A stretch of DNA of 64,000 nt from a virus. Within the stretch, counting starts at the first letter, position 1, and each line of letters starts with the position of its first letter. Of the stretch, positions 1 to 64,000 are shown one piece after another. The stretch is taken from IMG/VR virus record IMGVR_UViG_3300044730_001822, positions 69,427 to 133,426 of that record; one strand, written 5' to 3'. Position numbers and translations under genes: made by a program. The notes under the pieces are model-generated. The model ran no database searches and had not been told where the DNA came from. It was given only the letters and a program-made list of their open reading frames with translations.

Positions 1-1
1 T

Positions 2-628
2 AAAAATGCTTGGTCGATTCCTTCCTGTGATTTTTTTACGGTATTGTTGGCCATGTACGTTGCCACCTATGGTCAGCAGGTTACCATAGAATCTTCTTGT
101 GTTGAATGCCAAAACACCAACAATTTGGACATTGACCTTGCTCTGCTGTTGAAGGATCACCCCGATCCCGAATATAAATCTTTGGAATTTGGAGAGTATA
201 CAGTGTATTTCAAACCCCTGTCTTATCAGCAGATCAGCCAAAACGGCACCATTGAACTGCAACAACAAAAAACTTTGTTGGCTTTTAGTGATCCCGAATT
301 ATCTGAAGAAATCAAAACTCAATATCTAAATCGATTGTTACAATCTATCATGAACTCTGTTATGAGTGTCATGACTCAAAGTATTAGCAAGATTGTTTAT
401 CAAAATCACACAGTAGACAATCAACAACACATATCCGAATTTGTTAAAAAATGCGATAGAGAAGTTTTTATCAGCATCAAAGATCATATTTTTGAATACA
501 AAAAAACCACAGAAAATCGATCCATTGATGCAACATGTAAACAGTGCCAGTGTCAGTATCAACATCAGTTTGACATAGACCAAATTAGATTTGTCAACGA
601 TGTCAACAATTTGCAAATCAACAGGTAA
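2..628 (+). CDS. gp26-like baseplate hub protein, paralogue 1 (5'-truncated by window edge)
   Basis: Frame is open from position 2 (KNAWSIPSCDFFTVLLAMYVATYG), aligning with KNAWAVPSVDMDAILIAIKIATYG of the next gene. Both carry two CxxC pairs (here CVEC, CKQC). The track's TTG start at 44 is internal. Confidence 0.7.
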   Translation, partial: KNAWSIPSCDFFTVLLAMYVATYGQQVTIESSCVECQNTNNLDIDLALLLKDHPDPEYKSLEFGEYTVYFKPLSYQQISQNGTIELQQQKTLLAFSDPELSEEIKTQYLNRLLQSIMNSVMSVMTQSISKIVYQNHTVDNQQHISEFVKKCDREVFISIKDHIFEYKKTTENRSIDATCKQCQCQYQHQFDIDQIRFVNDVNNLQINR

Positions 629-633
629 AAGCC

Positions 634-1473
634 ATGAACACAACCAATCCACTAAACAAGTATTTTAGGCAACCAACCATCTACATGAGATTGCCCAGCC
701 AAGGACAGCACTATCCACAGGGATCATTGGAAATGCCTGAAAATTCCGAGCTACCAGTCTATCCCATGACAGTGCGCGACGAAATCATGAATCGCACACC
801 TGATGCACTGTTCAATGGTGACAGTGTGGTAGCATTGATTGAAAGCTGCGTGCCAAATATTAAAAATGCCTGGGCAGTGCCCAGCGTTGACATGGATGCT
901 ATATTGATCGCCATCAAGATTGCCACCTATGGCAAGGATCTTGAAATCACTGGAATGTGCTCACACTGTAAAGAATATTCAGATTATATCATAGACCTCA
1001 ACAAGCAATTGGCACAGTTTGGTCGCAGTGATTATTCGATGCCGTCCAAGATCGGACAATTTACTATTGCATTCAGACCTTTAAGTTACAAAGAGATCAA
1101 CGAAACCAGTCAACAACAGTTTGCTGAGCAAAAAATACTAGATGTCATGCCCGAATCTAATCTAAGCGACAAAGAAAAACTTCAAGAAATAAACAAGCTG
1201 CTGATCAAGATCACTGATGGCTCAGTGATAACATTAAGTAAAAGCATAGAGTCTATCCGAACCGATGAGGTCATTGTCAACGACGAACAGCAGATCAAGG
1301 AGTTTTTAGACAATTGCTCTAGTACAGTGTTCAATGCGATCAAAGATGCTGCCATAGAAAAACGCAGCGCCGGTATGTTAAAACCTTTGAATCTTACCTG
1401 TAATCATTGTAACAAAACCTATCAACAAACTTTGACACTGGATACCTCAAATTTTTTCGGGCCCAGCTCCTAA
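634..1473 (+). CDS. gp26: T4 gp26-like baseplate hub subunit / tail assembly chaperone
   Basis: N-terminal NPLxxYFRQP-IY-LPS-G-Y motif, 'PVYPMTVRDE', two CxxC pairs (CSHC, CNHC), C-terminal ...NFF as in T4-like gp26 proteins. Confidence 0.75.
   Translation: MNTTNPLNKYFRQPTIYMRLPSQGQHYPQGSLEMPENSELPVYPMTVRDEIMNRTPDALFNGDSVVALIESCVPNIKNAWAVPSVDMDAILIAIKIATYGKDLEITGMCSHCKEYSDYIIDLNKQLAQFGRSDYSMPSKIGQFTIAFRPLSYKEINETSQQQFAEQKILDVMPESNLSDKEKLQEINKLLIKITDGSVITLSKSIESIRTDEVIVNDEQQIKEFLDNCSSTVFNAIKDAAIEKRSAGMLKPLNLTCNHCNKTYQQTLTLDTSNFFGPSS
1452..1458 (+). other. candidate -1 ribosomal frameshift heptamer T TTT TTC
   Basis: X XXY YYZ-type heptamer in the gp26 frame (AAT TTT TTC GGG). The -1 frame is open from here (CGG GCC CAG CTC CTA ATA TTG CCT GAA...) to the gp51-like stop at 1688. 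Confidence 0.55.
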
Positions 1474-1475
1474 TA

Positions 1476-1688
1476 TTGCCTGAAGATCAAGTCGACGCAT
1501 TAGTCGAACAGATGGAAAAAGATGTTAATAATATTAGGAGCGAGGTATGGGAAATGTCCTGGCTTAGCCGGGGAGGAATATCCTACGAAGATGCTTTTTA
1601 TCTCAGCGTAACAGATAGAAAAATATTCAATGATATGACCAAACGTCACTTGGATACCACTAAAAAATCTGGACTACCTTACTTTTGA
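1476..1688 (+). CDS. gp51: gp51-like small baseplate hub assembly protein (probably the C-terminal extension of gp26 via frameshift)
   Basis: 70 aa helical protein directly after gp26 (W-MSW-SRGG-SY-DA-YLS--DR); only a TTG start with no SD at the 5' end of the ORF. Confidence 0.6.
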   Translation: MPEDQVDALVEQMEKDVNNIRSEVWEMSWLSRGGISYEDAFYLSVTDRKIFNDMTKRHLDTTKKSGLPYF

Positions 1689-1689
1689 T

Positions 1690-2224
1690 TTTGGTCAATG
1701 TGAGATCAGAATCTGACATTATCTTACACACTTGATTGTCTTAATAGATCACTGCGTGATCTTCAGATTTCGCTTGCGCTCATCTGAATTTTTATACATC
1801 CTAGTTTTACTGTCAAAACCTTTTGTTACTTTAAACTGATTTCCTAGAACCTTGAGTCGTAGTTCACCCTGAGCGGGCGAACTATCGCTTGCCATGATTA
1901 GAGTTTTCCCGTCACCTGGAAGAGCCGTCAGATTAAGAAGATTGTAGTCTGGTACACTACACGGAGGCGGTTGACCGGTACCCCCTACTTCAGCGTTCAT
2001 TTCAACGGTACTGACTGCAGACCCATCTGACGAATCTACTGCCAGCGCAGGTTGTTGCTTTTTCACAGTGCCTGCATCTTTTGTGCTACATTTTTCGCTC
2101 TAGGAGCATGGATATGTGCTAACTCATCTATTGCGAGCGACTCTCCACACCCAGGGCCCTGAGGGTCCATCTTGGAGACTGGCATTCCAGCAGCCAGCGC
2201 AGGTCTTGTTGTAGGGTTCTGTAG
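1690..2224. ncRNA. hairpin-rich intergenic element (candidate structured RNA or origin/terminator region)
   Basis: Several perfect 6-7 bp inverted repeats (1746-1762, 1762-1788, 1860-1884, 1943-1961, 2095-2140, 2142-2178) and a 12-bp direct repeat GCCAGCGCAGGT (2041-2052, 2193-2204), lying between convergent genes. Confidence 0.35.
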
Positions 2225-2734
2225 TTAGGCAGCGCAATACTGCCGGACTAGATCAGCGTTTGTTTCCCAGAACTGATCGTAATCCATGATATACCAATGA
2301 TCGTGTTTGATGGAGCCGTAGTTGAATTGTCTAGATAGGAGATGGTCTCTGTGAGCCTGAGTTGCGATGTATTTGCCTTTACGATTGAATTTCATGATCA
2401 ATATGTTGTAGTCACCGGGATCGGCAACGTCCATCAGTTGATCAAGCCACGTTTCTAAAACAGCAACCTGCCCTTGGAACAGTTGATGGAATGGAAAGTC
2501 TGCATACGACTTGCATTCACAATTGAATCGCGGAAAACTCTGCCCGGGTATGATGTCGCCTTTGAAAGCGCGGATCTGACCTTCGTGTAGTGTTTGTTTG
2601 CGATGTGTGTTCTTGCCACCAATGTATGCGCCTGAATTGGGCACACGGGTAAAAGTTTCTCCATAGAGTTCAGTTAGGTGCAGTGCTACTGCTCGTTCCC
2701 AACTGGATCCTTTGGATTTACTTTTTGATGGCAT
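2225..2734 (-). CDS. Holliday junction resolvase (PD-(D/E)xK, Hjc-like)
   Basis: MPSKSKSKGSSWER...RVPNSGA...GDII...ECK motifs. Start reassigned to ATG 2734 because the track's 2878 start overlaps gp46. Confidence 0.75.
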   Translation of the reverse strand: MPSKSKSKGSSWERAVALHLTELYGETFTRVPNSGAYIGGKNTHRKQTLHEGQIRAFKGDIIPGQSFPRFNCECKSYADFPFHQLFQGQVAVLETWLDQLMDVADPGDYNILIMKFNRKGKYIATQAHRDHLLSRQFNYGSIKHDHWYIMDYDQFWETNADLVRQYCAA

Positions 2735-2772
2735 AGGCAGATAGTTAGCTGAGTCTAGAGTCTGTTCAAAAT

Positions 2773-4536
2773 TTAATTGGTCACGTCTGTGGCATAGGAA
2801 GTAAAGCCACCTTCTTTGACCACTTTCAAGATGTTTTCCACACGTCCGGCCAGTTCGTCTTTGTGCGACACCAACCAAACACTTTTGTTGCGCTCTCTGG
2901 TCATTTTCTTCAGCAGGGCCAGTGCATTTTCCACACCTGATGAATCCATACCAGAATCTATCAGTTCGTCAATGAACAACACATTCACCGGCGAGTATAA
3001 ACTTTCCCACACATCACGAAACGCCCAGGACAGACTCAGTATCAAGCGGTTGCGCTCACCGCGCGAAAGATTGTCAAAGTCCAGGTCCCGGCCCAGTTCT
3101 GTGATCTGTACAGTTAGATCGTTTTGGAATACCACTGTGTGCGGCAAACCTATGCGATCTAGATAGTGCGTGAGCCTGCTGTTGAGATATGAAAGATTCT
3201 GATCAATGATCTTTTTGCGCACAAACGAATCTTTGCTGGTCAGCAGTTTCAACAAGAAGTCCTGATGATCCTGCAGTCGTTTCAGTTGATTGACCATATC
3301 ATAGTCAATTTCAACCAAGGCCTGCTGCTGCATTTCTTCAATCTGTTCTGCATAAGGATCAGTCTCGGCCTGTTTGTTTTTCAAGTTCAGTTCAGCACTG
3401 GCCAGTCTACTGCGATGCTCGTGCGCATCTGCTTCTTGATCATAATACACCTTGGGCTGTGTGCCCAGCGGACCTACCGCTGTAACTGCCAGGGATAACT
3501 CTGCAAGATCTTGATTGATCTTTTGTAAGTTTGCTTGTGACTGTGATAGATCCTGCTGTTTGCTGGTCAGCATCTTGCCGTGATCGTCGTCGTGTAGATC
3601 CTGACCGCAGGCATGACAGCGATGATCCTGTAGGCTGGCTATTTCTTTGGTGATCTTGTCTATCAATCGAGATTCGCGACCGGCGTCGGTTTGCCCACGG
3701 GCAATGGCAGCACCAAGATCTTTGAGATCTTTGGCACGCTGATTGTAGGCCAATAGATCACGATGCGCCTGCAGTTCGGCTTCTATGTCTAGATGGCCGA
3801 GTTCATCCACTTGACGTTGCAGTGCAGTGATATCTTCGTCGCGTTTGTTGATCCAAAGAGTTTGCCTGCGTTTCAAACTTTCTATCTGTTCTTCCATGCG
3901 GCGATTGGCTTCGATCATGGCCTTGATGCGATGCTCTTCTTGGCTCATGGCGTCTTTGGTTTCACGCATTTCTTCCTTGAGCAGATCGGCTTTTTCGCTC
4001 AGCAAGGTGATGCCCAACAGCTGTTCAATGATGGCACGCTGATCATTGGCCTTGAGGCTGAGGAACGGTTCGGTGTAGGTGTTCAGTGCCAAGATGTGCT
4101 TGAACATATCGTGGGTCATGCCCAGGGTGCGTTCTATGGCCAACTGTGTTTCTCTAGAGTCACCTTGGCTGTTGTCGTCTTCGGTTTGCTGTACTTCGTC
4201 GTCAATGCTGAATTTAAGTACATTGGGCTTGCGTCCACGCTCGATACGATAGCGCTGACTGTTCACATTGAAATCCAAACTCACGATCATGTTCTTGGCA
4301 TTGGTCTTGTTTATGAGATTGTCTTTGCGTATGTTGGTCAGGGCCTGTCCATACAAGGCATAACTCAAGGCATTGATTATGGTGGTTTTGCCGGTGCCGT
4401 TGCGCGAACCATCGCCACCAAGGTCTAGATTTTCGCCCAGGACCAAGGTTAGATCTTGGCGATCAAAGTCAATGCCTTGTGTGGTATTGCCCACACTCAT
4501 GAAATTTTTCACAGTGAGTTTGTTGATGCGTATCAT
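2773..4536 (-). CDS. gp46: recombination endonuclease ATPase subunit (T4 gp46 / SbcC / Rad50)
   Basis: KNFMSVGN, Walker A NGTGKTT, coiled coil with zinc hook CHAC, signature LSRGE, Walker B LFIDE, SHK. Confidence 0.95.
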   Translation of the reverse strand: MIRINKLTVKNFMSVGNTTQGIDFDRQDLTLVLGENLDLGGDGSRNGTGKTTIINALSYALYGQALTNIRKDNLINKTNAKNMIVSLDFNVNSQRYRIERGRKPNVLKFSIDDEVQQTEDDNSQGDSRETQLAIERTLGMTHDMFKHILALNTYTEPFLSLKANDQRAIIEQLLGITLLSEKADLLKEEMRETKDAMSQEEHRIKAMIEANRRMEEQIESLKRRQTLWINKRDEDITALQRQVDELGHLDIEAELQAHRDLLAYNQRAKDLKDLGAAIARGQTDAGRESRLIDKITKEIASLQDHRCHACGQDLHDDDHGKMLTSKQQDLSQSQANLQKINQDLAELSLAVTAVGPLGTQPKVYYDQEADAHEHRSRLASAELNLKNKQAETDPYAEQIEEMQQQALVEIDYDMVNQLKRLQDHQDFLLKLLTSKDSFVRKKIIDQNLSYLNSRLTHYLDRIGLPHTVVFQNDLTVQITELGRDLDFDNLSRGERNRLILSLSWAFRDVWESLYSPVNVLFIDELIDSGMDSSGVENALALLKKMTRERNKSVWLVSHKDELAGRVENILKVVKEGGFTSYATDVTN

Positions 4537-5549
4537 AGTCTATGCCATATTTCCAACAGCAGCTTGTTGTCGTAGTGATCGCTGCCAATGTCTGTGATCT
4601 GCTGTGTGACGATCTGATCCACGGATTCAAATTTCACATTGCCTGGTGCTAGATCAGTTTCAACACCTTGCATCTTGTTGGGTATTAAACTGACTTCTCT
4701 GAGTTTGTATTTTTCGTGGAACGTTTCTTTGATAAAGTTGGCTTCTTCGTAGGATATGTCTATGTCCAACTGCAGTCTAGCGTGCATACCTGAGCGGAAA
4801 ACTCGATCCGCAGAATCTATAGCAGTGCTGAGATTCATCACACGATAAGTGGGCTGGTCGGGCCAGGCATGATACACAGGTTCTTGTCCCCACTCCAAGA
4901 TCATGAGTCCACGAGCATCATCCCCGGCATCTGCATAGTTGTGCGGGAAACAGTTGCCTATGTAGGTCACATTCCTTTTGGTCTGACGCATATGGAAGTG
5001 TCCAGAAAACACATGACCTGCACTGGCTAGATCATCTGCAGACAGTTCACCGTGGCTGGGCATTTCTACCATGGCGTTCATAAGGAATGTGGGCAGTTCA
5101 AAGTGCCCAAACACATACTGCTTGTCTAGGAAACGAAGCTTTTTATGATCCTCGCCAACGAGCCAAGGACAGATAGCAACATCACTGCCACTAAACCAAT
5201 CGTTGACAATATTAACTCGCGGTAAGTGTCTAGCCCAAGCCACGCTTTGAATATCACGACGATCGCGATAGTACAGGTCATGATTCCCAGGAATAAAATA
5301 AACAGCATCAAAGTTGTCATTGAGATGTTCTAAGGCTCGTAAACTATAATTTAGTGTCACGATGTTGATGTTGGCACGATTGTTGTGCCAGTCTCCCAGG
5401 AACATGGCCACATCGCAACCTTGTCGTTTGGCCTCGGCAGTGGCCCAGATTACGAAATTCAAACAGTCTTCATTGTGCAGTTGGCTGTTGGACTTGAGTC
5501 CAAAGTGGATGTCCGTAAAGACAGCAGCCTTCTTGAAAAGTTTATCCAT
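4533..5549 (-). CDS. gp47: recombination endonuclease nuclease subunit (T4 gp47 / SbcD / Mre11)
   Basis: Metallophosphoesterase motifs DIHFG, GDW, GNHD, GHFE, SGHFH; adjacent to gp46. Confidence 0.95.
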   Translation of the reverse strand: MDKLFKKAAVFTDIHFGLKSNSQLHNEDCLNFVIWATAEAKRQGCDVAMFLGDWHNNRANINIVTLNYSLRALEHLNDNFDAVYFIPGNHDLYYRDRRDIQSVAWARHLPRVNIVNDWFSGSDVAICPWLVGEDHKKLRFLDKQYVFGHFELPTFLMNAMVEMPSHGELSADDLASAGHVFSGHFHMRQTKRNVTYIGNCFPHNYADAGDDARGLMILEWGQEPVYHAWPDQPTYRVMNLSTAIDSADRVFRSGMHARLQLDIDISYEEANFIKETFHEKYKLREVSLIPNKMQGVETDLAPGNVKFESVDQIVTQQITDIGSDHYDNKLLLEIWHRL

Positions 5550-5567
5550 AGAGTGCTAGTGTAGCAG

Positions 5568-6437
5568 TTATTCTTCGTATTTCACAGTCTGATTGGACAT
5601 TTGTCTTGTCCAACTGGGATTGAGTCCATTGATTTCCAATATGTCATCTCTGATGTTTTGATTTTTCTTTTCTTCGTTGAGCACACGAGTAAAGGAATTG
5701 GTTATGGCTGCTGTGTAGTAAGCAAAAGGATTGTCTGATTTTGATTCATCAAATTTCAATCCAATCTGGCTCAATTGCAGCAGTGCGGTGCCGCGCATTT
5801 CTTCGTTGTAGGTATAACCACGCCAGTTTGATCGGGTGGCATAGCGCTCGCACAGTTTGATAAACATATGTGCCAGTTTGTTGGTCATCTTGCCGTGTTC
5901 TTTGCAAAACACTCCGGTGTCAAGATCTCCGGACCAGTGGCTGCGACCCACGATGTAAGGATCTTTGTCATCCGTGAGCCGGAAGTGTTCAAACGGCGGA
6001 AAGTTCAATCTGATATGTGTCTGTGCCACGGGTTCTTCTTCGGGCACGATATCAACTATTTCGGCCAAGGGATCTTCCTCGGGCAGTTCTTCCCAACCAA
6101 ACAGTTCTTCCACAGATTTCTTCTTGGCCTGGGCCTTGGGCACTTTTTTAGGAGCCATGGGAATATGCTCCCAGGTCATGATGCGAAATACCAAATCCGT
6201 GTGCGGAACTTTCTTTTCGGCCAGCTCCTCACCGGTTTCTCGGCGTATGCGATCTATGCGATTACGGCGTGCCTGCGCTATGGTATTGCGATTGATCTTG
6301 GCAACACTGGCCAAGATGATGTCATACTGATGATCCAGTGTTCTGTCAGCATAGTAGCAGTAGGTGTTTTTGCTAAGGTGTATTTCTTTCAGTAAATCTC
6401 GGTTGTTTAGATAGTTTCTGGGTGCGGCCAATGCCAT
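5568..6437 (-). CDS. gp55: late-transcription sigma factor (T4 gp55-like)
   Basis: NYLNN-DLL at the N-terminus; C-terminal NWRGYTY-EEM...FD--KS-NPFAYYT...F-R----EKK region typical of gp55; synteny with gp47/gp46. ATG 6437 follows an AAGGA SD. Confidence 0.8.
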   Translation of the reverse strand: MALAAPRNYLNNRDLLKEIHLSKNTYCYYADRTLDHQYDIILASVAKINRNTIAQARRNRIDRIRRETGEELAEKKVPHTDLVFRIMTWEHIPMAPKKVPKAQAKKKSVEELFGWEELPEEDPLAEIVDIVPEEEPVAQTHIRLNFPPFEHFRLTDDKDPYIVGRSHWSGDLDTGVFCKEHGKMTNKLAHMFIKLCERYATRSNWRGYTYNEEMRGTALLQLSQIGLKFDESKSDNPFAYYTAAITNSFTRVLNEEKKNQNIRDDILEINGLNPSWTRQMSNQTVKYEE

Positions 6438-6457
6438 GGTCAATCCTTGTTAGAATG

Positions 6458-6490
6458 TATTTATTTTACAACAAATTGTCATTGTGTCAA
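6458..6490 (-). promoter_or_regulatory. sigma70-type promoter (TTGACA-16-TAAAAT) plus overlapping TAAATA upstream of gp55
   Basis: Minus strand reads TTGACAcaatgacaatttgttgTAAAATAAATA. Confidence 0.55.
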
Positions 6491-6527
6491 CCGTTAATAA
6501 CTCCAAAATCGCCGTTTTTACGGGTGC

Positions 6528-6533
6528 TAAATA
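6528..6533 (+). promoter_or_regulatory. late promoter core TAAATA for the baseplate operon
   Basis: TAAATA followed by an AGGA SD and ATG 6552. The same hexamer recurs upstream of many late genes (T4 late consensus TATAAATA). Confidence 0.6.
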
Positions 6534-6551
6534 TAGACACAGGATATACCA

Positions 6552-8432
6552 ATGGCCACGCCCGCAGACAATCAAAAACAAATTGACAGCCTAGAAGCGC
6601 AGATCCAGCAGATACGCAACACCAAGTATCCTAACGATCCCTTTGGGGCAAAAAACGATCCTGAGATACGAGGACTGCGAGCACAACAATCTACCCTTAA
6701 AACTCAGAATGCAGTTACAGCTCCCAACAATACTGCCACAGATGCCTATGAAGGTGTTGATAGAAACAGCGGACAAGGTGTGTATGTAAACTCACAAACC
6801 GGAGAAAGATACATCGGCCCTGTGAAAGAAACACCGCAAAGCCAGGTTACTACCCAGGTCAATGCCGAAAACATAGCAGAGGCCACATCCAAAGGTCCTG
6901 TGGGATCAGTGACCAATACCACGGTGCCAGGCACAGGCCCAAATGATACCTTAAGTCAGATCAACACCCAATCTAATCAAACTGCCCAGCCTAGTGTATC
7001 TCAAGGCGCACCTGCTGGCACAGATACTCCCGTCAATGCATCAACAGATCCTACACTGTCTGCACAACAATCTCTAGGCGACACCGGTACTCCTACACAA
7101 ACGCTGGAAAGCAATTTTGCAGTCAATGACACCGGAGGTGTGCCCGCACAAAGTTTGGCCAACATCGATGGTGACACCGGCTTCGTACCTCAGTTCACCG
7201 GCCCACCGTCGCCGCCTCCGGGTGCTGATCCCCAGACCAATGACTTTGTATTTGATCCCATCTCTGGAGAACTGTTGCCAAGCGATTCAGCAGCAGCCGA
7301 ACGGGTACGATCCCAGCCTCAAGAAGTTGATGATTTTGAATTTGAACAACAGCAGGCCGAACGAACAGCCAGAGAAGAAGCCGAAGCATTCCAGCGCGGA
7401 CAAACACCACCGCCGGCTGACTTTCCTTATGATACCGCAGTACAAGGCAGAGAACTGACCGACGAAGAAATACAAAATGCAGATAATCCCGATGATTCAG
7501 AACAAGAAATTGTAGTAGGCCCAGATGGTAGCCTTACTACCGTGACAACGAGTCGTGCCGAGGCTCAGGCCCAAGCAGAAACTCTAAGGCAAGCTCAGGC
7601 CTTGCAAGAACTGCGAGCAAAAAATACCAACGAAGATTGGCGCTTGCGTATAGGATTGGCACCATCTGCTACCTATCTCTATAAAGCCGATTCTCCGGGC
7701 ATACTAGCTCCTCTGAGATCAACACAAGGCGTGGTGTTTCCCTATACTCCACAGATCAGTACCAGTTATCGCGCCAACTACGATGCCTATGAATTGGTAC
7801 ATACCAACTACAAAGGATACTTTTATAAAAATTCCACTGTGGAAGAAATACAGATTTCGGGCATCTTCACCGCCAACAGTGCCAGCGAAGCTGACTATGT
7901 GTTGGCAGTGATTCATTTTTTCCGCAGCGCCAGCAAAATGTTCTATGGTCAAGACACTGAACCAACAGCCGGTACTCCACCTCCTGTGCTGTTTATGGAT
8001 GGACTAGGCGTGTATCAATTCAATGAACATCCTTGCTTGCTTTCTAGTTTTACTTACAGTCTTCCTTCGGATGTGGACTATATCCGCGCAGGTGGCGCAA
8101 GAAACTATTCCGGCGGCGAAGTCAACTTATCAGGTATTAGAAATCAACAGGGTGCCGCCAGTAACAGCCCTCTGGGCAGTGTGCTGGGCAGACTCAGCAC
8201 ACTGAAAAATACCTTTGATAACGTGATCAATCGTGGTGCTAAATCAACCAACCCCCAGGCCAGGAATATAACTAATTTTTATGGCATAGCCGGACAGCCC
8301 ACTTATGTGCCAACCAAGATACAGATACAGATTAGTTTATTACCGTTGATCAGCAGGCAACAACAGGCTCAACAATTTAGTCTGCAAAACTATGCCACTG
8401 GCCAAGGTTTAAGAGAAAAAGGATTTTATTGA
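6552..8432 (+). CDS. baseplate / tail-tube initiator-like structural protein with long disordered N-terminal half
   Basis: C-terminal folded domain (DWRLRI...VFPYTPQI...PPPVL...G-YQF--HP...F-Y-LP-DVDY) of the type found just upstream of gp53 in contractile-tail systems; N-terminal ~350 aa rich in T/Q/P/D. Confidence 0.55.
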   Translation: MATPADNQKQIDSLEAQIQQIRNTKYPNDPFGAKNDPEIRGLRAQQSTLKTQNAVTAPNNTATDAYEGVDRNSGQGVYVNSQTGERYIGPVKETPQSQVTTQVNAENIAEATSKGPVGSVTNTTVPGTGPNDTLSQINTQSNQTAQPSVSQGAPAGTDTPVNASTDPTLSAQQSLGDTGTPTQTLESNFAVNDTGGVPAQSLANIDGDTGFVPQFTGPPSPPPGADPQTNDFVFDPISGELLPSDSAAAERVRSQPQEVDDFEFEQQQAERTAREEAEAFQRGQTPPPADFPYDTAVQGRELTDEEIQNADNPDDSEQEIVVGPDGSLTTVTTSRAEAQAQAETLRQAQALQELRAKNTNEDWRLRIGLAPSATYLYKADSPGILAPLRSTQGVVFPYTPQISTSYRANYDAYELVHTNYKGYFYKNSTVEEIQISGIFTANSASEADYVLAVIHFFRSASKMFYGQDTEPTAGTPPPVLFMDGLGVYQFNEHPCLLSSFTYSLPSDVDYIRAGGARNYSGGEVNLSGIRNQQGAASNSPLGSVLGRLSTLKNTFDNVINRGAKSTNPQARNITNFYGIAGQPTYVPTKIQIQISLLPLISRQQQAQQFSLQNYATGQGLREKGFY

Positions 8433-8731
8433 TGCCAATCTATGACGCCACCAGTCCTTATTATACCACATCCATAGTCGACAACTATCTGGATGTCATG
8501 ATCAACAGACCCATACCCAAAAGCGTAGATGACGAGTATGTCACTATCTCTGCTGTGTATAATCTCAGACCCGATCTCATGGCCTATGACCTTTACGGTG
8601 ATCCTAGATTGTGGTGGGTGTTTGCTCAGCGCAATCCCAATACACTGGTAGACCCTATCAATGATTTTGTCACAGGCAAAAAAATCTATCTGCCCGGGGG
8701 CAACAATATCAAAACAGCACTGGGACTGTAA
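8432..8731 (+). CDS. gp53: baseplate wedge protein gp53-like (LysM-like)
   Basis: RPDLMAYDLYGDPRLWWVFA-RN...G-KIYLP signature. Confidence 0.85.
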   Translation: MPIYDATSPYYTTSIVDNYLDVMINRPIPKSVDDEYVTISAVYNLRPDLMAYDLYGDPRLWWVFAQRNPNTLVDPINDFVTGKKIYLPGGNNIKTALGL

Positions 8732-8734
8732 CAC

Positions 8735-11700
8735 ATGGCCCTTGACATAGAAACCGCCAGCCGTAGACTAGCGCAAGAACAATCTCAACTGGCGCAGGCC
8801 AAGGCAGCGCTGAGTCAGGCACAGGCCGAATACAATCAAGCAGTGGCCTCGGGCAAGATAAAACCAGGCACACCCGAAGCCATTGAATTTCGTAGACAAT
8901 TAAATATACCCAGTCTGCAGGCCGATGTTGAAACAGTACAGGCCGGCGTCAACGAAGCACAGGTGGCATTTGATCTAGCTCAGGCCGAAGCCACACAACA
9001 AAAAAGCAGCGCAGCTGCATCCAGTGGTACTGCTAGAACTGCAGCCACACAAGGTGGCGCATCCGCTGCTGATCCCAACAATGCCAATACTGCCAGTGGG
9101 GGTGCTCCGGTACCCACCGGTCAGCCGGTCGCTGGTTCAGTGTCCGACACCACAGTCAATGCCATACCGCCATCGTCGGTTGATCCGCAGGTAGATCCAC
9201 GCACGCCTGCCCAGATAGCTGCAGATGATGAACGTATCAGAGCAGCAGGAGCTATATCCTCAGAGGGCATAGCCAATCCTGAAAAATCTGTTACAACCCC
9301 TGGATATGATCAAACAGCAGGCAGTCAGGAAGATGCCGGACCCACGGTAGCACAAAATATCAGGAGTTCTGCTGCCACACAAGCACAAAATACCGCATCT
9401 CCTGCAGGCCCTCTGCCTAATCCTTTGGACAAGTATTCGTCTTATACCTATAATCTGGCACTGTATATTTGCAAGCCCTCGGATTACAATGCCTATGCCA
9501 CAGCACAGGATGGAACCAGTATTGGGCTACCGGGCAACCAATTGATAGCAAGATCCGGCGGTAGTCCGGTGGGCCAGAATCAAAGAAATCCTTTTTTCAG
9601 CGACATAGATATCAACATTGACAAATTACAAATAAAATCAACAATTGGATTCAGCGAAACAGGCCTACCCACTTCCGTCGGCGATATATCTTTTACCTTG
9701 ACTGAACCTGCTGGTGCAACTCTATTATATCGACTGCAGTCTGCTGTGGCCGAATTGGCCAACAATGATCCCAGCGTTGGACCAGCATTTTACTTCAACA
9801 CCACGTTTGCTATCATTGTAAGATTCTATGGTTATGACGAGCTGGGTATGCCATCCTCGGTGCGCAGTATCAACAACGCCGGTGCAGCAGGCGCCTCAGA
9901 AAATTCAGTCATCACCAAAATATTTTTCTTTGAACTCACTGACATTGACACAATGATTGGTTCGCGCATAGTGGAATATCATGTTAAAGGAGTGTATACA
10001 TCAAATTTCATAGGCAAAGGCGCCGCGCTAGGCATCAGCCCTGCTAGATTTGAACTTACCGGTACCAATCTCAATGATATTTTCAACGGCATACCAGGCA
10101 GCAGTAATACCACCAATCAAGATTCTAACCCCCGCGAAGAGACCGGCGCACAGGACAGCGGTGCAGGCGCTAAAACATCAGCTCAGCCCAGCCAGAATAT
10201 TCCCACTAGAGGTCTTTGCCAGGCATTAAACAACGAAAATCAACGACGTGCCAGGCCCGACAAGCAAGGTCGCAAAGTTTATGAATACGCCGATGAATAT
10301 GAAATTATTTTTGCCAGCGAAGCACTTAAAAATGCCAAGATAACCATAGCCGGCATTGACAACAGCCTGACCACCGCGGCTGGTGTCAAGCCCTTGGATA
10401 CCAAAGCCGAAAACACTAGGAAAAATACCAGTGTGTCTAAAAATGCCAAGAACGTTCACATAGACGTGGGCACACCTATTATACAGTGGTTAGACATGAT
10501 GATACGCAACAGTGAATATATTAAATCACAGGCATCGCTGTTGTTACAAGAAGAACCACCGGAAAACGAAGCACAAGGCAATCAAGGCGCTGCCGCTGCT
10601 AAAATCAATCAACCTAAATCTCCTGTGAAGTGGTACAAGATAACTCCGTATGTCAAAAAACTAAATTATGACACACTGCGTAATGTCTATGCCTGCAAAA
10701 TCATTTATGTGATTTCTGATTACTACATCACTGATCCAAGAACACCTTATTTCAAACGTGCGCCTTGGCCAGGCCCAGATAAACTTTATCGATATGTCTT
10801 TACCGGACAGAACACACAGGTCTTGCAATATGAACAACATCTAAACTTCTTGTATAGACAGACCTTTGAACTAAATGCACCCTTAGGGCAGGATCCAGCC
10901 AAAGAACGTGCTGTGGCCAGCGGTCGTGTGGATAATTCATACGCATTTCGTGTAGTGGCCGGCACGGGCAAACAAGGCAGCCTGGGTGACAGTACCGATT
11001 TGGCAGCTCGTGCAGCTGCAGGAATTTACAGTCCAACTGATTTTGCCGATGTGAAAATAAAAGTCATTGGCGATCCCGATTATCTATTTCAAGATTACTA
11101 TAATGTCACACAGGCGCAGTTGTCTAGAGAAGCATACAAGAGATTAGCACAGGTCAATGGGCTCAGTATCAACTACAGCGAATTGTATATGCAAATATCT
11201 TTTTTGACCGGTGATGATTGGAATCTGCTCACTGGTACGGTTGGACTTGATCCCAAAGTTGGATACGCTCGCAAAGTCAGTGCAGCTTATAGAATCAATG
11301 ATGTAACCAGTTATTTCTTCGGTGGTCAATTTACCCAAGATATCGAGGGCACTGAACTTATCAATGTTAATCCTGATGTGGCGATCATCAATGGCGATTA
11401 TGTGGCTGGCACGCCTGCTACTACAGGCGTGACTACCAGCACTACCAACCCCGATGCCACAGAAACACGCCAGGAAACCTCAGACAACAGATCTACAGCA
11501 AGCACATCCTCAGATCAAAATCTCCGCACACAGCAAGGCGGTCCCAGCACAGTGCCCCAGACCAGCACCGGAGCATTGCCTGCGCCGCAGGCGCCCAAGA
11601 TCAACAACAGTTCGGTGGCACAGAAAGTTCGGTCAAACACACAGCAAAGAGCACAGGCCGCGAGAAAATTAGAGCCCAATCTACAACAAATAGGCAACGA

Positions 11701-11755
11701 TGACGCCATTGGAGAAGATCGCGGTTCAGACGTAGCACCTTATATCGCACCCTAG
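8735..11755 (+). CDS. baseplate hub (gp27-like) structural protein
   Basis: Lies between gp53 and gp5; NPL--YSSYTY-L-L, 'FTLTEP-G', 'I-V-GDP-Y', 'YRI--V-S-F-GG-FTQ' motifs typical of hub proteins; low-complexity termini. Confidence 0.55.
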   Translation: MALDIETASRRLAQEQSQLAQAKAALSQAQAEYNQAVASGKIKPGTPEAIEFRRQLNIPSLQADVETVQAGVNEAQVAFDLAQAEATQQKSSAAASSGTARTAATQGGASAADPNNANTASGGAPVPTGQPVAGSVSDTTVNAIPPSSVDPQVDPRTPAQIAADDERIRAAGAISSEGIANPEKSVTTPGYDQTAGSQEDAGPTVAQNIRSSAATQAQNTASPAGPLPNPLDKYSSYTYNLALYICKPSDYNAYATAQDGTSIGLPGNQLIARSGGSPVGQNQRNPFFSDIDINIDKLQIKSTIGFSETGLPTSVGDISFTLTEPAGATLLYRLQSAVAELANNDPSVGPAFYFNTTFAIIVRFYGYDELGMPSSVRSINNAGAAGASENSVITKIFFFELTDIDTMIGSRIVEYHVKGVYTSNFIGKGAALGISPARFELTGTNLNDIFNGIPGSSNTTNQDSNPREETGAQDSGAGAKTSAQPSQNIPTRGLCQALNNENQRRARPDKQGRKVYEYADEYEIIFASEALKNAKITIAGIDNSLTTAAGVKPLDTKAENTRKNTSVSKNAKNVHIDVGTPIIQWLDMMIRNSEYIKSQASLLLQEEPPENEAQGNQGAAAAKINQPKSPVKWYKITPYVKKLNYDTLRNVYACKIIYVISDYYITDPRTPYFKRAPWPGPDKLYRYVFTGQNTQVLQYEQHLNFLYRQTFELNAPLGQDPAKERAVASGRVDNSYAFRVVAGTGKQGSLGDSTDLAARAAAGIYSPTDFADVKIKVIGDPDYLFQDYYNVTQAQLSREAYKRLAQVNGLSINYSELYMQISFLTGDDWNLLTGTVGLDPKVGYARKVSAAYRINDVTSYFFGGQFTQDIEGTELINVNPDVAIINGDYVAGTPATTGVTTSTTNPDATETRQETSDNRSTASTSSDQNLRTQQGGPSTVPQTSTGALPAPQAPKINNSSVAQKVRSNTQQRAQAARKLEPNLQQIGNDDAIGEDRGSDVAPYIAP

Positions 11756-11763
11756 AGAACAAC

Positions 11764-13212
11764 ATGGCAGACAATTATCAAGTCAACAAAGGACAGGTCA
11801 AAGATTTATCATTTGGACGAGGCCGCACACCGGTCAATCCCGGGCCCTATATAGGCATAGTCAAAGACAGCACCGACTCCACACTGTCGGGCAGACTGCG
11901 TGTGTACATTCCAGAAATGGCCGGAGATGTTGACAATGATCCCAGCACCTGGCACACCGTCAGTTACATGAGTCCTTTTTACGGTGTTACTCCTAATCAT
12001 ACCGATCTAGAAGGACCTGGCACATTCATGGGCGGCAGGCAAAGCTATGGATTTTGGGCCACACCACCAGATGAAGGTTCCAAGGTCATGGTGATATTTG
12101 TCTACGGTGATCCCAATCAAGGATACTATATAGGTTGTATTCCCGAACCGGGTTTGACACATATGTTGCCAGCCATTGGCGCAGCAGCCAATCCTGATCA
12201 AGCAGGTGACAGCAACGACTACTATGCGTTAGAAAAAACGCCCAGCAACTTATCCAACAAGCCATTGCTGCCAACAGTTGAAATCAACGACAACTATTCA
12301 GCCATAGAGCAAGATCCCAAGTACTATACCAAACCCAAGGCTGTGCATCTGGTGCAGGCAGCACAGATGTTGCAACAAGGCATCATCGATGATCCTGCTC
12401 GCGGTCCCATCACTACCAACAGCCAAAGAGAATCTCCCAGCAGAGTGTTTGGCATCAGCACTCCGGGACAGCCCATCTACAAAGGAATCAACAATGACAA
12501 TGTCAGCGGCGATGTAGATTCGGGCACAGTAACACCCGACAAACTAGAAGTGCAGGGCCGCATAGGCGGGCATACCTTGGCCATGGACGATGGTGACATC
12601 AACGGTGATAACAAACTGTTTAGACTGCGCAGCAGCCAAGGACATCAGATCCTGATGAATGATTCGGACAGCTTCTTGCACATCATCAGCAAGCGTGGCG
12701 ATGTCTGGATCGAATTAAATCGCGAAGGCGCACTAGACATCTATGCTGAAAACAGCATCAATCTAAGAACTTCTGGCACACTGAATTTCCACGCAGATCA
12801 AGACATCAATTTTAATGCCGGTGGCAAAATACGTATGCGTAGTTTTGGTTCGATGAATCTCGAAACCCAGGATGTGTTAAACATCAGGGCCAACAAAAAT
12901 ATCAATGTCTATACTCAGGCCACATTCGAAGTCAAAGCCGACGGCACACTGTTGTTGGATGCCGGGGGCAAAGGCTCTTGGAAATGTGGCGGCGAACTGC
13001 GCATGGATGCCAGCCTGATAGCATTCAATTCCGGCGGTTCGGAAACAGTGCCAGTGGTGCCAGAACTGATCAAAAACAGCTTGCCCAATACTGAGTTCGA
13101 TGGCAGCGACTGGATCATACAAAAAGATGCACTGCAGACCGTGGTCACCCGTGCGCCCACGCACGAACCCTATGCCTTGCACGATTATGGAGTACCGGTC
13201 AATGGCCAGTAA
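11764..13212 (+). CDS. gp5: baseplate central spike gp5/VgrG-like protein
   Basis: OB-fold D-TLSGRLRVYIP...YGFW--PPD-GS-V-V-F--GD; GH---MDD...RLRS--GHQI--ND; beta-helix repeats; C-terminal PTHEPY-LH. Confidence 0.85.
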   Translation: MADNYQVNKGQVKDLSFGRGRTPVNPGPYIGIVKDSTDSTLSGRLRVYIPEMAGDVDNDPSTWHTVSYMSPFYGVTPNHTDLEGPGTFMGGRQSYGFWATPPDEGSKVMVIFVYGDPNQGYYIGCIPEPGLTHMLPAIGAAANPDQAGDSNDYYALEKTPSNLSNKPLLPTVEINDNYSAIEQDPKYYTKPKAVHLVQAAQMLQQGIIDDPARGPITTNSQRESPSRVFGISTPGQPIYKGINNDNVSGDVDSGTVTPDKLEVQGRIGGHTLAMDDGDINGDNKLFRLRSSQGHQILMNDSDSFLHIISKRGDVWIELNREGALDIYAENSINLRTSGTLNFHADQDINFNAGGKIRMRSFGSMNLETQDVLNIRANKNINVYTQATFEVKADGTLLLDAGGKGSWKCGGELRMDASLIAFNSGGSETVPVVPELIKNSLPNTEFDGSDWIIQKDALQTVVTRAPTHEPYALHDYGVPVNGQ

Positions 13213-13798
13213 TCTCACAGAGATCGCTTATCAGTTGGGACTGGGTGTCAAGTCGGTCATTGTGCAGACTGCTGACGTCACAGACATTCCTTTGCCCACG
13301 CAATTGTTAGGCACCTTGACTCCGGCAGTGCAGCAGATAATGATGGGACAACGCCGCCTGCAGGTTGTTCAAAATCCCCTTGAATGGAGCATAGAAAAAG
13401 GCATTGGTGTACAGGGTTTGAATGTGTTGCAACTGTATGATCTTGGTCTGATCAAACCCCGGGTATTTGACAATTTCTCTGCAGGCAATACCAACACTGA
13501 CAGCATAGGATTGGTGCCGTCAACTTTGCCTTTCAATGAGCAGCAGGTCTATGACACCTTGGCATTGAAAACAGCCTGGACCGGCGTGTACAATGTTTAC
13601 AATGTGTCGGACATTTTGACCAGGACACAACTGCAGTACACACTGATCCAAGACAGTTATATCTTGAGTTACAACAGTTTGATTTCTGCCAACATCATCA
13701 ACGGCACCGAAGACATAGAAGTGCTGAGCATGACCGTGGGGCTGACCAGTATTTTTGGTCTGGCAGCAGTGTCAGAATTCCTTGGAGGCAAATTGTAA
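13202..13798 (+). CDS. hypothetical baseplate-region protein
   Basis: ATG 13202 overlaps the end of gp5 and the stop abuts the next ATG (TAATG). No family recognised. Confidence 0.6.
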   Translation: MASNLTEIAYQLGLGVKSVIVQTADVTDIPLPTQLLGTLTPAVQQIMMGQRRLQVVQNPLEWSIEKGIGVQGLNVLQLYDLGLIKPRVFDNFSAGNTNTDSIGLVPSTLPFNEQQVYDTLALKTAWTGVYNVYNVSDILTRTQLQYTLIQDSYILSYNSLISANIINGTEDIEVLSMTVGLTSIFGLAAVSEFLGGKL

Positions 13799-14901
13799 TG
13801 GCGTCATTGATACCTACCAGCACAGGACAAGTCATTGGAGCCAGCCAGAGTTTGATCAGCACTGCCACAGCCACAGGACTAAACACACAGGGCCTGGCAG
13901 CCATGACCAAGACAGCGACCAATCTCACAGCAGCAGGCGCTAACCTATTGAAACTAAATCAGCAGTCGGCCAGTGCTGTGCAAGGTCTGTTACCCAACGG
14001 TACTTTGACGGTGGATTCATTGCTGAACAAAGCCAAAACAGGTCTCGACAGTGTATTTTCTGCACAAGGTGCCAAGGCCACAGCCACACAATTTTTCAAA
14101 TCCGCACAAGACACTGCCAATAAAATCGCAGCCGATGTCAAGTCAGTGGTTTCTAAACTGTCCAGCGGCAGTGTCAGTGCTGCTTCGTTGACTCCCACTG
14201 CCAGCCTCGGTTCTTTGTCCAATATAGCCGCGGCTGCAAAAAGTGCTGTTAACTATATTCCTGGCGCCAGCAGTGTCATACAACAGGTTGGTGCAGTGAG
14301 TGCCACCACGGCCAAGGCCGTGACCGCCACAGTGGATTCGCTGAAAGTGGCTGGATCTATATCGGGCATCAATGTGGCGCAGTTGTCCGCAGCCAATCCC
14401 CAGGTCACACAGGCCATCAGTGGACTGAGCCAAGCAGCTAAAATTTCAGCACCGGGTGTGAGCCTGCCCACATCCTTGCCGGCCATACCTGGACTGCCAG
14501 CCATACCATCCATTGATCCTGCACAACTCAAGGCAGCAACGGCTGCCATATCCGCGGCGCAGAATCCTCCCAACCCACTGGCCAGTGTGGGCACTGCCAT
14601 TGGTGCAGTAGATCGCAGTAAGATAGACGCTGCCTTTACAGCAACACTGCCGCCGGGTCTGCCCAGTTTCAATCCTGGTACCATATCCGCTGCACAGCAG
14701 GCCGGCACAGCATTGAATCAAGCCAGATTTAAAAATACCAAAGACGAGGATCTTACCTATTCAGGACCTGATCCATTGGTCTGGGATGAAATCAACAGTG
14801 AACGACTGCGCCGTAATTTGCCGGGCCTGCCCAATCCTAGGCCAGCCGAGGACAGCGATTATGTTAAAAAATACAGCCAACCTGCCAACAACGGCGGTTA
14901 A
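13798..14901 (+). CDS. Ala/Ser/Thr-rich hypothetical virion-associated protein
   Basis: 367-aa ORF in a coupled operon; low complexity with a charged C-terminal motif (DEDLTYSG-DP-VWD-IN-ERLRR-LP-L). Confidence 0.6.
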   Translation: MASLIPTSTGQVIGASQSLISTATATGLNTQGLAAMTKTATNLTAAGANLLKLNQQSASAVQGLLPNGTLTVDSLLNKAKTGLDSVFSAQGAKATATQFFKSAQDTANKIAADVKSVVSKLSSGSVSAASLTPTASLGSLSNIAAAAKSAVNYIPGASSVIQQVGAVSATTAKAVTATVDSLKVAGSISGINVAQLSAANPQVTQAISGLSQAAKISAPGVSLPTSLPAIPGLPAIPSIDPAQLKAATAAISAAQNPPNPLASVGTAIGAVDRSKIDAAFTATLPPGLPSFNPGTISAAQQAGTALNQARFKNTKDEDLTYSGPDPLVWDEINSERLRRNLPGLPNPRPAEDSDYVKKYSQPANNGG

Positions 14902-14904
14902 ATA
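14899..14904 (+). promoter_or_regulatory. late promoter TAAATA, 7 nt before gp25 ATG
   Basis: TAAATActagactATG, no SD. Confidence 0.55.
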
Positions 14905-14911
14905 CTAGACT

Positions 14912-15286
14912 ATGGCAACATTTGTAGGTTACAACACACAGCAGGCATATAAAAAATTCACCTTGGTTGATCAGCAGCTGGTGATCAGGGATTTGTTAAA
15001 TGCTTTCAACATCAAGGCCGGTGAATTGCCTGGACGTCCTCAATATGGATCGCCTATCTGGGCCATGATTTTTGAGCAGATGACCCCAGACACACAGCAA
15101 AGCATACGCCAGAGTTGTATAGATATCATAGCACAAGATCCCAGGCTGAGCCTGCAGACCATCAACGTGTTTCCTTTTGACAATGGCATGCTCATGGAAA
15201 TTGAAGTACAGTTTTTACCTAACACTGACGTGGCATTTCTGCGTGTATTTTTTGATGCCAACACCGGTGTGGCCGGGCAGGTATAA
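14912..15286 (+). CDS. gp25: baseplate wedge subunit gp25
   Basis: DLLN-F----GE---RP-YGS-IW--IFE...I--DPR signature of the GPW/gp25 family. Confidence 0.9.
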   Translation: MATFVGYNTQQAYKKFTLVDQQLVIRDLLNAFNIKAGELPGRPQYGSPIWAMIFEQMTPDTQQSIRQSCIDIIAQDPRLSLQTINVFPFDNGMLMEIEVQFLPNTDVAFLRVFFDANTGVAGQV

Positions 15287-15306
15287 AACCCCAGTTTTTT
15301 ACCAGA

Positions 15307-15312
15307 TAAATA
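15307..15312 (+). promoter_or_regulatory. late promoter TAAATA upstream of gp6
   Basis: GATAAATA in the 45-nt gap before ATG 15332. Confidence 0.55.
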
Positions 15313-15331
15313 TTAAAACAACGATATAACT

Positions 15332-18300
15332 ATGGCCACAACATCCAGACAGACTGCTATATTTGGACTAGAAGATTGGAAACGCTTCTATCAAAACTAC
15401 AGCCAAGCCGACTTTCAAAGCTATGACTTTGAGACCATCCGCAAGACATTTGTAGATTATCTGCGTTTATACTATCCCGAAACATTCAACGACTACACAG
15501 AATCGTCGGAATTTATCGCCTTGCTGGATGTCATGGCGTTCATGGGCCAGGCCCTGGCATTCCGCAATGATTTAAATGCTAGAGAAAATTTCATTGACAC
15601 AGCCGAGCGCAGGGATAGTGTGGTTAAATTGGCCAATCTGGTTGACTACACTCCCAAACGCAATATCCCAGCACAGGGCTATTTAAAAGTGGTAGCCATC
15701 AGCACCACGGAAAATGTGTATGATTATCAAGGCAACAATCTAGCAGGCATCACGGTGAACTGGAATGATCTAACCAACGACAATTGGTATGATCAATTTA
15801 CTTCCATAATCAATGCTACCTTGGTTTCTAGCCAGCGTGTGGGCAAGCCCGGCGCTACTGCCACTATATTAAATGTGTTGACTGAAGAATATGCAGTGAA
15901 TATGCAAGCAGGATATCTGCCGGTCATACCATTTACCACCACAGTGGATGGCATATCCATGCCCTTTGAAGCAGTATCCGCCACTACCAAAGGCAAAGAC
16001 TATGTGTATGAACCTGCTCCCAGACCCAATTCTGTGTTTAACACCCTGTTCCGTAATGATCGCCAGGGCTATGGGTCTATCAACACCGGCTGGTTTTTAT
16101 ATTTCAAGCAGGGAATATTATTGAATCAAGATTTCAATTTCCCTGAAAAAATCAACAACAACAATCAGAATATCGACATCGAAGGCATCAACGAAGAAGA
16201 TTATTGGCTGTATCAATTGGATGAAATTGGTAATATAACCACACTGTGGACTCCCAAAGAAAGCATCTATACCGCTGCCACACTGGGCAGTTCAGAGCGC
16301 AGCCTGCGCACCATCTACTCGGTGACCAGCAGAGCCAATGATCAGATACAGTACAATTTTGGTGATGGTACCTTTGCCGAAGCGCCTGTGGGCACATTCC
16401 GTACATATGTGCGCCAGAGCAATGGTCTTACCTACACCATCAATCCGGAAGAAATGCAGGCAGTGGTGCTACAGCTCAGTTACATTGACCGCAACAACAA
16501 AGTACAGACCATCACTTACACACTGAGCCTGCAGCAGAATGTTACCAACAGCCAGGCCCGTGAAAGCATAGTGAATATCAAACAGCGTGCGCCTTCGAGA
16601 TTTTACACACAGAATCGCATGGTCAACGGTCAGGACTATAATCAATTTCCCTATAGCCAATACAATTCTATCATTAAATCAAAATCCATTGTGCGTTCGG
16701 TAATAGGTGCCGCACGTAATTTAGATTTCCTAGATATCACGGGCAAATATTCTTCTACCAATGTGTTTGCCGACGATGGCGTGCTGTACGAAGAACAGTC
16801 GCAGCCAAATTTTGCTTTTGATTTTCTAGATGTTTCCGATATCAATTCAGCCATAATCAATGGTGTGCAGCCCATAACACGCAGCAAAGAAATGCTGCAA
16901 TTTTATTATGAGAATTTCCCAAGACCTCAATTGAATTCTGTGTTGAATCCCTATGCACAACCAGGTTTGCCTGAGCCAGCTGTGCCATTTTTGTTCTGGC
17001 ATCAGACTTCGGCCACTACCAATACCTGCACCGGGTGGTTTGCTTATGTGTCAGCGCCAGGCGCCACAGGCTTACCAGTGGCCGTGGGCAACAATGCCGA
17101 GGGCAATCTGCGCTATATTGAACAAAGCGCACTGGTTAAATTTGACGCACCCGTGGGCAGCTGCTTTGATGCCAACAATCGCCTGCAGAATCGTTTGCCC
17201 ACAGAACCCGGCGATCATGTCATAATCTGGGCCACTGTGACTCGTGTGGTACGCGACGGCAGCAATCAGGGCCGCGGCGATCTCAGCGATGGCACAGGTC
17301 CGGTAAGCCTTAATAATTTTGTGCCCATGGGAGCCATACCCACACAGGTTATTCCTATTTTCGTCAATACATTCAGCACAGAATTGATAACTTTAATGGT
17401 ACAGAATATCCTGCTGTACAGGAATTTTGGGCTGGGCTATGACAATGTCAATAGAGTTTGGTATTTTATCAGCAACACAAACCTAGCTGTAGATGCTCCC
17501 TTTGACATCGCCACTGCTGGCAACGTTACCAACACCAACAGCGACGCTGCTTGGATGTTCCAATTTATCAGCGATGGCGTCAACTACACAGTGACCTATC
17601 GCAATCTCAAGTATGTGTTTGGATCTGTCAGCCAGTGTAGATTCTTTTTTGATTCTGCAGGACGCATATTTGACGTGAAAAAAGGCAGCATAGTCAATGA
17701 CTATATCAATGTGCTGCGCAGCAATTCCGATGCCGGCGCTGTGCCGCCCTACAGCAAGAGCCTGCTGGACAATGTGATATTAGACATCATTGGGCAGACT
17801 GTAGAAAGCGATGGTTACGTCAACGACTTTGGCGTGGAAGTATCCTTTGGCGACTATGATCAAGACAACATAGCCGACGATCCTGATTTTTTCAATGTGA
17901 TTGTGGCGCCCGATGTTGACCCCAATACCAAGTACGTGTTTTTACAGCGCACCTTGGATTTTGATAATCTTGAAAGATATCTCCTGATTCCCGAATATGT
18001 CATGAACAAGGTCTATCCTACCAAAAATGCCATTGAAGCAGAGTTGGCAGCTTATCCTGCAGGACAGTTATTTTTTGCCTATCAAGACAAGACTTTCTGG
18101 GAATTGAAAGTGGATATCTTTGGCGGACGCAGTCTCAGTCCGCGCACGGATTTCCAGTACCGCATAGGTCGCGCAGGATTGTATTTCCAGTATCGTCACA
18201 ACAGTCCCAACACACGCAGGATCGATCCCGGTACCAGCAACATCATTGATATCTATGTAGTGACCAATAGTTATTACATTGAATATCGCAACTGGATCAC

Positions 18301-18808
18301 AGATTCTACCAACACTGTGCCCAAACCTGAAGTGCCTACCATGAGTGAATTGGCACAGAGCTATCAAGGGCTCAATGAATACAAAATGCTCAGTGACAAC
18401 ATAGTGTTGAATTCTGTCACGTTCAAACCCTTGTTTGGCGCCAAGGCCGATCCCGAACTCAGAGCCTTGTTCAAAGTGGTACGCAATATCAATACCACAG
18501 CGTCGGATCAGGAAATCAAATCATCTGTGGTAGCGGCATTGAATACCTATTTTGACATCGACAACTGGAGTTTTGGTGATATATTTTATGCTTCGGAATT
18601 GTCGGCTTATCTACACGATGTCCTGGGCGAGTTGATATCCAGCGTGGTGCTGGTACCGCAGGATCCCAACAAGGCCTTTGGTAATTTGTACGAAATACGT
18701 TCAGCACCCACGGAAATATTTGTCAATGCTACCACAGTCAATGACGTGGAAATAGTGGCCGCACTGACACCCAGCGAACTTAGAATACAGACCACAGTAA
18801 GTTATTGA
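15332..18808 (+). CDS. gp6: baseplate wedge subunit gp6
   Basis: DF-SYDFE-I...F-DY-ESS---LLD--A...E-FIDTA-RRDSV--LA--V-Y-P; FGDG-F; ES---IK--AP--F-TQNRMV---DY; YF----W-FG. Confidence 0.9.
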   Translation: MATTSRQTAIFGLEDWKRFYQNYSQADFQSYDFETIRKTFVDYLRLYYPETFNDYTESSEFIALLDVMAFMGQALAFRNDLNARENFIDTAERRDSVVKLANLVDYTPKRNIPAQGYLKVVAISTTENVYDYQGNNLAGITVNWNDLTNDNWYDQFTSIINATLVSSQRVGKPGATATILNVLTEEYAVNMQAGYLPVIPFTTTVDGISMPFEAVSATTKGKDYVYEPAPRPNSVFNTLFRNDRQGYGSINTGWFLYFKQGILLNQDFNFPEKINNNNQNIDIEGINEEDYWLYQLDEIGNITTLWTPKESIYTAATLGSSERSLRTIYSVTSRANDQIQYNFGDGTFAEAPVGTFRTYVRQSNGLTYTINPEEMQAVVLQLSYIDRNNKVQTITYTLSLQQNVTNSQARESIVNIKQRAPSRFYTQNRMVNGQDYNQFPYSQYNSIIKSKSIVRSVIGAARNLDFLDITGKYSSTNVFADDGVLYEEQSQPNFAFDFLDVSDINSAIINGVQPITRSKEMLQFYYENFPRPQLNSVLNPYAQPGLPEPAVPFLFWHQTSATTNTCTGWFAYVSAPGATGLPVAVGNNAEGNLRYIEQSALVKFDAPVGSCFDANNRLQNRLPTEPGDHVIIWATVTRVVRDGSNQGRGDLSDGTGPVSLNNFVPMGAIPTQVIPIFVNTFSTELITLMVQNILLYRNFGLGYDNVNRVWYFISNTNLAVDAPFDIATAGNVTNTNSDAAWMFQFISDGVNYTVTYRNLKYVFGSVSQCRFFFDSAGRIFDVKKGSIVNDYINVLRSNSDAGAVPPYSKSLLDNVILDIIGQTVESDGYVNDFGVEVSFGDYDQDNIADDPDFFNVIVAPDVDPNTKYVFLQRTLDFDNLERYLLIPEYVMNKVYPTKNAIEAELAAYPAGQLFFAYQDKTFWELKVDIFGGRSLSPRTDFQYRIGRAGLYFQYRHNSPNTRRIDPGTSNIIDIYVVTNSYYIEYRNWITDSTNTVPKPEVPTMSELAQSYQGLNEYKMLSDNIVLNSVTFKPLFGAKADPELRALFKVVRNINTTASDQEIKSSVVAALNTYFDIDNWSFGDIFYASELSAYLHDVLGELISSVVLVPQDPNKAFGNLYEIRSAPTEIFVNATTVNDVEIVAALTPSELRIQTTVSY

Positions 18809-18811
18809 TCG

Positions 18812-21800
18812 ATGATACGCACCGTAGATTTTTTACCTGAAATATTCCGCACACCTACCAACCGGCAGGTGTTACACGCCACGCTGGATCAATTGGTACA
18901 GGAGCCGGCCTATCAACGATCGCAGGGATTTATTGGACGCCGTTATGGCCCAGGAGTCACTGTAGAGGATCGTTATTTGACCGAGCCCGACAAAACACGC
19001 AGGGACTATCAGTTAGAAACAGCCACAGTATTTTTAGAAGAAGGCAATCGTCGCGCTGTTGATGCATTGACCTATCCAGGTTATTTGGATGCCTTGAAAA
19101 GGCTCAACGGTCCAATCACACGGCCCGATGAATTATTCCAGCAAGAATATTACGCTGTAGATTTTTTTGTAGACTATGATAAATTTGTAAATTTCAGCCA
19201 ATATTATTGGTTGGCCCAGGGTCCCGAAGCAGTGACCTTGACCGCGCCAGGCGCCAATCAAGCATTTGATGTCGAACGCTATATCGTGGGTCAACAGACC
19301 TATACCACTGATCAGGTGAGATTGCTCAGTCCAGTGACCTGGAACAAGCCTGTGACATTCAGCAATGGCATGCGCATACGCTTTGTAGGCAATATCAAAC
19401 CCTTGGCCTATCGTGGACAGGAATTTTACGTAGAAGGCGTGGGCACTGCCGATGGAATAAAACTACTGCCAGTCAGTAATTTTGTCATTCCCGAACTGTA
19501 CAATTATCCAGTGTATATCAAGCGCGAGCCTGTGCCCTGGGACATTTATCCCTGGGACATGACGGCCTGGGATGGCAGCCAGATCATTCCTGGCACTGAC
19601 ATCGACTATATCACTATCAATCGCGCCAGCGAAGATCTAAATCCCTGGACACGCAGCAATCGCTGGTTCCATATTGATGTATTGAATTATTCAGCAGAAA
19701 TCAACGGGCAAACTCTGGTGCTGGATGACACTTTCCGTGGCAAGCGCCCTATCTTGGAATTCAGGCCTGGCATCAAACTCATCAACTTTGGTACCAAGGG
19801 CCTACAGCCCATCAGCCTGATTGACTATACCATAACCAATGCCTTTACCCAAGTGGCCGGCCAGACCAGCTGTACCATCGACGGCATTGAGTTGTTTGCT
19901 GGCATGAAAGTTATTTTTGCTGGCGATCAAAATCCTCTAGTGGCACGTCAGGTCTATCTGGTAGAACAGATCACACCTGTGTTGGGCGAAGACAGCCTGC
20001 TGTATCTACAGCCCATAGAAGGGCAAGTGGCCGAAGAAGGGTCAGTCACTGTTTGTACTCTGGGACTGACGCAACAGGGTTTTAGTTTTTACTACAGCAA
20101 CGGCCAGTGGAGCACTGCGGCTGAATGCCAACAAAAGCACCGCATCAATCAAGCACCGTTGTACGACGTGTTTGATACCAATGGTGTCAGTTTCAGTGAC
20201 ACCATGGTCTATCCTGAATCCACTTTTAGGGGCAGTCCTTTGTTCCAATATGCCGTGGGTGCAGGTGTATATGACGCTGTGTTGAAATTTCCTTTGCAGT
20301 ATGCATCAGTGGGCAACATTGGTGATATACTGTTTTGGTTTAATCTTTATCGTGATTCATTTACCTATCTCAATGGACTGGTCACTGACACAGTGGGCCT
20401 GCGCACAGGATATGTGCATCAGTATGTGGCGAGAACAACATATAGACGTTTGATAGGTTATCAGACAGCCAGCTTTACACCCAACACTGCGGATACCGCA
20501 GTGGTCAGCCAGCAGCCGCAGATATTTGAATTTGACTATACTTCGGGTGCTGTTATCCTAGATGTGGCTGTTTGGCAGCAGGATCAGTATCCTGACATCA
20601 CCAACATAGTCAAGGTCTCCGTCAACGACGAACTTCAGGATACCGATACCTATACCTATCGCATACTAGACGCTTTTAATCTTGAAGTCTATCCCGTGCC
20701 CGAATCCGGAGCTGGTGTAGGCGTGCAAACTGAAATCATCTTTGATGTAGATCCTGCACCTACCAGTTTGGTGGTAGCGGCTGTGCTCAGCGATCAGACC
20801 AGCAAAACTGCTTATTTTGCAGTGCCTACCAACCTCAGCGTCAACGCATTGAATCAGGATCTAACACAAGTTACACTGGGATCACTGCGCGATCATTTTG
20901 TTTCTATTTGCCAAAACATACAGGGATTTACCGGCAAGATTTTGGCTGCCAACAACAGTCGTGACCTGGGCAATCTCATTCCCTATGGCACCAATCTAAT
21001 ACAAAATTCAGCAGCACTGGCTATACCTGCTGTGTTTCTAAGAGAACAAAGCTATTCAATTTCTTCAGCACTGGATTTCAGCAGCGCCGAATATCAGAGA
21101 TACAAAGATCTCATGCTGGATTTTATTTGGAAAAATGAATTCCTCGAAGAGACCACTGCCGAGATCTTGGACTCGGCCATCGACGCATTGAAATCCAATC
21201 GCAACAGCAGCAATCCGTTTTACTGGAGTGATATCATCACAGCTGGTATCTTTGAAAGCACAACATACAATTGGTTTGAAGGCGCCAGCAGGACCTTTGA
21301 TCTGATCTATAACTATGATTTCAGCACAGCCAATTATCAAGGACTCAATGTTTATGTCAATGATGTGATATTGTGTAGAAACAGGGATTATGTTGTTGAC
21401 ACCCAAGTCAATACTGTGGTCATTGAACAAGATCTCTTGGCCGACGGTGATATTGTAGTCATACGCGAATACCAGCAGACCTATGGTAATTTTGTTCCAG
21501 CCACGCCCAGCAGTCTTAGACTGTATCCTGCTTATTTTCCTGAGATATATGTAGACAATACCTATGCCACGCCCACCACTGTGATACGTGGACACGATGG
21601 CTCAATCACTCCGGCCTTTGGCGACTACAGGGATCAGGTTCTGCTTGAATTTGAAACACGCATCTACAGCAACATCAGGGGCGCAGCAGAGTATCCTTTG
21701 GATTATACAGAGTTCCTGCCAGGCGCCTTCCGTGGTGTCACACAAGACAACATCAACAGCCAGACCATAATCAACAATGAATTTGTGCGCTGGCTGGGTG

Positions 21801-24800
21801 CCAATCGCGTGGACTATAAACAACAGGATTACCAGGCCAATAATCAATATACCTGGAACTACAGCCAAAGTGGTGCTAGCCTGACCTATCCCAGTGGCCA
21901 AGATGCCGGCGGCGATATTCCCATGCCGGGCTATTGGCGCCAGGTCTATTGGTATTTTTATGACACCGACGAGCCACAGAACTATCCCTGGCAAATGCTG
22001 GGCTTTAGCAACCGGCCTGTATGGTGGGAAGAACAGTATGGTCCTGCCCCTTATACCTCGGGCAATCAATACATGTGGGAAGACATACAGGAAGGTCGTA
22101 TACGCGAGCCCGGCAATGAACGAGTAGACACAGTATATGCTAGACCGGGACTGTTACAGGTGCTGCCTGTGGATGCCCAAGGACAACTGCTGTCACCGTT
22201 TGAATGTTTGGTAGCCGGCTTTAATCCTGCTACCTGGCAGGCCAATTGGAGCATTGGGGGAGGCTCGCCGGCCGAAACTGCTTGGCGCAAATCATCGGCC
22301 TGGCCCTTTGCCATGCAGAAATTACTGCTGTTGTTGCGTCCAGCACAGTATCTAAATTATTACATTGATCGTGATAGATATCAATACAACGCGGAATTCA
22401 AACAATGGCTGTATCAACAGCGCAACAGATTGACAGCACAGGATCTGCAGATCTACGGCACAGGCACAGCCGTCAACAGTTATGTCAATTTCATTGTTGA
22501 CTACAACAAGAGTTATGGATTGCCTGGCACAGAAAATCTCACTGCCAGACTAGATAATCTAGATGTGCGCTTGGCCTATCGCGTGGCTGGGTTCACAGAC
22601 AAACGATATCTGCAGTTACTCAGTGATCGCAGCGGTCCCAACAGCAGCAATCTCAGTATATTGATACCCGATGAGAACTACAACATACTGCTGTATCGCA
22701 ATGAAATCTTTGACAGCATCAACTACTCGGCAGTGACCATTGAACGCACCGATTCGGGCTGGGCTGTCTACGGCAACAGTTTAAGCAATCCATATTTCCA
22801 AATCTTGCCCAGTATCATCAACAACAACTATACCACGGTCAGGATCGGCAACACTACCATACGTATACAAAAAGATTTTAGTGATACAGTTACCTTGATA
22901 CCATATGGATATATCTTCCGCAGCGTCAACGCCGTGGTAGACTTTTTGATTTCCTATGGTCAATTTTTAAGTCTTTCGGGCTTGTCATACAATACTCTGG
23001 AAAATACCGTGCTGTTGACCTGGGAGCAGATGGCACAGGAGTATGTCTACTGGTACAATCAAGGTTGGTCAGTGGGCGCAATGATACAGCTCAATCCCAG
23101 CAGCACCCGTTTGGAATTTTACAGACAGAATGCAGTGGTCGTAAATCTCTTGGAAGCCAATCGTGAAGATATACTGGTCAATCAAAACAAGCAGGCACTG
23201 CAGATCCGAGACTACAGCGTCTACAGAGATGGCAATCTCTTTGAGCTGACATCACTGAACGAAAATACCATTGGTTATGTTAACTTGAAACTGACCAATT
23301 ACGAAAACATCATCATACTTGACAACGTAACAGATTTTGGTGACGTGATCTATGAACCCCTGACTGGACTGCGCCAGGGCCGATTGATATACCAAGGCAT
23401 TAAATCTGCTGGCTGGAATGGTACCATGGATGCGCCAGGTTTTATCATCAATTTGTCATCGGTAGCAGAGTGGGATACGGGCCTGAAATATGCCAAAGGC
23501 CAAGTGGTAAAATTCAAGAACTTTTATTATCAGGCCAATACTACAGTTGACCCGTCAGATACATTTGACTACAACCTTTGGACCAAGATAATTTACCGTC
23601 CTGATCAGGAAGGTATGCTGCCAAATCTAGCGCTCAAGGCTGTACAAAGTACCGAGTATTACAATCAGCACAGCAACAACCTCAACGTAGATTCTGAAGT
23701 ACTGGGATTTGGCATCACTGGATTTAGGCCCAGAGAGTATATGGCCAGTATCGAACTGGATGAAGTCAGCCAGATGAATGCCTATCAAGACTTTATCGGC
23801 GTCAAAGGCACACCACGCAGTCTTTATTTCTATGATCAGGCCAAAGTAGCCGGTGATGATCTGTCCTATGATATCTATGAAAACTGGGCTATACAGCGTG
23901 CCACCTATGGTGCCACCGCTACCAATGCCTTTGTTGACTTTACACTGGATGCCACGGCACTGACCAGCAATCCCAGCACTAGCCAATTTGTTGTAGCAGG
24001 CGAGACCACAGAAGCCGATCAGGCCACGCTCATAACAGATCTTTATGCCACCAGCTATCCTATCAAGACCACAGAGATATTGCCGCTGTTGACACAAGAA
24101 AATCCTGATGTATTCTTGCCCACTGCTGGTTATGTTGAAAGCCAAGATGTAGAAGTGCAGATATTCAGCATTGAAGATCTCAACAGTGTGACTGCGCAAC
24201 TGGACAAAATTACTAATCTAGCAGAGATATGGGTAGCCAAGGTCAATCAAAGCGAGTGGGCAGTGTACAAATGCCAGAATCTACAATCCACCCTGGTACT
24301 GGCCCAAGATAACTTGGATGGTCAGACCTTACTGGTATTTGATCTTGATCACGGTTTGGTCAATGATCAGATCATAATCATCAAAGAATTCAACGAGGCA
24401 TTGCAAGGAGCATTCCGCGTGGTCAGTGTGACATCCACTACATCGGTATTGATTGCAGAATCTCTGCCCGATGATGTTACTACACTGATAGGCTCTGGCA
24501 TAGTATTTCAACTGGAAAATGTACGTGTGGCACAGCCCAGTGACATAGCAGACATGAACATATTGTATCAGTTGGTGTCTACCAACAAGGTATGGGTAGA
24601 CGACAACGGCCAGGGCCGCTGGGAAACATTGGAAAAACAAAATCCCTATACCGAACAAGCCGCTTATGAATATTCGGGCACAGTTAATTTTGGATCATCG
24701 GTGATACAGACCGCAGACAGCGGCAATCTATTGATCGGAGCACCGGGCAGTTATTCGTCGGGCGCAGTGATACCATATACCCATGTGGCCAACACTTACG

Positions 24801-27800
24801 TGGCTGGTTCTCCCCTGACCATACCTTCGCTGTGGACAGGTTACGGTGACTTTGGCCGTGTGGGAGATTCTTCTGGCAATGATTGGGCAGCTTTTTCAGT
24901 AGGCCTATATACGCTACCGGGAATTTTCACAGACTACCGTGTGGTAGCAATGAAGAAAAACAATCAAGGATTCCAGCCACGACAACTGCTGTCGGGCGGC
25001 AGCAGTGGTACCGCAGGTGCGTTTGTAGGCCAGATCAAGTTCAGCGAAGACTATAATTGGTTGTATGTCAGTAACCCATCTGAAAGACTGGTTCGGGTAT
25101 ATCAAAGGAATCCCTGGCAAGAGCAGACAGCAGAATTTCTCTGTACTGGCCGCAGGGCATTGTTTGAATTCAGCGACAGTGTTCGGGTCACTGATGGTTC
25201 TCAAATCAGCGTAAGATTAAATCTCGACAATGATAATTTGCTGGCATATAATCAAGAGTACACTGCTACGACCACTACGGTACGTCTTAGAGTCCCACCA
25301 CCGCCACCATTTACAGTCACCACTGACATCACCATTGCCACATCCGAATTTACTGTACAATCTACTGCTAATCTAGGCATTGGACAGTTGGTCAGTGGCA
25401 TAGGTGTGCCTGGTAACACTAAAATTATTGCTGTAGATGACGCCACCAATGTAGTCACGGTCAGCCAACTGTTTACAGCCACAGCCCAAGATATCAATTT
25501 AACCATAACCAACATAATCTATATAGGTCGCTGGACCACTGATCCTGAACCTGGTTATTGGGGTTCGGCACGTAATCCTTTGATACCCAATGGCGGCCTT
25601 AGAACCTTCCCCATTGATATGCTGGCCGGTGCCACATCGGATCCGGGTTCGGTAGGAGTATACTACAACGGACAATTGTTACGTCCCAATAATTTTCCCG
25701 AGATTGATGGCGACTATACCTACGATTTCCCCAATCGGCAAGTGATATTCAATTTTACACCACCGGCTGCCGGTGCGCAGGCAGTGACTTATCAGTCAAG
25801 CGAATACTATTCTGAACTGGCCACAGTCAATGATCCTGACAGTTATAATTTTACCTTTGGATCTAGTTGTGCTACCAATCAAGACGGATCGTTGTTAGCA
25901 GTAGGCGATGCCGATACCAATACCAGTACCGTGGTTAATGATCACGACGGTTTGGTTTATGTCTATGATCGGGGTATCGTGCGGCACATGGTATCTAATG
26001 TGGCACAGAGCTTGTATTCTACGCCAGCCAATATCATTGGACAACCGCAGGTCTGGCTCAACGGCCAGATGCTGTATGAAGACACTGACGTAACATTTGG
26101 CAGTTTTGTATATGAGCCTGCGGGCAATGTCAGCGATCCTGTGTACACAGGTCCGGCCAACATCAGCATCAACACCGGCGTGGCTGGCAACATAGGCGAC
26201 ATACTGGATATTTCCTACAACAATTTTAAAATCACTCAAGCGGTAAGCAATCCGCAGGCCAATGTTGGTAACAGTGAGTTCGGCGCAGCAGTAAGTTTAA
26301 ATGGTTATGGATCTGCCTTGATAGTAGGCGCTCCTAATGGCAATACCATATCAATCAATACTGGATTCGCCGCCCGCATTGAAAATCAAGCAGCTGTCTA
26401 TGGATCCATCACTGGCACTACAATCAATCCCACTGTGTCTAGAAATTCCGATCTGCGTATCAATGACTATTATGTAAAATTTGCGCAGGCAGATGTATCT
26501 AATGTGTCTTTATCTACCAACTGTACTATCACCACTGCTGCTGCGCACGGGTATTACACTGGAGAAATAGTTAAACTAGGCAACATCAATGGCGGCGTGC
26601 TATATCTCAACACAGTAGAAAGCGGCCGCGGATACTTTGCCAAAGTGACTGGTCCTACCACATTCAATATCTTTGATTACGGCAATGTATCTAATGTTTC
26701 GTTAGGCACAGTGATAACGGTGACCAGTAACGTGGCCAATTACATAGGCTATGGGCAATCTTTTGGATCAGTGTTTAGCAACGTGGAAATATCGGGCGTA
26801 CAAGGTATAGCCAATCTCAACAGCACTGCTGCCAATCCTTACTGGATGGCTCGTCGGGCCAATGGAAACAGTGCCACACAGTTTGAAGTGCTTCGTGGCG
26901 TGGGCATCAGCAGTATTATCAGCGGCACCGATGACGATGGAGCCACGGCAGTGACCATAGTCAACACATTTACCAATCCACAGTTGCAGCGAGGTGCTCG
27001 CGTGGCCATACAAAGTCCTACCACTGGATTGAATAATTTAGTGTTCTATGCCGGTGAAGTAGACAACATTGGCCGTAACTTTGTTTTGTATCAAAATCCA
27101 GAGCTAACATCTCCTGTGGTGCCCACAGGCAATACAACAAATCTCAATGGTACATTGGGAGTCTACATCGACGGCACCGGCTGGGGCAACTATGCCAGCG
27201 GCGGCCAGGTCCTGCGATATTTCAACACCACAGGATCTTTACCAGCATACAATGCCAATGTCAGCCAAGGTTGGGCATTTGATGACAGCCTCAACGGCGT
27301 GGTCAATGTCATCAACAGCAAGAATATACCTAATTTACAAGCAGCCAATGCCGCAGGAAAGTTACAATTATCTATTATAGATCTAGCAGCCGGTGTGCCT
27401 AATAATCTATTGACCTTGGCGCCAGGCACTGAAAACAACAATAGAATTGGCTATAACAGCAGTGCATTGAAGTCTCTGGGAATTTTACCTTACTATACTG
27501 GCGGCGCACAGATATTTGGCGGCAGCTACCCAACCCTGGGTGCTAGGTTTGGATATCGCATAGATCAAGACTGGACCACTGATCAAGTAGTTATCAGCAG
27601 TGAATTTGGTACCACGGCCGCTGGCACTACCTTTGACAAAGACACCACAACATTTGACAGTCGCACCACTAGATTTGAAGACCTCTATCTCAAGTCTGGG
27701 TCAGTTGATGTCTATGATTTGTTACCCAGCGCCAACCCAACACCGGATAACCCCAGTAAGTTGGTATGGGATCGACAGTTACAAGATTATCTGGTACGGT

Positions 27801-30800
27801 CCGGCCAAGAGTTTGGACACAGTGTCAGCATAGCAGGAAACAATATCATCATAGGCTCGCCTATGTATACGGTCAATGATGTAGCACAGGGCCGCGCACT
27901 GATATTCTCAGGACTGCGTACCGGTTGGAAAACCATACGTCTGGAACCAAATCAGGTTGATGTACATCTATTGAATGAAGTGACCATTTACAACAAAGAA
28001 TCTAAAGTTACTATCAACTATCTAGATTTCATCGATCCCATACAAGGTCGTATCCTGGGTGCAGCTCAGCAGAACATTGATCTTATATCACCTACAGATC
28101 CAGCAGGATACAACAATGGCGATGTCAACAACATTGGCGTCAATTGGGGAGAAGTACAACTGGGATATATCTGGTGGGATACCACTAACATTAGATTCTT
28201 GGAATATCATACGCAAGATATCAACTTATCGGCGAGAATCTGGGGAGGAGTCTTTCCAGGCAGTTCCGCTGATGTTTATCAGTGGATCGAAAGTTTAGTA
28301 CCGCCGGCAGAGTATACTGGGCCCGGCGTGGCCAGAGATATCACCAGCTATTCCTCCTATGATGTAATCACAGATACCAATAGTATTATAACCAAGTACT
28401 ATTTCTGGGTATCGGATTTGACCAGCGTACTGCCCTATTCCAACAAAACGCTGAGCCTACAATCTATACAACAGTACATTCTTAACCCGCGCAGTTCTGG
28501 AATAAGTTATATTGCCGCTATCAATCCCAGCACTGTGGCCATATACAACAGCAATTCGGATTTTGTAGCCCAAGAGAATGTCCTGCATATTTCCTACGAT
28601 ATCGTACCACAGGACAACAACATACACGTAGAGTATGACCTCATACAGCAGGACAATCCCAGGCAGTTCATGGATGATGCTACCTATGAAAAATTTGTAG
28701 ATTCCTTTGCAGGTATTGACGCTATTGGAAATCCCGTTCCCGATCCAAATCTTCCACCGGGACTGCTGTATGGCATCAGTTTTGATCCTCGCCAGAGTAT
28801 GTTCCGCGATAGATTCTTGGCTCTAAAAAATTACATATCTCGTGTGAACGAAATATTGATGACTTTTACTTTTTCTGAAGAGTCTTCCATGGACTTTTTA
28901 AACAGCCAAGAAGAACCTCCAGCAGCCGGAGAACTAGAAAGTCCCGGCCAGTTATGGTGGAATTTCCAAGTGGCTAATCTGACAGAATTGGGATATCAAG
29001 ACCTCGATTCAGTGCCGCTGGGCTATAGATACCTCGTGACACAAGACAGCAGATATAACAATTTCTGGACCATTCATCAGGTCACTGGTGCAGTAGGTTC
29101 GCGTACTACTGTAGTCATACGTGTGCAAACTTACAAGACATCTCAATATTGGAGTTATGTCAACTGGTATGCAGAAGGATTCGATCCTTTGCAACGACCT
29201 TTGTTTGTTGTAGAAACACTGGCACAGGCGCAAGAGTTGTTATTGCCCGATAATGGCGTGGTACAAGTGACCATGGATAATCCTTTGGGATTTGAATTAT
29301 ATCAAAATCGTGTGATAGACAGTTATAGGGACACTACCACATTAGAGTGGGTAACCGTTACAGAATTTACCAGAGTAGGATTAGAAAACGGTACTGTGCA
29401 AATCAGCGATTTGATCTATGATTATTCTAAATTGATCAACCCTGATCAGCCGCCACAGATTGAAACACGCCAGATCATCAACAGCATCAACTTTGAAATC
29501 TTGGTTGATTCTAGATTGATACTGCGCAATCAAGCCATGGGCCTGATGTTTAATTTTATTCTTGGCGAACAGATTGACTGTAATTGGCTATACAAAACAT
29601 CCTTGATTGACATCACTCATCCAGTGAGAAAACTGTTGCCATACAGAACCTTCAAACGAGACAATCAAGATTTTGTCTACGGATACATTGAAGAAGTAAA
29701 ACCTTACCACGTGTTTATCAAAGATTTTAGTTTGGTTTATACTGCTGGACCTGATCTTTACCCTGGAGATATCACTGATTTTGATGTGCCCGCAACCTTT
29801 AATGCCCAGTATGATCGTTATATCAGTCCCATACTTGAAAACGACGTTGACTATCCCAACTATGACAAGTACGGTATCTATGGTGTTGGTCCTTATGCAC
29901 AATTCAAAGGCTACATTGGTCCAACCAGCAATTCAGGAAACACTGTACTGACAGTTACAGAATTGCTCAAAGGTCAGATATATGTGGGCGCCACAGTTAC
30001 TGGCGGCATTGTACAAGCATCAGGTTCTACTATATTAGCTTACCTAGGACAGAATCAAGAAGGACAGAATCAGTACAAGATCAGTGGTTACTATACCTAT
30101 GAGTCAGATACCGGTACCATGGAAATAAATGGTATATGGTCCACTATTCCTTATCGCAATTGGTACAACAACTATGGATTAAGAGTCATTGATATCATGG
30201 TTACCAATCCTGGCAGCGGATATGCAGTGGCTCCTACGGTTACAGTCAATGGCGTGACTTCAGATCCAGTCAAGGCTCGTGCTATATTAAACAGCAACAG
30301 CGGAATCAATAATATCCTGATAGAATACAGCGGCGGAAGATATCTAACACAGCCAACCGTGACTCTTTCCGCTCCCGATAGCGAAGACGGTGTACAGGCC
30401 ACTGCTTATCCTGTGACCGATGCACAGCCTGTAAGGAATTTTGAAACCACACTGGTTTATAATCGTATGAATCTGCGTCCCACGTTTACAGAATGGATAG
30501 CAGGCTTTACCTACTTCCAAGGAGACTTGGTAAAATTTAACAATGCAGTCTACGCCAGCAATTTTGATTACAACCAAAATTCACAGTTTGATTTTACCAA
30601 TTGGACTTTGGTTCCACCTGGAGAGTTAGAAGGTGTTGATCGCACCTATGGGTACTATCAAGGCAACAGTGAACTGCCTGGATTGGATCTAGATCAGTTG
30701 ATTTCGGGTCTGACCTATCCTGGAGTGGTCACGGGCCGCAGATATCTGGGATCGTGGGATACCAGCCCTTGGAGCCTTGATCCTTTTGAATCAGACAACT

Positions 30801-33800
30801 CTAGAGTACAGACTATCATAGCCGGTGGCACTTATCCTGACAGGTCATTGCCGGGAGACTACGCAGGCATACCTCCGCTGGAGGCCTGGGATGTCAATGT
30901 CTACGGTGGTGCTTATGTAGATGCTTACAGCAGTCACGCTCCCGAAGAACTGGTACCTGGCGCAGTATTTGATACTCTTGACTTTACTGTTCGCACAGTG
31001 CCCGGACAAGATAACATTGGACTAGGCTGGACCAGTCCTTTGCAGGGCCGCATCTATCAAGGCGATGCCCAGCAAGATACATTTAGTTTCCAATCGCTGA
31101 TTAAATTCCCCGAGCAGGTCATAGTTTTCCGTAAAAATTCCAACGATACCAAAGTTAGACTAGAAGAAACAGTTGATTATACAGTCAATTGGCCAGATCT
31201 CACAGTGACTATTAACACTGTGCCTGCAGCTGATGAGAAAATAGCAGTTATTGCTGTGGGCCTCGGCGGCGGCAATCAACTGCTGCGTTACAGTGAAATT
31301 ACCGATGCCGGTATAGCAGCCGATGGCACTATTGATGTACCCGTGCAGTACGATGCTGTTTACTCTTTACCAGTATTTGTTGATGGTAATGCTTTGATAC
31401 TCAACACAGACTACAGCATCACTGAATATCAGCCAGTTGCAGAACCCGATGCCAATGATATAACCATAACCCGAATTACTTTTGCCAATGCCGTGGCAGC
31501 AGGTTCTCGCATTGACTACACAGTGCTGGGCGAAGGCACTGGTTCCGAGACCTATGATTACAGCCTACCCACTACTGCAGAAATAACATTATCTGGCACC
31601 ACAGGCAATATTTCTTCTATAGATTTTTCGGGAACGAATCCCATCGCAGCCATAGTAGAAGTCAACGGCCTGCGGCTGCGTGGCCCTCACTGTGTAACAT
31701 ACACAGGCGACGGTGAGACTTTGACTTTTGCTGCCGGTTGGCAAAAAGATGTGCCCGTAGAATCTATCGTAGCCAGTGACGTAGTGGTCTATGTCAATGA
31801 TCAAGAAACCGAATTCTGGGACGGACAGTTTGTTGCACAACATGATGCATATGAAATTACATTCAATACCTTTACACCCGAGTTGGGAGCCAGGATCGTC
31901 ATTGCTGTATGGACTGCATCTGAGTATGTGTTTGATTTTGATGCTGAAACTATCACAGTAGATGCCAGTTATTCAGGCAGTGATGTTTATATCACTACTT
32001 GGCAAGAAACAGCGCAGCAGAATTTCTTAAACACAGTAACAGTGGGTCAATCTATCATACCAGTGGCCATAGATACATCCATCAATACCAGAGCAAGTTG
32101 GTCTAATGGTAGTTCTGTCATGACAGTGGGATTCCAGACCACGGGATTTTGGAATCGTGATGGCATAGGTTTTGATTATCCTGCCTATGGGTCGGGTGTC
32201 ACGCAAGGCGATACCAACCCCAATGGCGCACCCAATCCAGCCAATACTGCGGTATTATCACAGATGCTGGGATACGGCAATACCATAATAGTGTTGGATG
32301 TGTCGGGTATCAACGTAGGCGACATTGTGGAAGGCTCGGGCATAACCGAAGATGTTGCAGTGACACAGATATTGGGTTTCAAGAATAGATACCTCCAGGA
32401 TAATTGGGCGGTATCAGTCAATGCTAATTTACTGGCCAATGGTTTGGTATGGAACAGGCAGTACTCTAATAGCACAACCCCGTATCTACAAAGCACGCTC
32501 TACGGCATCAGTACCGGACCTTACATCACTTTGGTAGACAGCGACAACAATGTTTTGTACAGCAACAATGCCATAGATTGGAATTATACCAATCTCATAC
32601 CCGAATCGCAATTGCGCGGCGTGGCCAACGGAAACATAGGCAGCATCAATTATTACATAGCAGTAGGGCAGGATAGTTCTGTGTTAGTCAGCACCGACGG
32701 CATAGACTGGGCACCACAAAATTCAATACTGCCTTATAGTAATATTGACTTTAGTTCTATAACATATGGCAATGGTAAGTTTGTGGCAGTGGGTGATCAA
32801 GGAAACATCTTTGTGACATCGGATGCTGTGAACTGGTCACAGGCCAATAGTGGAACCATTGAAGATTTATCGTCGGTGACCTATCACGGAAACGTATTTG
32901 CAGCCACTGGCAGTAATGCTATGATTTTAATCAGCGACGACGCAGTGACTTGGACCAGACGTTGGTTGAACTATGTATCAAATATTGCTGTAATAGACAG
33001 CGGATGGGGATACACACAAGTACCAAATGTAACCATTGCCAATGCAGTGGCCAACTTAGGTATCACTGCCACTGCATTTGCAGCCATTGAAGGCGGTGTG
33101 GGCAATATATCAGTAATCAACGGCAGCGCAGGATTTAGTCGCGCACCTAATGTAGTGATATCTCAAAATAATGTCGCCAGCTTTACAGGCAATGTTGGCA
33201 CAGGTGCTCAGGCTGTTGCGGTATTAGGCACTACTGGACCTGTGGGATATGTTGCATTGGTTGTGCCAGGTCAGGGATATAATTATCCTCCTACAATATC
33301 ATTTGTAGGCGGCAACGGCATAGGCGCCACAGCCAGTTCAAATGTTGCCAATGGAAAAATCACAGATATCACTTTGATAACTGGTGGATCGGGATATACC
33401 GTTGGATCGGGCAACGTACAAGTTGTGATCACTCCCACCGGCGGAGATACTCCCACTGCCGTGGCCAATGCTATCGCCATGGCCACCAGTTCAGTTGCAT
33501 CTATCACAGTCACTGCCGCAGGCAACGGATATACATCCTATGATCTAATCACAGAATCTAATGTGGTTCCTTTGATATCGTTTGAATCTTATATGGTACA
33601 AGGCAGAAGCAGCCTTTACACACAAGGCAACATAGGACAAAACTTTATCAATGTAGAAAGCGTGGCCAATCTTGAAATTGGCAACGAGATCGAGTTCACA
33701 GACAGCAACGCCAATATGGTATACAGTGGCGTCATTACCAGCATTTACCCTGGAAATCTTGCTATTGGTGTTAACCCTGTATTGAGTAATATCATCACAG

Positions 33801-36800
33801 TGGCCACTACATTTGAAAGTTTTGATCAAGGATCAAACACAGTAACAGCACAGTTCAGTGCTTTTGCCAATGCAGGAGTACAGGGTCTAATATTGACAGG
33901 AGCAGGTTCGGGATACAATACAGCGCCAGCAGTGACTATAGCACCTCCAGCTGCTGGCAATACCGCACTGGCCTCTAGCAATGTAGCAGCCATAACAGAA
34001 TCTAATCTCAATGACATAGCATTGATCAGCAATATTTGGATAGCAGCCGGGGATCAGGCAGCAGTTATCTACAGCCAAGATACTGTTACTTGGATTGAAA
34101 ATTCTGTCAATGCCAACATACAGTTGAACACAGTGTTCGGCAGTGATCAACATTTTGCAGTGGCTGGACAATCTGGAAATCTTTATGTCACTGCCAATGT
34201 TCAACAGTCTTGGCAGAAAATCGCCAGCGGCACAAATCAAGATATCGCACAAGGGCTTTATGCGGCAGGAAATTATGTTTATGTTGCTTCGTCCGGAGTC
34301 ACTGCATACAGTAACACGGCCAATTCTAACTGGACTGTATCGGCCACTAACACTAGAACTACCAGTGATCTGTATGGATTAACATACACAGGAGATCAAT
34401 GGTGTGCTGTAGGTGATCACAGCACCATATTAAGAACTGGCAACATCGCCAATGGTTGGGTGCAGTACGCTCAAGAATATCTCAATGACAGTCAGTATGG
34501 CAATGTATCTGGCTTAGATGTCTATACCATAGTTGGAAAAGATGGTTTGGTGTATCGTAGCCAAGGCAATGTTTATAATTTTACCTTGATAGATACAGGG
34601 TCCACAGTAGATTTAAATGCTGTGACCTATGGTCAAGGACTGTTTGTGGCCGTGGGTGAATCAGGCACAGCCGCAGTCAGTGCCAATGCCAATGTCTGGA
34701 GTTTTGGTTCAATTGCCCCGGGGATAAATTTCAATGATGTGGCCTATACCGGCGCCAGCATGGGTATCAAATACGTGGCGGTAGGCGACAACGGACAGGC
34801 CTGGCAAAGCGCCAACGGTGTGGCCTGGACCAGAATGACTGGAATCAGCACCAATGCTAACCTACATTGTGTCACAGTTGGCAATGCAGGCAAAGTCATT
34901 ATCGGCGGTGAAAATGGAACACTGTTGACCAGCGTGAGTGTAGTAGGATTATCCGATGAATTTGTATTGACCTTGCAAGGCAGCAGCGAAACATTTACAT
35001 TATCTGATCCAAGTCTAAGAACGTTTGTGACCGCGTCTTCTACCATGATAGCAACCAGTACCGAAGACGTATCAGTGTCAGTCAATGGCGATGATCTAGT
35101 CTGGGGAGTAGATTTCAGCGTGGATGGTATCAATCCCAATGTAGTGGTCACTGTTGCAGAACACGCTGCCAGTGTATATGATACTGTTGTTGTTACCACC
35201 ACATTGCCCACTTGGTATGATGTAGCATACGGTGCTGATAAGTTTATCGTACAAGGCGACAATGGCATAACCTGGAACGGATCAGCCAACGGCGTACAAT
35301 GGACACAGGTACCAACACTGACTGGTGTTGAACTATTAGGCATTGAGTATGCCAATACCATATCGCAATTTGTCAGCGTGGGACAGTCGGCTGGCAGCCA
35401 GCAGATAGGTACACAGTCTTATATCGCTACCAGTTATACCGGCGATTATTTGCCTGTGATATTTGCTCCAGATTTCAAGAAGATACAAGCCGGTATGTTG
35501 GTCACTGGTGATTATGTGCGCACCAACACACTGGTGACCGGCACTGATTATGCTGATCGTTTGGTATATGTCAATACCCCACAGACTTTGGGCAGCCGTC
35601 AAAACTCCACAGTGACCTTTACTCCTTCGCAGATTGAAAACATTTATCCCACTGAAAATATCGTGACCAATGGTTGGAGACCTTGGGTCACTGTATCAGG
35701 AAATAGACAATTCTTCAATGAAGACTATGTTGCTCAGGGTGCTGCTGTGCGTTTGGTATACGATGACCTGCCTCCTGCTGCCATAGTACAGATGTTGGAT
35801 TCTTCCCAAAATGCAGTGCCCAATGAATTGGATTTCAAACTTTGGAAAGACATGAATGACAACACCGCAGTCTATCGCATGAATCAGTACAATGTCACTG
35901 AAACAGCAGCAGCGGTAGAACTGTTTGATGATATCATTTATCTCGAAGATGCAACCAAGATGTTTATGCCACGATTGGATCTAAATCAAATGGGCTTGGC
36001 ATTTGTAGGCGGAGAGCGTATCGCTTATCGCTACGTGGACTACACCACCAATACCATATCGGGACTGCTGCGCGGAGTGGGTGGTACTTCGGTACAAAGG
36101 CATGTGGCTGGTGCCGAAGTGGTCAATGCCAACAGCGACAATATTATACCTTTGGCCTACAGAGATAAGATAGTGGCACAAGAGTTTTCCGGCGACGGTA
36201 TCGCTCGCACTTTCACCACCGATAACATCAAAGCAGATATTGCCAACGAAGTTAGACTGGTAGTCGCTGGACAAGAAATACCCACTAGATCCGTGACTAT
36301 ATCCGCTTCGGGGGCCAACGCTGTGTTTACAGCAGAAGCGGCCAATGTGTCGGGCAATGCCATTGGAAATATTGCTGTGGATAGAAACAGTCAGATACTG
36401 GTAGCCATAAACGGAGTAGCCTTGCCCTTGGCCAATGCCAACTCCTTTATAGGTGATAACAGCACGGTGTATTTCTTGGCCAACAACATTACCACGTCAA
36501 ATGTACAAAATATTGTGGTCACTGTCAATAACCAACTGATCACACCTAACAACATATCTATCACTGGTGGGCATCCTAATGTGTACATAACACCAGCCCT
36601 TGATGCTAATTCTTTGGTACACATCAGCGAAAATTATGCCGTTATCAATAGAGATCCAGTACAGGTAGCCATAGCACCCGTACCTGCTGCCAATACCTTG
36701 GTAACTATCGCTGCGGATTTTTATGCCACAGAATTGTTCCCAGTGATAGTTACCACAGCAGAGCCGCCGTTGCCCAACACTCGTGTGATCGTGGGCATAG

Positions 36801-36895
36801 ATACTACCAAGAATTGGTACAATGCCCCAGGTGATGGCATACGGTTGCAAGATCAGCAGACTTTGGCTGCGCGATTCCTGCAAGGTGATGCCTAA
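18812..36895 (+). CDS. giant (6027 aa) multidomain virion protein (gp7-position baseplate wedge / fibre-like)
   Basis: Uninterrupted 18-kb ORF after gp6; begins 'FLPEIFRT--N'; contains 'YIEEVKPYH' (wedge-type), FG-GAP-like and BNR-like beta-propeller repeats, G-GY--P-V-I repeats, and two W----Y--G--V-F----Y carbohydrate-binding-like modules. Confidence 0.75.
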   Translation: MIRTVDFLPEIFRTPTNRQVLHATLDQLVQEPAYQRSQGFIGRRYGPGVTVEDRYLTEPDKTRRDYQLETATVFLEEGNRRAVDALTYPGYLDALKRLNGPITRPDELFQQEYYAVDFFVDYDKFVNFSQYYWLAQGPEAVTLTAPGANQAFDVERYIVGQQTYTTDQVRLLSPVTWNKPVTFSNGMRIRFVGNIKPLAYRGQEFYVEGVGTADGIKLLPVSNFVIPELYNYPVYIKREPVPWDIYPWDMTAWDGSQIIPGTDIDYITINRASEDLNPWTRSNRWFHIDVLNYSAEINGQTLVLDDTFRGKRPILEFRPGIKLINFGTKGLQPISLIDYTITNAFTQVAGQTSCTIDGIELFAGMKVIFAGDQNPLVARQVYLVEQITPVLGEDSLLYLQPIEGQVAEEGSVTVCTLGLTQQGFSFYYSNGQWSTAAECQQKHRINQAPLYDVFDTNGVSFSDTMVYPESTFRGSPLFQYAVGAGVYDAVLKFPLQYASVGNIGDILFWFNLYRDSFTYLNGLVTDTVGLRTGYVHQYVARTTYRRLIGYQTASFTPNTADTAVVSQQPQIFEFDYTSGAVILDVAVWQQDQYPDITNIVKVSVNDELQDTDTYTYRILDAFNLEVYPVPESGAGVGVQTEIIFDVDPAPTSLVVAAVLSDQTSKTAYFAVPTNLSVNALNQDLTQVTLGSLRDHFVSICQNIQGFTGKILAANNSRDLGNLIPYGTNLIQNSAALAIPAVFLREQSYSISSALDFSSAEYQRYKDLMLDFIWKNEFLEETTAEILDSAIDALKSNRNSSNPFYWSDIITAGIFESTTYNWFEGASRTFDLIYNYDFSTANYQGLNVYVNDVILCRNRDYVVDTQVNTVVIEQDLLADGDIVVIREYQQTYGNFVPATPSSLRLYPAYFPEIYVDNTYATPTTVIRGHDGSITPAFGDYRDQVLLEFETRIYSNIRGAAEYPLDYTEFLPGAFRGVTQDNINSQTIINNEFVRWLGANRVDYKQQDYQANNQYTWNYSQSGASLTYPSGQDAGGDIPMPGYWRQVYWYFYDTDEPQNYPWQMLGFSNRPVWWEEQYGPAPYTSGNQYMWEDIQEGRIREPGNERVDTVYARPGLLQVLPVDAQGQLLSPFECLVAGFNPATWQANWSIGGGSPAETAWRKSSAWPFAMQKLLLLLRPAQYLNYYIDRDRYQYNAEFKQWLYQQRNRLTAQDLQIYGTGTAVNSYVNFIVDYNKSYGLPGTENLTARLDNLDVRLAYRVAGFTDKRYLQLLSDRSGPNSSNLSILIPDENYNILLYRNEIFDSINYSAVTIERTDSGWAVYGNSLSNPYFQILPSIINNNYTTVRIGNTTIRIQKDFSDTVTLIPYGYIFRSVNAVVDFLISYGQFLSLSGLSYNTLENTVLLTWEQMAQEYVYWYNQGWSVGAMIQLNPSSTRLEFYRQNAVVVNLLEANREDILVNQNKQALQIRDYSVYRDGNLFELTSLNENTIGYVNLKLTNYENIIILDNVTDFGDVIYEPLTGLRQGRLIYQGIKSAGWNGTMDAPGFIINLSSVAEWDTGLKYAKGQVVKFKNFYYQANTTVDPSDTFDYNLWTKIIYRPDQEGMLPNLALKAVQSTEYYNQHSNNLNVDSEVLGFGITGFRPREYMASIELDEVSQMNAYQDFIGVKGTPRSLYFYDQAKVAGDDLSYDIYENWAIQRATYGATATNAFVDFTLDATALTSNPSTSQFVVAGETTEADQATLITDLYATSYPIKTTEILPLLTQENPDVFLPTAGYVESQDVEVQIFSIEDLNSVTAQLDKITNLAEIWVAKVNQSEWAVYKCQNLQSTLVLAQDNLDGQTLLVFDLDHGLVNDQIIIIKEFNEALQGAFRVVSVTSTTSVLIAESLPDDVTTLIGSGIVFQLENVRVAQPSDIADMNILYQLVSTNKVWVDDNGQGRWETLEKQNPYTEQAAYEYSGTVNFGSSVIQTADSGNLLIGAPGSYSSGAVIPYTHVANTYVAGSPLTIPSLWTGYGDFGRVGDSSGNDWAAFSVGLYTLPGIFTDYRVVAMKKNNQGFQPRQLLSGGSSGTAGAFVGQIKFSEDYNWLYVSNPSERLVRVYQRNPWQEQTAEFLCTGRRALFEFSDSVRVTDGSQISVRLNLDNDNLLAYNQEYTATTTTVRLRVPPPPPFTVTTDITIATSEFTVQSTANLGIGQLVSGIGVPGNTKIIAVDDATNVVTVSQLFTATAQDINLTITNIIYIGRWTTDPEPGYWGSARNPLIPNGGLRTFPIDMLAGATSDPGSVGVYYNGQLLRPNNFPEIDGDYTYDFPNRQVIFNFTPPAAGAQAVTYQSSEYYSELATVNDPDSYNFTFGSSCATNQDGSLLAVGDADTNTSTVVNDHDGLVYVYDRGIVRHMVSNVAQSLYSTPANIIGQPQVWLNGQMLYEDTDVTFGSFVYEPAGNVSDPVYTGPANISINTGVAGNIGDILDISYNNFKITQAVSNPQANVGNSEFGAAVSLNGYGSALIVGAPNGNTISINTGFAARIENQAAVYGSITGTTINPTVSRNSDLRINDYYVKFAQADVSNVSLSTNCTITTAAAHGYYTGEIVKLGNINGGVLYLNTVESGRGYFAKVTGPTTFNIFDYGNVSNVSLGTVITVTSNVANYIGYGQSFGSVFSNVEISGVQGIANLNSTAANPYWMARRANGNSATQFEVLRGVGISSIISGTDDDGATAVTIVNTFTNPQLQRGARVAIQSPTTGLNNLVFYAGEVDNIGRNFVLYQNPELTSPVVPTGNTTNLNGTLGVYIDGTGWGNYASGGQVLRYFNTTGSLPAYNANVSQGWAFDDSLNGVVNVINSKNIPNLQAANAAGKLQLSIIDLAAGVPNNLLTLAPGTENNNRIGYNSSALKSLGILPYYTGGAQIFGGSYPTLGARFGYRIDQDWTTDQVVISSEFGTTAAGTTFDKDTTTFDSRTTRFEDLYLKSGSVDVYDLLPSANPTPDNPSKLVWDRQLQDYLVRSGQEFGHSVSIAGNNIIIGSPMYTVNDVAQGRALIFSGLRTGWKTIRLEPNQVDVHLLNEVTIYNKESKVTINYLDFIDPIQGRILGAAQQNIDLISPTDPAGYNNGDVNNIGVNWGEVQLGYIWWDTTNIRFLEYHTQDINLSARIWGGVFPGSSADVYQWIESLVPPAEYTGPGVARDITSYSSYDVITDTNSIITKYYFWVSDLTSVLPYSNKTLSLQSIQQYILNPRSSGISYIAAINPSTVAIYNSNSDFVAQENVLHISYDIVPQDNNIHVEYDLIQQDNPRQFMDDATYEKFVDSFAGIDAIGNPVPDPNLPPGLLYGISFDPRQSMFRDRFLALKNYISRVNEILMTFTFSEESSMDFLNSQEEPPAAGELESPGQLWWNFQVANLTELGYQDLDSVPLGYRYLVTQDSRYNNFWTIHQVTGAVGSRTTVVIRVQTYKTSQYWSYVNWYAEGFDPLQRPLFVVETLAQAQELLLPDNGVVQVTMDNPLGFELYQNRVIDSYRDTTTLEWVTVTEFTRVGLENGTVQISDLIYDYSKLINPDQPPQIETRQIINSINFEILVDSRLILRNQAMGLMFNFILGEQIDCNWLYKTSLIDITHPVRKLLPYRTFKRDNQDFVYGYIEEVKPYHVFIKDFSLVYTAGPDLYPGDITDFDVPATFNAQYDRYISPILENDVDYPNYDKYGIYGVGPYAQFKGYIGPTSNSGNTVLTVTELLKGQIYVGATVTGGIVQASGSTILAYLGQNQEGQNQYKISGYYTYESDTGTMEINGIWSTIPYRNWYNNYGLRVIDIMVTNPGSGYAVAPTVTVNGVTSDPVKARAILNSNSGINNILIEYSGGRYLTQPTVTLSAPDSEDGVQATAYPVTDAQPVRNFETTLVYNRMNLRPTFTEWIAGFTYFQGDLVKFNNAVYASNFDYNQNSQFDFTNWTLVPPGELEGVDRTYGYYQGNSELPGLDLDQLISGLTYPGVVTGRRYLGSWDTSPWSLDPFESDNSRVQTIIAGGTYPDRSLPGDYAGIPPLEAWDVNVYGGAYVDAYSSHAPEELVPGAVFDTLDFTVRTVPGQDNIGLGWTSPLQGRIYQGDAQQDTFSFQSLIKFPEQVIVFRKNSNDTKVRLEETVDYTVNWPDLTVTINTVPAADEKIAVIAVGLGGGNQLLRYSEITDAGIAADGTIDVPVQYDAVYSLPVFVDGNALILNTDYSITEYQPVAEPDANDITITRITFANAVAAGSRIDYTVLGEGTGSETYDYSLPTTAEITLSGTTGNISSIDFSGTNPIAAIVEVNGLRLRGPHCVTYTGDGETLTFAAGWQKDVPVESIVASDVVVYVNDQETEFWDGQFVAQHDAYEITFNTFTPELGARIVIAVWTASEYVFDFDAETITVDASYSGSDVYITTWQETAQQNFLNTVTVGQSIIPVAIDTSINTRASWSNGSSVMTVGFQTTGFWNRDGIGFDYPAYGSGVTQGDTNPNGAPNPANTAVLSQMLGYGNTIIVLDVSGINVGDIVEGSGITEDVAVTQILGFKNRYLQDNWAVSVNANLLANGLVWNRQYSNSTTPYLQSTLYGISTGPYITLVDSDNNVLYSNNAIDWNYTNLIPESQLRGVANGNIGSINYYIAVGQDSSVLVSTDGIDWAPQNSILPYSNIDFSSITYGNGKFVAVGDQGNIFVTSDAVNWSQANSGTIEDLSSVTYHGNVFAATGSNAMILISDDAVTWTRRWLNYVSNIAVIDSGWGYTQVPNVTIANAVANLGITATAFAAIEGGVGNISVINGSAGFSRAPNVVISQNNVASFTGNVGTGAQAVAVLGTTGPVGYVALVVPGQGYNYPPTISFVGGNGIGATASSNVANGKITDITLITGGSGYTVGSGNVQVVITPTGGDTPTAVANAIAMATSSVASITVTAAGNGYTSYDLITESNVVPLISFESYMVQGRSSLYTQGNIGQNFINVESVANLEIGNEIEFTDSNANMVYSGVITSIYPGNLAIGVNPVLSNIITVATTFESFDQGSNTVTAQFSAFANAGVQGLILTGAGSGYNTAPAVTIAPPAAGNTALASSNVAAITESNLNDIALISNIWIAAGDQAAVIYSQDTVTWIENSVNANIQLNTVFGSDQHFAVAGQSGNLYVTANVQQSWQKIASGTNQDIAQGLYAAGNYVYVASSGVTAYSNTANSNWTVSATNTRTTSDLYGLTYTGDQWCAVGDHSTILRTGNIANGWVQYAQEYLNDSQYGNVSGLDVYTIVGKDGLVYRSQGNVYNFTLIDTGSTVDLNAVTYGQGLFVAVGESGTAAVSANANVWSFGSIAPGINFNDVAYTGASMGIKYVAVGDNGQAWQSANGVAWTRMTGISTNANLHCVTVGNAGKVIIGGENGTLLTSVSVVGLSDEFVLTLQGSSETFTLSDPSLRTFVTASSTMIATSTEDVSVSVNGDDLVWGVDFSVDGINPNVVVTVAEHAASVYDTVVVTTTLPTWYDVAYGADKFIVQGDNGITWNGSANGVQWTQVPTLTGVELLGIEYANTISQFVSVGQSAGSQQIGTQSYIATSYTGDYLPVIFAPDFKKIQAGMLVTGDYVRTNTLVTGTDYADRLVYVNTPQTLGSRQNSTVTFTPSQIENIYPTENIVTNGWRPWVTVSGNRQFFNEDYVAQGAAVRLVYDDLPPAAIVQMLDSSQNAVPNELDFKLWKDMNDNTAVYRMNQYNVTETAAAVELFDDIIYLEDATKMFMPRLDLNQMGLAFVGGERIAYRYVDYTTNTISGLLRGVGGTSVQRHVAGAEVVNANSDNIIPLAYRDKIVAQEFSGDGIARTFTTDNIKADIANEVRLVVAGQEIPTRSVTISASGANAVFTAEAANVSGNAIGNIAVDRNSQILVAINGVALPLANANSFIGDNSTVYFLANNITTSNVQNIVVTVNNQLITPNNISITGGHPNVYITPALDANSLVHISENYAVINRDPVQVAIAPVPAANTLVTIAADFYATELFPVIVTTAEPPLPNTRVIVGIDTTKNWYNAPGDGIRLQDQQTLAARFLQGDA

Positions 36896-36903
36896 AATAG
36901 CGA

Positions 36904-36909
36904 TAAATA
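36904..36909 (+). promoter_or_regulatory. late promoter TAAATA, 5 nt before ATG 36915
   Basis: GATAAATAaaaaaATG. Confidence 0.55.
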
Positions 36910-36914
36910 AAAAA

Positions 36915-37058
36915 ATGCAAAATCAAGAGCCACAGAACAAACAACAGGTCCAGACACCCACAAAACCAGCAGATGAAAATTTGGGGATTTTGGTACAGGA
37001 TCATATCCGTATATTTGATCCCAATAATCAACAGTTGTACTATCGGGGGAGAGGATGA
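36915..37058 (+). CDS. 47-aa small protein resembling the N-terminus of the next gene
   Basis: MQNQEP...VQDHIRIFDPNNQQLYYRGRG; has its own TAAATA; stop overlaps the next ATG (ATGA). Confidence 0.6.
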   Translation: MQNQEPQNKQQVQTPTKPADENLGILVQDHIRIFDPNNQQLYYRGRG

Positions 37059-37663
37059 TGCTGACCCACGTTCCTGCAATGATACAGGGTTTTGTAAAAA
37101 TATTTGACCCAAATTCGGGAGAAATTTTTGTTGATAAAAAGAACGCTATCCACTATGAAAATATGAGCCGTAGCCTGGCTGAGACTTTGGCCAATCGTAA
37201 CACGGGATATATCTACGAAATGGCATTTGGCAACGGTGGTAGCACAGTGGATTCTACGGGTGTGATAACTTATCTTCCGCCCAACACAGTGAATCAAAAT
37301 GCTGCTTTGTATAATCAAACTTACGCTAAAATAGTTGATGATAATTCTGCAGCCAATCCTGACCCGGCGCGTAACTATCTCACTGTCACGCACATTCCAG
37401 GCAAGGTCTACAGCGATATTATTGTTACCTGCTTGTTAGACTACGGCGAGCCCAGCGACCAGCAGGCCTTTGATAACAGCACTAATTATAACGGAGAATA
37501 TGTATTTGACGAGCTAGGGTTAAAAACCTGGCAAGGACAGGACAATCCCTTGAGACTAGTCACTCACGTGATTTTCCACCCAGTACAAAAAAGTTTAAAT
37601 CGTCAAATACAGATAGAATACACAGTTAGGATACAGACGCTGACTAACTTGAGCGCGGCCTAA
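37055..37663 (+). CDS. virion structural protein (baseplate/tail-fibre attachment type)
   Basis: G-VKI-D--SGE--V-K-NAIH, MAFGNGG, 'FDELGL', 'H-IF-PVQKS-NR-IQI-YTVRI'; strong GGGGAGAGGA SD. Confidence 0.7.
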   Translation: MMLTHVPAMIQGFVKIFDPNSGEIFVDKKNAIHYENMSRSLAETLANRNTGYIYEMAFGNGGSTVDSTGVITYLPPNTVNQNAALYNQTYAKIVDDNSAANPDPARNYLTVTHIPGKVYSDIIVTCLLDYGEPSDQQAFDNSTNYNGEYVFDELGLKTWQGQDNPLRLVTHVIFHPVQKSLNRQIQIEYTVRIQTLTNLSAA

Positions 37664-37670
37664 ATAAATA
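37661..37670 (+). promoter_or_regulatory. late promoter TAAATAAATA upstream of the tail fibre
   Basis: Tandem hexamer followed by a GGAG SD and ATG 37695. Confidence 0.55.
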
Positions 37671-37694
37671 TCAATAACGGAGCACCTAAAGAAA

Positions 37695-40079
37695 ATGCCA
37701 TATACCGTAACCCTAACGCGAGGAGCAGTATTTGCTAATATAGCAGACGGAACCATCAATCAAACGTCAACCATGACCTTGATTGGTCGAGATTTTGCCA
37801 ACTACGGTCAGTTCGTAGATCAAGATTTAGTTCGTTTGCTAGAATCGGGCGCTGCCACACAAAACAGAAGCGCAACCAGCGCACTCACCGGACAACTTTG
37901 GTTTGATCTAACCAATACCCAACTTAAAGTAGCCACTCTGGGTAACATACCCAATGGTGCGGCCTATACCACCAGCGGTCCTATCAAATGGCAAGGCGCC
38001 AGCCCTGCATATTCTGTAACAGCACCAGTGAACCCAGTGGTAGGCGATACTTGGATGTATACCAATACCAATGCCAACATACCGCAGATGGTAGTTTGGA
38101 CTGGTGATACAGCCAACACAAACTTCCTAGGTAATCTGCCAGGATGGAAAGTAATTGGACCTACCACACGTTCGGATATCGTTGAATTCGGTACCATCAA
38201 TGCAGATTATGCCAATTTTGATGAAACAGTAAACATAGATGTATTGTATGCCAATGTAGCTACTGTGGCCGAGTCGGTATTGATTGGACAGTATGCCAAT
38301 GGTGCCAACGTCAACACAGCATTTTTACAGGTATTGGGCGATGGCATCTATGGAAATCTCAACGGAGATCAACCCTATGTGACCAGTCTGGGTAATGCTT
38401 CCAACGGTTTTGGGTATCTCAGTAACATACAGGTTGGCAGCATATCCGGTGGAGCATTGACCACTATCAATTCCAATGTTGGTATTACCACCACCGGTTC
38501 TATCACCGGAGTACAAATTACCGGCAGTACTATCCAGGCCACAGGCGGTGGATTCTACGGTCTTATCAACGCAGCTACTTCGGATCAAAAATTCATCTAT
38601 GGCTTGGGTGTACAAGCACAGGCCTACTCTACCGCCAACAGCAACGCTATCGTTCGAGGTGGCACCAGTGCTGGTCTTGCAGTCAGTCGTAAAATCGTAG
38701 TAGACTACGGCAATGGATTTGCTGGAGTCAGCGATGTTGACATTGGCGAACCCTCGCCCACCGGTCCAAGATTCCGCGGAGTCTATGCCAACACATTCTT
38801 TGGTAATCTTTCGGGACAGATCCTTGGCGATGTGCCCAGCATCAGTTCCAATGATATTGTTGTGCCCAGTGCAGATGGCTTGATATTAATCGGCAGTGGA
38901 AACTTACAACAAGGCACCGGCAATGTCAGAATCGACGGCGGCAATGGCACAGGCAGTTTTAACAACGCTATCTATATTGGTCGCCCCGGCGGTAACTATG
39001 GCAACGGCAATGTTGGCATCATACATAGCTATGGTACCAGCACAGTATTTGGCGGGGTGGGAAATATCTTAACATTTACCGATCTTACTGGCAATTGTCT
39101 CTATGATTTCTACAAAGATGTTCGTGTACGCGGTAATTTATATGTTTTAGGAAATACTGTTACAACATCTGTCACAGAAGTTACTACCAACGACTTAGAT
39201 ATTGTTGTGGCCAATAATGTACAAACAGGCAACATCGTCAATGCCAGCGGCGCTGGCATAGTAGTAGGTGCTAACGCTACTATAAAAATGGTAACAGTTG
39301 TTGCAGGATCTAGCTCAGCTGGATATGATGCTCAACGTTGGCAAATGAATCGTAGTTTAGAGATCACAAGCGACAGTCCGGCCACGGGTGGCAGTATCGG
39401 AGATCTACGTGTAGCAGGCAATGTCTATGCCTGCACATCAGCCAGTATCGCTTCACTTAACATAACCGGCACCGGTGGTATAGTATCAACTGGCGCCAAT
39501 GTGTTGCCAGCCGCTAGCCTTACTTCTGCCAATCGTCCTATTATCGACGGCTCTACGGGTACAGTGGGTTATGCCGCAGGTTTGTATGATGCTGCCACAG
39601 GTAGATACTATTGGACTGAAGAAGGATCTGCACTGTCGGGCACTCCCTATACGGCGGTGGTTCGAGATGTCAACGGCAGTATCAATGCTACAGAATTTTC
39701 CGGTATTGCTACCAAGGCTAGATACGCTGACTTGGCCGAGATGTATTTGGCAGATCGCGAGTATGCACCAGGAACATTGGTCACAGTAGGCGGCGATGCA
39801 GAAATCACCCAATGCACCATTAATGATCATCCTTTGGGCGTAGTATCTACCAATCCAGCATACCTTATGAACACAGCTTTGGAAAATGGAACACCAGTGG
39901 CACTACGTGGCCGCGTGCCAGTTCGCATCACTGGCGCAGTACACAAAGGTGACAAATTGGGTCCCAGCGAAGTGCCCGGACTATGCACCAAAAATAATCA
40001 AGCACCAATAGCCATCGCGCTACATAATGCTTATGCAGAACCCGGTACCGAAACCACAGTCGAAGCAGTCATATTGTAA
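37695..40079 (+). CDS. tail fibre protein with C-terminal intramolecular-chaperone (peptidase G2/IMC-like) domain
   Basis: N-terminal anchor (L-G--Y--YG...LLE...GQLWFD), Gly/Asn/Thr-rich beta-shaft, C-terminal A-YADLAE-Y..PGT-V...GVVST-PAYLMN...VAL-GRVPV-I-G-V-KGD. Confidence 0.75.
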   Translation: MPYTVTLTRGAVFANIADGTINQTSTMTLIGRDFANYGQFVDQDLVRLLESGAATQNRSATSALTGQLWFDLTNTQLKVATLGNIPNGAAYTTSGPIKWQGASPAYSVTAPVNPVVGDTWMYTNTNANIPQMVVWTGDTANTNFLGNLPGWKVIGPTTRSDIVEFGTINADYANFDETVNIDVLYANVATVAESVLIGQYANGANVNTAFLQVLGDGIYGNLNGDQPYVTSLGNASNGFGYLSNIQVGSISGGALTTINSNVGITTTGSITGVQITGSTIQATGGGFYGLINAATSDQKFIYGLGVQAQAYSTANSNAIVRGGTSAGLAVSRKIVVDYGNGFAGVSDVDIGEPSPTGPRFRGVYANTFFGNLSGQILGDVPSISSNDIVVPSADGLILIGSGNLQQGTGNVRIDGGNGTGSFNNAIYIGRPGGNYGNGNVGIIHSYGTSTVFGGVGNILTFTDLTGNCLYDFYKDVRVRGNLYVLGNTVTTSVTEVTTNDLDIVVANNVQTGNIVNASGAGIVVGANATIKMVTVVAGSSSAGYDAQRWQMNRSLEITSDSPATGGSIGDLRVAGNVYACTSASIASLNITGTGGIVSTGANVLPAASLTSANRPIIDGSTGTVGYAAGLYDAATGRYYWTEEGSALSGTPYTAVVRDVNGSINATEFSGIATKARYADLAEMYLADREYAPGTLVTVGGDAEITQCTINDHPLGVVSTNPAYLMNTALENGTPVALRGRVPVRITGAVHKGDKLGPSEVPGLCTKNNQAPIAIALHNAYAEPGTETTVEAVIL

Positions 40080-40549
40080 TGAATAGTATAGACGAATTCG
40101 AAGCCTTTATAGGCCGAGAGTTTGTCTATCAGCATAACCTAATAAGCATAATAAAAAACAGTCAACATCATTTGGTTTACTCCTATGATCAGTTGAAGAA
40201 AACATACAATGGTTGCTCGATCAAACTCGAAGGCCTAGAACGCTATTCTAGAGAACTAGCGATCAAATGTGCTGGATTGAAAATTTATCATGATCACACG
40301 GGTCCGGTCACTTGCCATGCCTACAGAGCCTATCCTGGATCAGAAAGTTTTGGTCGGCACACAGATCCCATGCCAGTGTTTTTAGAAGTAATAGAAGGCA
40401 CCAAAAATCTCATAGTAGATGGAGAATGGCACACTCTTGAATCGGGCCAAACGCTGTTTATACCAGCCAATACATCACACGAGGCTATAAATCAAGACGA
40501 CAGCCTAATGTTGAGTTTTGGATTAGAATCATATCTAATTGATCGATGA
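40079..40549 (+). CDS. JmjC/cupin-4 (ROX/YcfD/NO66-like) 2OG-Fe(II) protein hydroxylase candidate
   Basis: CHAY-----S-SFG-HTD---F---IEG-K...LESG--LFIP----HEA: HxD...H triad in the Cupin_4 pattern. Confidence 0.7.
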   Translation: MNSIDEFEAFIGREFVYQHNLISIIKNSQHHLVYSYDQLKKTYNGCSIKLEGLERYSRELAIKCAGLKIYHDHTGPVTCHAYRAYPGSESFGRHTDPMPVFLEVIEGTKNLIVDGEWHTLESGQTLFIPANTSHEAINQDDSLMLSFGLESYLIDR

Positions 40550-41619
40550 CCAACTATTTCAGTTACCTCAAGACCACAGAAACCTGTAATCTAAACTGCC
40601 AACACTGCTTTACTTCAGGCACACAAGGGCGGAAGATTTTTTGGAATCCCGATCAGGTGGCAGATTTTTTCTTGAGATTTCGCGATTATGTTGGTCAGGC
40701 CAACGGAATGCACTATGAATTCCACGGCGGTGAACCTTTTTTAGCTCCAGTGTCAGACATGATCGATGTCTACGAGAAATTAAAAAATAGTTTTGATCAA
40801 ACTTCTTTTGGATGTACCAGCAATCTCACTTTTAAACTAACGCCAGACATAGAACAGTTCATACACGGACCATTGGGAAAACGAATAGGTACCAGTTGGG
40901 ATCCTGCCATAAGATTTGCTAATCAACGACAGGAGAGTCTCTGGAGACACAATGTAGAGCGCCTGCTGAACAGTGGAGTAACAATAAAATTGTTTGTGAG
41001 CGTAACACAAGATACCATCAGCATAGAACCAATCAAACTAATGGAATGGGTCCGGGATCTAGGAGTCCAGGAGTTGGATCTTGAACGTTTAACCAACAAC
41101 GGAAATGCAAGGCTGCATCCAGGAATATTTCCCGACAATCGTGATCAGGATGCTTGGTTTTTACGCCTGCATCATCAGATACAAGAACATGGAGCAAGAT
41201 CTTGGTTTACCAACGAATTCATGGAAAATATCTATGCCAAGTTTGAACAAAATTTGATAGGAGCAGGCACATTCTGCAGAGATTGCGAACAAAAACTGTT
41301 TACTATCAATGCCGACGGCACCATTGGTGGTTGCCCAAATGCTGCGCCCGAAGAAGGGTTTGGGCATATTTCTATGGGCATAGCGGAAATTATGACGCAT
41401 CCACAGCGCATACACAACATAGCCTGCGAATCGCATAGAAACCCATTGTGCTATGATTGCGATGTGTTTGATAAATGCGGATCAGACTGCCATCAATTGG
41501 GCTGGCAACACGACGTCTGTGGTGCCCCAAAAAGTCTCATGCGAGAGTTGAAATTTGGTCAGAAAATAGCGGCAAAAAACCCACGCATCTTTCGGATTCA
41601 GCCCGCTTCTACAATATAA
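40546..41619 (+). CDS. radical SAM/SPASM enzyme 1
   Basis: CNLNCQHC; FHGGEP; SPASM cysteines CRDC...GCP...CYDCDVFDKCGSDC...C. Confidence 0.9.
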   Translation: MTNYFSYLKTTETCNLNCQHCFTSGTQGRKIFWNPDQVADFFLRFRDYVGQANGMHYEFHGGEPFLAPVSDMIDVYEKLKNSFDQTSFGCTSNLTFKLTPDIEQFIHGPLGKRIGTSWDPAIRFANQRQESLWRHNVERLLNSGVTIKLFVSVTQDTISIEPIKLMEWVRDLGVQELDLERLTNNGNARLHPGIFPDNRDQDAWFLRLHHQIQEHGARSWFTNEFMENIYAKFEQNLIGAGTFCRDCEQKLFTINADGTIGGCPNAAPEEGFGHISMGIAEIMTHPQRIHNIACESHRNPLCYDCDVFDKCGSDCHQLGWQHDVCGAPKSLMRELKFGQKIAAKNPRIFRIQPASTI

Positions 41620-41622
41620 ATA
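41615..41622 (+). promoter_or_regulatory. perfect T4 late promoter TATAAATA, 5 nt before ATG of CHSS protein 1
   Basis: TATAAATAtaagcATG. Confidence 0.7.
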
Positions 41623-41627
41623 TAAGC

Positions 41628-42404
41628 ATGGCACAAATTCAATCTAATTCACTGATAAATGCTTCTAATGTAGTCAGCTCTTTTTTCACAGAAGTAGTTA
41701 GCGTTAATTCTTCGGGCACAGGAGCAACCGTGGCCAAGAACAACAATACAAATTTAGCCGATGCCGTGGTATGGGGTCCAACCGGAGGTGGACTAGGACA
41801 ACAATGGCCCACAATGACTGCCGCAGAAATTCCCCTATGGCAATCACAGTTTTCTGGTGGTACTGGGAGTTTTGCGTTAAATAGAACCGGGGCAGTGGCA
41901 GCAGGATCAAATGCCTGGGCCACCGGCAGCGTGACTCCAACTAATTTTAATTCTGCAGCACCCGGTACACCGCAAGATCCTGTTTACGCCAGCAAGTATT
42001 CAGGTTCGGGAGTACCCAGTTCCACAGCATTGTTATATACGGCTGCCAGACAATATCTTTCAATCAATTGGACCACAGCCACTAGATATCTACTGGGCGG
42101 TAGTCCCACTGTATATGGGCCTTTTAAAGGTACCTTTAATACTGCTCAGTTCTCTAATAATTTTAACAATTCTATTGGACCATTGGGATACGATGGCGGC
42201 GAGGATTTAGGCAGTGTAGCCGACTCTACCTATGGTGCCGGTAACACTGTGGCCAATCCGTCGGATCAAACTGAGTGGGGCATCAATAATTATTTCCAAG
42301 CACTAAAGACTGCTTTCAATTCAAGGCCAGTATCTACGGTCAGTATCACAGTTTGTCATTCTAGTTGTCACAGTAGCTGCCACGGAAGCCGTGGCAGGAG
42401 ATAA
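41628..42404 (+). CDS. CHSS-tail protein 1 (258 aa; putative modified structural protein / RiPP-like substrate)
   Basis: G/S/T/N/A-rich body with no Cys or His; C-terminus CHSSCHSSCHGSRGRR. Start reassigned from 41475 to ATG 41628 behind the late promoter. Confidence 0.8.
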   Translation: MAQIQSNSLINASNVVSSFFTEVVSVNSSGTGATVAKNNNTNLADAVVWGPTGGGLGQQWPTMTAAEIPLWQSQFSGGTGSFALNRTGAVAAGSNAWATGSVTPTNFNSAAPGTPQDPVYASKYSGSGVPSSTALLYTAARQYLSINWTTATRYLLGGSPTVYGPFKGTFNTAQFSNNFNNSIGPLGYDGGEDLGSVADSTYGAGNTVANPSDQTEWGINNYFQALKTAFNSRPVSTVSITVCHSSCHSSCHGSRGRR

Positions 42405-42406
42405 CC

Positions 42407-43189
42407 ATGACTATCTCCACCGGTGATCTAATAAGATCTCAAAATCCCGGCAACGCTCAAAGCATAATACAAAGTTTTATCAATGGATATCTGGCATCTA
42501 CCAATGCCAACAGTCCTAACAACAGTCTTGTGTTTTATACCGGGAGTTATCCAACTAGAACTGTTCCCACAGCATATCGTGCATCAGCCGACGCAGTTTA
42601 TGCTGGTCTGGGCTTATTCACTGGCATCGGTAATCGTGTGTCTAATGTTATATCAGACAGTAATATAGCCAACGTCAGTAACAATACTATATTTGCCAAT
42701 ACGGGCGTGACGTTGACTTATGGTAACAATGCAGCCCAGGCCATAACCACCGGCAATACATACACAGGATTCAGCCAAATATTTTTTAGAGAATTACAAA
42801 GATATTTGATTTATAGAAACATCTATGCCAGCACTTCTATCACAGGTAATATGTATCCTGCCAACGTTCCATTTATTGATCAAGGCAAAGGCTTGATCGA
42901 TCCTAGTTTTTCAGGAGCAGGAGTAACCAATTGGAATGGTGGAGCCATTGATCCAAATGCTATAACAAATCCCGCTGGTAATGCTAATTTAGCCACAGAC
43001 AGTGCGGTCAGTGCCGACACCAATGGTATCATTGGTGGAGAAGATGCCACAGCTTTTAATACCTATTGGTCACAGTTGATGACCAATTGGGTGGCAGCTT
43101 ATTCGGGCACTGGTACTATTTCAATCACTACAACATTATGCCACAGCAGTTGCCACAGCAGTTGCCATGGTTCACGAGGACGGAGATAA
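42407..43189 (+). CDS. CHSS-tail protein 2 (260 aa; paralogue of protein 1)
   Basis: Same composition, no Cys or His outside the tail; identical C-terminal 16 aa. Confidence 0.85.
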   Translation: MTISTGDLIRSQNPGNAQSIIQSFINGYLASTNANSPNNSLVFYTGSYPTRTVPTAYRASADAVYAGLGLFTGIGNRVSNVISDSNIANVSNNTIFANTGVTLTYGNNAAQAITTGNTYTGFSQIFFRELQRYLIYRNIYASTSITGNMYPANVPFIDQGKGLIDPSFSGAGVTNWNGGAIDPNAITNPAGNANLATDSAVSADTNGIIGGEDATAFNTYWSQLMTNWVAAYSGTGTISITTTLCHSSCHSSCHGSRGRR

Positions 43190-43192
43190 CAA

Positions 43193-43924
43193 ATGTCAAA
43201 CACAATTCATACTATCGCACCCATCAGTTTAGATAATCTAAAATTATATTTTGCAGATAAAACTATAAACTATCTTGTGGATTATAAAAACAGCAAATTG
43301 CAAGGTCAAAAGTTACTTACATATCTTGGAAACTTAGATCTCAAAGCAGATATCCAAATCGACGATGCCCGCGATCCAGAATTCCTTGAACTACTTAAGG
43401 TATACTTCGAAAGCACCACCTTGGTCAATGTGCCTTCTTTGGAAAGAGCTGCTATACAGGTGTTGTTTGAATATCGCGGACTAGTACCCAGTGATTTTTT
43501 CTCGGAATTTATACAAAATAATCAAGAGGTATTAAGTTCCTGGACTAGTAAGTTAGATAGTCTGGTGCTGTACAATACTTGGATTATCAATGATCAAGCA
43601 GCCAAAGACGAAGTGTCGTCTTTCCCCTTAGATGAAACTGACAGCATAGATGGCATAAACTGGGTTAGTTTGCTTAAACACGAAGATTTTTACTTTTACT
43701 TTCAAACCGTTGATTTTTCAAATTTAAAGAACTATACTCGCTATTTTAACGAAAATCTGTTTAAAGGCAAGAATCTCTATACTTTTTGGGCCAACGAAAA
43801 AAATCCTATGTTTCTTATCACTTGGGGCATATTAGAGCAACAAATAAATAGTACTGAGTGGGCCACACTGCTGAACAAAGCCACACAAGAGATTAAGGAT
43901 CAAGAAAATGCTACATCTGTTTAA
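43193..43924 (+). CDS. hypothetical protein in the radical SAM cluster
   Basis: 243-aa ORF 3 nt after CHSS protein 2; no motif recognised. Confidence 0.7.
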   Translation: MSNTIHTIAPISLDNLKLYFADKTINYLVDYKNSKLQGQKLLTYLGNLDLKADIQIDDARDPEFLELLKVYFESTTLVNVPSLERAAIQVLFEYRGLVPSDFFSEFIQNNQEVLSSWTSKLDSLVLYNTWIINDQAAKDEVSSFPLDETDSIDGINWVSLLKHEDFYFYFQTVDFSNLKNYTRYFNENLFKGKNLYTFWANEKNPMFLITWGILEQQINSTEWATLLNKATQEIKDQENATSV

Positions 43925-45035
43925 AAGGGTATATTTGTCCATAGATGAAACCCTAGATACATCTAATCATAGAATTGTGATAAGCCAAGATTATGGTTAT
44001 CCAATGGTCACAGATCAAACTAACCTTGGTACTCTACTAAATTACGCCACAAGTTTAGATGCTGTTATTGGTCCCGACGCAGCGTTTGCTAACTATCTTG
44101 GGTTTTTTAATTACCTAGATGGCCAGTGCGATAGTCTTGATGCACAGTTGGTTGTATATGCCGATAAAGATGCATTTGTAAAACTATCAACTAACTTTTT
44201 ACGAGCAGCACTGCCATTGGCCAACGCACAAGATATATATAGGATCCTATCTTACTATCTTGCTAGACAAAATTTACTTTGCTCCAGTGCAAATTATTAC
44301 AGCCCTGTACAGAATGTTGAAAGGCTCAAAAGCAAGACAGGTATCACGCAAGAAGAAGTTTCTGCAGAGTTTTTTGCCAATCGAGTCAATCCACCGGATT
44401 TCTATGCTTTTTTTGCTTCTAAGTACAAGGATCTCAGTATCGAGTACGTGGCAGCAACTTATAGTTACAACGGACGTCTGGCAACCGAGATGGCCGAACA
44501 GCTGAGATCATTTGCCATCAAACACGCTTATATGTGTGCTATCGAATCTAGACAAGCAATCTGTGACACTTTGTTATCTGCACATACACAGTCAGTATTA
44601 AATCTCGCCAATCTTCCAGTGCAAGAAATGATCAATGTAGTTAAAAACGCTGATAGTACTGCAATCTTTTTTGATGAAAGAGTATTCCCCAGAGAGGAAT
44701 CTACAGTCAGTCTTGATGCCAATTGGCGCAAATTATCAACAGCAGATATTGTAAAACTGTCAAGGATGTCTATCAAGGTACTACACGAAATTGAAAAATG
44801 GCCCATCATGCAAGATCTAGGTTATAACTCCATGCAGGTTTTACAGGCTATAGTTGATATCAATAATCCCCAGGCCTGGCAACGACATGCAGATAAAATG
44901 TTAGACAATCTTTGTCTTGTGGCCAATGAAGCAGAGCCACATAAAGTCAATGCATTGCTAGTAAATTATATCACAGAAAATCGTGGTGCCAATAAAGATT
45001 TATTGCGACCTTTTGTTGTCAACGGTTGTTACTAA
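43908..45035 (+). CDS. hypothetical protein in the radical SAM cluster
   Basis: 375-aa ORF overlapping the previous gene; no motif recognised. Confidence 0.7.
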   Translation: MLHLFKRVYLSIDETLDTSNHRIVISQDYGYPMVTDQTNLGTLLNYATSLDAVIGPDAAFANYLGFFNYLDGQCDSLDAQLVVYADKDAFVKLSTNFLRAALPLANAQDIYRILSYYLARQNLLCSSANYYSPVQNVERLKSKTGITQEEVSAEFFANRVNPPDFYAFFASKYKDLSIEYVAATYSYNGRLATEMAEQLRSFAIKHAYMCAIESRQAICDTLLSAHTQSVLNLANLPVQEMINVVKNADSTAIFFDERVFPREESTVSLDANWRKLSTADIVKLSRMSIKVLHEIEKWPIMQDLGYNSMQVLQAIVDINNPQAWQRHADKMLDNLCLVANEAEPHKVNALLVNYITENRGANKDLLRPFVVNGCY

Positions 45036-45046
45036 AAGAGGATACC

Positions 45047-46099
45047 ATGAATGTTGGCATTCGGGATTTTATCTTAGAACGTAAACGAGACACCGAACAA
45101 GAATATACCATACACTTATTTGAGTTTTGTAATCTCAGTTGCCAATTTTGTTGGCAAGACCACAATGACATACGCGGTATAGACACCGTTAGAAGTCTAA
45201 TGCCCAAACTAAAGCAGATGCTGGCCCGAGAAAGTCGTGATCGGGTCATACTGAACTTCATGGGCGGCGAGATCTTTGCTCCAAAGATCTTTACACATCA
45301 ACTGCTGGAAGATTACTACTACATCATTGATTCGGTCAAGATGTGGCAATCCGAACTAGATAAAAAGATCATAGTCAATTGGGTGACCAATTTGGTATTC
45401 GATGCAGAGCAGAGAGATTTTGTCAAATCCTTGTTACAGTACGCAGACAACCTAGCAGTCAAGTCACGACTGACTACCAGTTACGATGCCCTGGGCCGTT
45501 TCAATCGCGGCGATCTAGAAAAGTGGAAATCAAACGTAGAATACTTTAGGAGTGACATAGAAGGTGTCAGTATGTTGCTCAGTGGTCCAAACATCAGGAA
45601 TCTTTTAAAGAATAGAGATACTGTGTTCCAGTGGATCTACAACAGCGGATTGTATATCTACTTTGATTACTATATGCCCGACAAAACCGCCGACTATCAA
45701 GCACCGTCGGACCAAGAACTGTATGATGCATTTGTGTTCTTGATCGATAACTACCCTCAGGTGCATCCTGTGGCCGAGTGGATCAACTACAGCCGAAACT
45801 TTGCCAGTTGCCGCAGCAGCAAACTTTTGTTGTGGGATGGTACTGAATGTATGTGTGGCAATCTTGTGCAAGAAGAAAAAAGTATCAAGTTCTATCGCAG
45901 TAAAATCCAAACCAACGACAACAGTGACATAGAAGAAAACTTTCTAAAGAAACACGACTGTATCAGTTGCCAATGGTTAGATCGCTGTACCTTCAGTTGC
46001 TTTATGCAACACGACAACAAATACCGAGACGAGTTTCCTGACTGCGTCTATGCTAGAATCTTTGATTACGCACACGCCAATGATAAGTTGTTGGCATAA
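45047..46099 (+). CDS. radical SAM/SPASM enzyme 2
   Basis: CNLSCQFC; MGGE; C-terminal C...CMC...CISCQWLDRCTFSC...C. ATG 45047 follows a GAGGA SD. Confidence 0.88.
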   Translation: MNVGIRDFILERKRDTEQEYTIHLFEFCNLSCQFCWQDHNDIRGIDTVRSLMPKLKQMLARESRDRVILNFMGGEIFAPKIFTHQLLEDYYYIIDSVKMWQSELDKKIIVNWVTNLVFDAEQRDFVKSLLQYADNLAVKSRLTTSYDALGRFNRGDLEKWKSNVEYFRSDIEGVSMLLSGPNIRNLLKNRDTVFQWIYNSGLYIYFDYYMPDKTADYQAPSDQELYDAFVFLIDNYPQVHPVAEWINYSRNFASCRSSKLLLWDGTECMCGNLVQEEKSIKFYRSKIQTNDNSDIEENFLKKHDCISCQWLDRCTFSCFMQHDNKYRDEFPDCVYARIFDYAHANDKLLA

Positions 46100-46736
46100 T
46101 CATAACGGACTGCCTTTTTGCCAAACTGATCTCAACTGTGGCATAGATGTTCCGGCAGTATCTAAAACAGTTGATATCAAAGTTCCTGAATGGTTGCAGG
46201 CCTGCGAACTTACAGATACCGTATTTGACTACACATCTGACGCAAGTATATTTCCACCCTGCGTGAATTTCTTTGGACGACCGCTCGAGGATCGCGTGAC
46301 AGTGCTAGGCATAAGATTAGAATCAGCATCGGGTGTTTTTGCCCACAGCGGCTTCATTGAAAAATCTCTACGGAATATCAGCCAACCGCTGAGCGGTACG
46401 CCCAGGGGAGTTGATAATATGCTGCCGGTAGCTTGGATTGGTTCGGAACAGTATCAAGGCAGCACCTATGTCAACAACAATCAAGTATCAGGACATCTAA
46501 GAAATTTGCTATCTAGAAAACAACTAAAAGAAATACATATTCTTCTAATGGATTTTGTTGAACAACGTCAATCAGTAAAAGTAGCGCATCATACCACCAT
46601 AGCACATTGGATCAAACAGCATGGACGTCAAGGTCAGAGATATATGCAATTTCCCTATACCAGTAGAGTCATGCGTGGGTGGATAAAAATTGAAGAATAC
46701 GGTTGGCTATGGTGGACTAGGCCATTAATTCGTTGA
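46080..46736 (+). CDS. hypothetical protein
   Basis: ORF overlapping the end of rSAM 2; start uncertain (46050 or 46080). Confidence 0.55.
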   Translation: MISCWHNHNGLPFCQTDLNCGIDVPAVSKTVDIKVPEWLQACELTDTVFDYTSDASIFPPCVNFFGRPLEDRVTVLGIRLESASGVFAHSGFIEKSLRNISQPLSGTPRGVDNMLPVAWIGSEQYQGSTYVNNNQVSGHLRNLLSRKQLKEIHILLMDFVEQRQSVKVAHHTTIAHWIKQHGRQGQRYMQFPYTSRVMRGWIKIEEYGWLWWTRPLIR

Positions 46737-48363
46737 CTAGAAGCAGCCGTATCATTGAATCATTGCTGGCAATAAAATCTGCTATGACATCTTGCTTGTA
46801 TCGTTGTTGTCCCGAATCATCCGCGAGATAAAACAAATCTCTGGCTTCGGTTGTGCAATCGTATAAATCAACTATCTGTTGATGTATGTGATCAAATCCC
46901 GGGCAGCTTTGCAGTATAGGGTACATACGTCTCATAAAGTCACTGATACTGATTGAATCTCGATACTGATCATAGTAGTTCATTCTTAAAGATTGTGCTG
47001 CTTGATTCATGAAATACATTTCATATAAATCTTGCCGAGAAAAACTATAGCAGCTGGCAATGGTATGAAAGTAATTTTTAGTGCCAAACATACTGGTGCT
47101 GTAGATAGCAGTCAGCTCCACTGAATGCTTTTCTAAATCGCCGGTGCTACTGGCCTCGGTAGCAGGTAGATAACTATATTCAAATCTAGGATCTGACCAA
47201 GAATGCAGTATCTCCATCATTGCAAATTCACTGTAGAAGTCGTCGATGGTGCTGCCCGGCATGCCCATTATAAATTCCACTGAAGCAATCTCTTTGATCT
47301 CTGCATAGGGTCTGCGGAAAAACTCTTCTCCGTATCGGTCTTTTAATCTATCGCGTATGTGATAGCACAGTTCAAACTGTTGCTCTAGTGTTAGATCGGG
47401 TCGTAGGGCATTGGTCAATGCTTCCTGGCTAAAGGTCTGAACCGATAAATTGGCACGCAGGCCTAGATTCACCAGTTGATCAATAATTCTTTTTTTACGC
47501 TCTAGCTTTTCTGTTTTTAGCAAACTCAACACATGAACACGCATACCTTTGCGTTTGATGATTTCTAGCATTTCAAAGTCGCGCTTTTCCAGCATTCCTA
47601 TGTTGGAATCAATCAAATCTATGGTCTTGAAACCCAGTTCTTCGATGCAATCCAAATCCTCGCGTATCTGCTCGATTGTTTTCTTTTCTAGTTTGACACC
47701 AGTTCCGCCACCCCACTCGCAGAAGGTACAGCGGAAAGGACAACCTCTGGTGCTTTCGTAGGTCATGCTCACAGGCATACCGCGGCTTTCAAAGTAGGCC
47801 TTGGCACGAGCTATATAGTCATAGTGTTCGCGATACACGCTAACATATGGATAGTAAAAACTCTTTTTAAGTCCACGACTTTTGATATCGAACGCTATCT
47901 CCAATGGATCGGGACGTCCGTTATTTTTAAACCAACTGTCAATCCAATCCTGCATATACAACTCTGCTGGCATGGTAGGTTCGCAGATGTAATCATACAT
48001 GGAATAACGATGTTCAAAATCTTTACGGTGTATGTCTACCTGCGGCCCGCCTATCTGTGTCAATATATGTGGATGATGCTGCTTGATCCAGCAGGCGGCC
48101 TGATCGTTGATTGAATAGTTCCAGATATAACTGCTGAACATGATGACATCGGCATCAACATATCGCTCAATGGCCTCTTCTACGGTCTTGATATCATACC
48201 AATCGTATATGGGTTCAATCCATTCTACTGAATCTCTATGCCTGCCATGTAAATCGTAATGCGTCTTGGCAAACATCCAAGTGAGATTCCAAGCATAAAA
48301 ATCTCTCTCTGCACTGGGATTGAAAAAGGCTATCCTCAAAGGACTCGTATTTGATCTTGCCAT
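46717..48363 (-). CDS. B12-binding-class (class B-like) radical SAM enzyme
   Basis: N-terminal Rossmann-like domain (FSSYIWN...GGPQ) then YESTRGCPFRCTFCEWG, D-N-G, SVQT, I-GMPG-T. Confidence 0.8.
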   Translation of the reverse strand: MARSNTSPLRIAFFNPSAERDFYAWNLTWMFAKTHYDLHGRHRDSVEWIEPIYDWYDIKTVEEAIERYVDADVIMFSSYIWNYSINDQAACWIKQHHPHILTQIGGPQVDIHRKDFEHRYSMYDYICEPTMPAELYMQDWIDSWFKNNGRPDPLEIAFDIKSRGLKKSFYYPYVSVYREHYDYIARAKAYFESRGMPVSMTYESTRGCPFRCTFCEWGGGTGVKLEKKTIEQIREDLDCIEELGFKTIDLIDSNIGMLEKRDFEMLEIIKRKGMRVHVLSLLKTEKLERKKRIIDQLVNLGLRANLSVQTFSQEALTNALRPDLTLEQQFELCYHIRDRLKDRYGEEFFRRPYAEIKEIASVEFIMGMPGSTIDDFYSEFAMMEILHSWSDPRFEYSYLPATEASSTGDLEKHSVELTAIYSTSMFGTKNYFHTIASCYSFSRQDLYEMYFMNQAAQSLRMNYYDQYRDSISISDFMRRMYPILQSCPGFDHIHQQIVDLYDCTTEARDLFYLADDSGQQRYKQDVIADFIASNDSMIRLLLVNELMA

Positions 48364-48923
48364 TGCTCTTGTATTCTGTATCCAAACACCATGCTTTGTC
48401 TATCGGTATCGCCAAAGTAAGGCCGTATTTTATGTATGAGATATCCAGGAAACATGACCAAGCGATTACTGAATGGTCTGATATGCACTGCATTGTCGGG
48501 CCAATTGAGTGCTGTAAAGTTTTTGTAGATGCTTAGTTCTCCGCCTGCCCAGTTTTGTTCAGTGTATTCGCTGCGGATATACAGTATGCAGGCCAAGAAG
48601 TAATTCTCTGCTATGTCTTCGTGCGGTTCCCAAAAAGGATTCTGCCAATTTGATTTATTATAAGCACGAAAGTTGGCTATCTGGAAGTTTGTGAGTTGTA
48701 ATCTCTCTGCGTCTATGTTGAGATCTTGGCAGTAGTTATAAACGCAGGCATCGATACGAAACTTGACATTGTCAAAATATGCACATTCGCTGGGATCAAG
48801 ACTGATATAGAATTCTTGTTTATTTAGAAATTTCTCTGTGATGAATTCACTGATGTTATCCCTTAATCTATCATCTAACAGGCCATCCTCGACGATGATG
48901 TTATCTCGAAATTGATGTATCAT
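48336..48923 (-). CDS. 2OG-Fe(II) oxygenase (prolyl-4-hydroxylase-like fold)
   Basis: PHED...ILY...W-GGEL...P--NRLV-FPG---H-I-P...R-S. Confidence 0.85.
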   Translation of the reverse strand: MIHQFRDNIIVEDGLLDDRLRDNISEFITEKFLNKQEFYISLDPSECAYFDNVKFRIDACVYNYCQDLNIDAERLQLTNFQIANFRAYNKSNWQNPFWEPHEDIAENYFLACILYIRSEYTEQNWAGGELSIYKNFTALNWPDNAVHIRPFSNRLVMFPGYLIHKIRPYFGDTDRQSMVFGYRIQEQWQDQIRVL

Positions 48924-49534
48924 AGTATGCGATTAGGATAGCACTTGAGGTCTCGTAGTCCCCAACAGTTGATTATGGCTGTGCGTGGTGTATGGCCAAA
49001 ATAAGGGTTCACACGATGTACATTGAAAGCACTGAACACTATCAGTCTATTCAGCAAAGGTTTAATCCTCACAGTGTTTTTGGGAAATTGGCCACAACTT
49101 AGATCCTTGTACAATATCAATTCGCCACCTACCCATTGATCCGATTGTTCATATTCGCTATTGACATACAGTATGGTATTGATAAACACATTTTCGGCCA
49201 TGTCATGATGTGGTTCGTGGAAAGCGTCACGGCTCATGTGTTCATTGAATCGATTTAGCCAAGCAACCTGGCAATTGGTATACTCAAGGTTATCCCAATC
49301 AACATCTACCTGCATACAGTGTTCCAAGGCCGCTGCTTCGACCATGGGAAAAAGCCGGCGCATGATCAAACTATGGTTGTCATTGATATCTTGATTGATT
49401 AAACTATAGGTATTGCCTGCAGGAGCGATGGTGGCTATCTGATGGTCGCACTCTTTCTGCAGTTCTTGTAAAAGATCTGCATCAACAAAATTTTCATGTA
49501 TGGAAAGGTGTTCAGACCACAGCGTATGTAGCAT
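48920..49534 (-). CDS. 2OG-Fe(II) oxygenase, paralogue of the adjacent gene
   Basis: PHHD...ILY...W-GGEL...P--NRLIVF----H-V-PY-G--PR; shares EPHxDxAEN, GGELxxYK and PYFGxT with 48336-48923. Confidence 0.85.
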   Translation of the reverse strand: MLHTLWSEHLSIHENFVDADLLQELQKECDHQIATIAPAGNTYSLINQDINDNHSLIMRRLFPMVEAAALEHCMQVDVDWDNLEYTNCQVAWLNRFNEHMSRDAFHEPHHDMAENVFINTILYVNSEYEQSDQWVGGELILYKDLSCGQFPKNTVRIKPLLNRLIVFSAFNVHRVNPYFGHTPRTAIINCWGLRDLKCYPNRIL

Positions 49535-49582
49535 ACCAGTATTTAGCGACCCAGTATTTTAGCACAGTAAATACTTGGTATG
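49532..49582. promoter_or_regulatory. back-to-back divergent late promoters forming an inverted repeat
   Basis: CATACCAGTATTTA (49532-49545) ... TAAATACTTGGTATG (49568-49582); each arm is TAAATA + 5-6 nt + ATG. Confidence 0.65.
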
Positions 49583-50662
49583 GATCTGATCATCAAACCC
49601 ACAGAACTTTGTAACTTCAAATGCACCTTTTGTTCCAGTACGAATATCACTGACAACAAAAATGCCACGCTGTCTGTTGATCAAATATTCCAATTCCTTG
49701 AACGATTTCCTGACACCAAAACAATCATAGTCAACGGCGGCGATCCACTCATGATGTCGCCTGCATACTATTGGAAGATCATTGACTGGTTGGACTTACA
49801 TGAGTATGATACCAGCGTCAGCTTTACCACTAATCTTTGGCCTTTTTATAAGAATCCAGAGAAGTGGGCGGACTTGTTCAATCACGAACGCATGGGTATA
49901 ACTACCAGTTTTCAATATGGTGGAGGTAGACTTAAGGGAGATCTCACCGAGTTTTCGGAATCCGACTTTTGGAAATGCAGTGACGCCATGCTACGCTATT
50001 GTGGATATAGGCCAGACTTTATCACAGTAATAACTGAAGAAAATGCAGATCGTGCTCTCGACAATGTGAGACTGGCCAAGAAGATGGATGTAGAATGTAA
50101 ACTGAATTATGCTTTCAGTTCAGGACCTCCTGTGAAGTTTCGCAACATCATCATGGGCCAGCAAGGTCGTCCTTTCGTACTGGCAGACATCTATGAAATC
50201 TATCTTGAAATTTGGCGTGAAGGTTTGTATCCCTGGGAACACAGTACCAAGACCATGATGAAACGACTGCGCGGTGAATCCACCATCTGCCCTCAGAATC
50301 GAGACTGTGATGTAGGCATACGCACACTACAACCTTCGGGCGACTACTACAGTTGCGGAGCCTTTGGTGATGACAAAGAATACGCTATAGATTTTGAACA
50401 GGAGATGAACAGTAAAACAATCATCAGGATACTGAACGATAAACCAGAACTGCAAAGCCTCAAGCAGAGCTGTTACAGTTGTCCTATGTTTGATATCTGC
50501 AATGGCTGTCGCAAAACCATAACCGATCTCAAGAGGCATAATCTGGTTGAACGCCACTGTAGTAAAATGAAAACACTAGCAGCTGATATCATTGAAGCTA
50601 ATGGTCTTGCTGGAAAATTAGAACCTACTGAATATGTGAAAGAATATGAATATATCACTTAA
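49580..50662 (+). CDS. radical SAM/SPASM enzyme 3
   Basis: IIKPTELCNFKCTFC; NGGDP; SPASM C-----C...G--YSC...CYSCPMFDICNGC...C. Confidence 0.9.
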   Translation: MDLIIKPTELCNFKCTFCSSTNITDNKNATLSVDQIFQFLERFPDTKTIIVNGGDPLMMSPAYYWKIIDWLDLHEYDTSVSFTTNLWPFYKNPEKWADLFNHERMGITTSFQYGGGRLKGDLTEFSESDFWKCSDAMLRYCGYRPDFITVITEENADRALDNVRLAKKMDVECKLNYAFSSGPPVKFRNIIMGQQGRPFVLADIYEIYLEIWREGLYPWEHSTKTMMKRLRGESTICPQNRDCDVGIRTLQPSGDYYSCGAFGDDKEYAIDFEQEMNSKTIIRILNDKPELQSLKQSCYSCPMFDICNGCRKTITDLKRHNLVERHCSKMKTLAADIIEANGLAGKLEPTEYVKEYEYIT

Positions 50663-51563
50663 CCCTTGGTATTACTGTAACTTCCGTTGTAAGTTTTGTT
50701 ATCTGACAGAAGGACAATTGTCTAGTCAGAAACTTATAAAGTTAGATACATTAGAAGAAAGATTACAGCAAGTGTTAGCACACTATGGCGTAGTTGATCA
50801 GATTGACGTTTATGGCGGCGAAGTGGCACTCTTGCCTCAGCAGTATTTTGATGACATGACTACAGTGCTCAAACGGTATTGTAAAAATCTAAATATGATT
50901 ACCAATCTCAGTGCTGTAAATCAAATTACAGAACATCCAGATTACAGTCTCAGTGTCAGTTACGATTTCAGTGCTAGGGAAAAACATGATTTGGTTTATA
51001 AGAATATGAGTATGCTTAAATCTGACTTTAGTGTGCTGATGTTGGCAAGTTCGCATTTGGTTTCTCTTGATCCCAACTATATGATTAATATGTTTAATCT
51101 TATACCAAGTCTTAGATCCGTAGAGATCAAACCCTACAGCCGTAACCAGGCCAATGATTTGGGAGTCACAGACAAAGATTTTGAAAACTATGTGATACGT
51201 TGGCTAACAGCTGCAGTTCCTAAAAAATTTGAGTTCGTCAATGATTTTTTGATAAAAAATGTATTGCAAGGACAGTCAAACAGCTACAGTGATGATCACA
51301 TATACATCACACCAAATGGTAGATTTGCGGTGTTAGAATTTGATATCAATGATCGAGAGTACTTCTTAGAAATGGATACCATTGAAGAATATCAACAATG
51401 GTGTGAACAAGAAAAACGACGTGTAAATCTCAATGAATACTGCAGAGACTGCGAGTTCAAAGGACGTTGTTTAAGTGAACATCTGCGTGAAGTCAAAGAT
51501 ATCAAAATGAGTTGCAACGGTTATAAACATTTGATACAATGGTATGGTCGTCAATACGCTTAA
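50646..51563 (+). CDS. radical SAM enzyme 4 with partial SPASM domain
   Basis: CNFRCKFC; YGGE; C-terminal CRDCEFKGRCLSEH...C. Confidence 0.85.
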   Translation: MNISLNPWYYCNFRCKFCYLTEGQLSSQKLIKLDTLEERLQQVLAHYGVVDQIDVYGGEVALLPQQYFDDMTTVLKRYCKNLNMITNLSAVNQITEHPDYSLSVSYDFSAREKHDLVYKNMSMLKSDFSVLMLASSHLVSLDPNYMINMFNLIPSLRSVEIKPYSRNQANDLGVTDKDFENYVIRWLTAAVPKKFEFVNDFLIKNVLQGQSNSYSDDHIYITPNGRFAVLEFDINDREYFLEMDTIEEYQQWCEQEKRRVNLNEYCRDCEFKGRCLSEHLREVKDIKMSCNGYKHLIQWYGRQYA

Positions 51564-52236
51564 CCCTGCCGCATATGTTCAGCGGATTAAAATTATCACA
51601 GAGTCTAATCAACAACAGATAACGCCATCCCTGTTAGAACAAGCGGCATTGGAACGATCGCCAAACTATCGTCATCGGGACGGAAGGATCTATGCCAGCA
51701 ATCCAAGCGAACCTTATTTTGCTGTCAGCGTTAGTCCATTGAATCCAGAGTTTGAAAATCAAATAGAATCTGGTATATTGCCCGTGGTTATGGCATTGTT
51801 ACAGCGCAACTATCTTCCCATCAGCAGTTGTGAAGGGCACGGCGACAGTAGAAGTTTTGTTAGGATCGTGTTTGGATCTGATCAATCTGCAGATGAATTT
51901 ATCAACGAGTTTGGTACCATGGAATATGTAACCCTGGAGAAATTACAAACCAGTGCAAACATTGTACAATGGTGGGAAAATGGTCAACCTCATTGGCGGC
52001 CAAAATACAACGACGAAATCACAAATTCCAACTTAGAGACTCAGGAAATTAATCTTTTGTTCAAACGAAACTATGTCCAGGTTTGCTACGTGGATATCAA
52101 TCTTTATGATGTCAACCAAAAATTTTGGGATTTTTTCAAACGACAAAAAATGATAAAAGATATCATGTCTAACAAAAAGCAGCGTTTGGACTGCATCAGA
52201 GATCGGATATTGTCAATGAAAGTCTACGAACTATGA
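51544..52236 (+). CDS. hypothetical protein with SSCEGH motif
   Basis: IE-GI-P-V-AL----Y-PISSCEGH; coupled to neighbouring genes. Confidence 0.65.
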   Translation: MVVNTLNPAAYVQRIKIITESNQQQITPSLLEQAALERSPNYRHRDGRIYASNPSEPYFAVSVSPLNPEFENQIESGILPVVMALLQRNYLPISSCEGHGDSRSFVRIVFGSDQSADEFINEFGTMEYVTLEKLQTSANIVQWWENGQPHWRPKYNDEITNSNLETQEINLLFKRNYVQVCYVDINLYDVNQKFWDFFKRQKMIKDIMSNKKQRLDCIRDRILSMKVYEL

Positions 52237-52634
52237 AAGAGTGGAAAGTACGCCAGGAAGTATATCACAGGCTTACACAAGAACATGGCGACGACTTGAA
52301 TCAGTGCAGTATTGAAATAGTCCACGATGTTGTGGCATCGGCTGTGAGATATTTCCATGAGCATGATATTGGATGGTTGTATCCCAGTAAAAGTTATGTT
52401 GTAGCTATTTTGTATGCCAAGTGGCTGAATGAAGAATTTGGCGAAGACTTTTTGATTGCTCTGGACGATCCAGAACTTTTATACAACAATGATCCTTACT
52501 TTGTACCTTACAGCCAAGATCCTGAAACTTATGTCAAGATCATTGCCGCGTTACCTCAGGACATGACACAAGGTAGGATACCAGATATACGAGATTATTT
52601 TGAAAGAGAGTTTATGATATGCAGCCAGGAATGA
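52233..52634 (+). CDS. hypothetical protein
   Basis: 133 aa with ATGA overlaps on both sides; W-YPSKSY, DPYF-PY motifs. Confidence 0.7.
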   Translation: MKEWKVRQEVYHRLTQEHGDDLNQCSIEIVHDVVASAVRYFHEHDIGWLYPSKSYVVAILYAKWLNEEFGEDFLIALDDPELLYNNDPYFVPYSQDPETYVKIIAALPQDMTQGRIPDIRDYFEREFMICSQE

Positions 52635-53200
52635 ATCTACTGTATCCTACGCCGGTACAATACACGACTATGCAGAATGAAAACATCTGTCAACAGTTGA
52701 TAGATGCGCTAATGATCAATGTTAACCTGGCCGAGCCAACCAAAGAAAAACTAGGTGAGAATCTGTTAGATTTGGATTTGCCTGAGATTGCGCAGTGGGT
52801 GGAGCACGAAGTATATCCGGCCTTTGATCAATATTTGTATGCTACCACCGGGCGGCGTATAAATGATTTTTGTAGATACAAGTTTAAGTCTTGGCTTACT
52901 GGTACCCAAGGTAATTATCATCTGATTCTACATAATCACAGCGGCAGTCATTACAGTGGTGTTTTTTATCTTTTGGCCGAGGAATCAACGCAAGGAGGGC
53001 AGTTAGTATTCAGTGATCCCAGATCTAATGCCAATCGAGGATATGATTTTGGCAGAGAACAATTTGGTTACACTCATATACAGCCCAAGACCGGAGATGT
53101 TTACATTTTCCCCAGTTTCTTGTATCACTTTGTGATGCCTTATGCAGGAACGCTAAGGCTATGTGTGCCGGTGGATCTATATCTTTTTGACGAATCGTAA
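52631..53200 (+). CDS. putative 2OG-Fe(II) oxygenase (TIGR02466-like phage family)
   Basis: L-YPTP...SW......H--HNH-----SGVFY...G-L-F-DPR...P--G---IFPS-L-H-V-P----R. Confidence 0.8.
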   Translation: MNLLYPTPVQYTTMQNENICQQLIDALMINVNLAEPTKEKLGENLLDLDLPEIAQWVEHEVYPAFDQYLYATTGRRINDFCRYKFKSWLTGTQGNYHLILHNHSGSHYSGVFYLLAEESTQGGQLVFSDPRSNANRGYDFGREQFGYTHIQPKTGDVYIFPSFLYHFVMPYAGTLRLCVPVDLYLFDES

Positions 53201-53443
53201 GCAGTATTCTACTGCTTCGCGCTCGGCGAAACTGGCACGGATGCTACACCGATAACCATAGGTGTTGTAATCGGCGCCGATGTGATAACTGGGAGTTTCC
53301 GCAGCATTCTCCATGACCCACTTGCCTGCGTCGGTCTGTTGCCATTCGTACATGGGTTGTGCCGCATAGATATCAGGATCTTCTACATCACCTATTGAGC
53401 ATTCGAATACAGTATAGGTATGAAGGTCAGTTGACAAACTCAT
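53177..53443 (-). CDS. hypothetical phage protein
   Basis: GDVEDPDIYAAQP-YEWQQT--GKWVMEN; overlaps the thyX stop. Confidence 0.65.
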   Translation of the reverse strand: MSLSTDLHTYTVFECSIGDVEDPDIYAAQPMYEWQQTDAGKWVMENAAETPSYHIGADYNTYGYRCSIRASFAEREAVEYCLRFVKKI

Positions 53444-54092
53444 GTGTCAAGGGAAATACTGTTGCGATGACTTCTGCGCAGGCTCGGGCCACCTGCTGAT
53501 GTTCTAACTGTGTGCCATGTCCTGAGCGCAGTTCAATGAAATGTATCCATGAACGCAGTGTTCCATTCATGTAGAGTCTACTTTCGATCAGTCCTTCAGG
53601 TAGTACTGCACGGGCCTGTTCTTTGGCTATGCCATTAGCGATAGCCCACTCGTACTCTCGCTTGGCAGCATAGATAACTCGTTGTTGAGCTCGCTCCCAT
53701 TCGATCTGTAACATTCTATCATCCGTGGCAATGCTGTTTTGACGATTGGTTGTGTCTTGCAATCGTGCCTCTCTACATACGAACGAGAGGTCTCGAGTAG
53801 GGTCAGCATATCGCTGGCTGAACTCCTGGAATGAGAATGATCTATGTCTAAGGATTTGTCTTGCGATATCTCTTGTGGTGGTGATTTCGCAACAGGCTGA
53901 CACCATTTCCAGTGGCGACCAGTGTTGGTGCTTGACCAAGTATCTGATAAGTTTCTCTGATGTGTCGCTGTTGAGTTGATTGGAAGGATTGCTGACACGG
54001 GCGCAATACGCAATGAGTTCCTGCGCATCTGCGATACCCAGATCTCGATATTCACCTGTGGGTTGGCTGTAGGATAGCAAACGAACATTCAT
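53427..54092 (-). CDS. thyX: flavin-dependent thymidylate synthase
   Basis: ARVS, HWSPLE, RQILRHRSFSFQEFSQRY (RHRx7S), E-AR-VLP, LR----TQ-EH. Confidence 0.97.
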   Translation of the reverse strand: MNVRLLSYSQPTGEYRDLGIADAQELIAYCARVSNPSNQLNSDTSEKLIRYLVKHQHWSPLEMVSACCEITTTRDIARQILRHRSFSFQEFSQRYADPTRDLSFVCREARLQDTTNRQNSIATDDRMLQIEWERAQQRVIYAAKREYEWAIANGIAKEQARAVLPEGLIESRLYMNGTLRSWIHFIELRSGHGTQLEHQQVARACAEVIATVFPLTHEFVN

Positions 54093-54421
54093 GCACGACC
54101 TTTGATTGATATCTTATCCAGCAGTTCTTTGCTGTAAGGTTTTACCATCTTGGCCACAGATTCGACATCTACTATAAAGTCAATGCTTTTGATTTCGGCT
54201 GCCATCATTTCCAAGGTATGATTGATTATGACCTGGATCTGTTCTTCCGGCATGCCTTGTTTTCTCAGTTTAGTGATACTGATCTGCCGGCGTCGTCCGT
54301 TTTCTAATTTTATTGTCAGTCTCTTGAGACATTGCACAGGCACGTCGGTCTTGTCAACGGCCTCTACAATTTCTTCCCAATGATCGCAATCTAAATTTAT
54401 ATCAACAGTTTTACCCAGCAT
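54089..54421 (-). CDS. hypothetical protein
   Basis: W-EI---VDKTDVP...IDF-VD-E-VA--V; ATG 54421 preferred over GTG 54448. Confidence 0.6.
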   Translation of the reverse strand: MLGKTVDINLDCDHWEEIVEAVDKTDVPVQCLKRLTIKLENGRRRQISITKLRKQGMPEEQIQVIINHTLEMMAAEIKSIDFIVDVESVAKMVKPYSKELLDKISIKGRA

Positions 54422-55091
54422 TCGCGGCACTCTTGGCAGGACGACCACGGCCTCGTTTTTCAGCCGCAGGTGCTACACCTGCGCCCATAGCAGCCGCTTC
54501 TTTGAGAAGACGATCGCTTTCAGCCAATAGTTGTTTTGCCTCCAGAGCCATTTTAGCAGCTTGGTCACGCAGTCCTTTACTGATACTGCCGTCATCTAAT
54601 GCATCTTGACCCGATGCCTGTAGTGCTTTGGCACGATCCGATCCTGCTGGAACATCGGTGGGACGATATTGTTTTGCAGTGGGCACTTGCAGACCTTGTT
54701 GCTTGTCCAATTCAGCCAAACGCTTGACCGCATCTTCACCTTGCGCCATCTCGGTTAGGATTTTGTTTAGTTCATCCAAGCGAACACTGCTGGTAGGTGT
54801 AGGTGTTACTATAACCTGATTGGTATTGATCTTTTTTAAGAAACCTTCCTGATGTATGGCCTGCAACATTCCTCGGCCATCGGGCATAAGATTACGATGA
54901 AGCGCATCGCTGAAATCTGTGGCCTGCTGTCCTACTTCGCTTTCCAGCAGTTTCATTATGCTGTCATGGAAACTGACAGGCAATACGTCCGGGTAGATAA
55001 CCAAGCACATATGATCTTCGTTGGGTACGGTTTTAAAAACAATGACGACTCGCTTGTCGCCGTGTTTACCGATGTGTTTTAAAAATGCCAT
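54411..55091 (-). CDS. hypothetical protein with C-terminal AT-hook-like KRGRGRPAK
   Basis: GGAG SD; MAFLKHIG...P---V-LDELN; coiled coil; terminal GRP core. Confidence 0.7.
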   Translation of the reverse strand: MAFLKHIGKHGDKRVVIVFKTVPNEDHMCLVIYPDVLPVSFHDSIMKLLESEVGQQATDFSDALHRNLMPDGRGMLQAIHQEGFLKKINTNQVIVTPTPTSSVRLDELNKILTEMAQGEDAVKRLAELDKQQGLQVPTAKQYRPTDVPAGSDRAKALQASGQDALDDGSISKGLRDQAAKMALEAKQLLAESDRLLKEAAAMGAGVAPAAEKRGRGRPAKSAANAG

Positions 55092-55322
55092 TTATTTCTC
55101 CTTTGGCTTTGGGCCAGTAGTTTTTTCTGGGACAGATTGATCTGGCACAGATTGCGGCTGTTGCATCTGTTGGACGCTGTAATCATAGAACGCAGAAACA
55201 CGATTATAAAATTCGCCCACAGCAACCATTTCGGCTGGTTGGAACCCGCCGCGACGGTTTATGACCTCAATGAGGTTTTTCATGAATAGTAAGTCATTGA
55301 CAGAGAACGTAGGATTTTCCAT
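55092..55322 (-). CDS. hypothetical protein
   Basis: DL------I-V---RGGF-P-EM--VG--YN; preceded by TAAATA + 5 nt (55333-55328). Confidence 0.65.
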   Translation of the reverse strand: MENPTFSVNDLLFMKNLIEVINRRGGFQPAEMVAVGEFYNRVSAFYDYSVQQMQQPQSVPDQSVPEKTTGPKPKEK

Positions 55323-55365
55323 ACAGATATTTACTGCAGGGAAATTTTATGCTTAGATTTTTTGG

Positions 55366-55638
55366 TTAAAACAGATCTGGCTCTTGCTGATGCCAAAGGG
55401 AGAATAACAGGGCTTCTTGCGGATCTTCAAAACTCACGCCTTCGCGAGACACTACCTTGGGCGATTGTTCTACCCAGACGTGGAAAGCATAGCGTCCCTG
55501 GGTGTTTTCCACGATCCAGCGTTGGATCCGGGCACTCTTGGATACTGTCTGCGGACAGCGGGTAAAATGACCGGGAGCCCATGACAGCTCCCGGGTGTCA
55601 AACCAATCCTGGGGTTTAATGTTTATCCTGTTTGTCAT
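55366..55638 (-). CDS. hypothetical protein
   Basis: Start reassigned to ATG 55638 (MTNRINIKP...); WI-EN--GRY...FEDP-EA--F-L pattern. Confidence 0.55.
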   Translation of the reverse strand: MTNRINIKPQDWFDTRELSWAPGHFTRCPQTVSKSARIQRWIVENTQGRYAFHVWVEQSPKVVSREGVSFEDPQEALLFSLWHQQEPDLF

Positions 55639-56893
55639 ACTCTGCAGAGAGACCAAAGGGCGCCTGGCATCCTGGATTGCTATGGATGATCCAGACTGTG
55701 TCGCAGTAGTTGGGATCACCCCAGGAACCAAAAGGCAATCCGTCTGTGAACACTACGAGTTTCTTAGGCTCCACAGCCGAATCCTTGAGATAATCAAAGA
55801 TGCAGGTAAAGTCTGTGCCACCACCACCTTTAACATCGTAGTCACAGATGTCATCCAAGTTATCGGAATTGTAGGTAACGGGATTGTAGCAGTGGGTATC
55901 AAAAGTAACCACATGGATTTTATAACTCTCAAAGGATTCCATGATGCCTTGGATCTCGCCCAAGAAGTCTTTGAGCATTTTGTCGCCAATGGATCCCGAC
56001 GCATCAATGAACACAGCAATATCGATAGCGTCTTCGTTGCGCATACCTGGCATCACAGCGTCCATATCCCAACCACGCCGGCTGGGACGCATCCAGGTAA
56101 AGTCGGTCTTGATAGTGCTCTGTAATTGCATACGAAGCAGTTCGCGCCAGTTCATCTTGGGCTCAGTGATGTCCTTGATCATACGAGCAACACCAGCAGG
56201 AATGTTACCAGCGCCAGCCTGATTGGCCGCATTGATCATGGCTTCTTTCATCTCGTCACGGATTTTCTGGCGTTCTTCTTCGCTGAGTCGGGGACGGCCT
56301 TTGTTGCCTTTGCCATCTTTGTCGCCTTCACTGTCACCGTCGCCGTCGTCGCCATCCAAATGCTCGTCGATGAGTTTGTCCAAGAGATCATCCATACTGA
56401 TCTTTTCAGCATTCTCGTACAGATAGTCATAGATCTGCTCAGAAGACCAACCTTCGAACTTGGAGTCGTACAAGGCCGGCACCGTGGTAATCATCTCGCC
56501 CACGCGGTGTTTCTTCAAGTCAGCATTGACAGCATAATCATTGGCGATGTTGAACAGTTGGGCATCACGTTCGCCACGGCGGCCAAAGTGATCATAACAG
56601 CAATGGAGCACTTCGTGCCCAAACAAGAACTCCACTTCCTTGGGCTTGAGCATATCGATGAAACGGCTGTTGTAGTAAAAATTCCTGCCGTCAGTAGCGG
56701 CAGTGCTACACCATTCGTCGGCATTGGTCAGTTTGAGACGAGTAGCCAGGTTGCCAAAGAAAGGTTGCTTGATCAACAGGCCCACGCGGCCGGTAATGAG
56801 TTTTTCACGGATCTTGACATCCAAGGCCCTATCTGTAGGACCCAAGAGATTAGCGAACTTTTGTTTTTTATTTTCTGTAGTTGCTGTGGACAT
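55616..56893 (-). CDS. DUF2201-type metallopeptidase + VWA domain protein (MoxR partner)
   Basis: PFFG-L...TAATDG...HEVLH (HExxH)...N-A-D--VN; MIDAS IDASGS; GGGGTDF; FTDG. AGGAG SD. Confidence 0.88.
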   Translation of the reverse strand: MSTATTENKKQKFANLLGPTDRALDVKIREKLITGRVGLLIKQPFFGNLATRLKLTNADEWCSTAATDGRNFYYNSRFIDMLKPKEVEFLFGHEVLHCCYDHFGRRGERDAQLFNIANDYAVNADLKKHRVGEMITTVPALYDSKFEGWSSEQIYDYLYENAEKISMDDLLDKLIDEHLDGDDGDGDSEGDKDGKGNKGRPRLSEEERQKIRDEMKEAMINAANQAGAGNIPAGVARMIKDITEPKMNWRELLRMQLQSTIKTDFTWMRPSRRGWDMDAVMPGMRNEDAIDIAVFIDASGSIGDKMLKDFLGEIQGIMESFESYKIHVVTFDTHCYNPVTYNSDNLDDICDYDVKGGGGTDFTCIFDYLKDSAVEPKKLVVFTDGLPFGSWGDPNYCDTVWIIHSNPGCQAPFGLSAEYDKQDKH

Positions 56894-56916
56894 ATAGACT
56901 CCTAAGTATTTCTATT

Positions 56917-56945
56917 ATTATATTAGAATTTGATTTTTGGGTCAA
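56917..56945 (-). promoter_or_regulatory. sigma70-type early promoter TTGACC-17-TATAAT
   Basis: TTGACCcaaaaatcaaattctaaTATAAT upstream of the VWA gene. Confidence 0.75.
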
Positions 56946-57261
56946 CCTGGGTCTGCTCTGCATATTTAAGCAAGAATACACTGATCTCTTTGGGCGACTT
57001 AAGATATATGTGATGCCCTGATAGATTATGAGTACGCCAGCACCATACCGGCTTGTCATCGTTGCCATACACCGCGAATAATTCATCAAGATCGGCACTC
57101 CAGCCAAAGGCCTGCCAAAGGTAAGCCCTGGCTTCGGCAAAGCATTTCATACTTGCTCTGCCTTCTATGGGATTGCGCTGATGCAGTCGCTCAGCACGGT
57201 AACCGTAGATATGGTTACCCGAATGCCTGCGGTCTAAAGGTTGTAGTTTGAAAACGATCAT
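56923..57261 (-). CDS. hypothetical protein
   Basis: 112 aa; LD-RH-G...R--W--FGWS...W-W...IYL pattern; lies between the AAA and VWA genes. Confidence 0.6.
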   Translation of the reverse strand: MIVFKLQPLDRRHSGNHIYGYRAERLHQRNPIEGRASMKCFAEARAYLWQAFGWSADLDELFAVYGNDDKPVWCWRTHNLSGHHIYLKSPKEISVFLLKYAEQTQVDPKIKF

Positions 57262-57272
57262 AGTAGGAAGGT

Positions 57273-57319
57273 GGGAGCGGGTTTCGTAACAGCCTGTGTC
57301 CGAGCAGGCACCCGCTCCC
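57273..57319. other. strong GC-rich hairpin downstream of the AAA gene
   Basis: GGGAGCGGGT / ACCCGCTCCC 10-bp stem with inner GCCTG/CAGGC; no U-tract on the minus strand. Confidence 0.5.
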
Positions 57320-57327
57320 TGAGCCTT

Positions 57328-58419
57328 TTAGTTGGCTGCCTGGAGGATGTACTTGCCAAACTTCTTGTAGAACTCGTCAAAGTTCTTGAGTTTGGTAGTT
57401 TCAAAGGGCAGTTCGTACACAGTCAACGCCACTCGAGCACCCATGACAGTTAACTCTGTTTCAAAGTTCGCCATCATATAGCCCAAGAAGTTATCGACCT
57501 TTTTGTTCCACTCTTCTTTGCTCTTGGAGTCTTTGGCACGGCCAAGACCCTCTTTGAGTTCGTAGCAGAGACTGGTAACCAAACTGTACATTGCCGACAC
57601 TTCCTTCACCTGCAGATCCTTGACTTTGCCGTCTAAGATATCTTCAGGCTGGGGCATCTTGGCAGATACCTTGCGGTGAGCCATAAACTTCACAGCCAAG
57701 CCCTCGCCCACAGTACCAGCGATGAGATTCATCAGCGTATCATCATCTTCTTCGTCGTCCAGCAATTGGCTCACAAAGGTCCAGGAACGCGGGGTAGCAA
57801 ACGAGCGCGACGCAGATTTAGCATCAAAGTCGTACAAGTCGCCCTTGGCAAAACTCAGGTAACCTACCACGTCTTTGTGGATGCGATTCAGCACAGCCCA
57901 CTCTTGCCAGGAGTTGAAATCCACTTTCATTTCCTGGTGGATAAAGCGATTGGCTAGCGGCGTGGGCATACGATAAGTCACACCCTTGTCTGAGTCACGG
58001 TTACCAGCGGCCACGATCACCACATTGTCGGGCAGTCGATACTTGCCAATGCGACGGTTCAGCGTCAACTGATATGCCGCGGCCTGTACCGACGGAGCGG
58101 CCGAGTTCATCTCGTCCAAGAACAAGATAACGATGGGATACTGGCTGGCCAACTCTTCGTCGGGCAGGTCCACGGGCGCGGCCCAGTCCATCTTGTTCAA
58201 GTCTTTGTTGTAAAACGGAATGCCACGCAAGTCGGTGGGCTCCATCTGCGCCAGGCGCAGGTCAATCATATAGCCATTCATCTCAGTGGCAATGTTCTCC
58301 ACCAGTTCAGACTTGCCAATGCCTGGAGGACCCCACAAGAACAGTGGGCGCTTGGATTTAAAGCACCGCAGGATACTCTTGCGGGCTTGCTTACTGGTTA
58401 CGGTACGGGCTTCGGACAT
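57328..58419 (-). CDS. MoxR-like AAA+ ATPase
   Basis: Walker A GPPGIGKS, DLRG-P, Walker B LFLDEMN, AAGNR, LANRF, TPRSW. AGGAG SD. Confidence 0.92.
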   Translation of the reverse strand: MSEARTVTSKQARKSILRCFKSKRPLFLWGPPGIGKSELVENIATEMNGYMIDLRLAQMEPTDLRGIPFYNKDLNKMDWAAPVDLPDEELASQYPIVILFLDEMNSAAPSVQAAAYQLTLNRRIGKYRLPDNVVIVAAGNRDSDKGVTYRMPTPLANRFIHQEMKVDFNSWQEWAVLNRIHKDVVGYLSFAKGDLYDFDAKSASRSFATPRSWTFVSQLLDDEEDDDTLMNLIAGTVGEGLAVKFMAHRKVSAKMPQPEDILDGKVKDLQVKEVSAMYSLVTSLCYELKEGLGRAKDSKSKEEWNKKVDNFLGYMMANFETELTVMGARVALTVYELPFETTKLKNFDEFYKKFGKYILQAAN

Positions 58420-58452
58420 ACACTACTCCTATCAAGTTACGGTTGAAATGCT

Positions 58453-58481
58453 AGTATAACGATTGTTGATTTTTCAGTCAA
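58453..58481 (-). promoter_or_regulatory. sigma70-type early promoter TTGACT-17-TATACT
   Basis: TTGACTgaaaaatcaacaatcgtTATACT upstream of the AAA gene. Confidence 0.75.
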
Positions 58482-58598
58482 CTGAATAAAAGTACAAAAA
58501 ACCAAAAACCCACTGTCAATATCAAAAATGCCACAATCACGGCAAATGGTAACAGCACAAGAAATTTAACCATTTTTAAAAACATTGATGTCTCCGAC

Positions 58599-58862
58599 TT
58601 AGGCTCCGTCGTACTCGTAGAACTTTACTGTGGAATCTAACTTCTGCAGTTCACGAGCCACGGCGGTGAGTTGGCGATAACGACTGGCCACTGATTCGCG
58701 CGGCAGTTCGCCATCGCAGGTCAAGTTCTCGGGCGACAGTTCGGCGTCAATGCTATCAGCCAAAGATTGACGGTCCTGTGCTGAGTCGAGACTGAGAGCA
58801 GGACTGCCAAAGATTGCGCGATAACGATTTTTATGCACTAGGTAAACTTGTAAAGCGGACAT
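58599..58862 (-). CDS. hypothetical protein
   Basis: ATG 58862 after an AGGAG SD; ELSPENL-CDGE motif. Confidence 0.65.
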   Translation of the reverse strand: MSALQVYLVHKNRYRAIFGSPALSLDSAQDRQSLADSIDAELSPENLTCDGELPRESVASRYRQLTAVARELQKLDSTVKFYEYDGA

Positions 58863-58887
58863 TTGATCTCCTGATTGATATTTGAAA

Positions 58888-59274
58888 TTAGCCAAACTTC
58901 CGGGTTTTCTTTGAGAAGGCTGCTTTGGCCCAGGCACGCTCTGACATACCTTGATTAGAAAGTATGAAGCCACCACCGTCCACTAGATCACAATACTTGA
59001 TGATGAGATCTGAACCCGCGGCCTGTAATGCAGAGTTCATCTTGGCTACGGCATACTCGACTCCGGAGGAAAATGCTGTGAACTCATCCTCGGTGGTTTC
59101 ATAGAAGTCAAAGTAACCCTGCATGGCTTCTTCGTACTCTGTGGCATCTGCTACCAGGAAATTGTTGAACACCTGCCAGTCTTTCTGGCTGTCCATATCC
59201 CAGTTCTCTGCGGCTTCGTTAACGTCAAACGATTCAAACTGCAGGTCTAGCACAAGTTCTTGAGTTGAAGGCAT
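58888..59274 (-). CDS. acidic hypothetical early protein
   Basis: AGGAG SD; first gene behind a sigma70 promoter; 19 D/E versus 1 K/R in the first 75 aa. Confidence 0.7.
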   Translation of the reverse strand: MPSTQELVLDLQFESFDVNEAAENWDMDSQKDWQVFNNFLVADATEYEEAMQGYFDFYETTEDEFTAFSSGVEYAVAKMNSALQAAGSDLIIKYCDLVDGGGFILSNQGMSERAWAKAAFSKKTRKFG

Positions 59275-59306
59275 TTGGTTGGCTCCTTTTTATTTACTAT
59301 ACCCAT

Positions 59307-59335
59307 AGTATAGCAGATCTGGAGTTTTTGGTCAA
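59307..59335 (-). promoter_or_regulatory. sigma70-type early promoter TTGACC-17-TATACT
   Basis: TTGACCaaaaactccagatctgcTATACT; palindrome GTGTTG-8-CAACAC (59342-59361) just upstream. Confidence 0.75.
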
Positions 59336-59376
59336 CTTTGGGTGTTGCGTAAAAACAACACTATTTTACACAGGTA

Positions 59377-60696
59377 TTAGGCGTATAAACTAAGGAATCC
59401 TTGGACCTTTTCACCAATGTAGGCAATCTGCTCGGGAGTGATCACAGGTGACGTGCCGTGGAAGTAGGTGTTGGTCATGGCCTGTGTGGCATTGGGAAAG
59501 TCGTCCCTGGCCCTAACAGGATCCATCAAATGACTGTAAGCAGGTTGCAGCATGACATTGCCTGCAAAGTAAGGCCTGGTCTGGATCAGGTTATCTTCCA
59601 AGTAGTCTACGATGTCGGTGCGCTTGAAAGGCGCATCTTTGCGAATGGTTATGGGAAATGCAAACCAGCTGGGATTGCTTTTGGCACGAGCACGTGGCAA
59701 GTGGAAGAACTCTTCGTAGGGTTGATAGATATCAAACAGCAGTTGATAATTGCGACGACGCAGTTGATGTATCTCTGGCAGTTTGTTCAACTGTTGCAGT
59801 CCCATGGCACATTGTAATTCAATGGGCTTGAGATTGTAACCAATTTCATCGTACACATATTTGTGATCAAAGATCTCTCCGGCCATGCAAGGTACCCACT
59901 CTGAGAATCGCTTGCCGCAAGTGCCACATTTGAGTTTGTTGGCCTCGGGACCAACACAGTAACAACCGCGACCCCATTCGCGTAAACTGCGCAGGATCAC
60001 ATCTTGATTCACATCTGACGTGGCCACAAAGCCACCTTCGCCCATGGTCATATGATGTGCTGGATAAAAACTACAGGAGGCCATGAGTCCATAAGATCCC
60101 AGGGGTTGATCATCATAGGTAGAACCCAATGCGTCACAGCAGTCTTCTAACAGTATGAGATTGTAATGCTTGACTATCTGCATGAGTCTATCCATGTCTG
60201 GTGGATTGCCCAGCACGTGGGCAAATGTGATCACACGGATATCGGGATTTTGTTCTAAAGTCTGCTCAACCTGTGCTAGATCCAAATTCAGTGTATCTAA
60301 TTCGATGTCAACAAACACAGGTTCAAATCCTACCTGTAGCGTGGGGTTGAGCGTGGTTGGAAATCCTGCTATGGGAATTAATACCTTGGTTCCACGTGGC
60401 AAGTGATGGCCACGCTTGCTGGTCAATGATGACATCATCAAGAGATTGCTGGACGAACCTGAGTTGGTCACGATGCCAAGATTCTTGCCAAAGTATTGCG
60501 GAAAGGCTCGTTCAAATTCTAGGCCTTTGCCGCCCATGGCCAACCAACCAGACAGCAGTGATTCAACTCCGGCCACAAACTCTTGGCTGTCGTAGTATGC
60601 GCCAGCATAGTTCACAAAGTCTCGACCTGCCACCCAGGTCTTGGCTGCATGTTTTTGGTCGATGTAGTGTTTGACTTGATCTAGTATTTCTTTCAT
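59377..60696 (-). CDS. rfbH: CDP-4-keto-6-deoxyglucose 3-dehydratase (DdhC/RfbH, DegT family)
   Basis: NSGSS-NL, FPTT-NP, FAH-LGNP, EDCCDALGS, SFYPAHHMTMGEGG (His at the usual Lys position), WGR-C-C...C--C, DHKY-Y--IGYNLK, TR--FAGN. Start ATG 60696. Confidence 0.9.
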   Translation of the reverse strand: MKEILDQVKHYIDQKHAAKTWVAGRDFVNYAGAYYDSQEFVAGVESLLSGWLAMGGKGLEFERAFPQYFGKNLGIVTNSGSSSNLLMMSSLTSKRGHHLPRGTKVLIPIAGFPTTLNPTLQVGFEPVFVDIELDTLNLDLAQVEQTLEQNPDIRVITFAHVLGNPPDMDRLMQIVKHYNLILLEDCCDALGSTYDDQPLGSYGLMASCSFYPAHHMTMGEGGFVATSDVNQDVILRSLREWGRGCYCVGPEANKLKCGTCGKRFSEWVPCMAGEIFDHKYVYDEIGYNLKPIELQCAMGLQQLNKLPEIHQLRRRNYQLLFDIYQPYEEFFHLPRARAKSNPSWFAFPITIRKDAPFKRTDIVDYLEDNLIQTRPYFAGNVMLQPAYSHLMDPVRARDDFPNATQAMTNTYFHGTSPVITPEQIAYIGEKVQGFLSLYA

Positions 60697-61859
60697 AATT
60701 TCCTCATGGATGTATTGATACGTTGCAGTGCTTCTCGTATGTTGGCTTTGCTGTTGGCATAACACAGTCTTAGATAACCTTCGCTGTTGGCACCAAAACA
60801 AGTGCCAGGCAATAGTGCTACTCCGGCATCCTCCAACAGATATTCTGCCAATGCATCACTGGTCATGCCAGTGGCTTTGATATTAGGGAATACATAAAAT
60901 GCGCCATCGGGAGTGAGACAATCAAATCCCGGTATGCTGTTCAAGCCCGCAACCAGTAGATCTCTGCGAGCACGATACTCCTGCATCATGGCAGCAACTT
61001 CACTTTGGTCTCCGTTGATGGCACGAATACCAGCACGTTGGATAAATGGCTGTACGCAACTGGCCACAGTTTGTAACAGTGCCGCCATGCGTTCTACCAC
61101 TACTTCTGGGCCAACCAGTGTGCCTAGCCGCCAGCCGGTCATGGCAAAACTTTTGCTGAATCCGTTGCTGAGTATCACGTGTTCGCGGCACTGATCGTAG
61201 ACACTGGGACTGTAAAACACATCACCATAACTCATACGTGCATAGATCTCATCGCTGTAGAGATACACATCGTTGCCGACCGCTATGTCATAAACTGCGC
61301 GAACTTCTTGTTGTGTCATGACCGATCCAGTGGGATTGTGCGGTGTGTTGATAATGATCAATCTAGTACGATCGGTTATGGCTGCTTCAATATCTTTTGG
61401 ATCCATGCGAAACTGATTTTCTTCTTTCAATCTCACTGGCACAGCCTTGGCACCCAACATCTTTATCACACTGTAGTAGGTACTGAATCCTGGATCGGGC
61501 ACGATCACTTCCATGCCGGGTTCAACCAGGCACATGACAGCATAATATATCTGCGTGTTGGCACCTGGTGTTACCAACACCTGCGACAAGTCAGGTTCAA
61601 AGCCTCGACTGCGTTGTGTGGCAAAACGAATGGCTTCTCTAAACTCGGGCAGTCCATAACTGCTGGTATAGTGAGTGTGGCCAGCACGTAGACTTTCTAT
61701 GGCCGCGTCAGTGACATTGTGAGGCGTGCCAAAGTCGGGATCGCCTATCTCCAAATGTATGATGTCTTGGCCTTGGGCTTCTAAGCGACGTGCGCGATCC
61801 AACACCCTAAACATAGGTTGTCCGTCGATGCGCAGTGCCGATTGAGTTATTTCTTTCAT
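60693..61859 (-). CDS. PLP-dependent class I aminotransferase (aspartate aminotransferase-like)
   Basis: IGDPDF-TP, NTPHNPTG, SDEIY, NGFSKSFAMTGWRLG, GAFY-F, YLRL. Confidence 0.92.
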   Translation of the reverse strand: MKEITQSALRIDGQPMFRVLDRARRLEAQGQDIIHLEIGDPDFGTPHNVTDAAIESLRAGHTHYTSSYGLPEFREAIRFATQRSRGFEPDLSQVLVTPGANTQIYYAVMCLVEPGMEVIVPDPGFSTYYSVIKMLGAKAVPVRLKEENQFRMDPKDIEAAITDRTRLIIINTPHNPTGSVMTQQEVRAVYDIAVGNDVYLYSDEIYARMSYGDVFYSPSVYDQCREHVILSNGFSKSFAMTGWRLGTLVGPEVVVERMAALLQTVASCVQPFIQRAGIRAINGDQSEVAAMMQEYRARRDLLVAGLNSIPGFDCLTPDGAFYVFPNIKATGMTSDALAEYLLEDAGVALLPGTCFGANSEGYLRLCYANSKANIREALQRINTSMRKL

Positions 61860-61860
61860 T

Positions 61861-62808
61861 TTACCAAACAAAGTTATCTTGATAATATTTTACTATATTT
61901 GTTAACTCGTTGTCAAATAGTGCAGTGGCACGCCAACCCAGAGTCTGCAGTTTGGTGTCATCTATGGCATAACGAACATCCTGACCAGGTCTGGTCATGT
62001 GCTCGAGGTATTGTTCTATGTTGTTGCTGGTGCCTTTGATTTGGGTTACTATCTTGTGGATAACTTCGATGTTGGCACACTCGTGGTTACCAGAAATATT
62101 GTATATTTCATTTTTGACTCCGGCATCAATCACGGCCAACACAGCATTGGCAGTGTCCGAAACGTGCAACCAAGTACGGCGTGGAGTGCCGTTTTGATGT
62201 ATGTCAATGCAACGACCCAATGAAAGATACTTGACACTTTTGGGAATGAGTTTTTCCACATACTGTCCAATACCATAATTGTTGGTAGGCCGTAGAATGA
62301 TGTAGGGAACACCATAGGTTCGTCCGTAACTTGTGACCAAGTGATCAGCAGCTGCCTTGGTGGCCGAATAAGGATTGCTGGGTTTCAACAGATCTGTTTC
62401 AGAATGTGCACCGACTTCAATGTCGCCGTAGACTTCGTCTGTGCTAAAATGCAGCATCACAGGCATGGTGAACAGACTTTTCTGTTTGATCAGTTCCAGC
62501 AGATGATGAACACCGTTGATGTTGGACTCTAAAAACACTTTGCTAGATACGATGCTGTTGTCCACATGAGTCTCTGCAGCAGTGTTGATAACATAATCGC
62601 AATCTACCAAACGCTCTAGATCGTTGATGTCACTGGCAATGAATTTGAAATTTTGATGGCGTTCAAGATTAGCCAACAGATTCCAATTGGCACAGTAAGT
62701 ACCTTTGTCCACACCCAAGACATACCAGCCACGATTCAAGCAGGCCTGTGTGACATGATAGCCAATGAAGCCCAAACATCCTGTGACGTACACAACTCTT
62801 TTTCTCAT
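61861..62808 (-). CDS. rfbB: dTDP/NDP-glucose 4,6-dehydratase (RfbB/RmlB-like)
   Basis: TG-LGFIG, AAETHVDNSI, STDEVYG, PSNPYSATK, NNYG--Q--EKLIP, RPG-D-RY. Confidence 0.88.
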   Translation of the reverse strand: MRKRVVYVTGCLGFIGYHVTQACLNRGWYVLGVDKGTYCANWNLLANLERHQNFKFIASDINDLERLVDCDYVINTAAETHVDNSIVSSKVFLESNINGVHHLLELIKQKSLFTMPVMLHFSTDEVYGDIEVGAHSETDLLKPSNPYSATKAAADHLVTSYGRTYGVPYIILRPTNNYGIGQYVEKLIPKSVKYLSLGRCIDIHQNGTPRRTWLHVSDTANAVLAVIDAGVKNEIYNISGNHECANIEVIHKIVTQIKGTSNNIEQYLEHMTRPGQDVRYAIDDTKLQTLGWRATALFDNELTNIVKYYQDNFVW

Positions 62809-63602
62809 TGATACAGTTCCAGTCCTTGATCTAGGCCCGCTAGATCAATGCCCATCTCGGCCAATGCAGTACCATCGCCGGTGTAGTTTTTTGGATCCGC
62901 AGGTATCTGCACTTCTATGCGCAGTTTATTATTATGTATGCTGGCAAAACGCCTGACAATACTTTCTAGATCGTGTTTGTGCTGATACACGCAGTTGATA
63001 TCCTGCAGTAAATTATCGTTCTCGATGTAGTAGCGCAACACACGCAGGAAATCACTGGCTGAGATCATGTCAAACTCTGCGTTCTGCACCGTGATCTCTG
63101 TCTGTTGAAGGCACCTTTTGAGTAATCTAAAGTCTGGCTCTGTGCTGTCAAACACACCAAACAGTCGTATGGTGTAAAAATTGTCAACCATCTGGCAGGT
63201 TCTAGCAATGATATTTTTGCTCAAGGAATAACTGTCTTGTGGAGCACTTGTCAAGATTTCAGACTCTCGGGCGCGATCAATGGATTTGGACTTGTCAAAC
63301 TCTGCCCCGGAACCTATGTTTATGAACTTGCCGAATCTATGCCTGAGGTTGTAGAAGTTTAAAAAGATAGCAAGATTGTTTTGTAGATCTTGATAGTTGC
63401 AATCGCCCATGCGAGTCTTGCCACCAGCAGTGGCACAATTGACTACAACATCGGGCTGATAAAGATCTATCCAATCACTGACGCTGGTATAGTCAGTCAA
63501 GGTTACGGTGCTTCTAGATACAGGGTAGACAACGTGATTGCGTAGATTGAGACAGATGTAGCTGCCTAGAAAGCCGCTGGCCCCTAGCACTGCTACTTTC
63601 AC
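62805..63602 (-). CDS. NAD-dependent epimerase/reductase (extended SDR)
   Basis: GASGFLG, GSGAEF, YxxxK (YSLSK), R-FGVF; GTG start overlapping the upstream stop. Confidence 0.85.
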   Translation of the reverse strand: MKVAVLGASGFLGSYICLNLRNHVVYPVSRSTVTLTDYTSVSDWIDLYQPDVVVNCATAGGKTRMGDCNYQDLQNNLAIFLNFYNLRHRFGKFINIGSGAEFDKSKSIDRARESEILTSAPQDSYSLSKNIIARTCQMVDNFYTIRLFGVFDSTEPDFRLLKRCLQQTEITVQNAEFDMISASDFLRVLRYYIENDNLLQDINCVYQHKHDLESIVRRFASIHNNKLRIEVQIPADPKNYTGDGTALAEMGIDLAGLDQGLELYQ

Positions 63603-64000
63603 GATATCTCCGCTATCATCTCCTGAGCCAATTCTTCATCGCTTAAGAATGGAGCCATATCGTGCAAACCTGCTTGCTTGCCGTCTTTTAAGGCCTGGCT
63701 GGGCTGTATCTCTTGTTCTGTGGTGCAGATGCAGTCAATGATTTTAGGTCCAGGCACATCAAACCAGGTCTTGAAATGGTCAAGATCTTGTTGTGTTTCT
63801 GCGCGATAGTAGTTGAGTTCAAAGGCCTGTGCGATGCGATCAAAGTCAGGAAACCATAAACCGGTATCACTACTGGTGCCATACACACGACCTTGGAAGT
63901 ATTTCTGTTGCGTGTTCTTGATGCTGAGATATCCACGGTTATTCAAAATAACAAAAGCGATGTTTAACTCATACTCTCTGGCCACAGCCAACTCTTGTAT
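63599..64000 (-). CDS. thiamine-pyrophosphate enzyme (acetolactate synthase large subunit-like), C-terminal part; 5'-truncated
   Basis: IQELAV...ILNNRGYLSIK-TQ--YF...PDF--IA-AF: end of the TPP-binding GDG...NN motif; frame open to the window edge. Confidence 0.8.
   Translation of the reverse strand: MQELAVAREYELNIAFVILNNRGYLSIKNTQQKYFQGRVYGTSSDTGLWFPDFDRIAQAFELNYYRAETQQDLDHFKTWFDVPGPKIIDCICTTEQEIQPSQALKDGKQAGLHDMAPFLSDEELAQEMIAEIS

Follow-up and report, generated by a model that had tools for sequence, protein, structure and literature searches.

A radical SAM and oxygenase gene cluster of a lake phage and its most likely target, the Cys-His-x-Ser end of two variable proteins

Gene content of the cluster

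The window is a 64,000-nt stretch of DNA from a lake phage (IMGVR_UViG_3300044730_001822, positions 69,427–133,426). An earlier note had described a cluster at 40079–53200, 3′ of a tail-fibre gene, made up of five radical SAM (rSAM) enzymes, three 2OG-Fe(II) oxygenases, a JmjC-like cupin, five proteins of unknown function and two proteins with the C-terminal sequence CHSSCHSSCHGSRGRR. Using family profiles from Pfam, NCBIfam and PHROG, together with regular expressions for Cys and HxD/E motifs, we confirmed this observation, with 16 of 16 genes in place, while the interpretation attached to it was partly supported. Genes lie on the plus strand unless marked otherwise. The tail-fibre gene (37695–40079), the conserved upstream neighbour of the cluster, encodes a 794-aa protein with a C-terminal intramolecular-chaperone (IMC) autocleavage domain (Pfam Peptidase_G2 IMC domain, residues 659–728, 27.5 bits against a cut-off of 25).

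All five rSAM proteins carry a CxxxCxxC motif and match Pfam Radical_SAM, two with scores (46.7 and 36.5 bits) above the curated cut-off of 29.5 and three scoring 20.0, 24.2 and 29.2, the last of these being enzyme D. A complete Cx2Cx5Cx2-3C SPASM core with flanking Cys residues is present in enzymes A (40546–41619, 357 aa; CNLNCQHC at residue 14; phrog_1802, 3.2e-60), B (45026–46099, 357 aa; CNLSCQFC at residue 35; SPASM core CISCQWLDRCTFSC; phrog_1802, 4.8e-42) and C (49580–50662, 360 aa; SPASM domain 27.2 bits against a cut-off of 27). Enzyme C is the best conserved, with homologues at 49–71% identity. Since enzyme D (50646–51563, 305 aa; CNFRCKFC at residue 11) has just Cx2Cx5C (residue 266) and two more Cys, the four SPASM enzymes counted previously amount to three full and one partial. 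Pairwise identity among A–D is only 20–25%, and they are therefore four distinct enzymes rather than recent copies. The fifth, an accessory protein encoded on the minus strand (46717–48363, 548 aa; Radical_SAM 5.3e-12), is a putative C-methyltransferase. Its description as B12-class-like agrees with a B12-binding match (6.2e-7) that lies below cut-off (29.7 versus 32.1 bits), and it matches the KedN5 family at 3.1e-24, yet with 85 bits against a cut-off of 700.

The best family matches of the cluster enzymes are to families that modify proteins and peptides, namely PapB, the CXXX-repeat maturase, DynA, anSME and SPASM proteins, with a JmjC_2 match for the cupin. None of the enzymes reaches the NCBIfam cut-off of a peptide-maturase family; the matches fall far below these cut-offs, so homology does not reveal the chemistry. 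The rSAM enzymes start directly with the rSAM motif and lack a recognition domain at the N-terminus, and an RRE-like partner for them was not identified.

The cupin (40079–40549, 156 aa), a putative Fe(II) oxygenase, matches Cupin_2 (4.4e-11), JmjC_2 (1.8e-8) and phrog_8014 (1.6e-22) and has HTD at residue 94 followed by later His residues. Two accessory oxygenases on the minus strand, a (48336–48923, 195 aa; HED at residue 101) and its paralogue b (48920–49534, 204 aa; 38% identity to a), match 2OG-FeII_Oxy_3 at 5.2e-6 and 2.5e-8, respectively. The third, 2OG_c (52619–53200, 193 aa), matches 2OG-FeII_Oxy_5 (2.6e-15) and TIGR02466 (38.6 bits, cut-off 62.5); a canonical HxD/E motif was not found in it by regular expression. 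Among the remaining proteins, g05 (43193–43924, 243 aa) matches phrog_20767 (6.1e-52) and gave an AF2 model with pLDDT 92.1, with which no convincing PDB match was obtained, and g15 (52233–52634, 133 aa) matches phrog_20737 (2.2e-49), with no PDB sequence match and no Atlas match of use; no recognisable fold or family was found for either. Neither g06 (43908–45035, 375 aa; found in long-type loci) nor g08 (46050–46736, 228 aa; a lineage-restricted accessory) has a match in Pfam, NCBIfam or PHROG, and the rare accessory g14 (51544–52236, 230 aa) has weak Pfam matches only, well under cut-offs.

Two proteins with one C-terminal tail

Tail protein 1 (41628–42404, 258 aa) and tail protein 2 (42407–43189, 260 aa) carry the tail at 42354–42401 and 43139–43186, respectively. 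Their tails are identical, as the earlier note had stated; the last 16 residues are shared. At the nucleotide level 12 of the 16 codons differ, every one synonymously; on this comparison, selection is acting on the peptide rather than on the DNA. The bodies of both proteins contain no Cys and no His, and in 98 of 132 distinct members of the family every Cys lies within the tail. For tail protein 1 the start is most likely at 41628 rather than at the first ATG (41475), the equivalent Met being used by 12 of its 13 full-length homologues (47–93% identity). The late promoter that had been proposed did not hold up: TATAAATA (41615–41622) occurs once in the 64-kb window, where 2.29 copies are expected by chance.

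Tail protein 1 has no Pfam or NCBIfam match and matches phrog_35144 at its C-terminus only; contigs from other lake samples carry a different or strongly diverged mid-body. The body of tail protein 2 could not be aligned to that of tail protein 1 by BLASTP, but it retains the N-terminal helix of the family and an ‘IVWGT’-like pattern, as read from the sequences by eye. Pfam detected no peptidoglycan-binding or other domain in the tail proteins. Bodies in the family measure 124–296 aa and include conserved N-terminal modules. Besides Cys and His, the tail conserves Ser (or Asn/Gln) at the fourth position of the unit and an RxRR end; in the set derived from the search pattern described below, the invariance of Cys, His and Arg is partly imposed by that pattern. 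Of 7 variable positions, paired tails within one genome disagree at 0.8 and tails of different genomes at 2.38; none of 5000 permutations reached this within-genome similarity. Gene conversion may contribute to it, nucleotide identity being 0.98–1.0 in 2 of 30 pairs.

Co-occurrence of tail and enzymes and linkage to fibre genes

A degenerate DNA pattern of the tail with a terminal stop codon was searched in IMG/VR and GTDB. At least 119 IMG/VR contigs contain it, as do 22 stretches of GTDB metagenome-assembled genomes (MAGs), 12 of which are titled as Bdellovibrionota lineages; in every case it stands ahead of a stop codon. The 119 pattern loci from IMG/VR and three cultured-phage records make up the 122 loci listed, 121 of which contain a total of 151 tail ORFs; the cultured jumbo phages RSL2 (ORF068) and Atu_ph07 (gp170) carry the tail. 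With a profile of the final 75 residues, 711 cluster representatives were matched at E ≤ 1e-3, 291 of them at E ≤ 1e-10, and among the matches listed the match ended at the last residue of the protein in 150 of 150, as judged by eye. Judged by its position, the tail is a fixed C-terminal module, and its recurrence is not what chance would produce.

Near the tail, rSAM A and g05 were each found at 83 of the 122 loci listed, rSAM B at 64, the cupin homologue at 44, the g06 homologue at 41 and rSAM D at 31. The B12-binding rSAM (14/122), oxygenase a (13/122), oxygenase b (12/122) and g14 (2/122) were less frequent, and g08 was seen at none of the 122 and at 2 of 80 rSAM A loci. Where rSAM A and g05 were missing from the vicinity of the pattern, an rSAM A homologue was present elsewhere on the contig in all five cases examined (E ~1e-105). 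The 80 loci identified through rSAM A comprise 63 with readable downstream DNA, 4 that are truncated and 13 compact enzyme cassettes. In 63 of the 63 readable loci the gene directly 3′ of rSAM A was a (CHxx)3-4-RxRR-stop ORF, a result free of tail-pattern bias because the search was anchored on rSAM A, although the regular expression still demanded CH and RxRR. The compact cassettes begin with 2OG_c, include g15, which is also present at the MAG loci, and are accompanied, at another place on the same contig, by two tail genes in tandem (5/5 examined). In such pair-type phages two short tailed proteins lie behind the fibre gene and the enzymes lie elsewhere (10/10 contigs examined); g05, always 3′ of long-type tail genes, is missing from their cassettes. 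Cultured-phage records matched by rSAM A are the same 15 as those matched by g05. These loci are mutually related, so the counts do not represent independent events. The expected association holds in both directions, from tail pattern to enzymes and from rSAM A to tail; tails were not commonly without rSAM genes, nor the reverse. Tail and enzyme set occur together in phages of unrelated lineages and also in bacteria. The set is widespread yet unstudied, and our literature search found no paper on a Cys-His-tail rSAM system.

The last ~130 residues of the fibre protein match DNA adjoining tail genes at 68 of the 122 loci listed and at 57 of the 80 rSAM A loci. Five MAGs (2.9–4.0 Mb, each with one to four Peptidase_S74 matches) have one S74 match 3.4–9.4 kb from the tail gene. 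By these matches the system adjoins, in phages and in the five MAGs, fibre proteins bearing a self-cleaving chaperone domain, and predatory bacteria carry the same enzyme set beside fibre genes of their own. In the two MAG regions examined the cluster lies among housekeeping genes and is therefore not obviously a prophage.

Related systems and the nature of the tail

Whereas the earlier note knew of no characterised system with this architecture, a characterised analogue does exist in the bacterial HXS antiphage defence (HxsA/B/C/D; Li et al., Nat Commun 2026, PMC13128918), the nearest system known to us; none of its family models (TIGR03976–03979) is matched at cut-off by the cluster proteins. 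From the sections of that report available to us, HxsB and HxsC mature HxsA in E. coli, and a +8 Da modification on SHRSS is required for function. In both systems rSAM enzymes with a small partner act, or would act, on a full-size protein rather than a short peptide, and the target bears His-x-Ser units in tandem, with many basic residues. The phage unit, in contrast, is Cys-His-x-Ser, in three to four repeats at the extreme C-terminus with RxRR behind them; the phage set has four rSAM enzymes of SPASM type along with oxygenases, against two rSAM enzymes described for HXS; no peptidoglycan-binding domain was found here; and the carriers are phages and Bdellovibrionota-type MAGs, beside fibre genes, rather than a gammaproteobacterial defence island. 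The Crp system of Methanococcus voltae, compared by its description only, also combines a SPASM rSAM enzyme with a Cys-rich protein in one cluster, CrpC placing thioether (ranthionine) cross-links on CrpA (PMC13692751, seen in part). Its substrate motif and host are unrelated, and CrpC has a predicted RRE whereas the window enzymes begin at the rSAM motif.

The closest solved structure to rSAM C is anSME (PDB 4K36/4K37 of 4K36–4K39; TIGR03942), matched over nearly the full length (residues 2–324, E 1e-5). In NCBIfam this enzyme matches DynA (9.4e-15) and anSME (1.8e-10; 40.5 bits, cut-off 349), both far under cut-offs. The last tail unit, C-H-[GST]-S-R, spaces Cys, Ser and Arg as the sulfatase motif C-x-P-S-R does, with Gly, Ser or Thr in place of Pro, and the tail proteins showed no sulfatase fold in Pfam; formylglycine formation on the tail is one hypothesis. 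Across its full length (residues 8–317), rSAM A is matched best in NCBIfam by PapB (NF047865; 42.3 bits, cut-off 340) and the CXXX-repeat maturase TIGR04115 (32.9 bits, cut-off 350), whose targets have four-residue Cys spacing. PapB can link a Cys thiol to a residue with a C-terminal carboxylate, according to the part of the report available (PMC12373016), whereas the tail is without an Asp or Glu acceptor and belongs to a protein of 125–300 aa. A further hypothesis is a triceptide-type cross-link: His-x-Ser fits the aromatic-x-x motif of three-residue cyclophane synthases (HaaB, HtkB), in which, in the account consulted, a ring atom is linked to the β-carbon of the third residue, as in the His-C2 to Lys-Cβ link made by HtkB (PMC11499958). 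YhhB, AmcB, XyeB and GrrM gave weak matches (E 2e-6 to 0.03), far under cut-offs.

Overall, the most likely target of the enzyme set is, we infer, the constant Cys-His-x-Ser end carried by two proteins that otherwise vary greatly. We consider it probable, with some reserve, that the set is a dedicated post-translational maturation system whose product stays intact and fibre-linked. The core would consist of the mutually distant rSAM A, B, C and D, the small g15, the JmjC-like cupin and a 2OG-type oxygenase, with the B12-rSAM methylase and further 2OG oxygenases optional in some lineages. Their substrate would be the invariant (Cys-His-x-Ser)3-4-Arg-x-Arg-Arg-COOH tail of fast-evolving proteins. 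The rSAM enzymes may abstract a hydrogen atom at Cys, His or Ser, giving thioether links, His-to-β-carbon links and/or conversion of Cys to formylglycine; the oxygenases may hydroxylate His or Arg, and the B12 enzyme may C-methylate. The tail would remain uncut, and the matured whole protein could act with trimeric fibres bearing the self-cleaving (S74/IMC) chaperone domain, presumably as an adhesin, a cap or an anchor in the apparatus that attacks the host or prey. HxsA, with its +8 Da change on SHRSS (PMC13128918), and CrpA/CrpC (PMC13692751) are, on the portions of those reports consulted, precedents for rSAM action on a whole protein.

The tail might instead be a metal site (Zn, Fe, Cu or Fe-S) without covalent modification, to which each chain would contribute three Cys and three His, perhaps pooled across a trimer, and the enzymes might act on another substrate, for instance the fibre or a nucleotide, sugar or lipid. 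T4 fibres have HxH iron sites, and the linkage to trimeric fibre genes, the invariance of Cys and His in the tail together with their near absence elsewhere in the protein, the sub-cut-off enzyme matches and the missing recognition partner all agree with such a site. We nevertheless think it unlikely, since rSAM A stands directly upstream of the tail gene in every readable locus, the entire enzyme set moves with the tail through unrelated phages and bacteria, and bare metal binding leaves the conserved Ser/Asn/Gln position and RxRR unexplained; moreover, metal binding and covalent modification are mutually compatible. Similarly improbable is a true RiPP or cofactor pathway, in which the conserved 16–20 residues would be a heavily tailored core cut from an unusually long leader to give a metallophore, toxin, signal or redox cofactor (cf. 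PQQ, mycofactocin). Cofactor-type RiPPs do combine a conserved core with variable upstream sequence, as seen here, and redox tailoring enzymes are many. However, profile searches of the 16 proteins of the cluster turned up no family of proteases, transporters or immunity proteins, and the tail genes lie behind fibre genes, sometimes distant from the enzymes. The bodies have conserved N-terminal modules and full-length homologues, and are therefore proteins under selection and not spacers; the mosaic, hypervariable body of tail protein 1 differs among natural strains as surface proteins do. Nor is release of a free peptide, an option raised earlier, likely, given that the cassette showed no protease or exporter family.

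It is also doubtful, and a little more so, that the matured basic, His-rich tail binds DNA or the envelope as an HXS-like phage effector, serving superinfection exclusion or as a decoy or antagonist of host HXS-type defence. The tail does present three H-x-S units followed by basic residues, and the basic HxS repeats of E. coli HxsA are required against phage DNA entry, as stated in the accessible part of the report (PMC13128918). The scores for HxsB (16.7 bits, cut-off 370) and HxsC (29.1, cut-off 267.9), the lack of any HxsD match, the absence of NCBIfam matches and of a peptidoglycan-binding domain in the tail proteins, and defence-family matches confined to generic rSAM N-terminal stretches speak against this role. 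Chromosomal copies beside S74 fibre genes in predatory bacteria do not fit a phage-versus-phage function.

For the fibre-linked maturation that we favour, a place of the tailed protein in the virion is only hinted at. In the records of RSL2, RSF1 and SURPRISE13 the tail protein is annotated as ‘hypothetical’ and the gene two to three upstream as ‘virion structural protein’, which speaks weakly against an abundant virion role. In the Atu_ph07 paper, as far as the text available describes it, the structural cluster defined by mass spectrometry, ‘CDS 170-215’, starts at the tail-protein gene.

Gene content and order of the cluster

The ORF listing and family scans bore out the inventory of cluster genes given in the earlier note. 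Its source is a 133-kb IMG/VR record with an estimated completeness of 37%, of which the window forms the right-hand half, and near-identical DNA occurs in 20 runs from 15 studies (freshwater, lake, river and 'fungus metagenome'); none of the sequencing runs listed as matching the window DNA is of the RNA type. The cluster (40079-53200) lies directly behind a fibre gene (37695-40079) whose 794-residue product carries a Peptidase_G2 intramolecular-chaperone domain at its C-terminus. A cupin/JmjC-like protein (40079-40549) is encoded first after the fibre, followed by the radical SAM enzyme rSAM A (40546-41619) and then by tail proteins 1 (41628-42404, 258 aa) and 2 (42407-43189, 260 aa), both of which end in CHSSCHSSCHGSRGRR. 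The uncharacterised proteins g05 and g06 come next, then rSAM B (45026-46099) and the uncharacterised g08, after which a B12-type radical SAM enzyme (46717-48363) and two paralogous 2OG oxygenases, 2OG_a and 2OG_b, are found on the minus strand. The last five genes encode, in order, rSAM C (49580-50662), rSAM D (50646-51563), the uncharacterised g14 and g15, and a 2OG-FeII_Oxy_5 protein (2OG_c, 52619-53200). Since 2OG_b (minus strand) and rSAM C (plus strand) diverge with just 45 bases between them (49535-49579), the cluster appears to comprise three transcription blocks and not one operon.

The start of tail protein 1 at 41628 is backed by homologues. The codons for the two tails differ at 12 of 16 positions and the encoded tails are identical; neither protein body contains Cys or His. 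Tail protein 2 begins with MTISTGDL (42407-42440). It had been proposed that these proteins are made from a late promoter. The sequence concerned, a supposed T4-type late promoter (TATAAATA at 41615), occurs once in 64 kb, where 2.29 copies would be expected by chance, and we discount it as evidence. The G+C content is 0.40-0.44 over positions 40001-54000 as against 0.45-0.49 on the flanks, which is compatible with a mobile cassette. Just beyond the cluster is an ORF on the minus strand (53427-54092), named ThyX-like from reading the sequence, whose homologues adjoin the cassette in two other collected loci, L021 and L123, with 58-60% identity.

Structure prediction gave a confident AF2 model for g05 (pLDDT 92.1). 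Against the PDB, the best Foldseek E value for this model was 0.48 and the best VIA-align Z score 4.4, the latter over residues 1-57 only, and we do not claim a new fold; a PDB profile search returned nothing and the Atlas no usable match. For g15, PDB matches were at chance level and Atlas scores below 0.9. The model of tail protein 1, built from 14 sequences, has a pLDDT of 32.7 and is unusable for the fold of the body, while the predicted complex of tail protein 1 with g05 scored 0.00, a value that speaks neither for nor against pairing.

The tail family and its association with the enzymes

In order to collect relatives, we searched with a degenerate DNA-level pattern for (C-H-x-S)3-R-x-R-R followed by a stop codon. 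Matches were found in at least 119 viral contigs of IMG/VR and, with one genome per GTDB species searched, in 22 stretches, all from metagenome-assembled genomes (MAGs). The 119 pattern loci and three cultured-phage records make up a set of 122 loci, 121 of which yielded 151 tail ORFs of 124-296 aa. The tail is present in the cultured jumbo phages RSL2 (ORF068) and Atu_ph07 (gp170), and rSAM A and g05 each match 15 records of cultured jumbo phages, an identical set for both (Ralstonia, Burkholderia, Agrobacterium, Sinorhizobium and Pseudomonas). Searching with a profile of the 75 C-terminal residues retrieved 711 cluster representatives (50% identity) at E<=1e-3, of which 291 pass E<=1e-10, and among the matches listed the profile reached the final residue of the protein in 150 of 150 rows. 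With at least 119 viral contigs, 711 representatives bearing the C-terminal module, 15 cultured records and MAGs of predatory bacteria, the system is no one-off, and the cultured phages that carry it allow direct bench testing.

The conserved C-terminal part exceeds the tail, which is preceded by a helix and a beta-strand, and most long members of the family have an N-terminal module in common. The Ser position of the tail can also be occupied by Asn, Gln or Ala, and in two members from Bacteriovoracia MAGs (L134:864-1433 and L138:156-764) the number of CHxS units is four and not three. Neither Pfam nor NCBIfam holds a model for the family, and its sole PHROGs entry is phrog_35144, of unknown function. 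Megablast of the cluster against a phage collection gave no match there, and tblastn queries with tail protein 2 and with one of the short proteins that occur as pairs behind fibre genes were equally negative; such searches are defeated by the divergence of the family and the shortness of the tail. The T4 prohead-protease consensus is L-x-E; a site of this kind before the tail was considered and rejected, since the motif found at that place is x-L-E-[TS]-[FY]-F. In two long family proteins, P0105 (453 aa) and P0159 (483 aa), the tail module is preceded by a Pfam Gly_rich_2 domain. A Peripla_BP_3 match in a third, P0067, was judged to reflect a probable chimeric or miscalled ORF.

The co-occurrence of tail and radical SAM genes, which the earlier note had put forward as a check, was confirmed from both ends. 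Among the 122 tail-anchored loci, many of which are short or cut, rSAM A and g05 were each found in 83, a fibre with the chaperone domain in 68 and rSAM B in 64; the corresponding numbers are 44 for the cupin, 41 for rSAM C and 31 for rSAM D. Five contigs showed no more than a fibre and a pair of short tail genes at the locus, and each of the five encodes a homologue of rSAM A at another place on the contig (E about 1e-105). From the opposite direction, 80 of 167 stretches anchored on rSAM A were kept. In all 63 loci with readable downstream DNA, the gene after rSAM A is an ORF ending in (CHxx)3-4-RxRR-stop, and g05 follows; four further loci are incomplete, and 13 are compact enzyme cassettes without a tail gene, in the order 2OG_c, cupin, rSAM A, rSAM C, rSAM D, g15, rSAM B. 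A tandem pair of (CHxx)3 genes was present elsewhere on the contig in each of the five compact-cassette contigs tested, and a sixth also contains such a pair (L044).

These locus contents define two architectures of the system. In one, a single long tail protein is embedded among the enzymes, together with g05 and g06; in the other, two tail proteins of about 127 aa lie directly behind the fibre gene and the enzymes are encoded elsewhere. Both occur on one 151-kb phage contig (IMGVR_UViG_3300025138_000014, loci L052 and L065). Tails from the same genome differ at 0.8 of seven variable positions, as against 2.38 between genomes (30 distinct pairs), a value not attained by any of 5000 permutations. 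This likeness fits a constraint imposed on both tails of a genome by shared enzymes, and the mean nucleotide identity of the tail DNA in same-genome pairs is only 78%. Common descent and occasional gene conversion also contribute to the likeness; nucleotide identity is 98-100% in two of the 30 pairs. Overall, the genomic grounds for a link between putative substrate and enzymes are strong. The earlier interpretation, that the enzymes mature the tail, is thus supported in part; the chemistry, cellular site and function proposed for the system are inferred.

Candidate chemistry and comparison with known systems

All five radical SAM proteins contain the CxxxCxxC motif. Four of them had been described as SPASM-type; we found the full set of SPASM Cys residues in rSAM A, B and C and only a partial set in rSAM D. 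Against the SPASM model TIGR04085, rSAM C scored 27.2 bits, above the cut-off of 27, and rSAM A 23.2 bits, below it. Pairwise identity among rSAM A-D is 20-25%, indicating four different enzymes and not recent copies. The B12-type enzyme scored 46.7 bits with Radical_SAM, 29.7 bits with Pfam B12-binding (cut-off 32.1) and 85 bits with the KedN5 family (cut-off 700).

The family matches that bear on chemistry (PapB, CXXX-repeat maturase, DynA and anaerobic sulfatase maturase, anSME) all score far under their cut-offs. Thus rSAM A aligns over its full length, weakly, with PapB (42.3 bits, cut-off 340, below equivalog level) and with the CXXX-repeat maturase TIGR04115 (32.9 bits, cut-off 350); phmmer against the PDB gave no match to it at E<=1. 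rSAM C scored 40.5 bits with the anSME model TIGR03942 (cut-off 349.45) and also aligns with DynA, and its closest solved structure, judged by sequence only, is anSME. The final tail unit, C-H-[GST]-S-R, brings to mind the sulfatase motif C-x-P-S-R, and a Pfam scan found no sulfatase domain in the tail proteins. The H-x-S of the tail fits the cyclophane motif of triceptides. Cupins of the JmjC_2 type include protein Arg and His hydroxylases. It is possible that the tail gains thioether links, His-to-beta-carbon links and/or formylglycine, and we would expect more than one type of reaction on it. If the tail is modified in this way, radical-SAM RiPP-type chemistry would act on a phage protein tied to host recognition, and enzyme discovery would gain a new substrate motif, with four mutually distant SPASM-type enzymes on one 16-residue core.

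The nearest characterised system is HXS defence (PMC13128918), in which HxsA carries five basic HxS repeats and is matured by HxsB, HxsC and HxsD, with +8 Da on SHRSS. The window system is alike in outline and differs in motif, enzyme set, carrier and genomic context. It shares the tandem His-x-Ser feature, with three HxS units inside (CHxS)3 and four in some MAG members. The search with Hxs families suggested earlier failed for every model: tail proteins 1 and 2 matched no NCBIfam family at E<=0.1, among them TIGR03979, which we take to be the HxsA family; rSAM A scored 16.7 bits with HxsB (TIGR03978, cut-off 370); rSAM C scored 29.1 bits with HxsC (TIGR03977, cut-off 267.9) over residues 8-85 only; and HxsD was absent from the matches of the 16 window proteins (the best 25 families for four of them). 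Cross-linking of a whole protein by a SPASM enzyme is described for CrpA/CrpC in part of PMC13692751. A classical RiPP cluster would have a short precursor with a leader, whereas the precursors here are 124-296 aa long, and no protease, transporter or RRE family was detected in the 16 window proteins with Pfam, NCBIfam and PHROGs, used without RRE-specific models.

None of the defence models of PADLOC-DB 2.0 (2023) describes the window proteins. rSAM A-D gave only short pVip matches, which cover 53 to 150 residues of the radical SAM N-terminal stretch depending on the protein, g05 matched Cas6b at E 8e-4, and the B12-type enzyme matched the candidate family PDC-M51A. We file the system under putative rSAM-dependent protein maturation. 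The open-access literature searched yielded no study of the tail or the system; in the portions of PMC5468394, PMC8066314 and PMC11898562 consulted, the same genes are named only as accessory 'radical SAM/cupin/2OG' genes and the tail is not treated.

Self-cleaving fibres, predatory bacteria and the possible site of action

Of the stretches found in MAGs, 12 of 22 are titled as Bdellovibrionota lineages, and some of these lie on contigs of 0.3-1.29 Mb. The MAG loci contain a tail protein, g05, rSAM A-D, g15 and the cupin, in some cases with the B12 enzyme as well; the system is not confined to viruses. One Bacteriovoracaceae MAG (L127) has two tail proteins about 0.6 kb apart (G014:C5:202491 and 203071), as in some phages. 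In two genomes the cluster lies amid housekeeping genes (serine dehydratase, Mrp-type ATPase, YchF, PBP1, carbamoyl-phosphate synthase and secretin), and proteins with a Peptidase_S74 chaperone domain adjoin it. One of these proteins, of 348 aa and from Pseudobdellovibrio (L238:7597-8643, plus strand), has a type IV pilin N-methylation motif in addition to its Peptidase_S74 domain. Five MAGs, four titled as Bdellovibrionota lineages and one as 'bacterium', have one to four S74 matches each per 2.9-4.0 Mb, and in all five the tail gene has such a match at a distance of 3.4-9.4 kb. Bdellovibrio S74 fibres are surface adhesins used on prey, as stated in sections of PMC10769870. Taken together, the adjacency to chaperone-bearing fibres in phages and to S74 proteins in MAGs points to a probable functional link with fibres of the trimeric, self-cleaving kind.

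The middle of tail protein 1 is replaced or strongly divergent in contigs from other lakes. In a 3.5-kb contig from a different river sample, other sequence stands in place of two segments, of 218 and 56 bases, and the stretch that separates these segments has 38 differences (41727-42251); only 5 of 939 bases differ in the adjacent tail protein 2 gene. Region 41727-42251 is a strain-level mosaic hot spot, and the strain differences listed fall in the protein bodies, none in either tail. Mosaic variation is typical of surface proteins. In Atu_ph07 the tail protein is gp170, the RefSeq and published numbering agreeing at gp181, and PMC6102473 places most MS-detected virion proteins in clusters that include 'CDS 170-215'. 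The position of gp170 at the start of this MS-defined cluster hints at a place in the virion. Counting against a virion role, three phage records label the tail protein 'hypothetical', with the gene two or three places upstream labelled 'virion structural protein'.

An unlikely but specific proposal is that the modified (Cys-His-x-Ser)n tail forms a covalent or metal-bridged 'rivet', fixing interchangeable, fast-evolving receptor-binding proteins onto trimeric fibres after the self-cleaving chaperone domain is shed, so that radical SAM chemistry would assemble an attack apparatus common to jumbo phages and predatory Bdellovibrionota. More generally, if the tail is modified as proposed, the many rSAM and 2OG genes of large phage genomes that have been without an explanation would gain a function, and a common maturation kit would connect phage fibres with the S74 fibre adhesins of Bdellovibrio-like predators.

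Directly upstream of the fibre genes in the window is a single plus-strand ORF of 6027 aa (18812-36895). Its position is matched in Atu_ph07 by gp180, a 13-kb gene for a 'T4-like phage structural protein'.

What the first reader, a model, noticed from the sequence alone, without database searches (positions are those of the whole stretch)
42354..43189. The 16-aa tail is identical in protein but recoded in DNA, and holds every Cys and His of both proteins
Seen in sequence: tail 1 (42354-42401) is tgt cat tct agt tgt cac agt agc tgc cac gga agc cgt ggc agg aga; tail 2 (43139-43186) is tgc cac agc agt tgc cac agc agt tgc cat ggt tca cga gga cgg aga. Twelve of 16 codons differ, all synonymously, including two TCN/AGY serine switches, while the ~240-aa bodies are barely alignable and contain no Cys or His. 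Both tails follow an aromatic amphipathic helix and a T-(V/I)-S-I-T strand (NNYFQALKTAF..TVSITV; NTYWSQLMTNW..TISITT). Inference: strong purifying selection on the tail rather than recent duplication; the helix-strand could be a recognition (leader) element and RGRR a follower or cleavage signal. Alternatives: a metal-binding tip of a trimeric fibre, or overlapping CX3CH haem-like motifs.
Basis: partly seen in the sequence, partly recalled or inferred. Interest (0 to 1): 0.8.

Follow-up and report, generated by a model that had tools for sequence, protein, structure and literature searches.

The report
Conserved Cys-His tail on fibre-module proteins
Two neighbouring genes of a giant phage end in the same 16-residue Cys-His-Ser-Arg tail, a tail shared by hundreds of otherwise unrelated phage and predatory-bacterium proteins that sit beside radical SAM enzymes, so it is probably a site that those enzymes chemically modify.

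Summary
Both genes (41628-42404 and 42407-43189) end in CHSSCHSSCHGSRGRR. Twelve of 16 codons differ, all synonymously, and every Cys and His of both proteins lies in the tail.

The tail is the signature of a large unnamed family, (C-H-x-S)x3-R-x-R-R at the exact C-terminus. A profile search found 710 cluster representatives. In 142 of the 144 examined, all nine C/H/R positions are intact, while the bodies diverge beyond recognition.

The genes follow a fibre gene that carries an intramolecular-chaperone domain. They sit in a cassette with a JmjC-like cupin, a PapB-like radical SAM/SPASM enzyme, further radical SAM enzymes and 2OG oxygenases. The same order occurs in cultured jumbo phages (RSL2, RSF1, Atu_ph07, Phosso, pPa_SNUABM_DT01) and in Bdellovibrionota chromosomes.

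Best reading (about 0.6): the tail is the substrate of the co-encoded radical SAM maturases, a RiPP-like modification of a full-length fibre-module protein. The chemistry is unknown; thioether or His-to-C-beta crosslinks are the leading candidates. An enzyme-tail complex prediction gave only weak support.

The closest precedents are the HXS defence system, PapB and CrpC/CrpA. No curated family cut-off is met. I found no paper on this family.

The parts
37695..40079 (+). Fibre-like protein (794 aa) with a C-terminal intramolecular-chaperone (IMC) autoproteolytic domain. A gene of this type precedes the tail-bearing genes in related loci.
   Evidence: Pfam Peptidase_G2 IMC domain at residues 659-728. 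In 68 related loci, only residues about 620-794 are shared with the upstream gene, whose length ranges from 194 to 2824 aa.
40079..40549 (+). JmjC-like cupin, a probable Fe(II)/2OG oxygenase
   Evidence: Pfam Cupin_2 4.4e-11 and JmjC_2 1.8e-8. H94, D96, H134 and K109 are invariant in 18 homologues. It lies directly before the radical SAM gene in type A loci.
40546..41619 (+). Radical SAM/SPASM enzyme 'rSAM1', the candidate maturase of the tail
   Evidence: CX3CX2C at C14/C18/C21 plus eight invariant C-terminal Cys in a SPASM pattern. Best NCBIfam hit is PapB at 42.3 bits against a cut-off of 340. Profile hits in the PDB include 8vpo, CteB and anSME. It matches phrog_1802.
41628..42404 (+). Tail-bearing protein A (258 aa); the tail itself is 42354-42401
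   Evidence: phrog_35144 matches the C-terminal region only.
42407..43189 (+). Tail-bearing protein B (260 aa); the tail itself is 43139-43186
   Evidence: AlphaFold2 gives pLDDT 62.9. No fold match was found.
43193..43924 (+). Conserved partner 'p243' of unknown function (phrog_20767)
   Evidence: It lies directly downstream of the tail gene in 55 of 96 loci with enough flank. The AlphaFold2 model is confident (pLDDT 89.6) but matches no known fold.
43908..45035 (+). Conserved protein 'p375' of unknown function
   Evidence: Homologues occur in 44 related loci in the same position. No Pfam or NCBIfam hit.
45026..46099 (+). Radical SAM enzyme 'rSAM2'
   Evidence: Pfam Radical_SAM 4.3e-5. Found in 62 related loci.
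46717..48363 (-). B12-binding radical SAM enzyme, methyltransferase-like
   Evidence: Pfam B12-binding plus Radical_SAM. NCBIfam KedN5 family 3.1e-24, below its cut-off.
48336..49534 (-). Two 2OG-Fe(II) oxygenase genes (48336-48923 and 48920-49534)
   Evidence: Pfam 2OG-FeII_Oxy_3.
49580..50662 (+). Radical SAM/SPASM enzyme 'rSAM3', DynA/DarE-like
   Evidence: NCBIfam DynA 9.4e-15 over the full length, anSME 1.8e-10 and HxsC 4.3e-7, all far below their cut-offs. Found in 38 related loci.
50646..51563 (+). Further radical SAM protein 'p305'
   Evidence: Pfam Radical_SAM 1.3e-6, just under the gathering score. Found in 27 related loci.

Best explanation
The 16-residue tail, (Cys-His-x-Ser)x3-Arg-x-Arg-Arg at the exact C-terminus, is the conserved modification site of a widespread family of phage and Bdellovibrionota proteins. 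These proteins belong to a fibre module. The co-encoded radical SAM/SPASM enzyme rSAM1 is proposed to act on the full-length protein in the cytoplasm and to install covalent changes on the three C-H-x-S units. Other enzymes of the cassette probably contribute as well: a DynA-like radical SAM enzyme, further radical SAM enzymes, a JmjC-like cupin and 2OG oxygenases.

The most likely chemistry is intramolecular crosslinking. One option is Cys thioethers of the PapB/CrpC kind. The other is His-to-C-beta links of the triceptide/HXS kind. The product would be a rigid C-terminal knob on a variable protein that is built into, or works with, the fibre encoded just upstream.

Shown: the motif, its invariance, its C-terminal position, the synteny and co-occurrence, and the enzyme class.

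Inferred: that the enzymes act on the tail, the type of chemistry, and the virion location.
For: 1. Invariance of the tail against diverged bodies.
- 64 of 64 homologues of protein B end in the motif.
- A 60-residue C-terminal profile finds 710 representatives at E<=1e-3 and 304 at E<=1e-10. Every listed match ends at the last residue of the protein.
- 142 of 144 newly fetched representatives keep all nine C/H/R positions. The other 2 have one-residue insertions.
- Outside the tail the median is 0 Cys and 1 His.

2. Selection acts at the amino-acid level.
- Across 179 distinct 48-nt tails, Ser4 uses 110 AGY and 55 TCN codons, and Ser8 uses 98 and 64.
- In 26 tandem pairs, a median of 9 codons differ against 1 residue.

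3. Linkage to the enzyme.
- An rSAM1 homologue lies directly upstream on the same strand in 58 of 88 tail loci with at least 1200 bp of upstream flank.
- Of 35 records without an adjacent one, 27 carry it elsewhere. The 8 that lack it are fragments at most 30% complete.
- In the reverse direction, 63 of 80 rSAM1-anchored loci have a perfect tail. Six of the other 17 records have tails elsewhere, and the remaining 11 are 2-17% complete.
- The order cupin-rSAM1-tail gene is kept in RSL2, Atu_ph07, Phosso and pPa_SNUABM_DT01. The cassette also occurs in a Halobacteriovoraceae chromosome.

4. Enzyme class.
- rSAM1 has a full SPASM cysteine set.
- Its nearest families are all peptide- or protein-modifying. 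PapB matches all 25 members scanned, best E 2.6e-17. In the PDB the profile finds 8vpo, CteB and anSME.

5. The motif fits known radical SAM substrates.
- It contains three CXXX units and three H-x-S units.
- A Dysosmobacter-labelled contig carries a member with about 13 such units, and two loci have four. Repeat expansion of this kind is typical of radical SAM substrates.

6. Precedents in the literature.
- HxsA, with five HxS repeats, is matured by the radical SAM enzymes HxsB and HxsC; His and Ser are essential (PMC13128918, abstract and section 9).
- CrpC installs thioethers on a full-length protein (PMC13692751, abstract and section 8).
- PapB links Cys to residues bearing a carboxylate, including the C-terminal residue (PMC12373016, abstract).

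7. Complex prediction of rSAM1 with residues 205-260 of protein B.
- Verdict: weak support. Median score 0.59 (runs 0.59, 0.64, 0.02); best of 3 controls 0.00.
- The mark was reached by 58 of 80 solved complexes and 2 of 110 mismatched pairs. At 0.60 or under, it was reached by only 7 of those 80 and by both mismatches that passed.
- The runs agree in at least 15% of contacts, and the partner's pLDDT is at least 30.
- My own alignments and the riding ligands make these counts rough.
Against: - No modification has been observed; no mass spectrometry data were accessible.
- rSAM1 and rSAM3 score far below every curated family cut-off, so the chemistry cannot be read from homology.
- The tail lacks the Asp/Glu acceptor of PapB substrates.
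- Cys and His are classic metal ligands, so conservation alone does not separate a substrate from a metal site.
- In about a third of loci ('type B') the tail genes sit next to the fibre gene and the enzymes lie kilobases away. The physical linkage is therefore looser than in a typical RiPP cluster.
- The complex prediction is only a weak pass, and one of three runs failed.
- The cassette holds many enzymes and could act on another protein, such as the fibre.
Confidence: 0.6

Rival explanations
1. The tail is an unmodified structural metal site. Its three Cys and three His per chain would bind Zn, Fe or Cu, perhaps along the axis of a trimer at the fibre. The neighbouring radical SAM enzymes would act on something else.
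For: All Cys and His of the proteins lie in the tail and are invariant. The i/i+4 spacing would place them on one face of a helix. The gene follows a fibre gene. From recall, phage fibres are known to hold metal ions on their axis.
Against: - Ser at the fourth position of each unit and the terminal R-x-R-R are nearly as conserved as Cys and His, and a metal site does not explain this.
- The family co-occurs with rSAM1 at genome level in both directions.
- Repeat number expands to 4 and to about 13 units in some members.
- No trimer or metal prediction was run, so this rival was not tested directly. It is also not exclusive of modification.
Confidence: 0.2
2. The tail is an unmodified docking or assembly signal. 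Its C-terminal peptide would be recognised by the fibre, by p243 or by another assembly factor, much like a chaperone or adaptor tag.
For: The tail is always at the exact C-terminus. p243 is the most constant immediate neighbour, in 55 of 96 loci. The bodies vary while both ends are conserved within sub-families, as in adhesins that plug into a conserved partner.
Against: A pure docking peptide would be expected to co-vary with its partner across such distant lineages, yet the tail is identical from phages of Ralstonia to Bdellovibrionota. This reading gives no role to the co-inherited radical SAM enzyme.
Confidence: 0.12
3. The overlapping CX3CH motifs attach haem covalently, as in variant c-type cytochrome sites.
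For: C-H-x-S-C-H reads as CX3CH twice.
Against: The two motifs share the middle Cys. The proteins have no signal peptide, in phages or in Bdellovibrionota, and phage structural proteins fold in the cytoplasm. No haem lyase or Ccm gene was seen in the cassette.
Confidence: 0.02

Closest known systems
HXS anti-phage system (HxsA/B/C/D; PMC13128918, Nat Commun 2026; I read the abstract, section 9 and passages)
   Same: A full-length protein with tandem His-x-Ser units rich in basic residues is matured by two co-encoded radical SAM enzymes. His and Ser of the modified unit are essential. The tail here holds three H-x-S units followed by R-x-R-R and sits in a multi-enzyme radical SAM cassette.
   Different: [quoted passage not shown]
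- Here the carrier is a phage or Bdellovibrionota fibre-module protein, the units are C-H-x-S, and they lie at the extreme C-terminus.
- HxsB and HxsC models score 16.7 and 29.1 bits against cut-offs of 370 and 268.
- No HxsA or HxsD model matches.
PapB / freyrasin ranthipeptide maturation (PMC12373016, abstract; NCBIfam NF047865)
   Same: PapB is the best-scoring curated family for rSAM1 and aligns over the full length (8-317 to 7-318 of 330). Like rSAM1 it is a radical SAM/SPASM enzyme of about 350 aa that begins directly with the cluster motif. Its substrate carries repeated Cys units at four-residue spacing, and PapB can use a C-terminal carboxylate.
   Different: The score is 42 bits against a cut-off of 340. 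PapA units are C-x3-D/E, and the tail has no acidic residue. PapA is a short peptide, not a protein of 130-530 aa.
CrpC/CrpA protein thioether crosslinks (PMC13692751, abstract and section 8)
   Same: A SPASM radical SAM enzyme modifies a large protein whose Cys-bearing repeats lie at the C-terminus, with a conserved N-terminal part shared between two paralogous substrates encoded side by side.
   Different: CrpC has an RRE domain and belongs to TIGR04463. The CrpA motif is C-x-x-Q/D in 17-residue repeats. The context is archaeal and not linked to phages.
Triceptides / three-residue cyclophane synthases (PMC11499958, abstract and introduction)
   Same: The motif logic is aromatic(1)-x-x(3), crosslinked from the ring to C-beta of residue 3, and His-based motifs (HTK, HAA) are known. 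H-x-S, with S sometimes N, Q, A or D, fits that logic.
   Different: Cyclophane-forming families (YhhB, AmcB, FxsB, XyeB) match only the N-terminal radical SAM core at E 1e-4 to 1e-6 for the window's enzymes. Triceptide substrates are short peptides with leaders.
Anaerobic sulfatase maturase (anSME) acting on C/S-x-P/A-x-R (motif recalled)
   Same: It is a SPASM enzyme without an RRE that acts on a full-length protein. The last unit, C-H-G-S-R, resembles the motif. anSME is among the best PDB and NCBIfam hits.
   Different: Position 3 is Gly, Ser or Asn rather than Pro or Ala. The first two units have no Arg at +4. Scores are far below the cut-off.

Membership tests
PapB family ranthipeptide maturase (NF047865), for rSAM1 | Score at or above the curated cut-off (340 bits) | tested here: not met
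   42.3 bits for the window's enzyme. Best E among 25 homologues is 2.6e-17, still far below the cut-off.
PapB family ranthipeptide maturase (NF047865), for rSAM1 | Substrate with Cys-x3-Asp/Glu units | tested here: not met
   The tail units are C-H-x-S. No Asp or Glu occurs in the 16 residues of the window's tails, and they are rare in the family.
Radical SAM/SPASM peptide- or protein-modifying enzymes (superfamily level) | CX3CX2C cluster motif plus the SPASM seven/eight-Cys pattern | tested here: met
   Invariant C14, C18 and C21, plus C244, C247, C263, C302, C305, C311, C315 and C325 in 25 sequences. The SPASM model TIGR04085 matches all 25 members.
CXXX-repeat target radical SAM maturase (TIGR04115) | Score at or above the curated cut-off (350 bits) | tested here: not met
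   32.9 bits. 18 of 25 homologues match at E<=1e-3.
HXS system | HxsB and HxsC radical SAM equivalogs (TIGR03978, TIGR03977) | tested here: not met
   rSAM1 scores 16.7 bits against 370; rSAM3 scores 29.1 bits against 267.9.
HXS system | HxsA-type effector and HxsD partner recognised by their models | tested here: not met
   No NCBIfam family matched tail proteins A or B, p243, or ten further members, beyond chance-level hits.
HXS system | Tandem His-x-Ser units in the substrate | tested here: met
   The tail holds three H-x-S units. In the third place of the units, Ser occupies 127, 112 and 131 of 144 representatives.
Triceptides | Aromatic-x-x motif crosslinked from the ring to C-beta | not testable with these tools
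   The motif is present (H-x-S). The crosslink can only be shown by mass spectrometry or NMR.
anSME substrates | C/S-x-P/A-x-R motif | tested here: not met
   The third unit is C-H-[G91 S34 N11 ...]-S-R, with Ala once among 144 and no Pro.
c-type haem attachment site | CXXCH motif and export to the periplasm | tested here: not met
   The spacing is CX3CH. N-termini show no signal peptides by eye. No predictor was run.
phrog_35144 (unknown function) | Match to the PHROG profile | tested here: met
   E 3.1e-9 for protein A and 3.1e-7 for protein B. The match covers only the C-terminal 40-65 residues of the proteins and the end of the profile.

The most novel reading that the evidence does not exclude
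Jumbo phages and predatory Bdellovibrionota share a dedicated multi-enzyme radical SAM/oxygenase cassette. It would convert the invariant (C-H-x-S)3-RxRR end of a hypervariable fibre-tip protein into a polycyclic, possibly metal- or surface-reactive knob. That would be a new class of post-translational modification of host- or prey-recognition proteins. It would also be the phage-side counterpart of the HxS chemistry that bacteria use in the HXS defence.
Probability: 0.35. Interest if true: 0.9.

Novelty: new variant of a known kind. Interest (0 to 1): 0.78.

Why it matters
Radical SAM maturation of short repeated motifs is known for peptides, and only since 2026 for a few full-length proteins (HxsA, CrpA). 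In the library I could search, nothing of the kind is described for virion or fibre-module proteins.

This family is large (710 cluster representatives). It has an unusually sharp and experimentally tractable signature: a 16-residue C-terminal peptide that trypsin would release. It occurs in cultured phages of Ralstonia, Burkholderia, Agrobacterium, Sinorhizobium and Pseudomonas, so the hypothesis can be tested directly.

If the tail is modified, three things follow:
- The many radical SAM genes long noted in jumbo and marine T4-like phages gain a function.
- New enzyme chemistry on Cys/His/Ser units is defined.
- Phage adsorption structures are linked to related structures in predatory bacteria.

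Tried and rejected
**Searches that found nothing**
- Nucleotide search of 40000-46000 against phage records: no match.
- tblastn of a 189-aa member against phage records: no match. This is probably because the low-complexity filter masks the tail. The family was then found in those phages through the enzyme.
- Pfam and NCBIfam on the tail proteins: nothing, apart from Gly_rich_2 in two long members.

**Fold of protein B**
- AlphaFold2 with 21 sequences gave mean pLDDT 62.9, and only one of five models was above 40.
- Foldseek against the PDB found nothing at E<=1e-3.
- BFVD returned only family members.
- VIA-align wide gave a best Z of 3.2.
- No fold assignment is possible.

**p243**
- The model is confident.
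- It has no sequence-profile hit in the PDB, no Foldseek hit, a best VIA Z of 4.5 over 54 residues, and no usable Atlas hit.
- Its role stays unknown.

**Other steps**
- rSAM1 as a single sequence against the PDB found nothing. The profile of 25 sequences did find hits.
- I considered and did not run a trimer prediction for the metal-site rival. The only complex job went to the enzyme-tail pair.
- Gene conversion as the cause of the identical tails is rejected because 16 of 48 bases differ.
- Eight of the 47 genome contigs pattern matches are spurious: seven have no tail ORF, and one is a CH-repeat frame in a high-GC genome. The 179 distinct tails counted may include a few of these.

**Literature searches that found no description of this family**
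- jumbo phage + radical SAM + virion (7 papers, gene lists only)
- CXXX repeat + radical SAM (0 papers)
- SPASM + bacteriophage + tail fiber (4 papers, irrelevant)
- Atu_ph07 + radical SAM (1 paper)
- Bdellovibrio + fibre + radical SAM (0 papers)
- phage/RiPP/radical SAM/SPASM/viral genomes (14 papers hold at least 4 of the 5 terms, 12 listed; none on this)

Supplementary tables were closed. Table S5 of PMC6102473 (the Atu_ph07 virion proteome) and Table S3 of PMC5468394 could show whether the tail protein is in the virion.
Full report
**1. What is in the window**

The window is part of a 133-kb IMG/VR virus record that CheckV estimates to be 37% complete. PHROG hits give its context: a baseplate hub, a 1158-aa baseplate wedge subunit and virion structural proteins. 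A 6027-aa ORF follows, and then a 794-aa fibre-like protein with a C-terminal intramolecular-chaperone autoproteolytic domain.

Directly after that fibre gene comes this run of genes:
- a cupin (40079-40549)
- a radical SAM/SPASM gene, rSAM1 (40546-41619)
- the two tail-bearing genes (41628-42404 and 42407-43189)
- two conserved genes of unknown function, p243 and p375
- a second radical SAM gene
- a B12-type radical SAM gene
- two 2OG oxygenases
- a third SPASM radical SAM gene and a further radical SAM gene

The tails have 16 identical residues, 12 of 16 codons differ, and 32 of 48 bases are identical. Each protein has three Cys and three His, all in the tail. This holds once protein A is started at ATG 41628, as its homologues are.

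**2. The tail defines a large family**

- All 64 proteins found with protein B end in the motif; one has Phe in place of the first Cys. About 40 of them share only the last 20-30% of their length with protein B.
These gave 148 tail-ending ORFs of 87-296 aa. Three size classes stand out: about 127 aa (usually in tandem pairs), about 187 aa and about 257 aa.
- To avoid circularity I collected 80 loci through rSAM1 alone. Of these, 63 hold a tail with all nine fixed positions (C,H x3; R, R, R) and none holds a degenerate tail.
- In these 80 loci the fourth residue of each unit is Ser, with occasional Asn, Gln or Ala, and the residue between the arginines is Gly or Ser.
- A 60-residue C-terminal profile searched against 1.84 billion representatives found 710 proteins at E<=1e-3 and 304 at E<=1e-10. 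Every listed match ends at the last residue of the protein.
- Of 144 newly fetched representatives, 142 keep all nine fixed positions, and 2 have a one-residue insertion. The median content outside the tail is 0 Cys and 1 His.
- At the DNA level both serine codon families and both arginine codon families are used at the conserved positions. In 26 tandem pairs a median of 9 codons differ against 1 residue.

**3. Genomic company**

Two arrangements recur:
- Type A: fibre(IMC) - cupin - rSAM1 - tail gene(s) - p243 - (p375) - rSAM2 - (B12 radical SAM / 2OG oxygenases) - rSAM3 - p305.
- Type B: fibre(IMC) - tail gene - tail gene, with the enzymes some kilobases away.

The linkage figures are:
- rSAM1 lies directly upstream in 58 of 88 loci with enough flank. 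p243 lies directly downstream in 55 of 96.
- For 35 records without an adjacent rSAM1, 27 carry one elsewhere. The 8 that do not are fragments at most 30% complete, and the single record at least 90% complete has it.
- In the reverse direction, 6 of the 17 rSAM1 loci without a tail have two tails elsewhere in the record. The other 11 records are 2-17% complete.

The only part of the upstream fibre gene shared among loci is its IMC domain. The fibres themselves range from 194 to 2824 aa.

Cultured phages show type A order:
- Ralstonia phage RSL2: gp066 cupin, gp067 radical SAM, gp068 tail protein
- RSF1
- Agrobacterium phage Atu_ph07: gp172, gp171, gp170
- Sinorhizobium phage Phosso
- Pseudomonas phage pPa_SNUABM_DT01, whose tail ends CHSARGRR

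The Atu_ph07 paper states that most virion proteins found by mass spectrometry are encoded in clusters that include CDS 170-215 (PMC6102473, passages read). Assuming the paper's CDS numbers match the record's locus tags (FDI40_gp170), gp170 is the tail protein and the radical SAM genes gp165-171 lie just outside or at that boundary. The table that would settle this is a closed supplement.

**4. The enzymes**

rSAM1 has the CX3CX2C motif and eight further invariant Cys in the SPASM pattern. It starts directly with the cluster motif, so it has no N-terminal RRE domain.

All 25 homologues scanned match PapB (best E 2.6e-17), anSME, DynA, YhhB and the SPASM domain model. Twenty-two match HxsB and 18 match the CXXX-repeat family. 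None comes near a curated cut-off. A profile of the family finds 8vpo, CteB, anSME, ChlB, MoaA and YydG in the PDB.

rSAM3 is closest to DynA/DarE, anSME and HxsC, again far below the cut-offs.

The cupin keeps an invariant HxD...H triad and a Lys, and it matches JmjC_2. It is therefore probably an active Fe(II)/2OG oxygenase.

In short, the cassette is a set of protein- or peptide-modifying enzymes that belong to no described family.

**5. Structure and complex predictions**

- Protein B folds with low confidence (pLDDT 62.9). In the model the conserved helix and strand before the tail form part of an alpha/beta body, and the tail itself has pLDDT about 50.
- No known fold was matched.
- p243 folds confidently (pLDDT 89.6) but also matches nothing.
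- Some long family members carry a Pfam Gly_rich_2 domain.

I ran one complex prediction: rSAM1 with three 4Fe-4S clusters, SAM and residues 205-260 of protein B. The verdict was weak support.
- The median score was 0.59 (runs 0.59, 0.64, 0.02). The best of 3 controls scored 0.00.
- The mark was reached by 58 of 80 solved complexes and 2 of 110 mismatched pairs. At 0.60 or under, it was reached by only 7 of those 80 and by both passing mismatches.
- The runs agree in at least 15% of contacts, and the partner's pLDDT is at least 30.
- My own alignments and the ligands make these counts rough.

This moves my odds up only slightly.

**6. Beyond phages**

The relaxed pattern hit 47 places among species-representative genomes, of which 39 are real tail ORFs. 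Twenty-seven of the 39 lie in Bdellovibrionota assemblies (Bdellovibrio, Bacteriovoracaceae, Halobacteriovoraceae, Pseudobdellovibrionaceae). Three of these sit on contigs of 1.29, 2.45 and 2.84 Mb.

All five Bdellovibrionota genomes I tested have an rSAM1 homologue at 40-45% identity.

On the 1.29-Mb contig the whole cassette is present. It is flanked on one side by a protein with an endosialidase-chaperone (S74) domain. On the other side lie an Mrp/NUBPL-type ATPase and a lytic transglycosylase. On the 2.84-Mb contig a signal peptidase II gene lies about 3.4 kb from the tail gene.

I could not decide whether these are cellular fibre systems or cryptic prophages. The N-termini resemble the phage ones and show no signal peptide by eye.

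Variants with four units and about 13 units (a short contig labelled Dysosmobacter) show that the C-H-x-S unit can be multiplied.

**7. Mechanism**

The simplest account of all this is that the tail is the site on which the cassette's radical SAM enzymes act. Four observations lead to it:
- an invariant short repeat at a fixed terminus
- strict co-inheritance with a SPASM enzyme whose nearest relatives crosslink Cys- or aromatic-containing repeats
- expandable repeat number
- bodies otherwise free of Cys

Three recent papers make this plausible for full-length proteins:
- HxsA, with five HxS repeats, is matured by HxsB and HxsC. It gains +8 Da on an SHRSS unit whose His and Ser are essential (PMC13128918).
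- CrpC puts thioethers on the C-terminal Cys repeats of the protein CrpA (PMC13692751).
- PapB makes six Cys thioethers at four-residue spacing and can also use a C-terminal carboxylate (PMC12373016).

The triceptide rule, aromatic-x-x crosslinked to C-beta and including His motifs, also fits H-x-S (PMC11499958).

Which bonds are made cannot be told from sequence. I rank them as follows:
1. Cys thioethers, because the enzyme is PapB-like and the substitutions at the Ser position (N, Q, A, D) all keep alpha and beta hydrogens.
2. His-to-C-beta links, perhaps made by the DynA-like rSAM3.
3. Formylglycine formation at the last Cys.

I give about 0.6 to 'the tail is modified by the cassette', about 0.2 to an unmodified metal site, about 0.12 to an unmodified docking signal and about 0.02 to haem.

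**8. Known or new**

The family exists as phrog_35144 with unknown function. It has no Pfam or NCBIfam model.

Genome papers list the radical SAM and cupin genes only as accessory genes (PMC11898562 and PMC5468394, passages). A marine study noted T4-like viral genomes with up to 12 radical SAM genes without assigning a role (PMC5332604, passages). Six literature searches found no description of the tail or of its link to the enzymes.

I confirmed its gene content: five radical SAM genes, 2OG oxygenases, a cupin and two tailed proteins.

I class the finding as a new variant of a known kind, namely radical SAM maturation of a repeat-bearing protein. It has an unusual carrier (phage and predatory-bacterium fibre modules) and an unusually sharp signature.

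Noticed in passing
L206-L252 (genome contigs); L253, L254: 27 of 39 real tail loci among species-representative genomes lie in Bdellovibrionota assemblies, three of them on contigs of 1.29-2.84 Mb. One of these carries the whole cassette between an S74-chaperone fibre-like gene and ordinary cellular genes. It is unresolved whether this is a cellular fibre system or a prophage.
   Followed up: partly
L234:3907-4266 (-): A short contig labelled Dysosmobacter segnis holds a truncated family member with about 13 CHxS/CHxN units separated by NVPV/NVV linkers before the usual ...CHSARGRR end. It is followed by p243, p375 and two radical SAM genes. The contig ends carry adaptor-like sequence.
   Followed up: no
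L235 and L243: Two Bacteriovoracia loci have tails with four C-H-x-S units instead of three.
   Followed up: no
window 18812-36895 (+): A single 6027-aa ORF lies between the baseplate wedge gene and the fibre module. The corresponding giant gene in Atu_ph07 is annotated 'virion structural protein'.
   Followed up: no
window 41475-41627: The mechanical ORF, and the gene call stored for this contig (309 aa, P0083), start protein A at 41475, inside the end of the radical SAM gene. Homologues start at the ATG at 41628. The longer call adds a spurious Cys and two His.
   Followed up: yes
window 43193-43924 (+): p243 (phrog_20767) gives a confident AlphaFold2 model (pLDDT 89.6). It has a small N-terminal beta-alpha-beta unit and a helical domain, and it matches no solved structure (best Z 4.5).
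   Followed up: partly
P0149, P0227 (family members of 453 and 483 aa): Long members of the tail family carry a Pfam Gly_rich_2 domain (E 7e-11 and 1.2e-5). Glycine-rich motifs also occur in protein A of the window.
   Followed up: no
records G013, G017, G034: The rSAM1 matches in three viral records are reported with one or two in-frame TAA codons inside the match. I did not check whether this reflects the gene ends, breaks or another genetic code.
   Followed up: no
window 2773-5549 (-), 55616-56893 (-), 59377-60801 (-): Elsewhere in the window there are SbcC/SbcD-like nuclease subunits, an HNH endonuclease and an aminotransferase-like gene. No tRNA genes were found.
   Followed up: no
L125 (Pseudomonas phage pPa_SNUABM_DT01): This phage has seven annotated radical SAM genes in a row after the tail gene, and its tail has Ala in place of the last Ser.
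   Followed up: no
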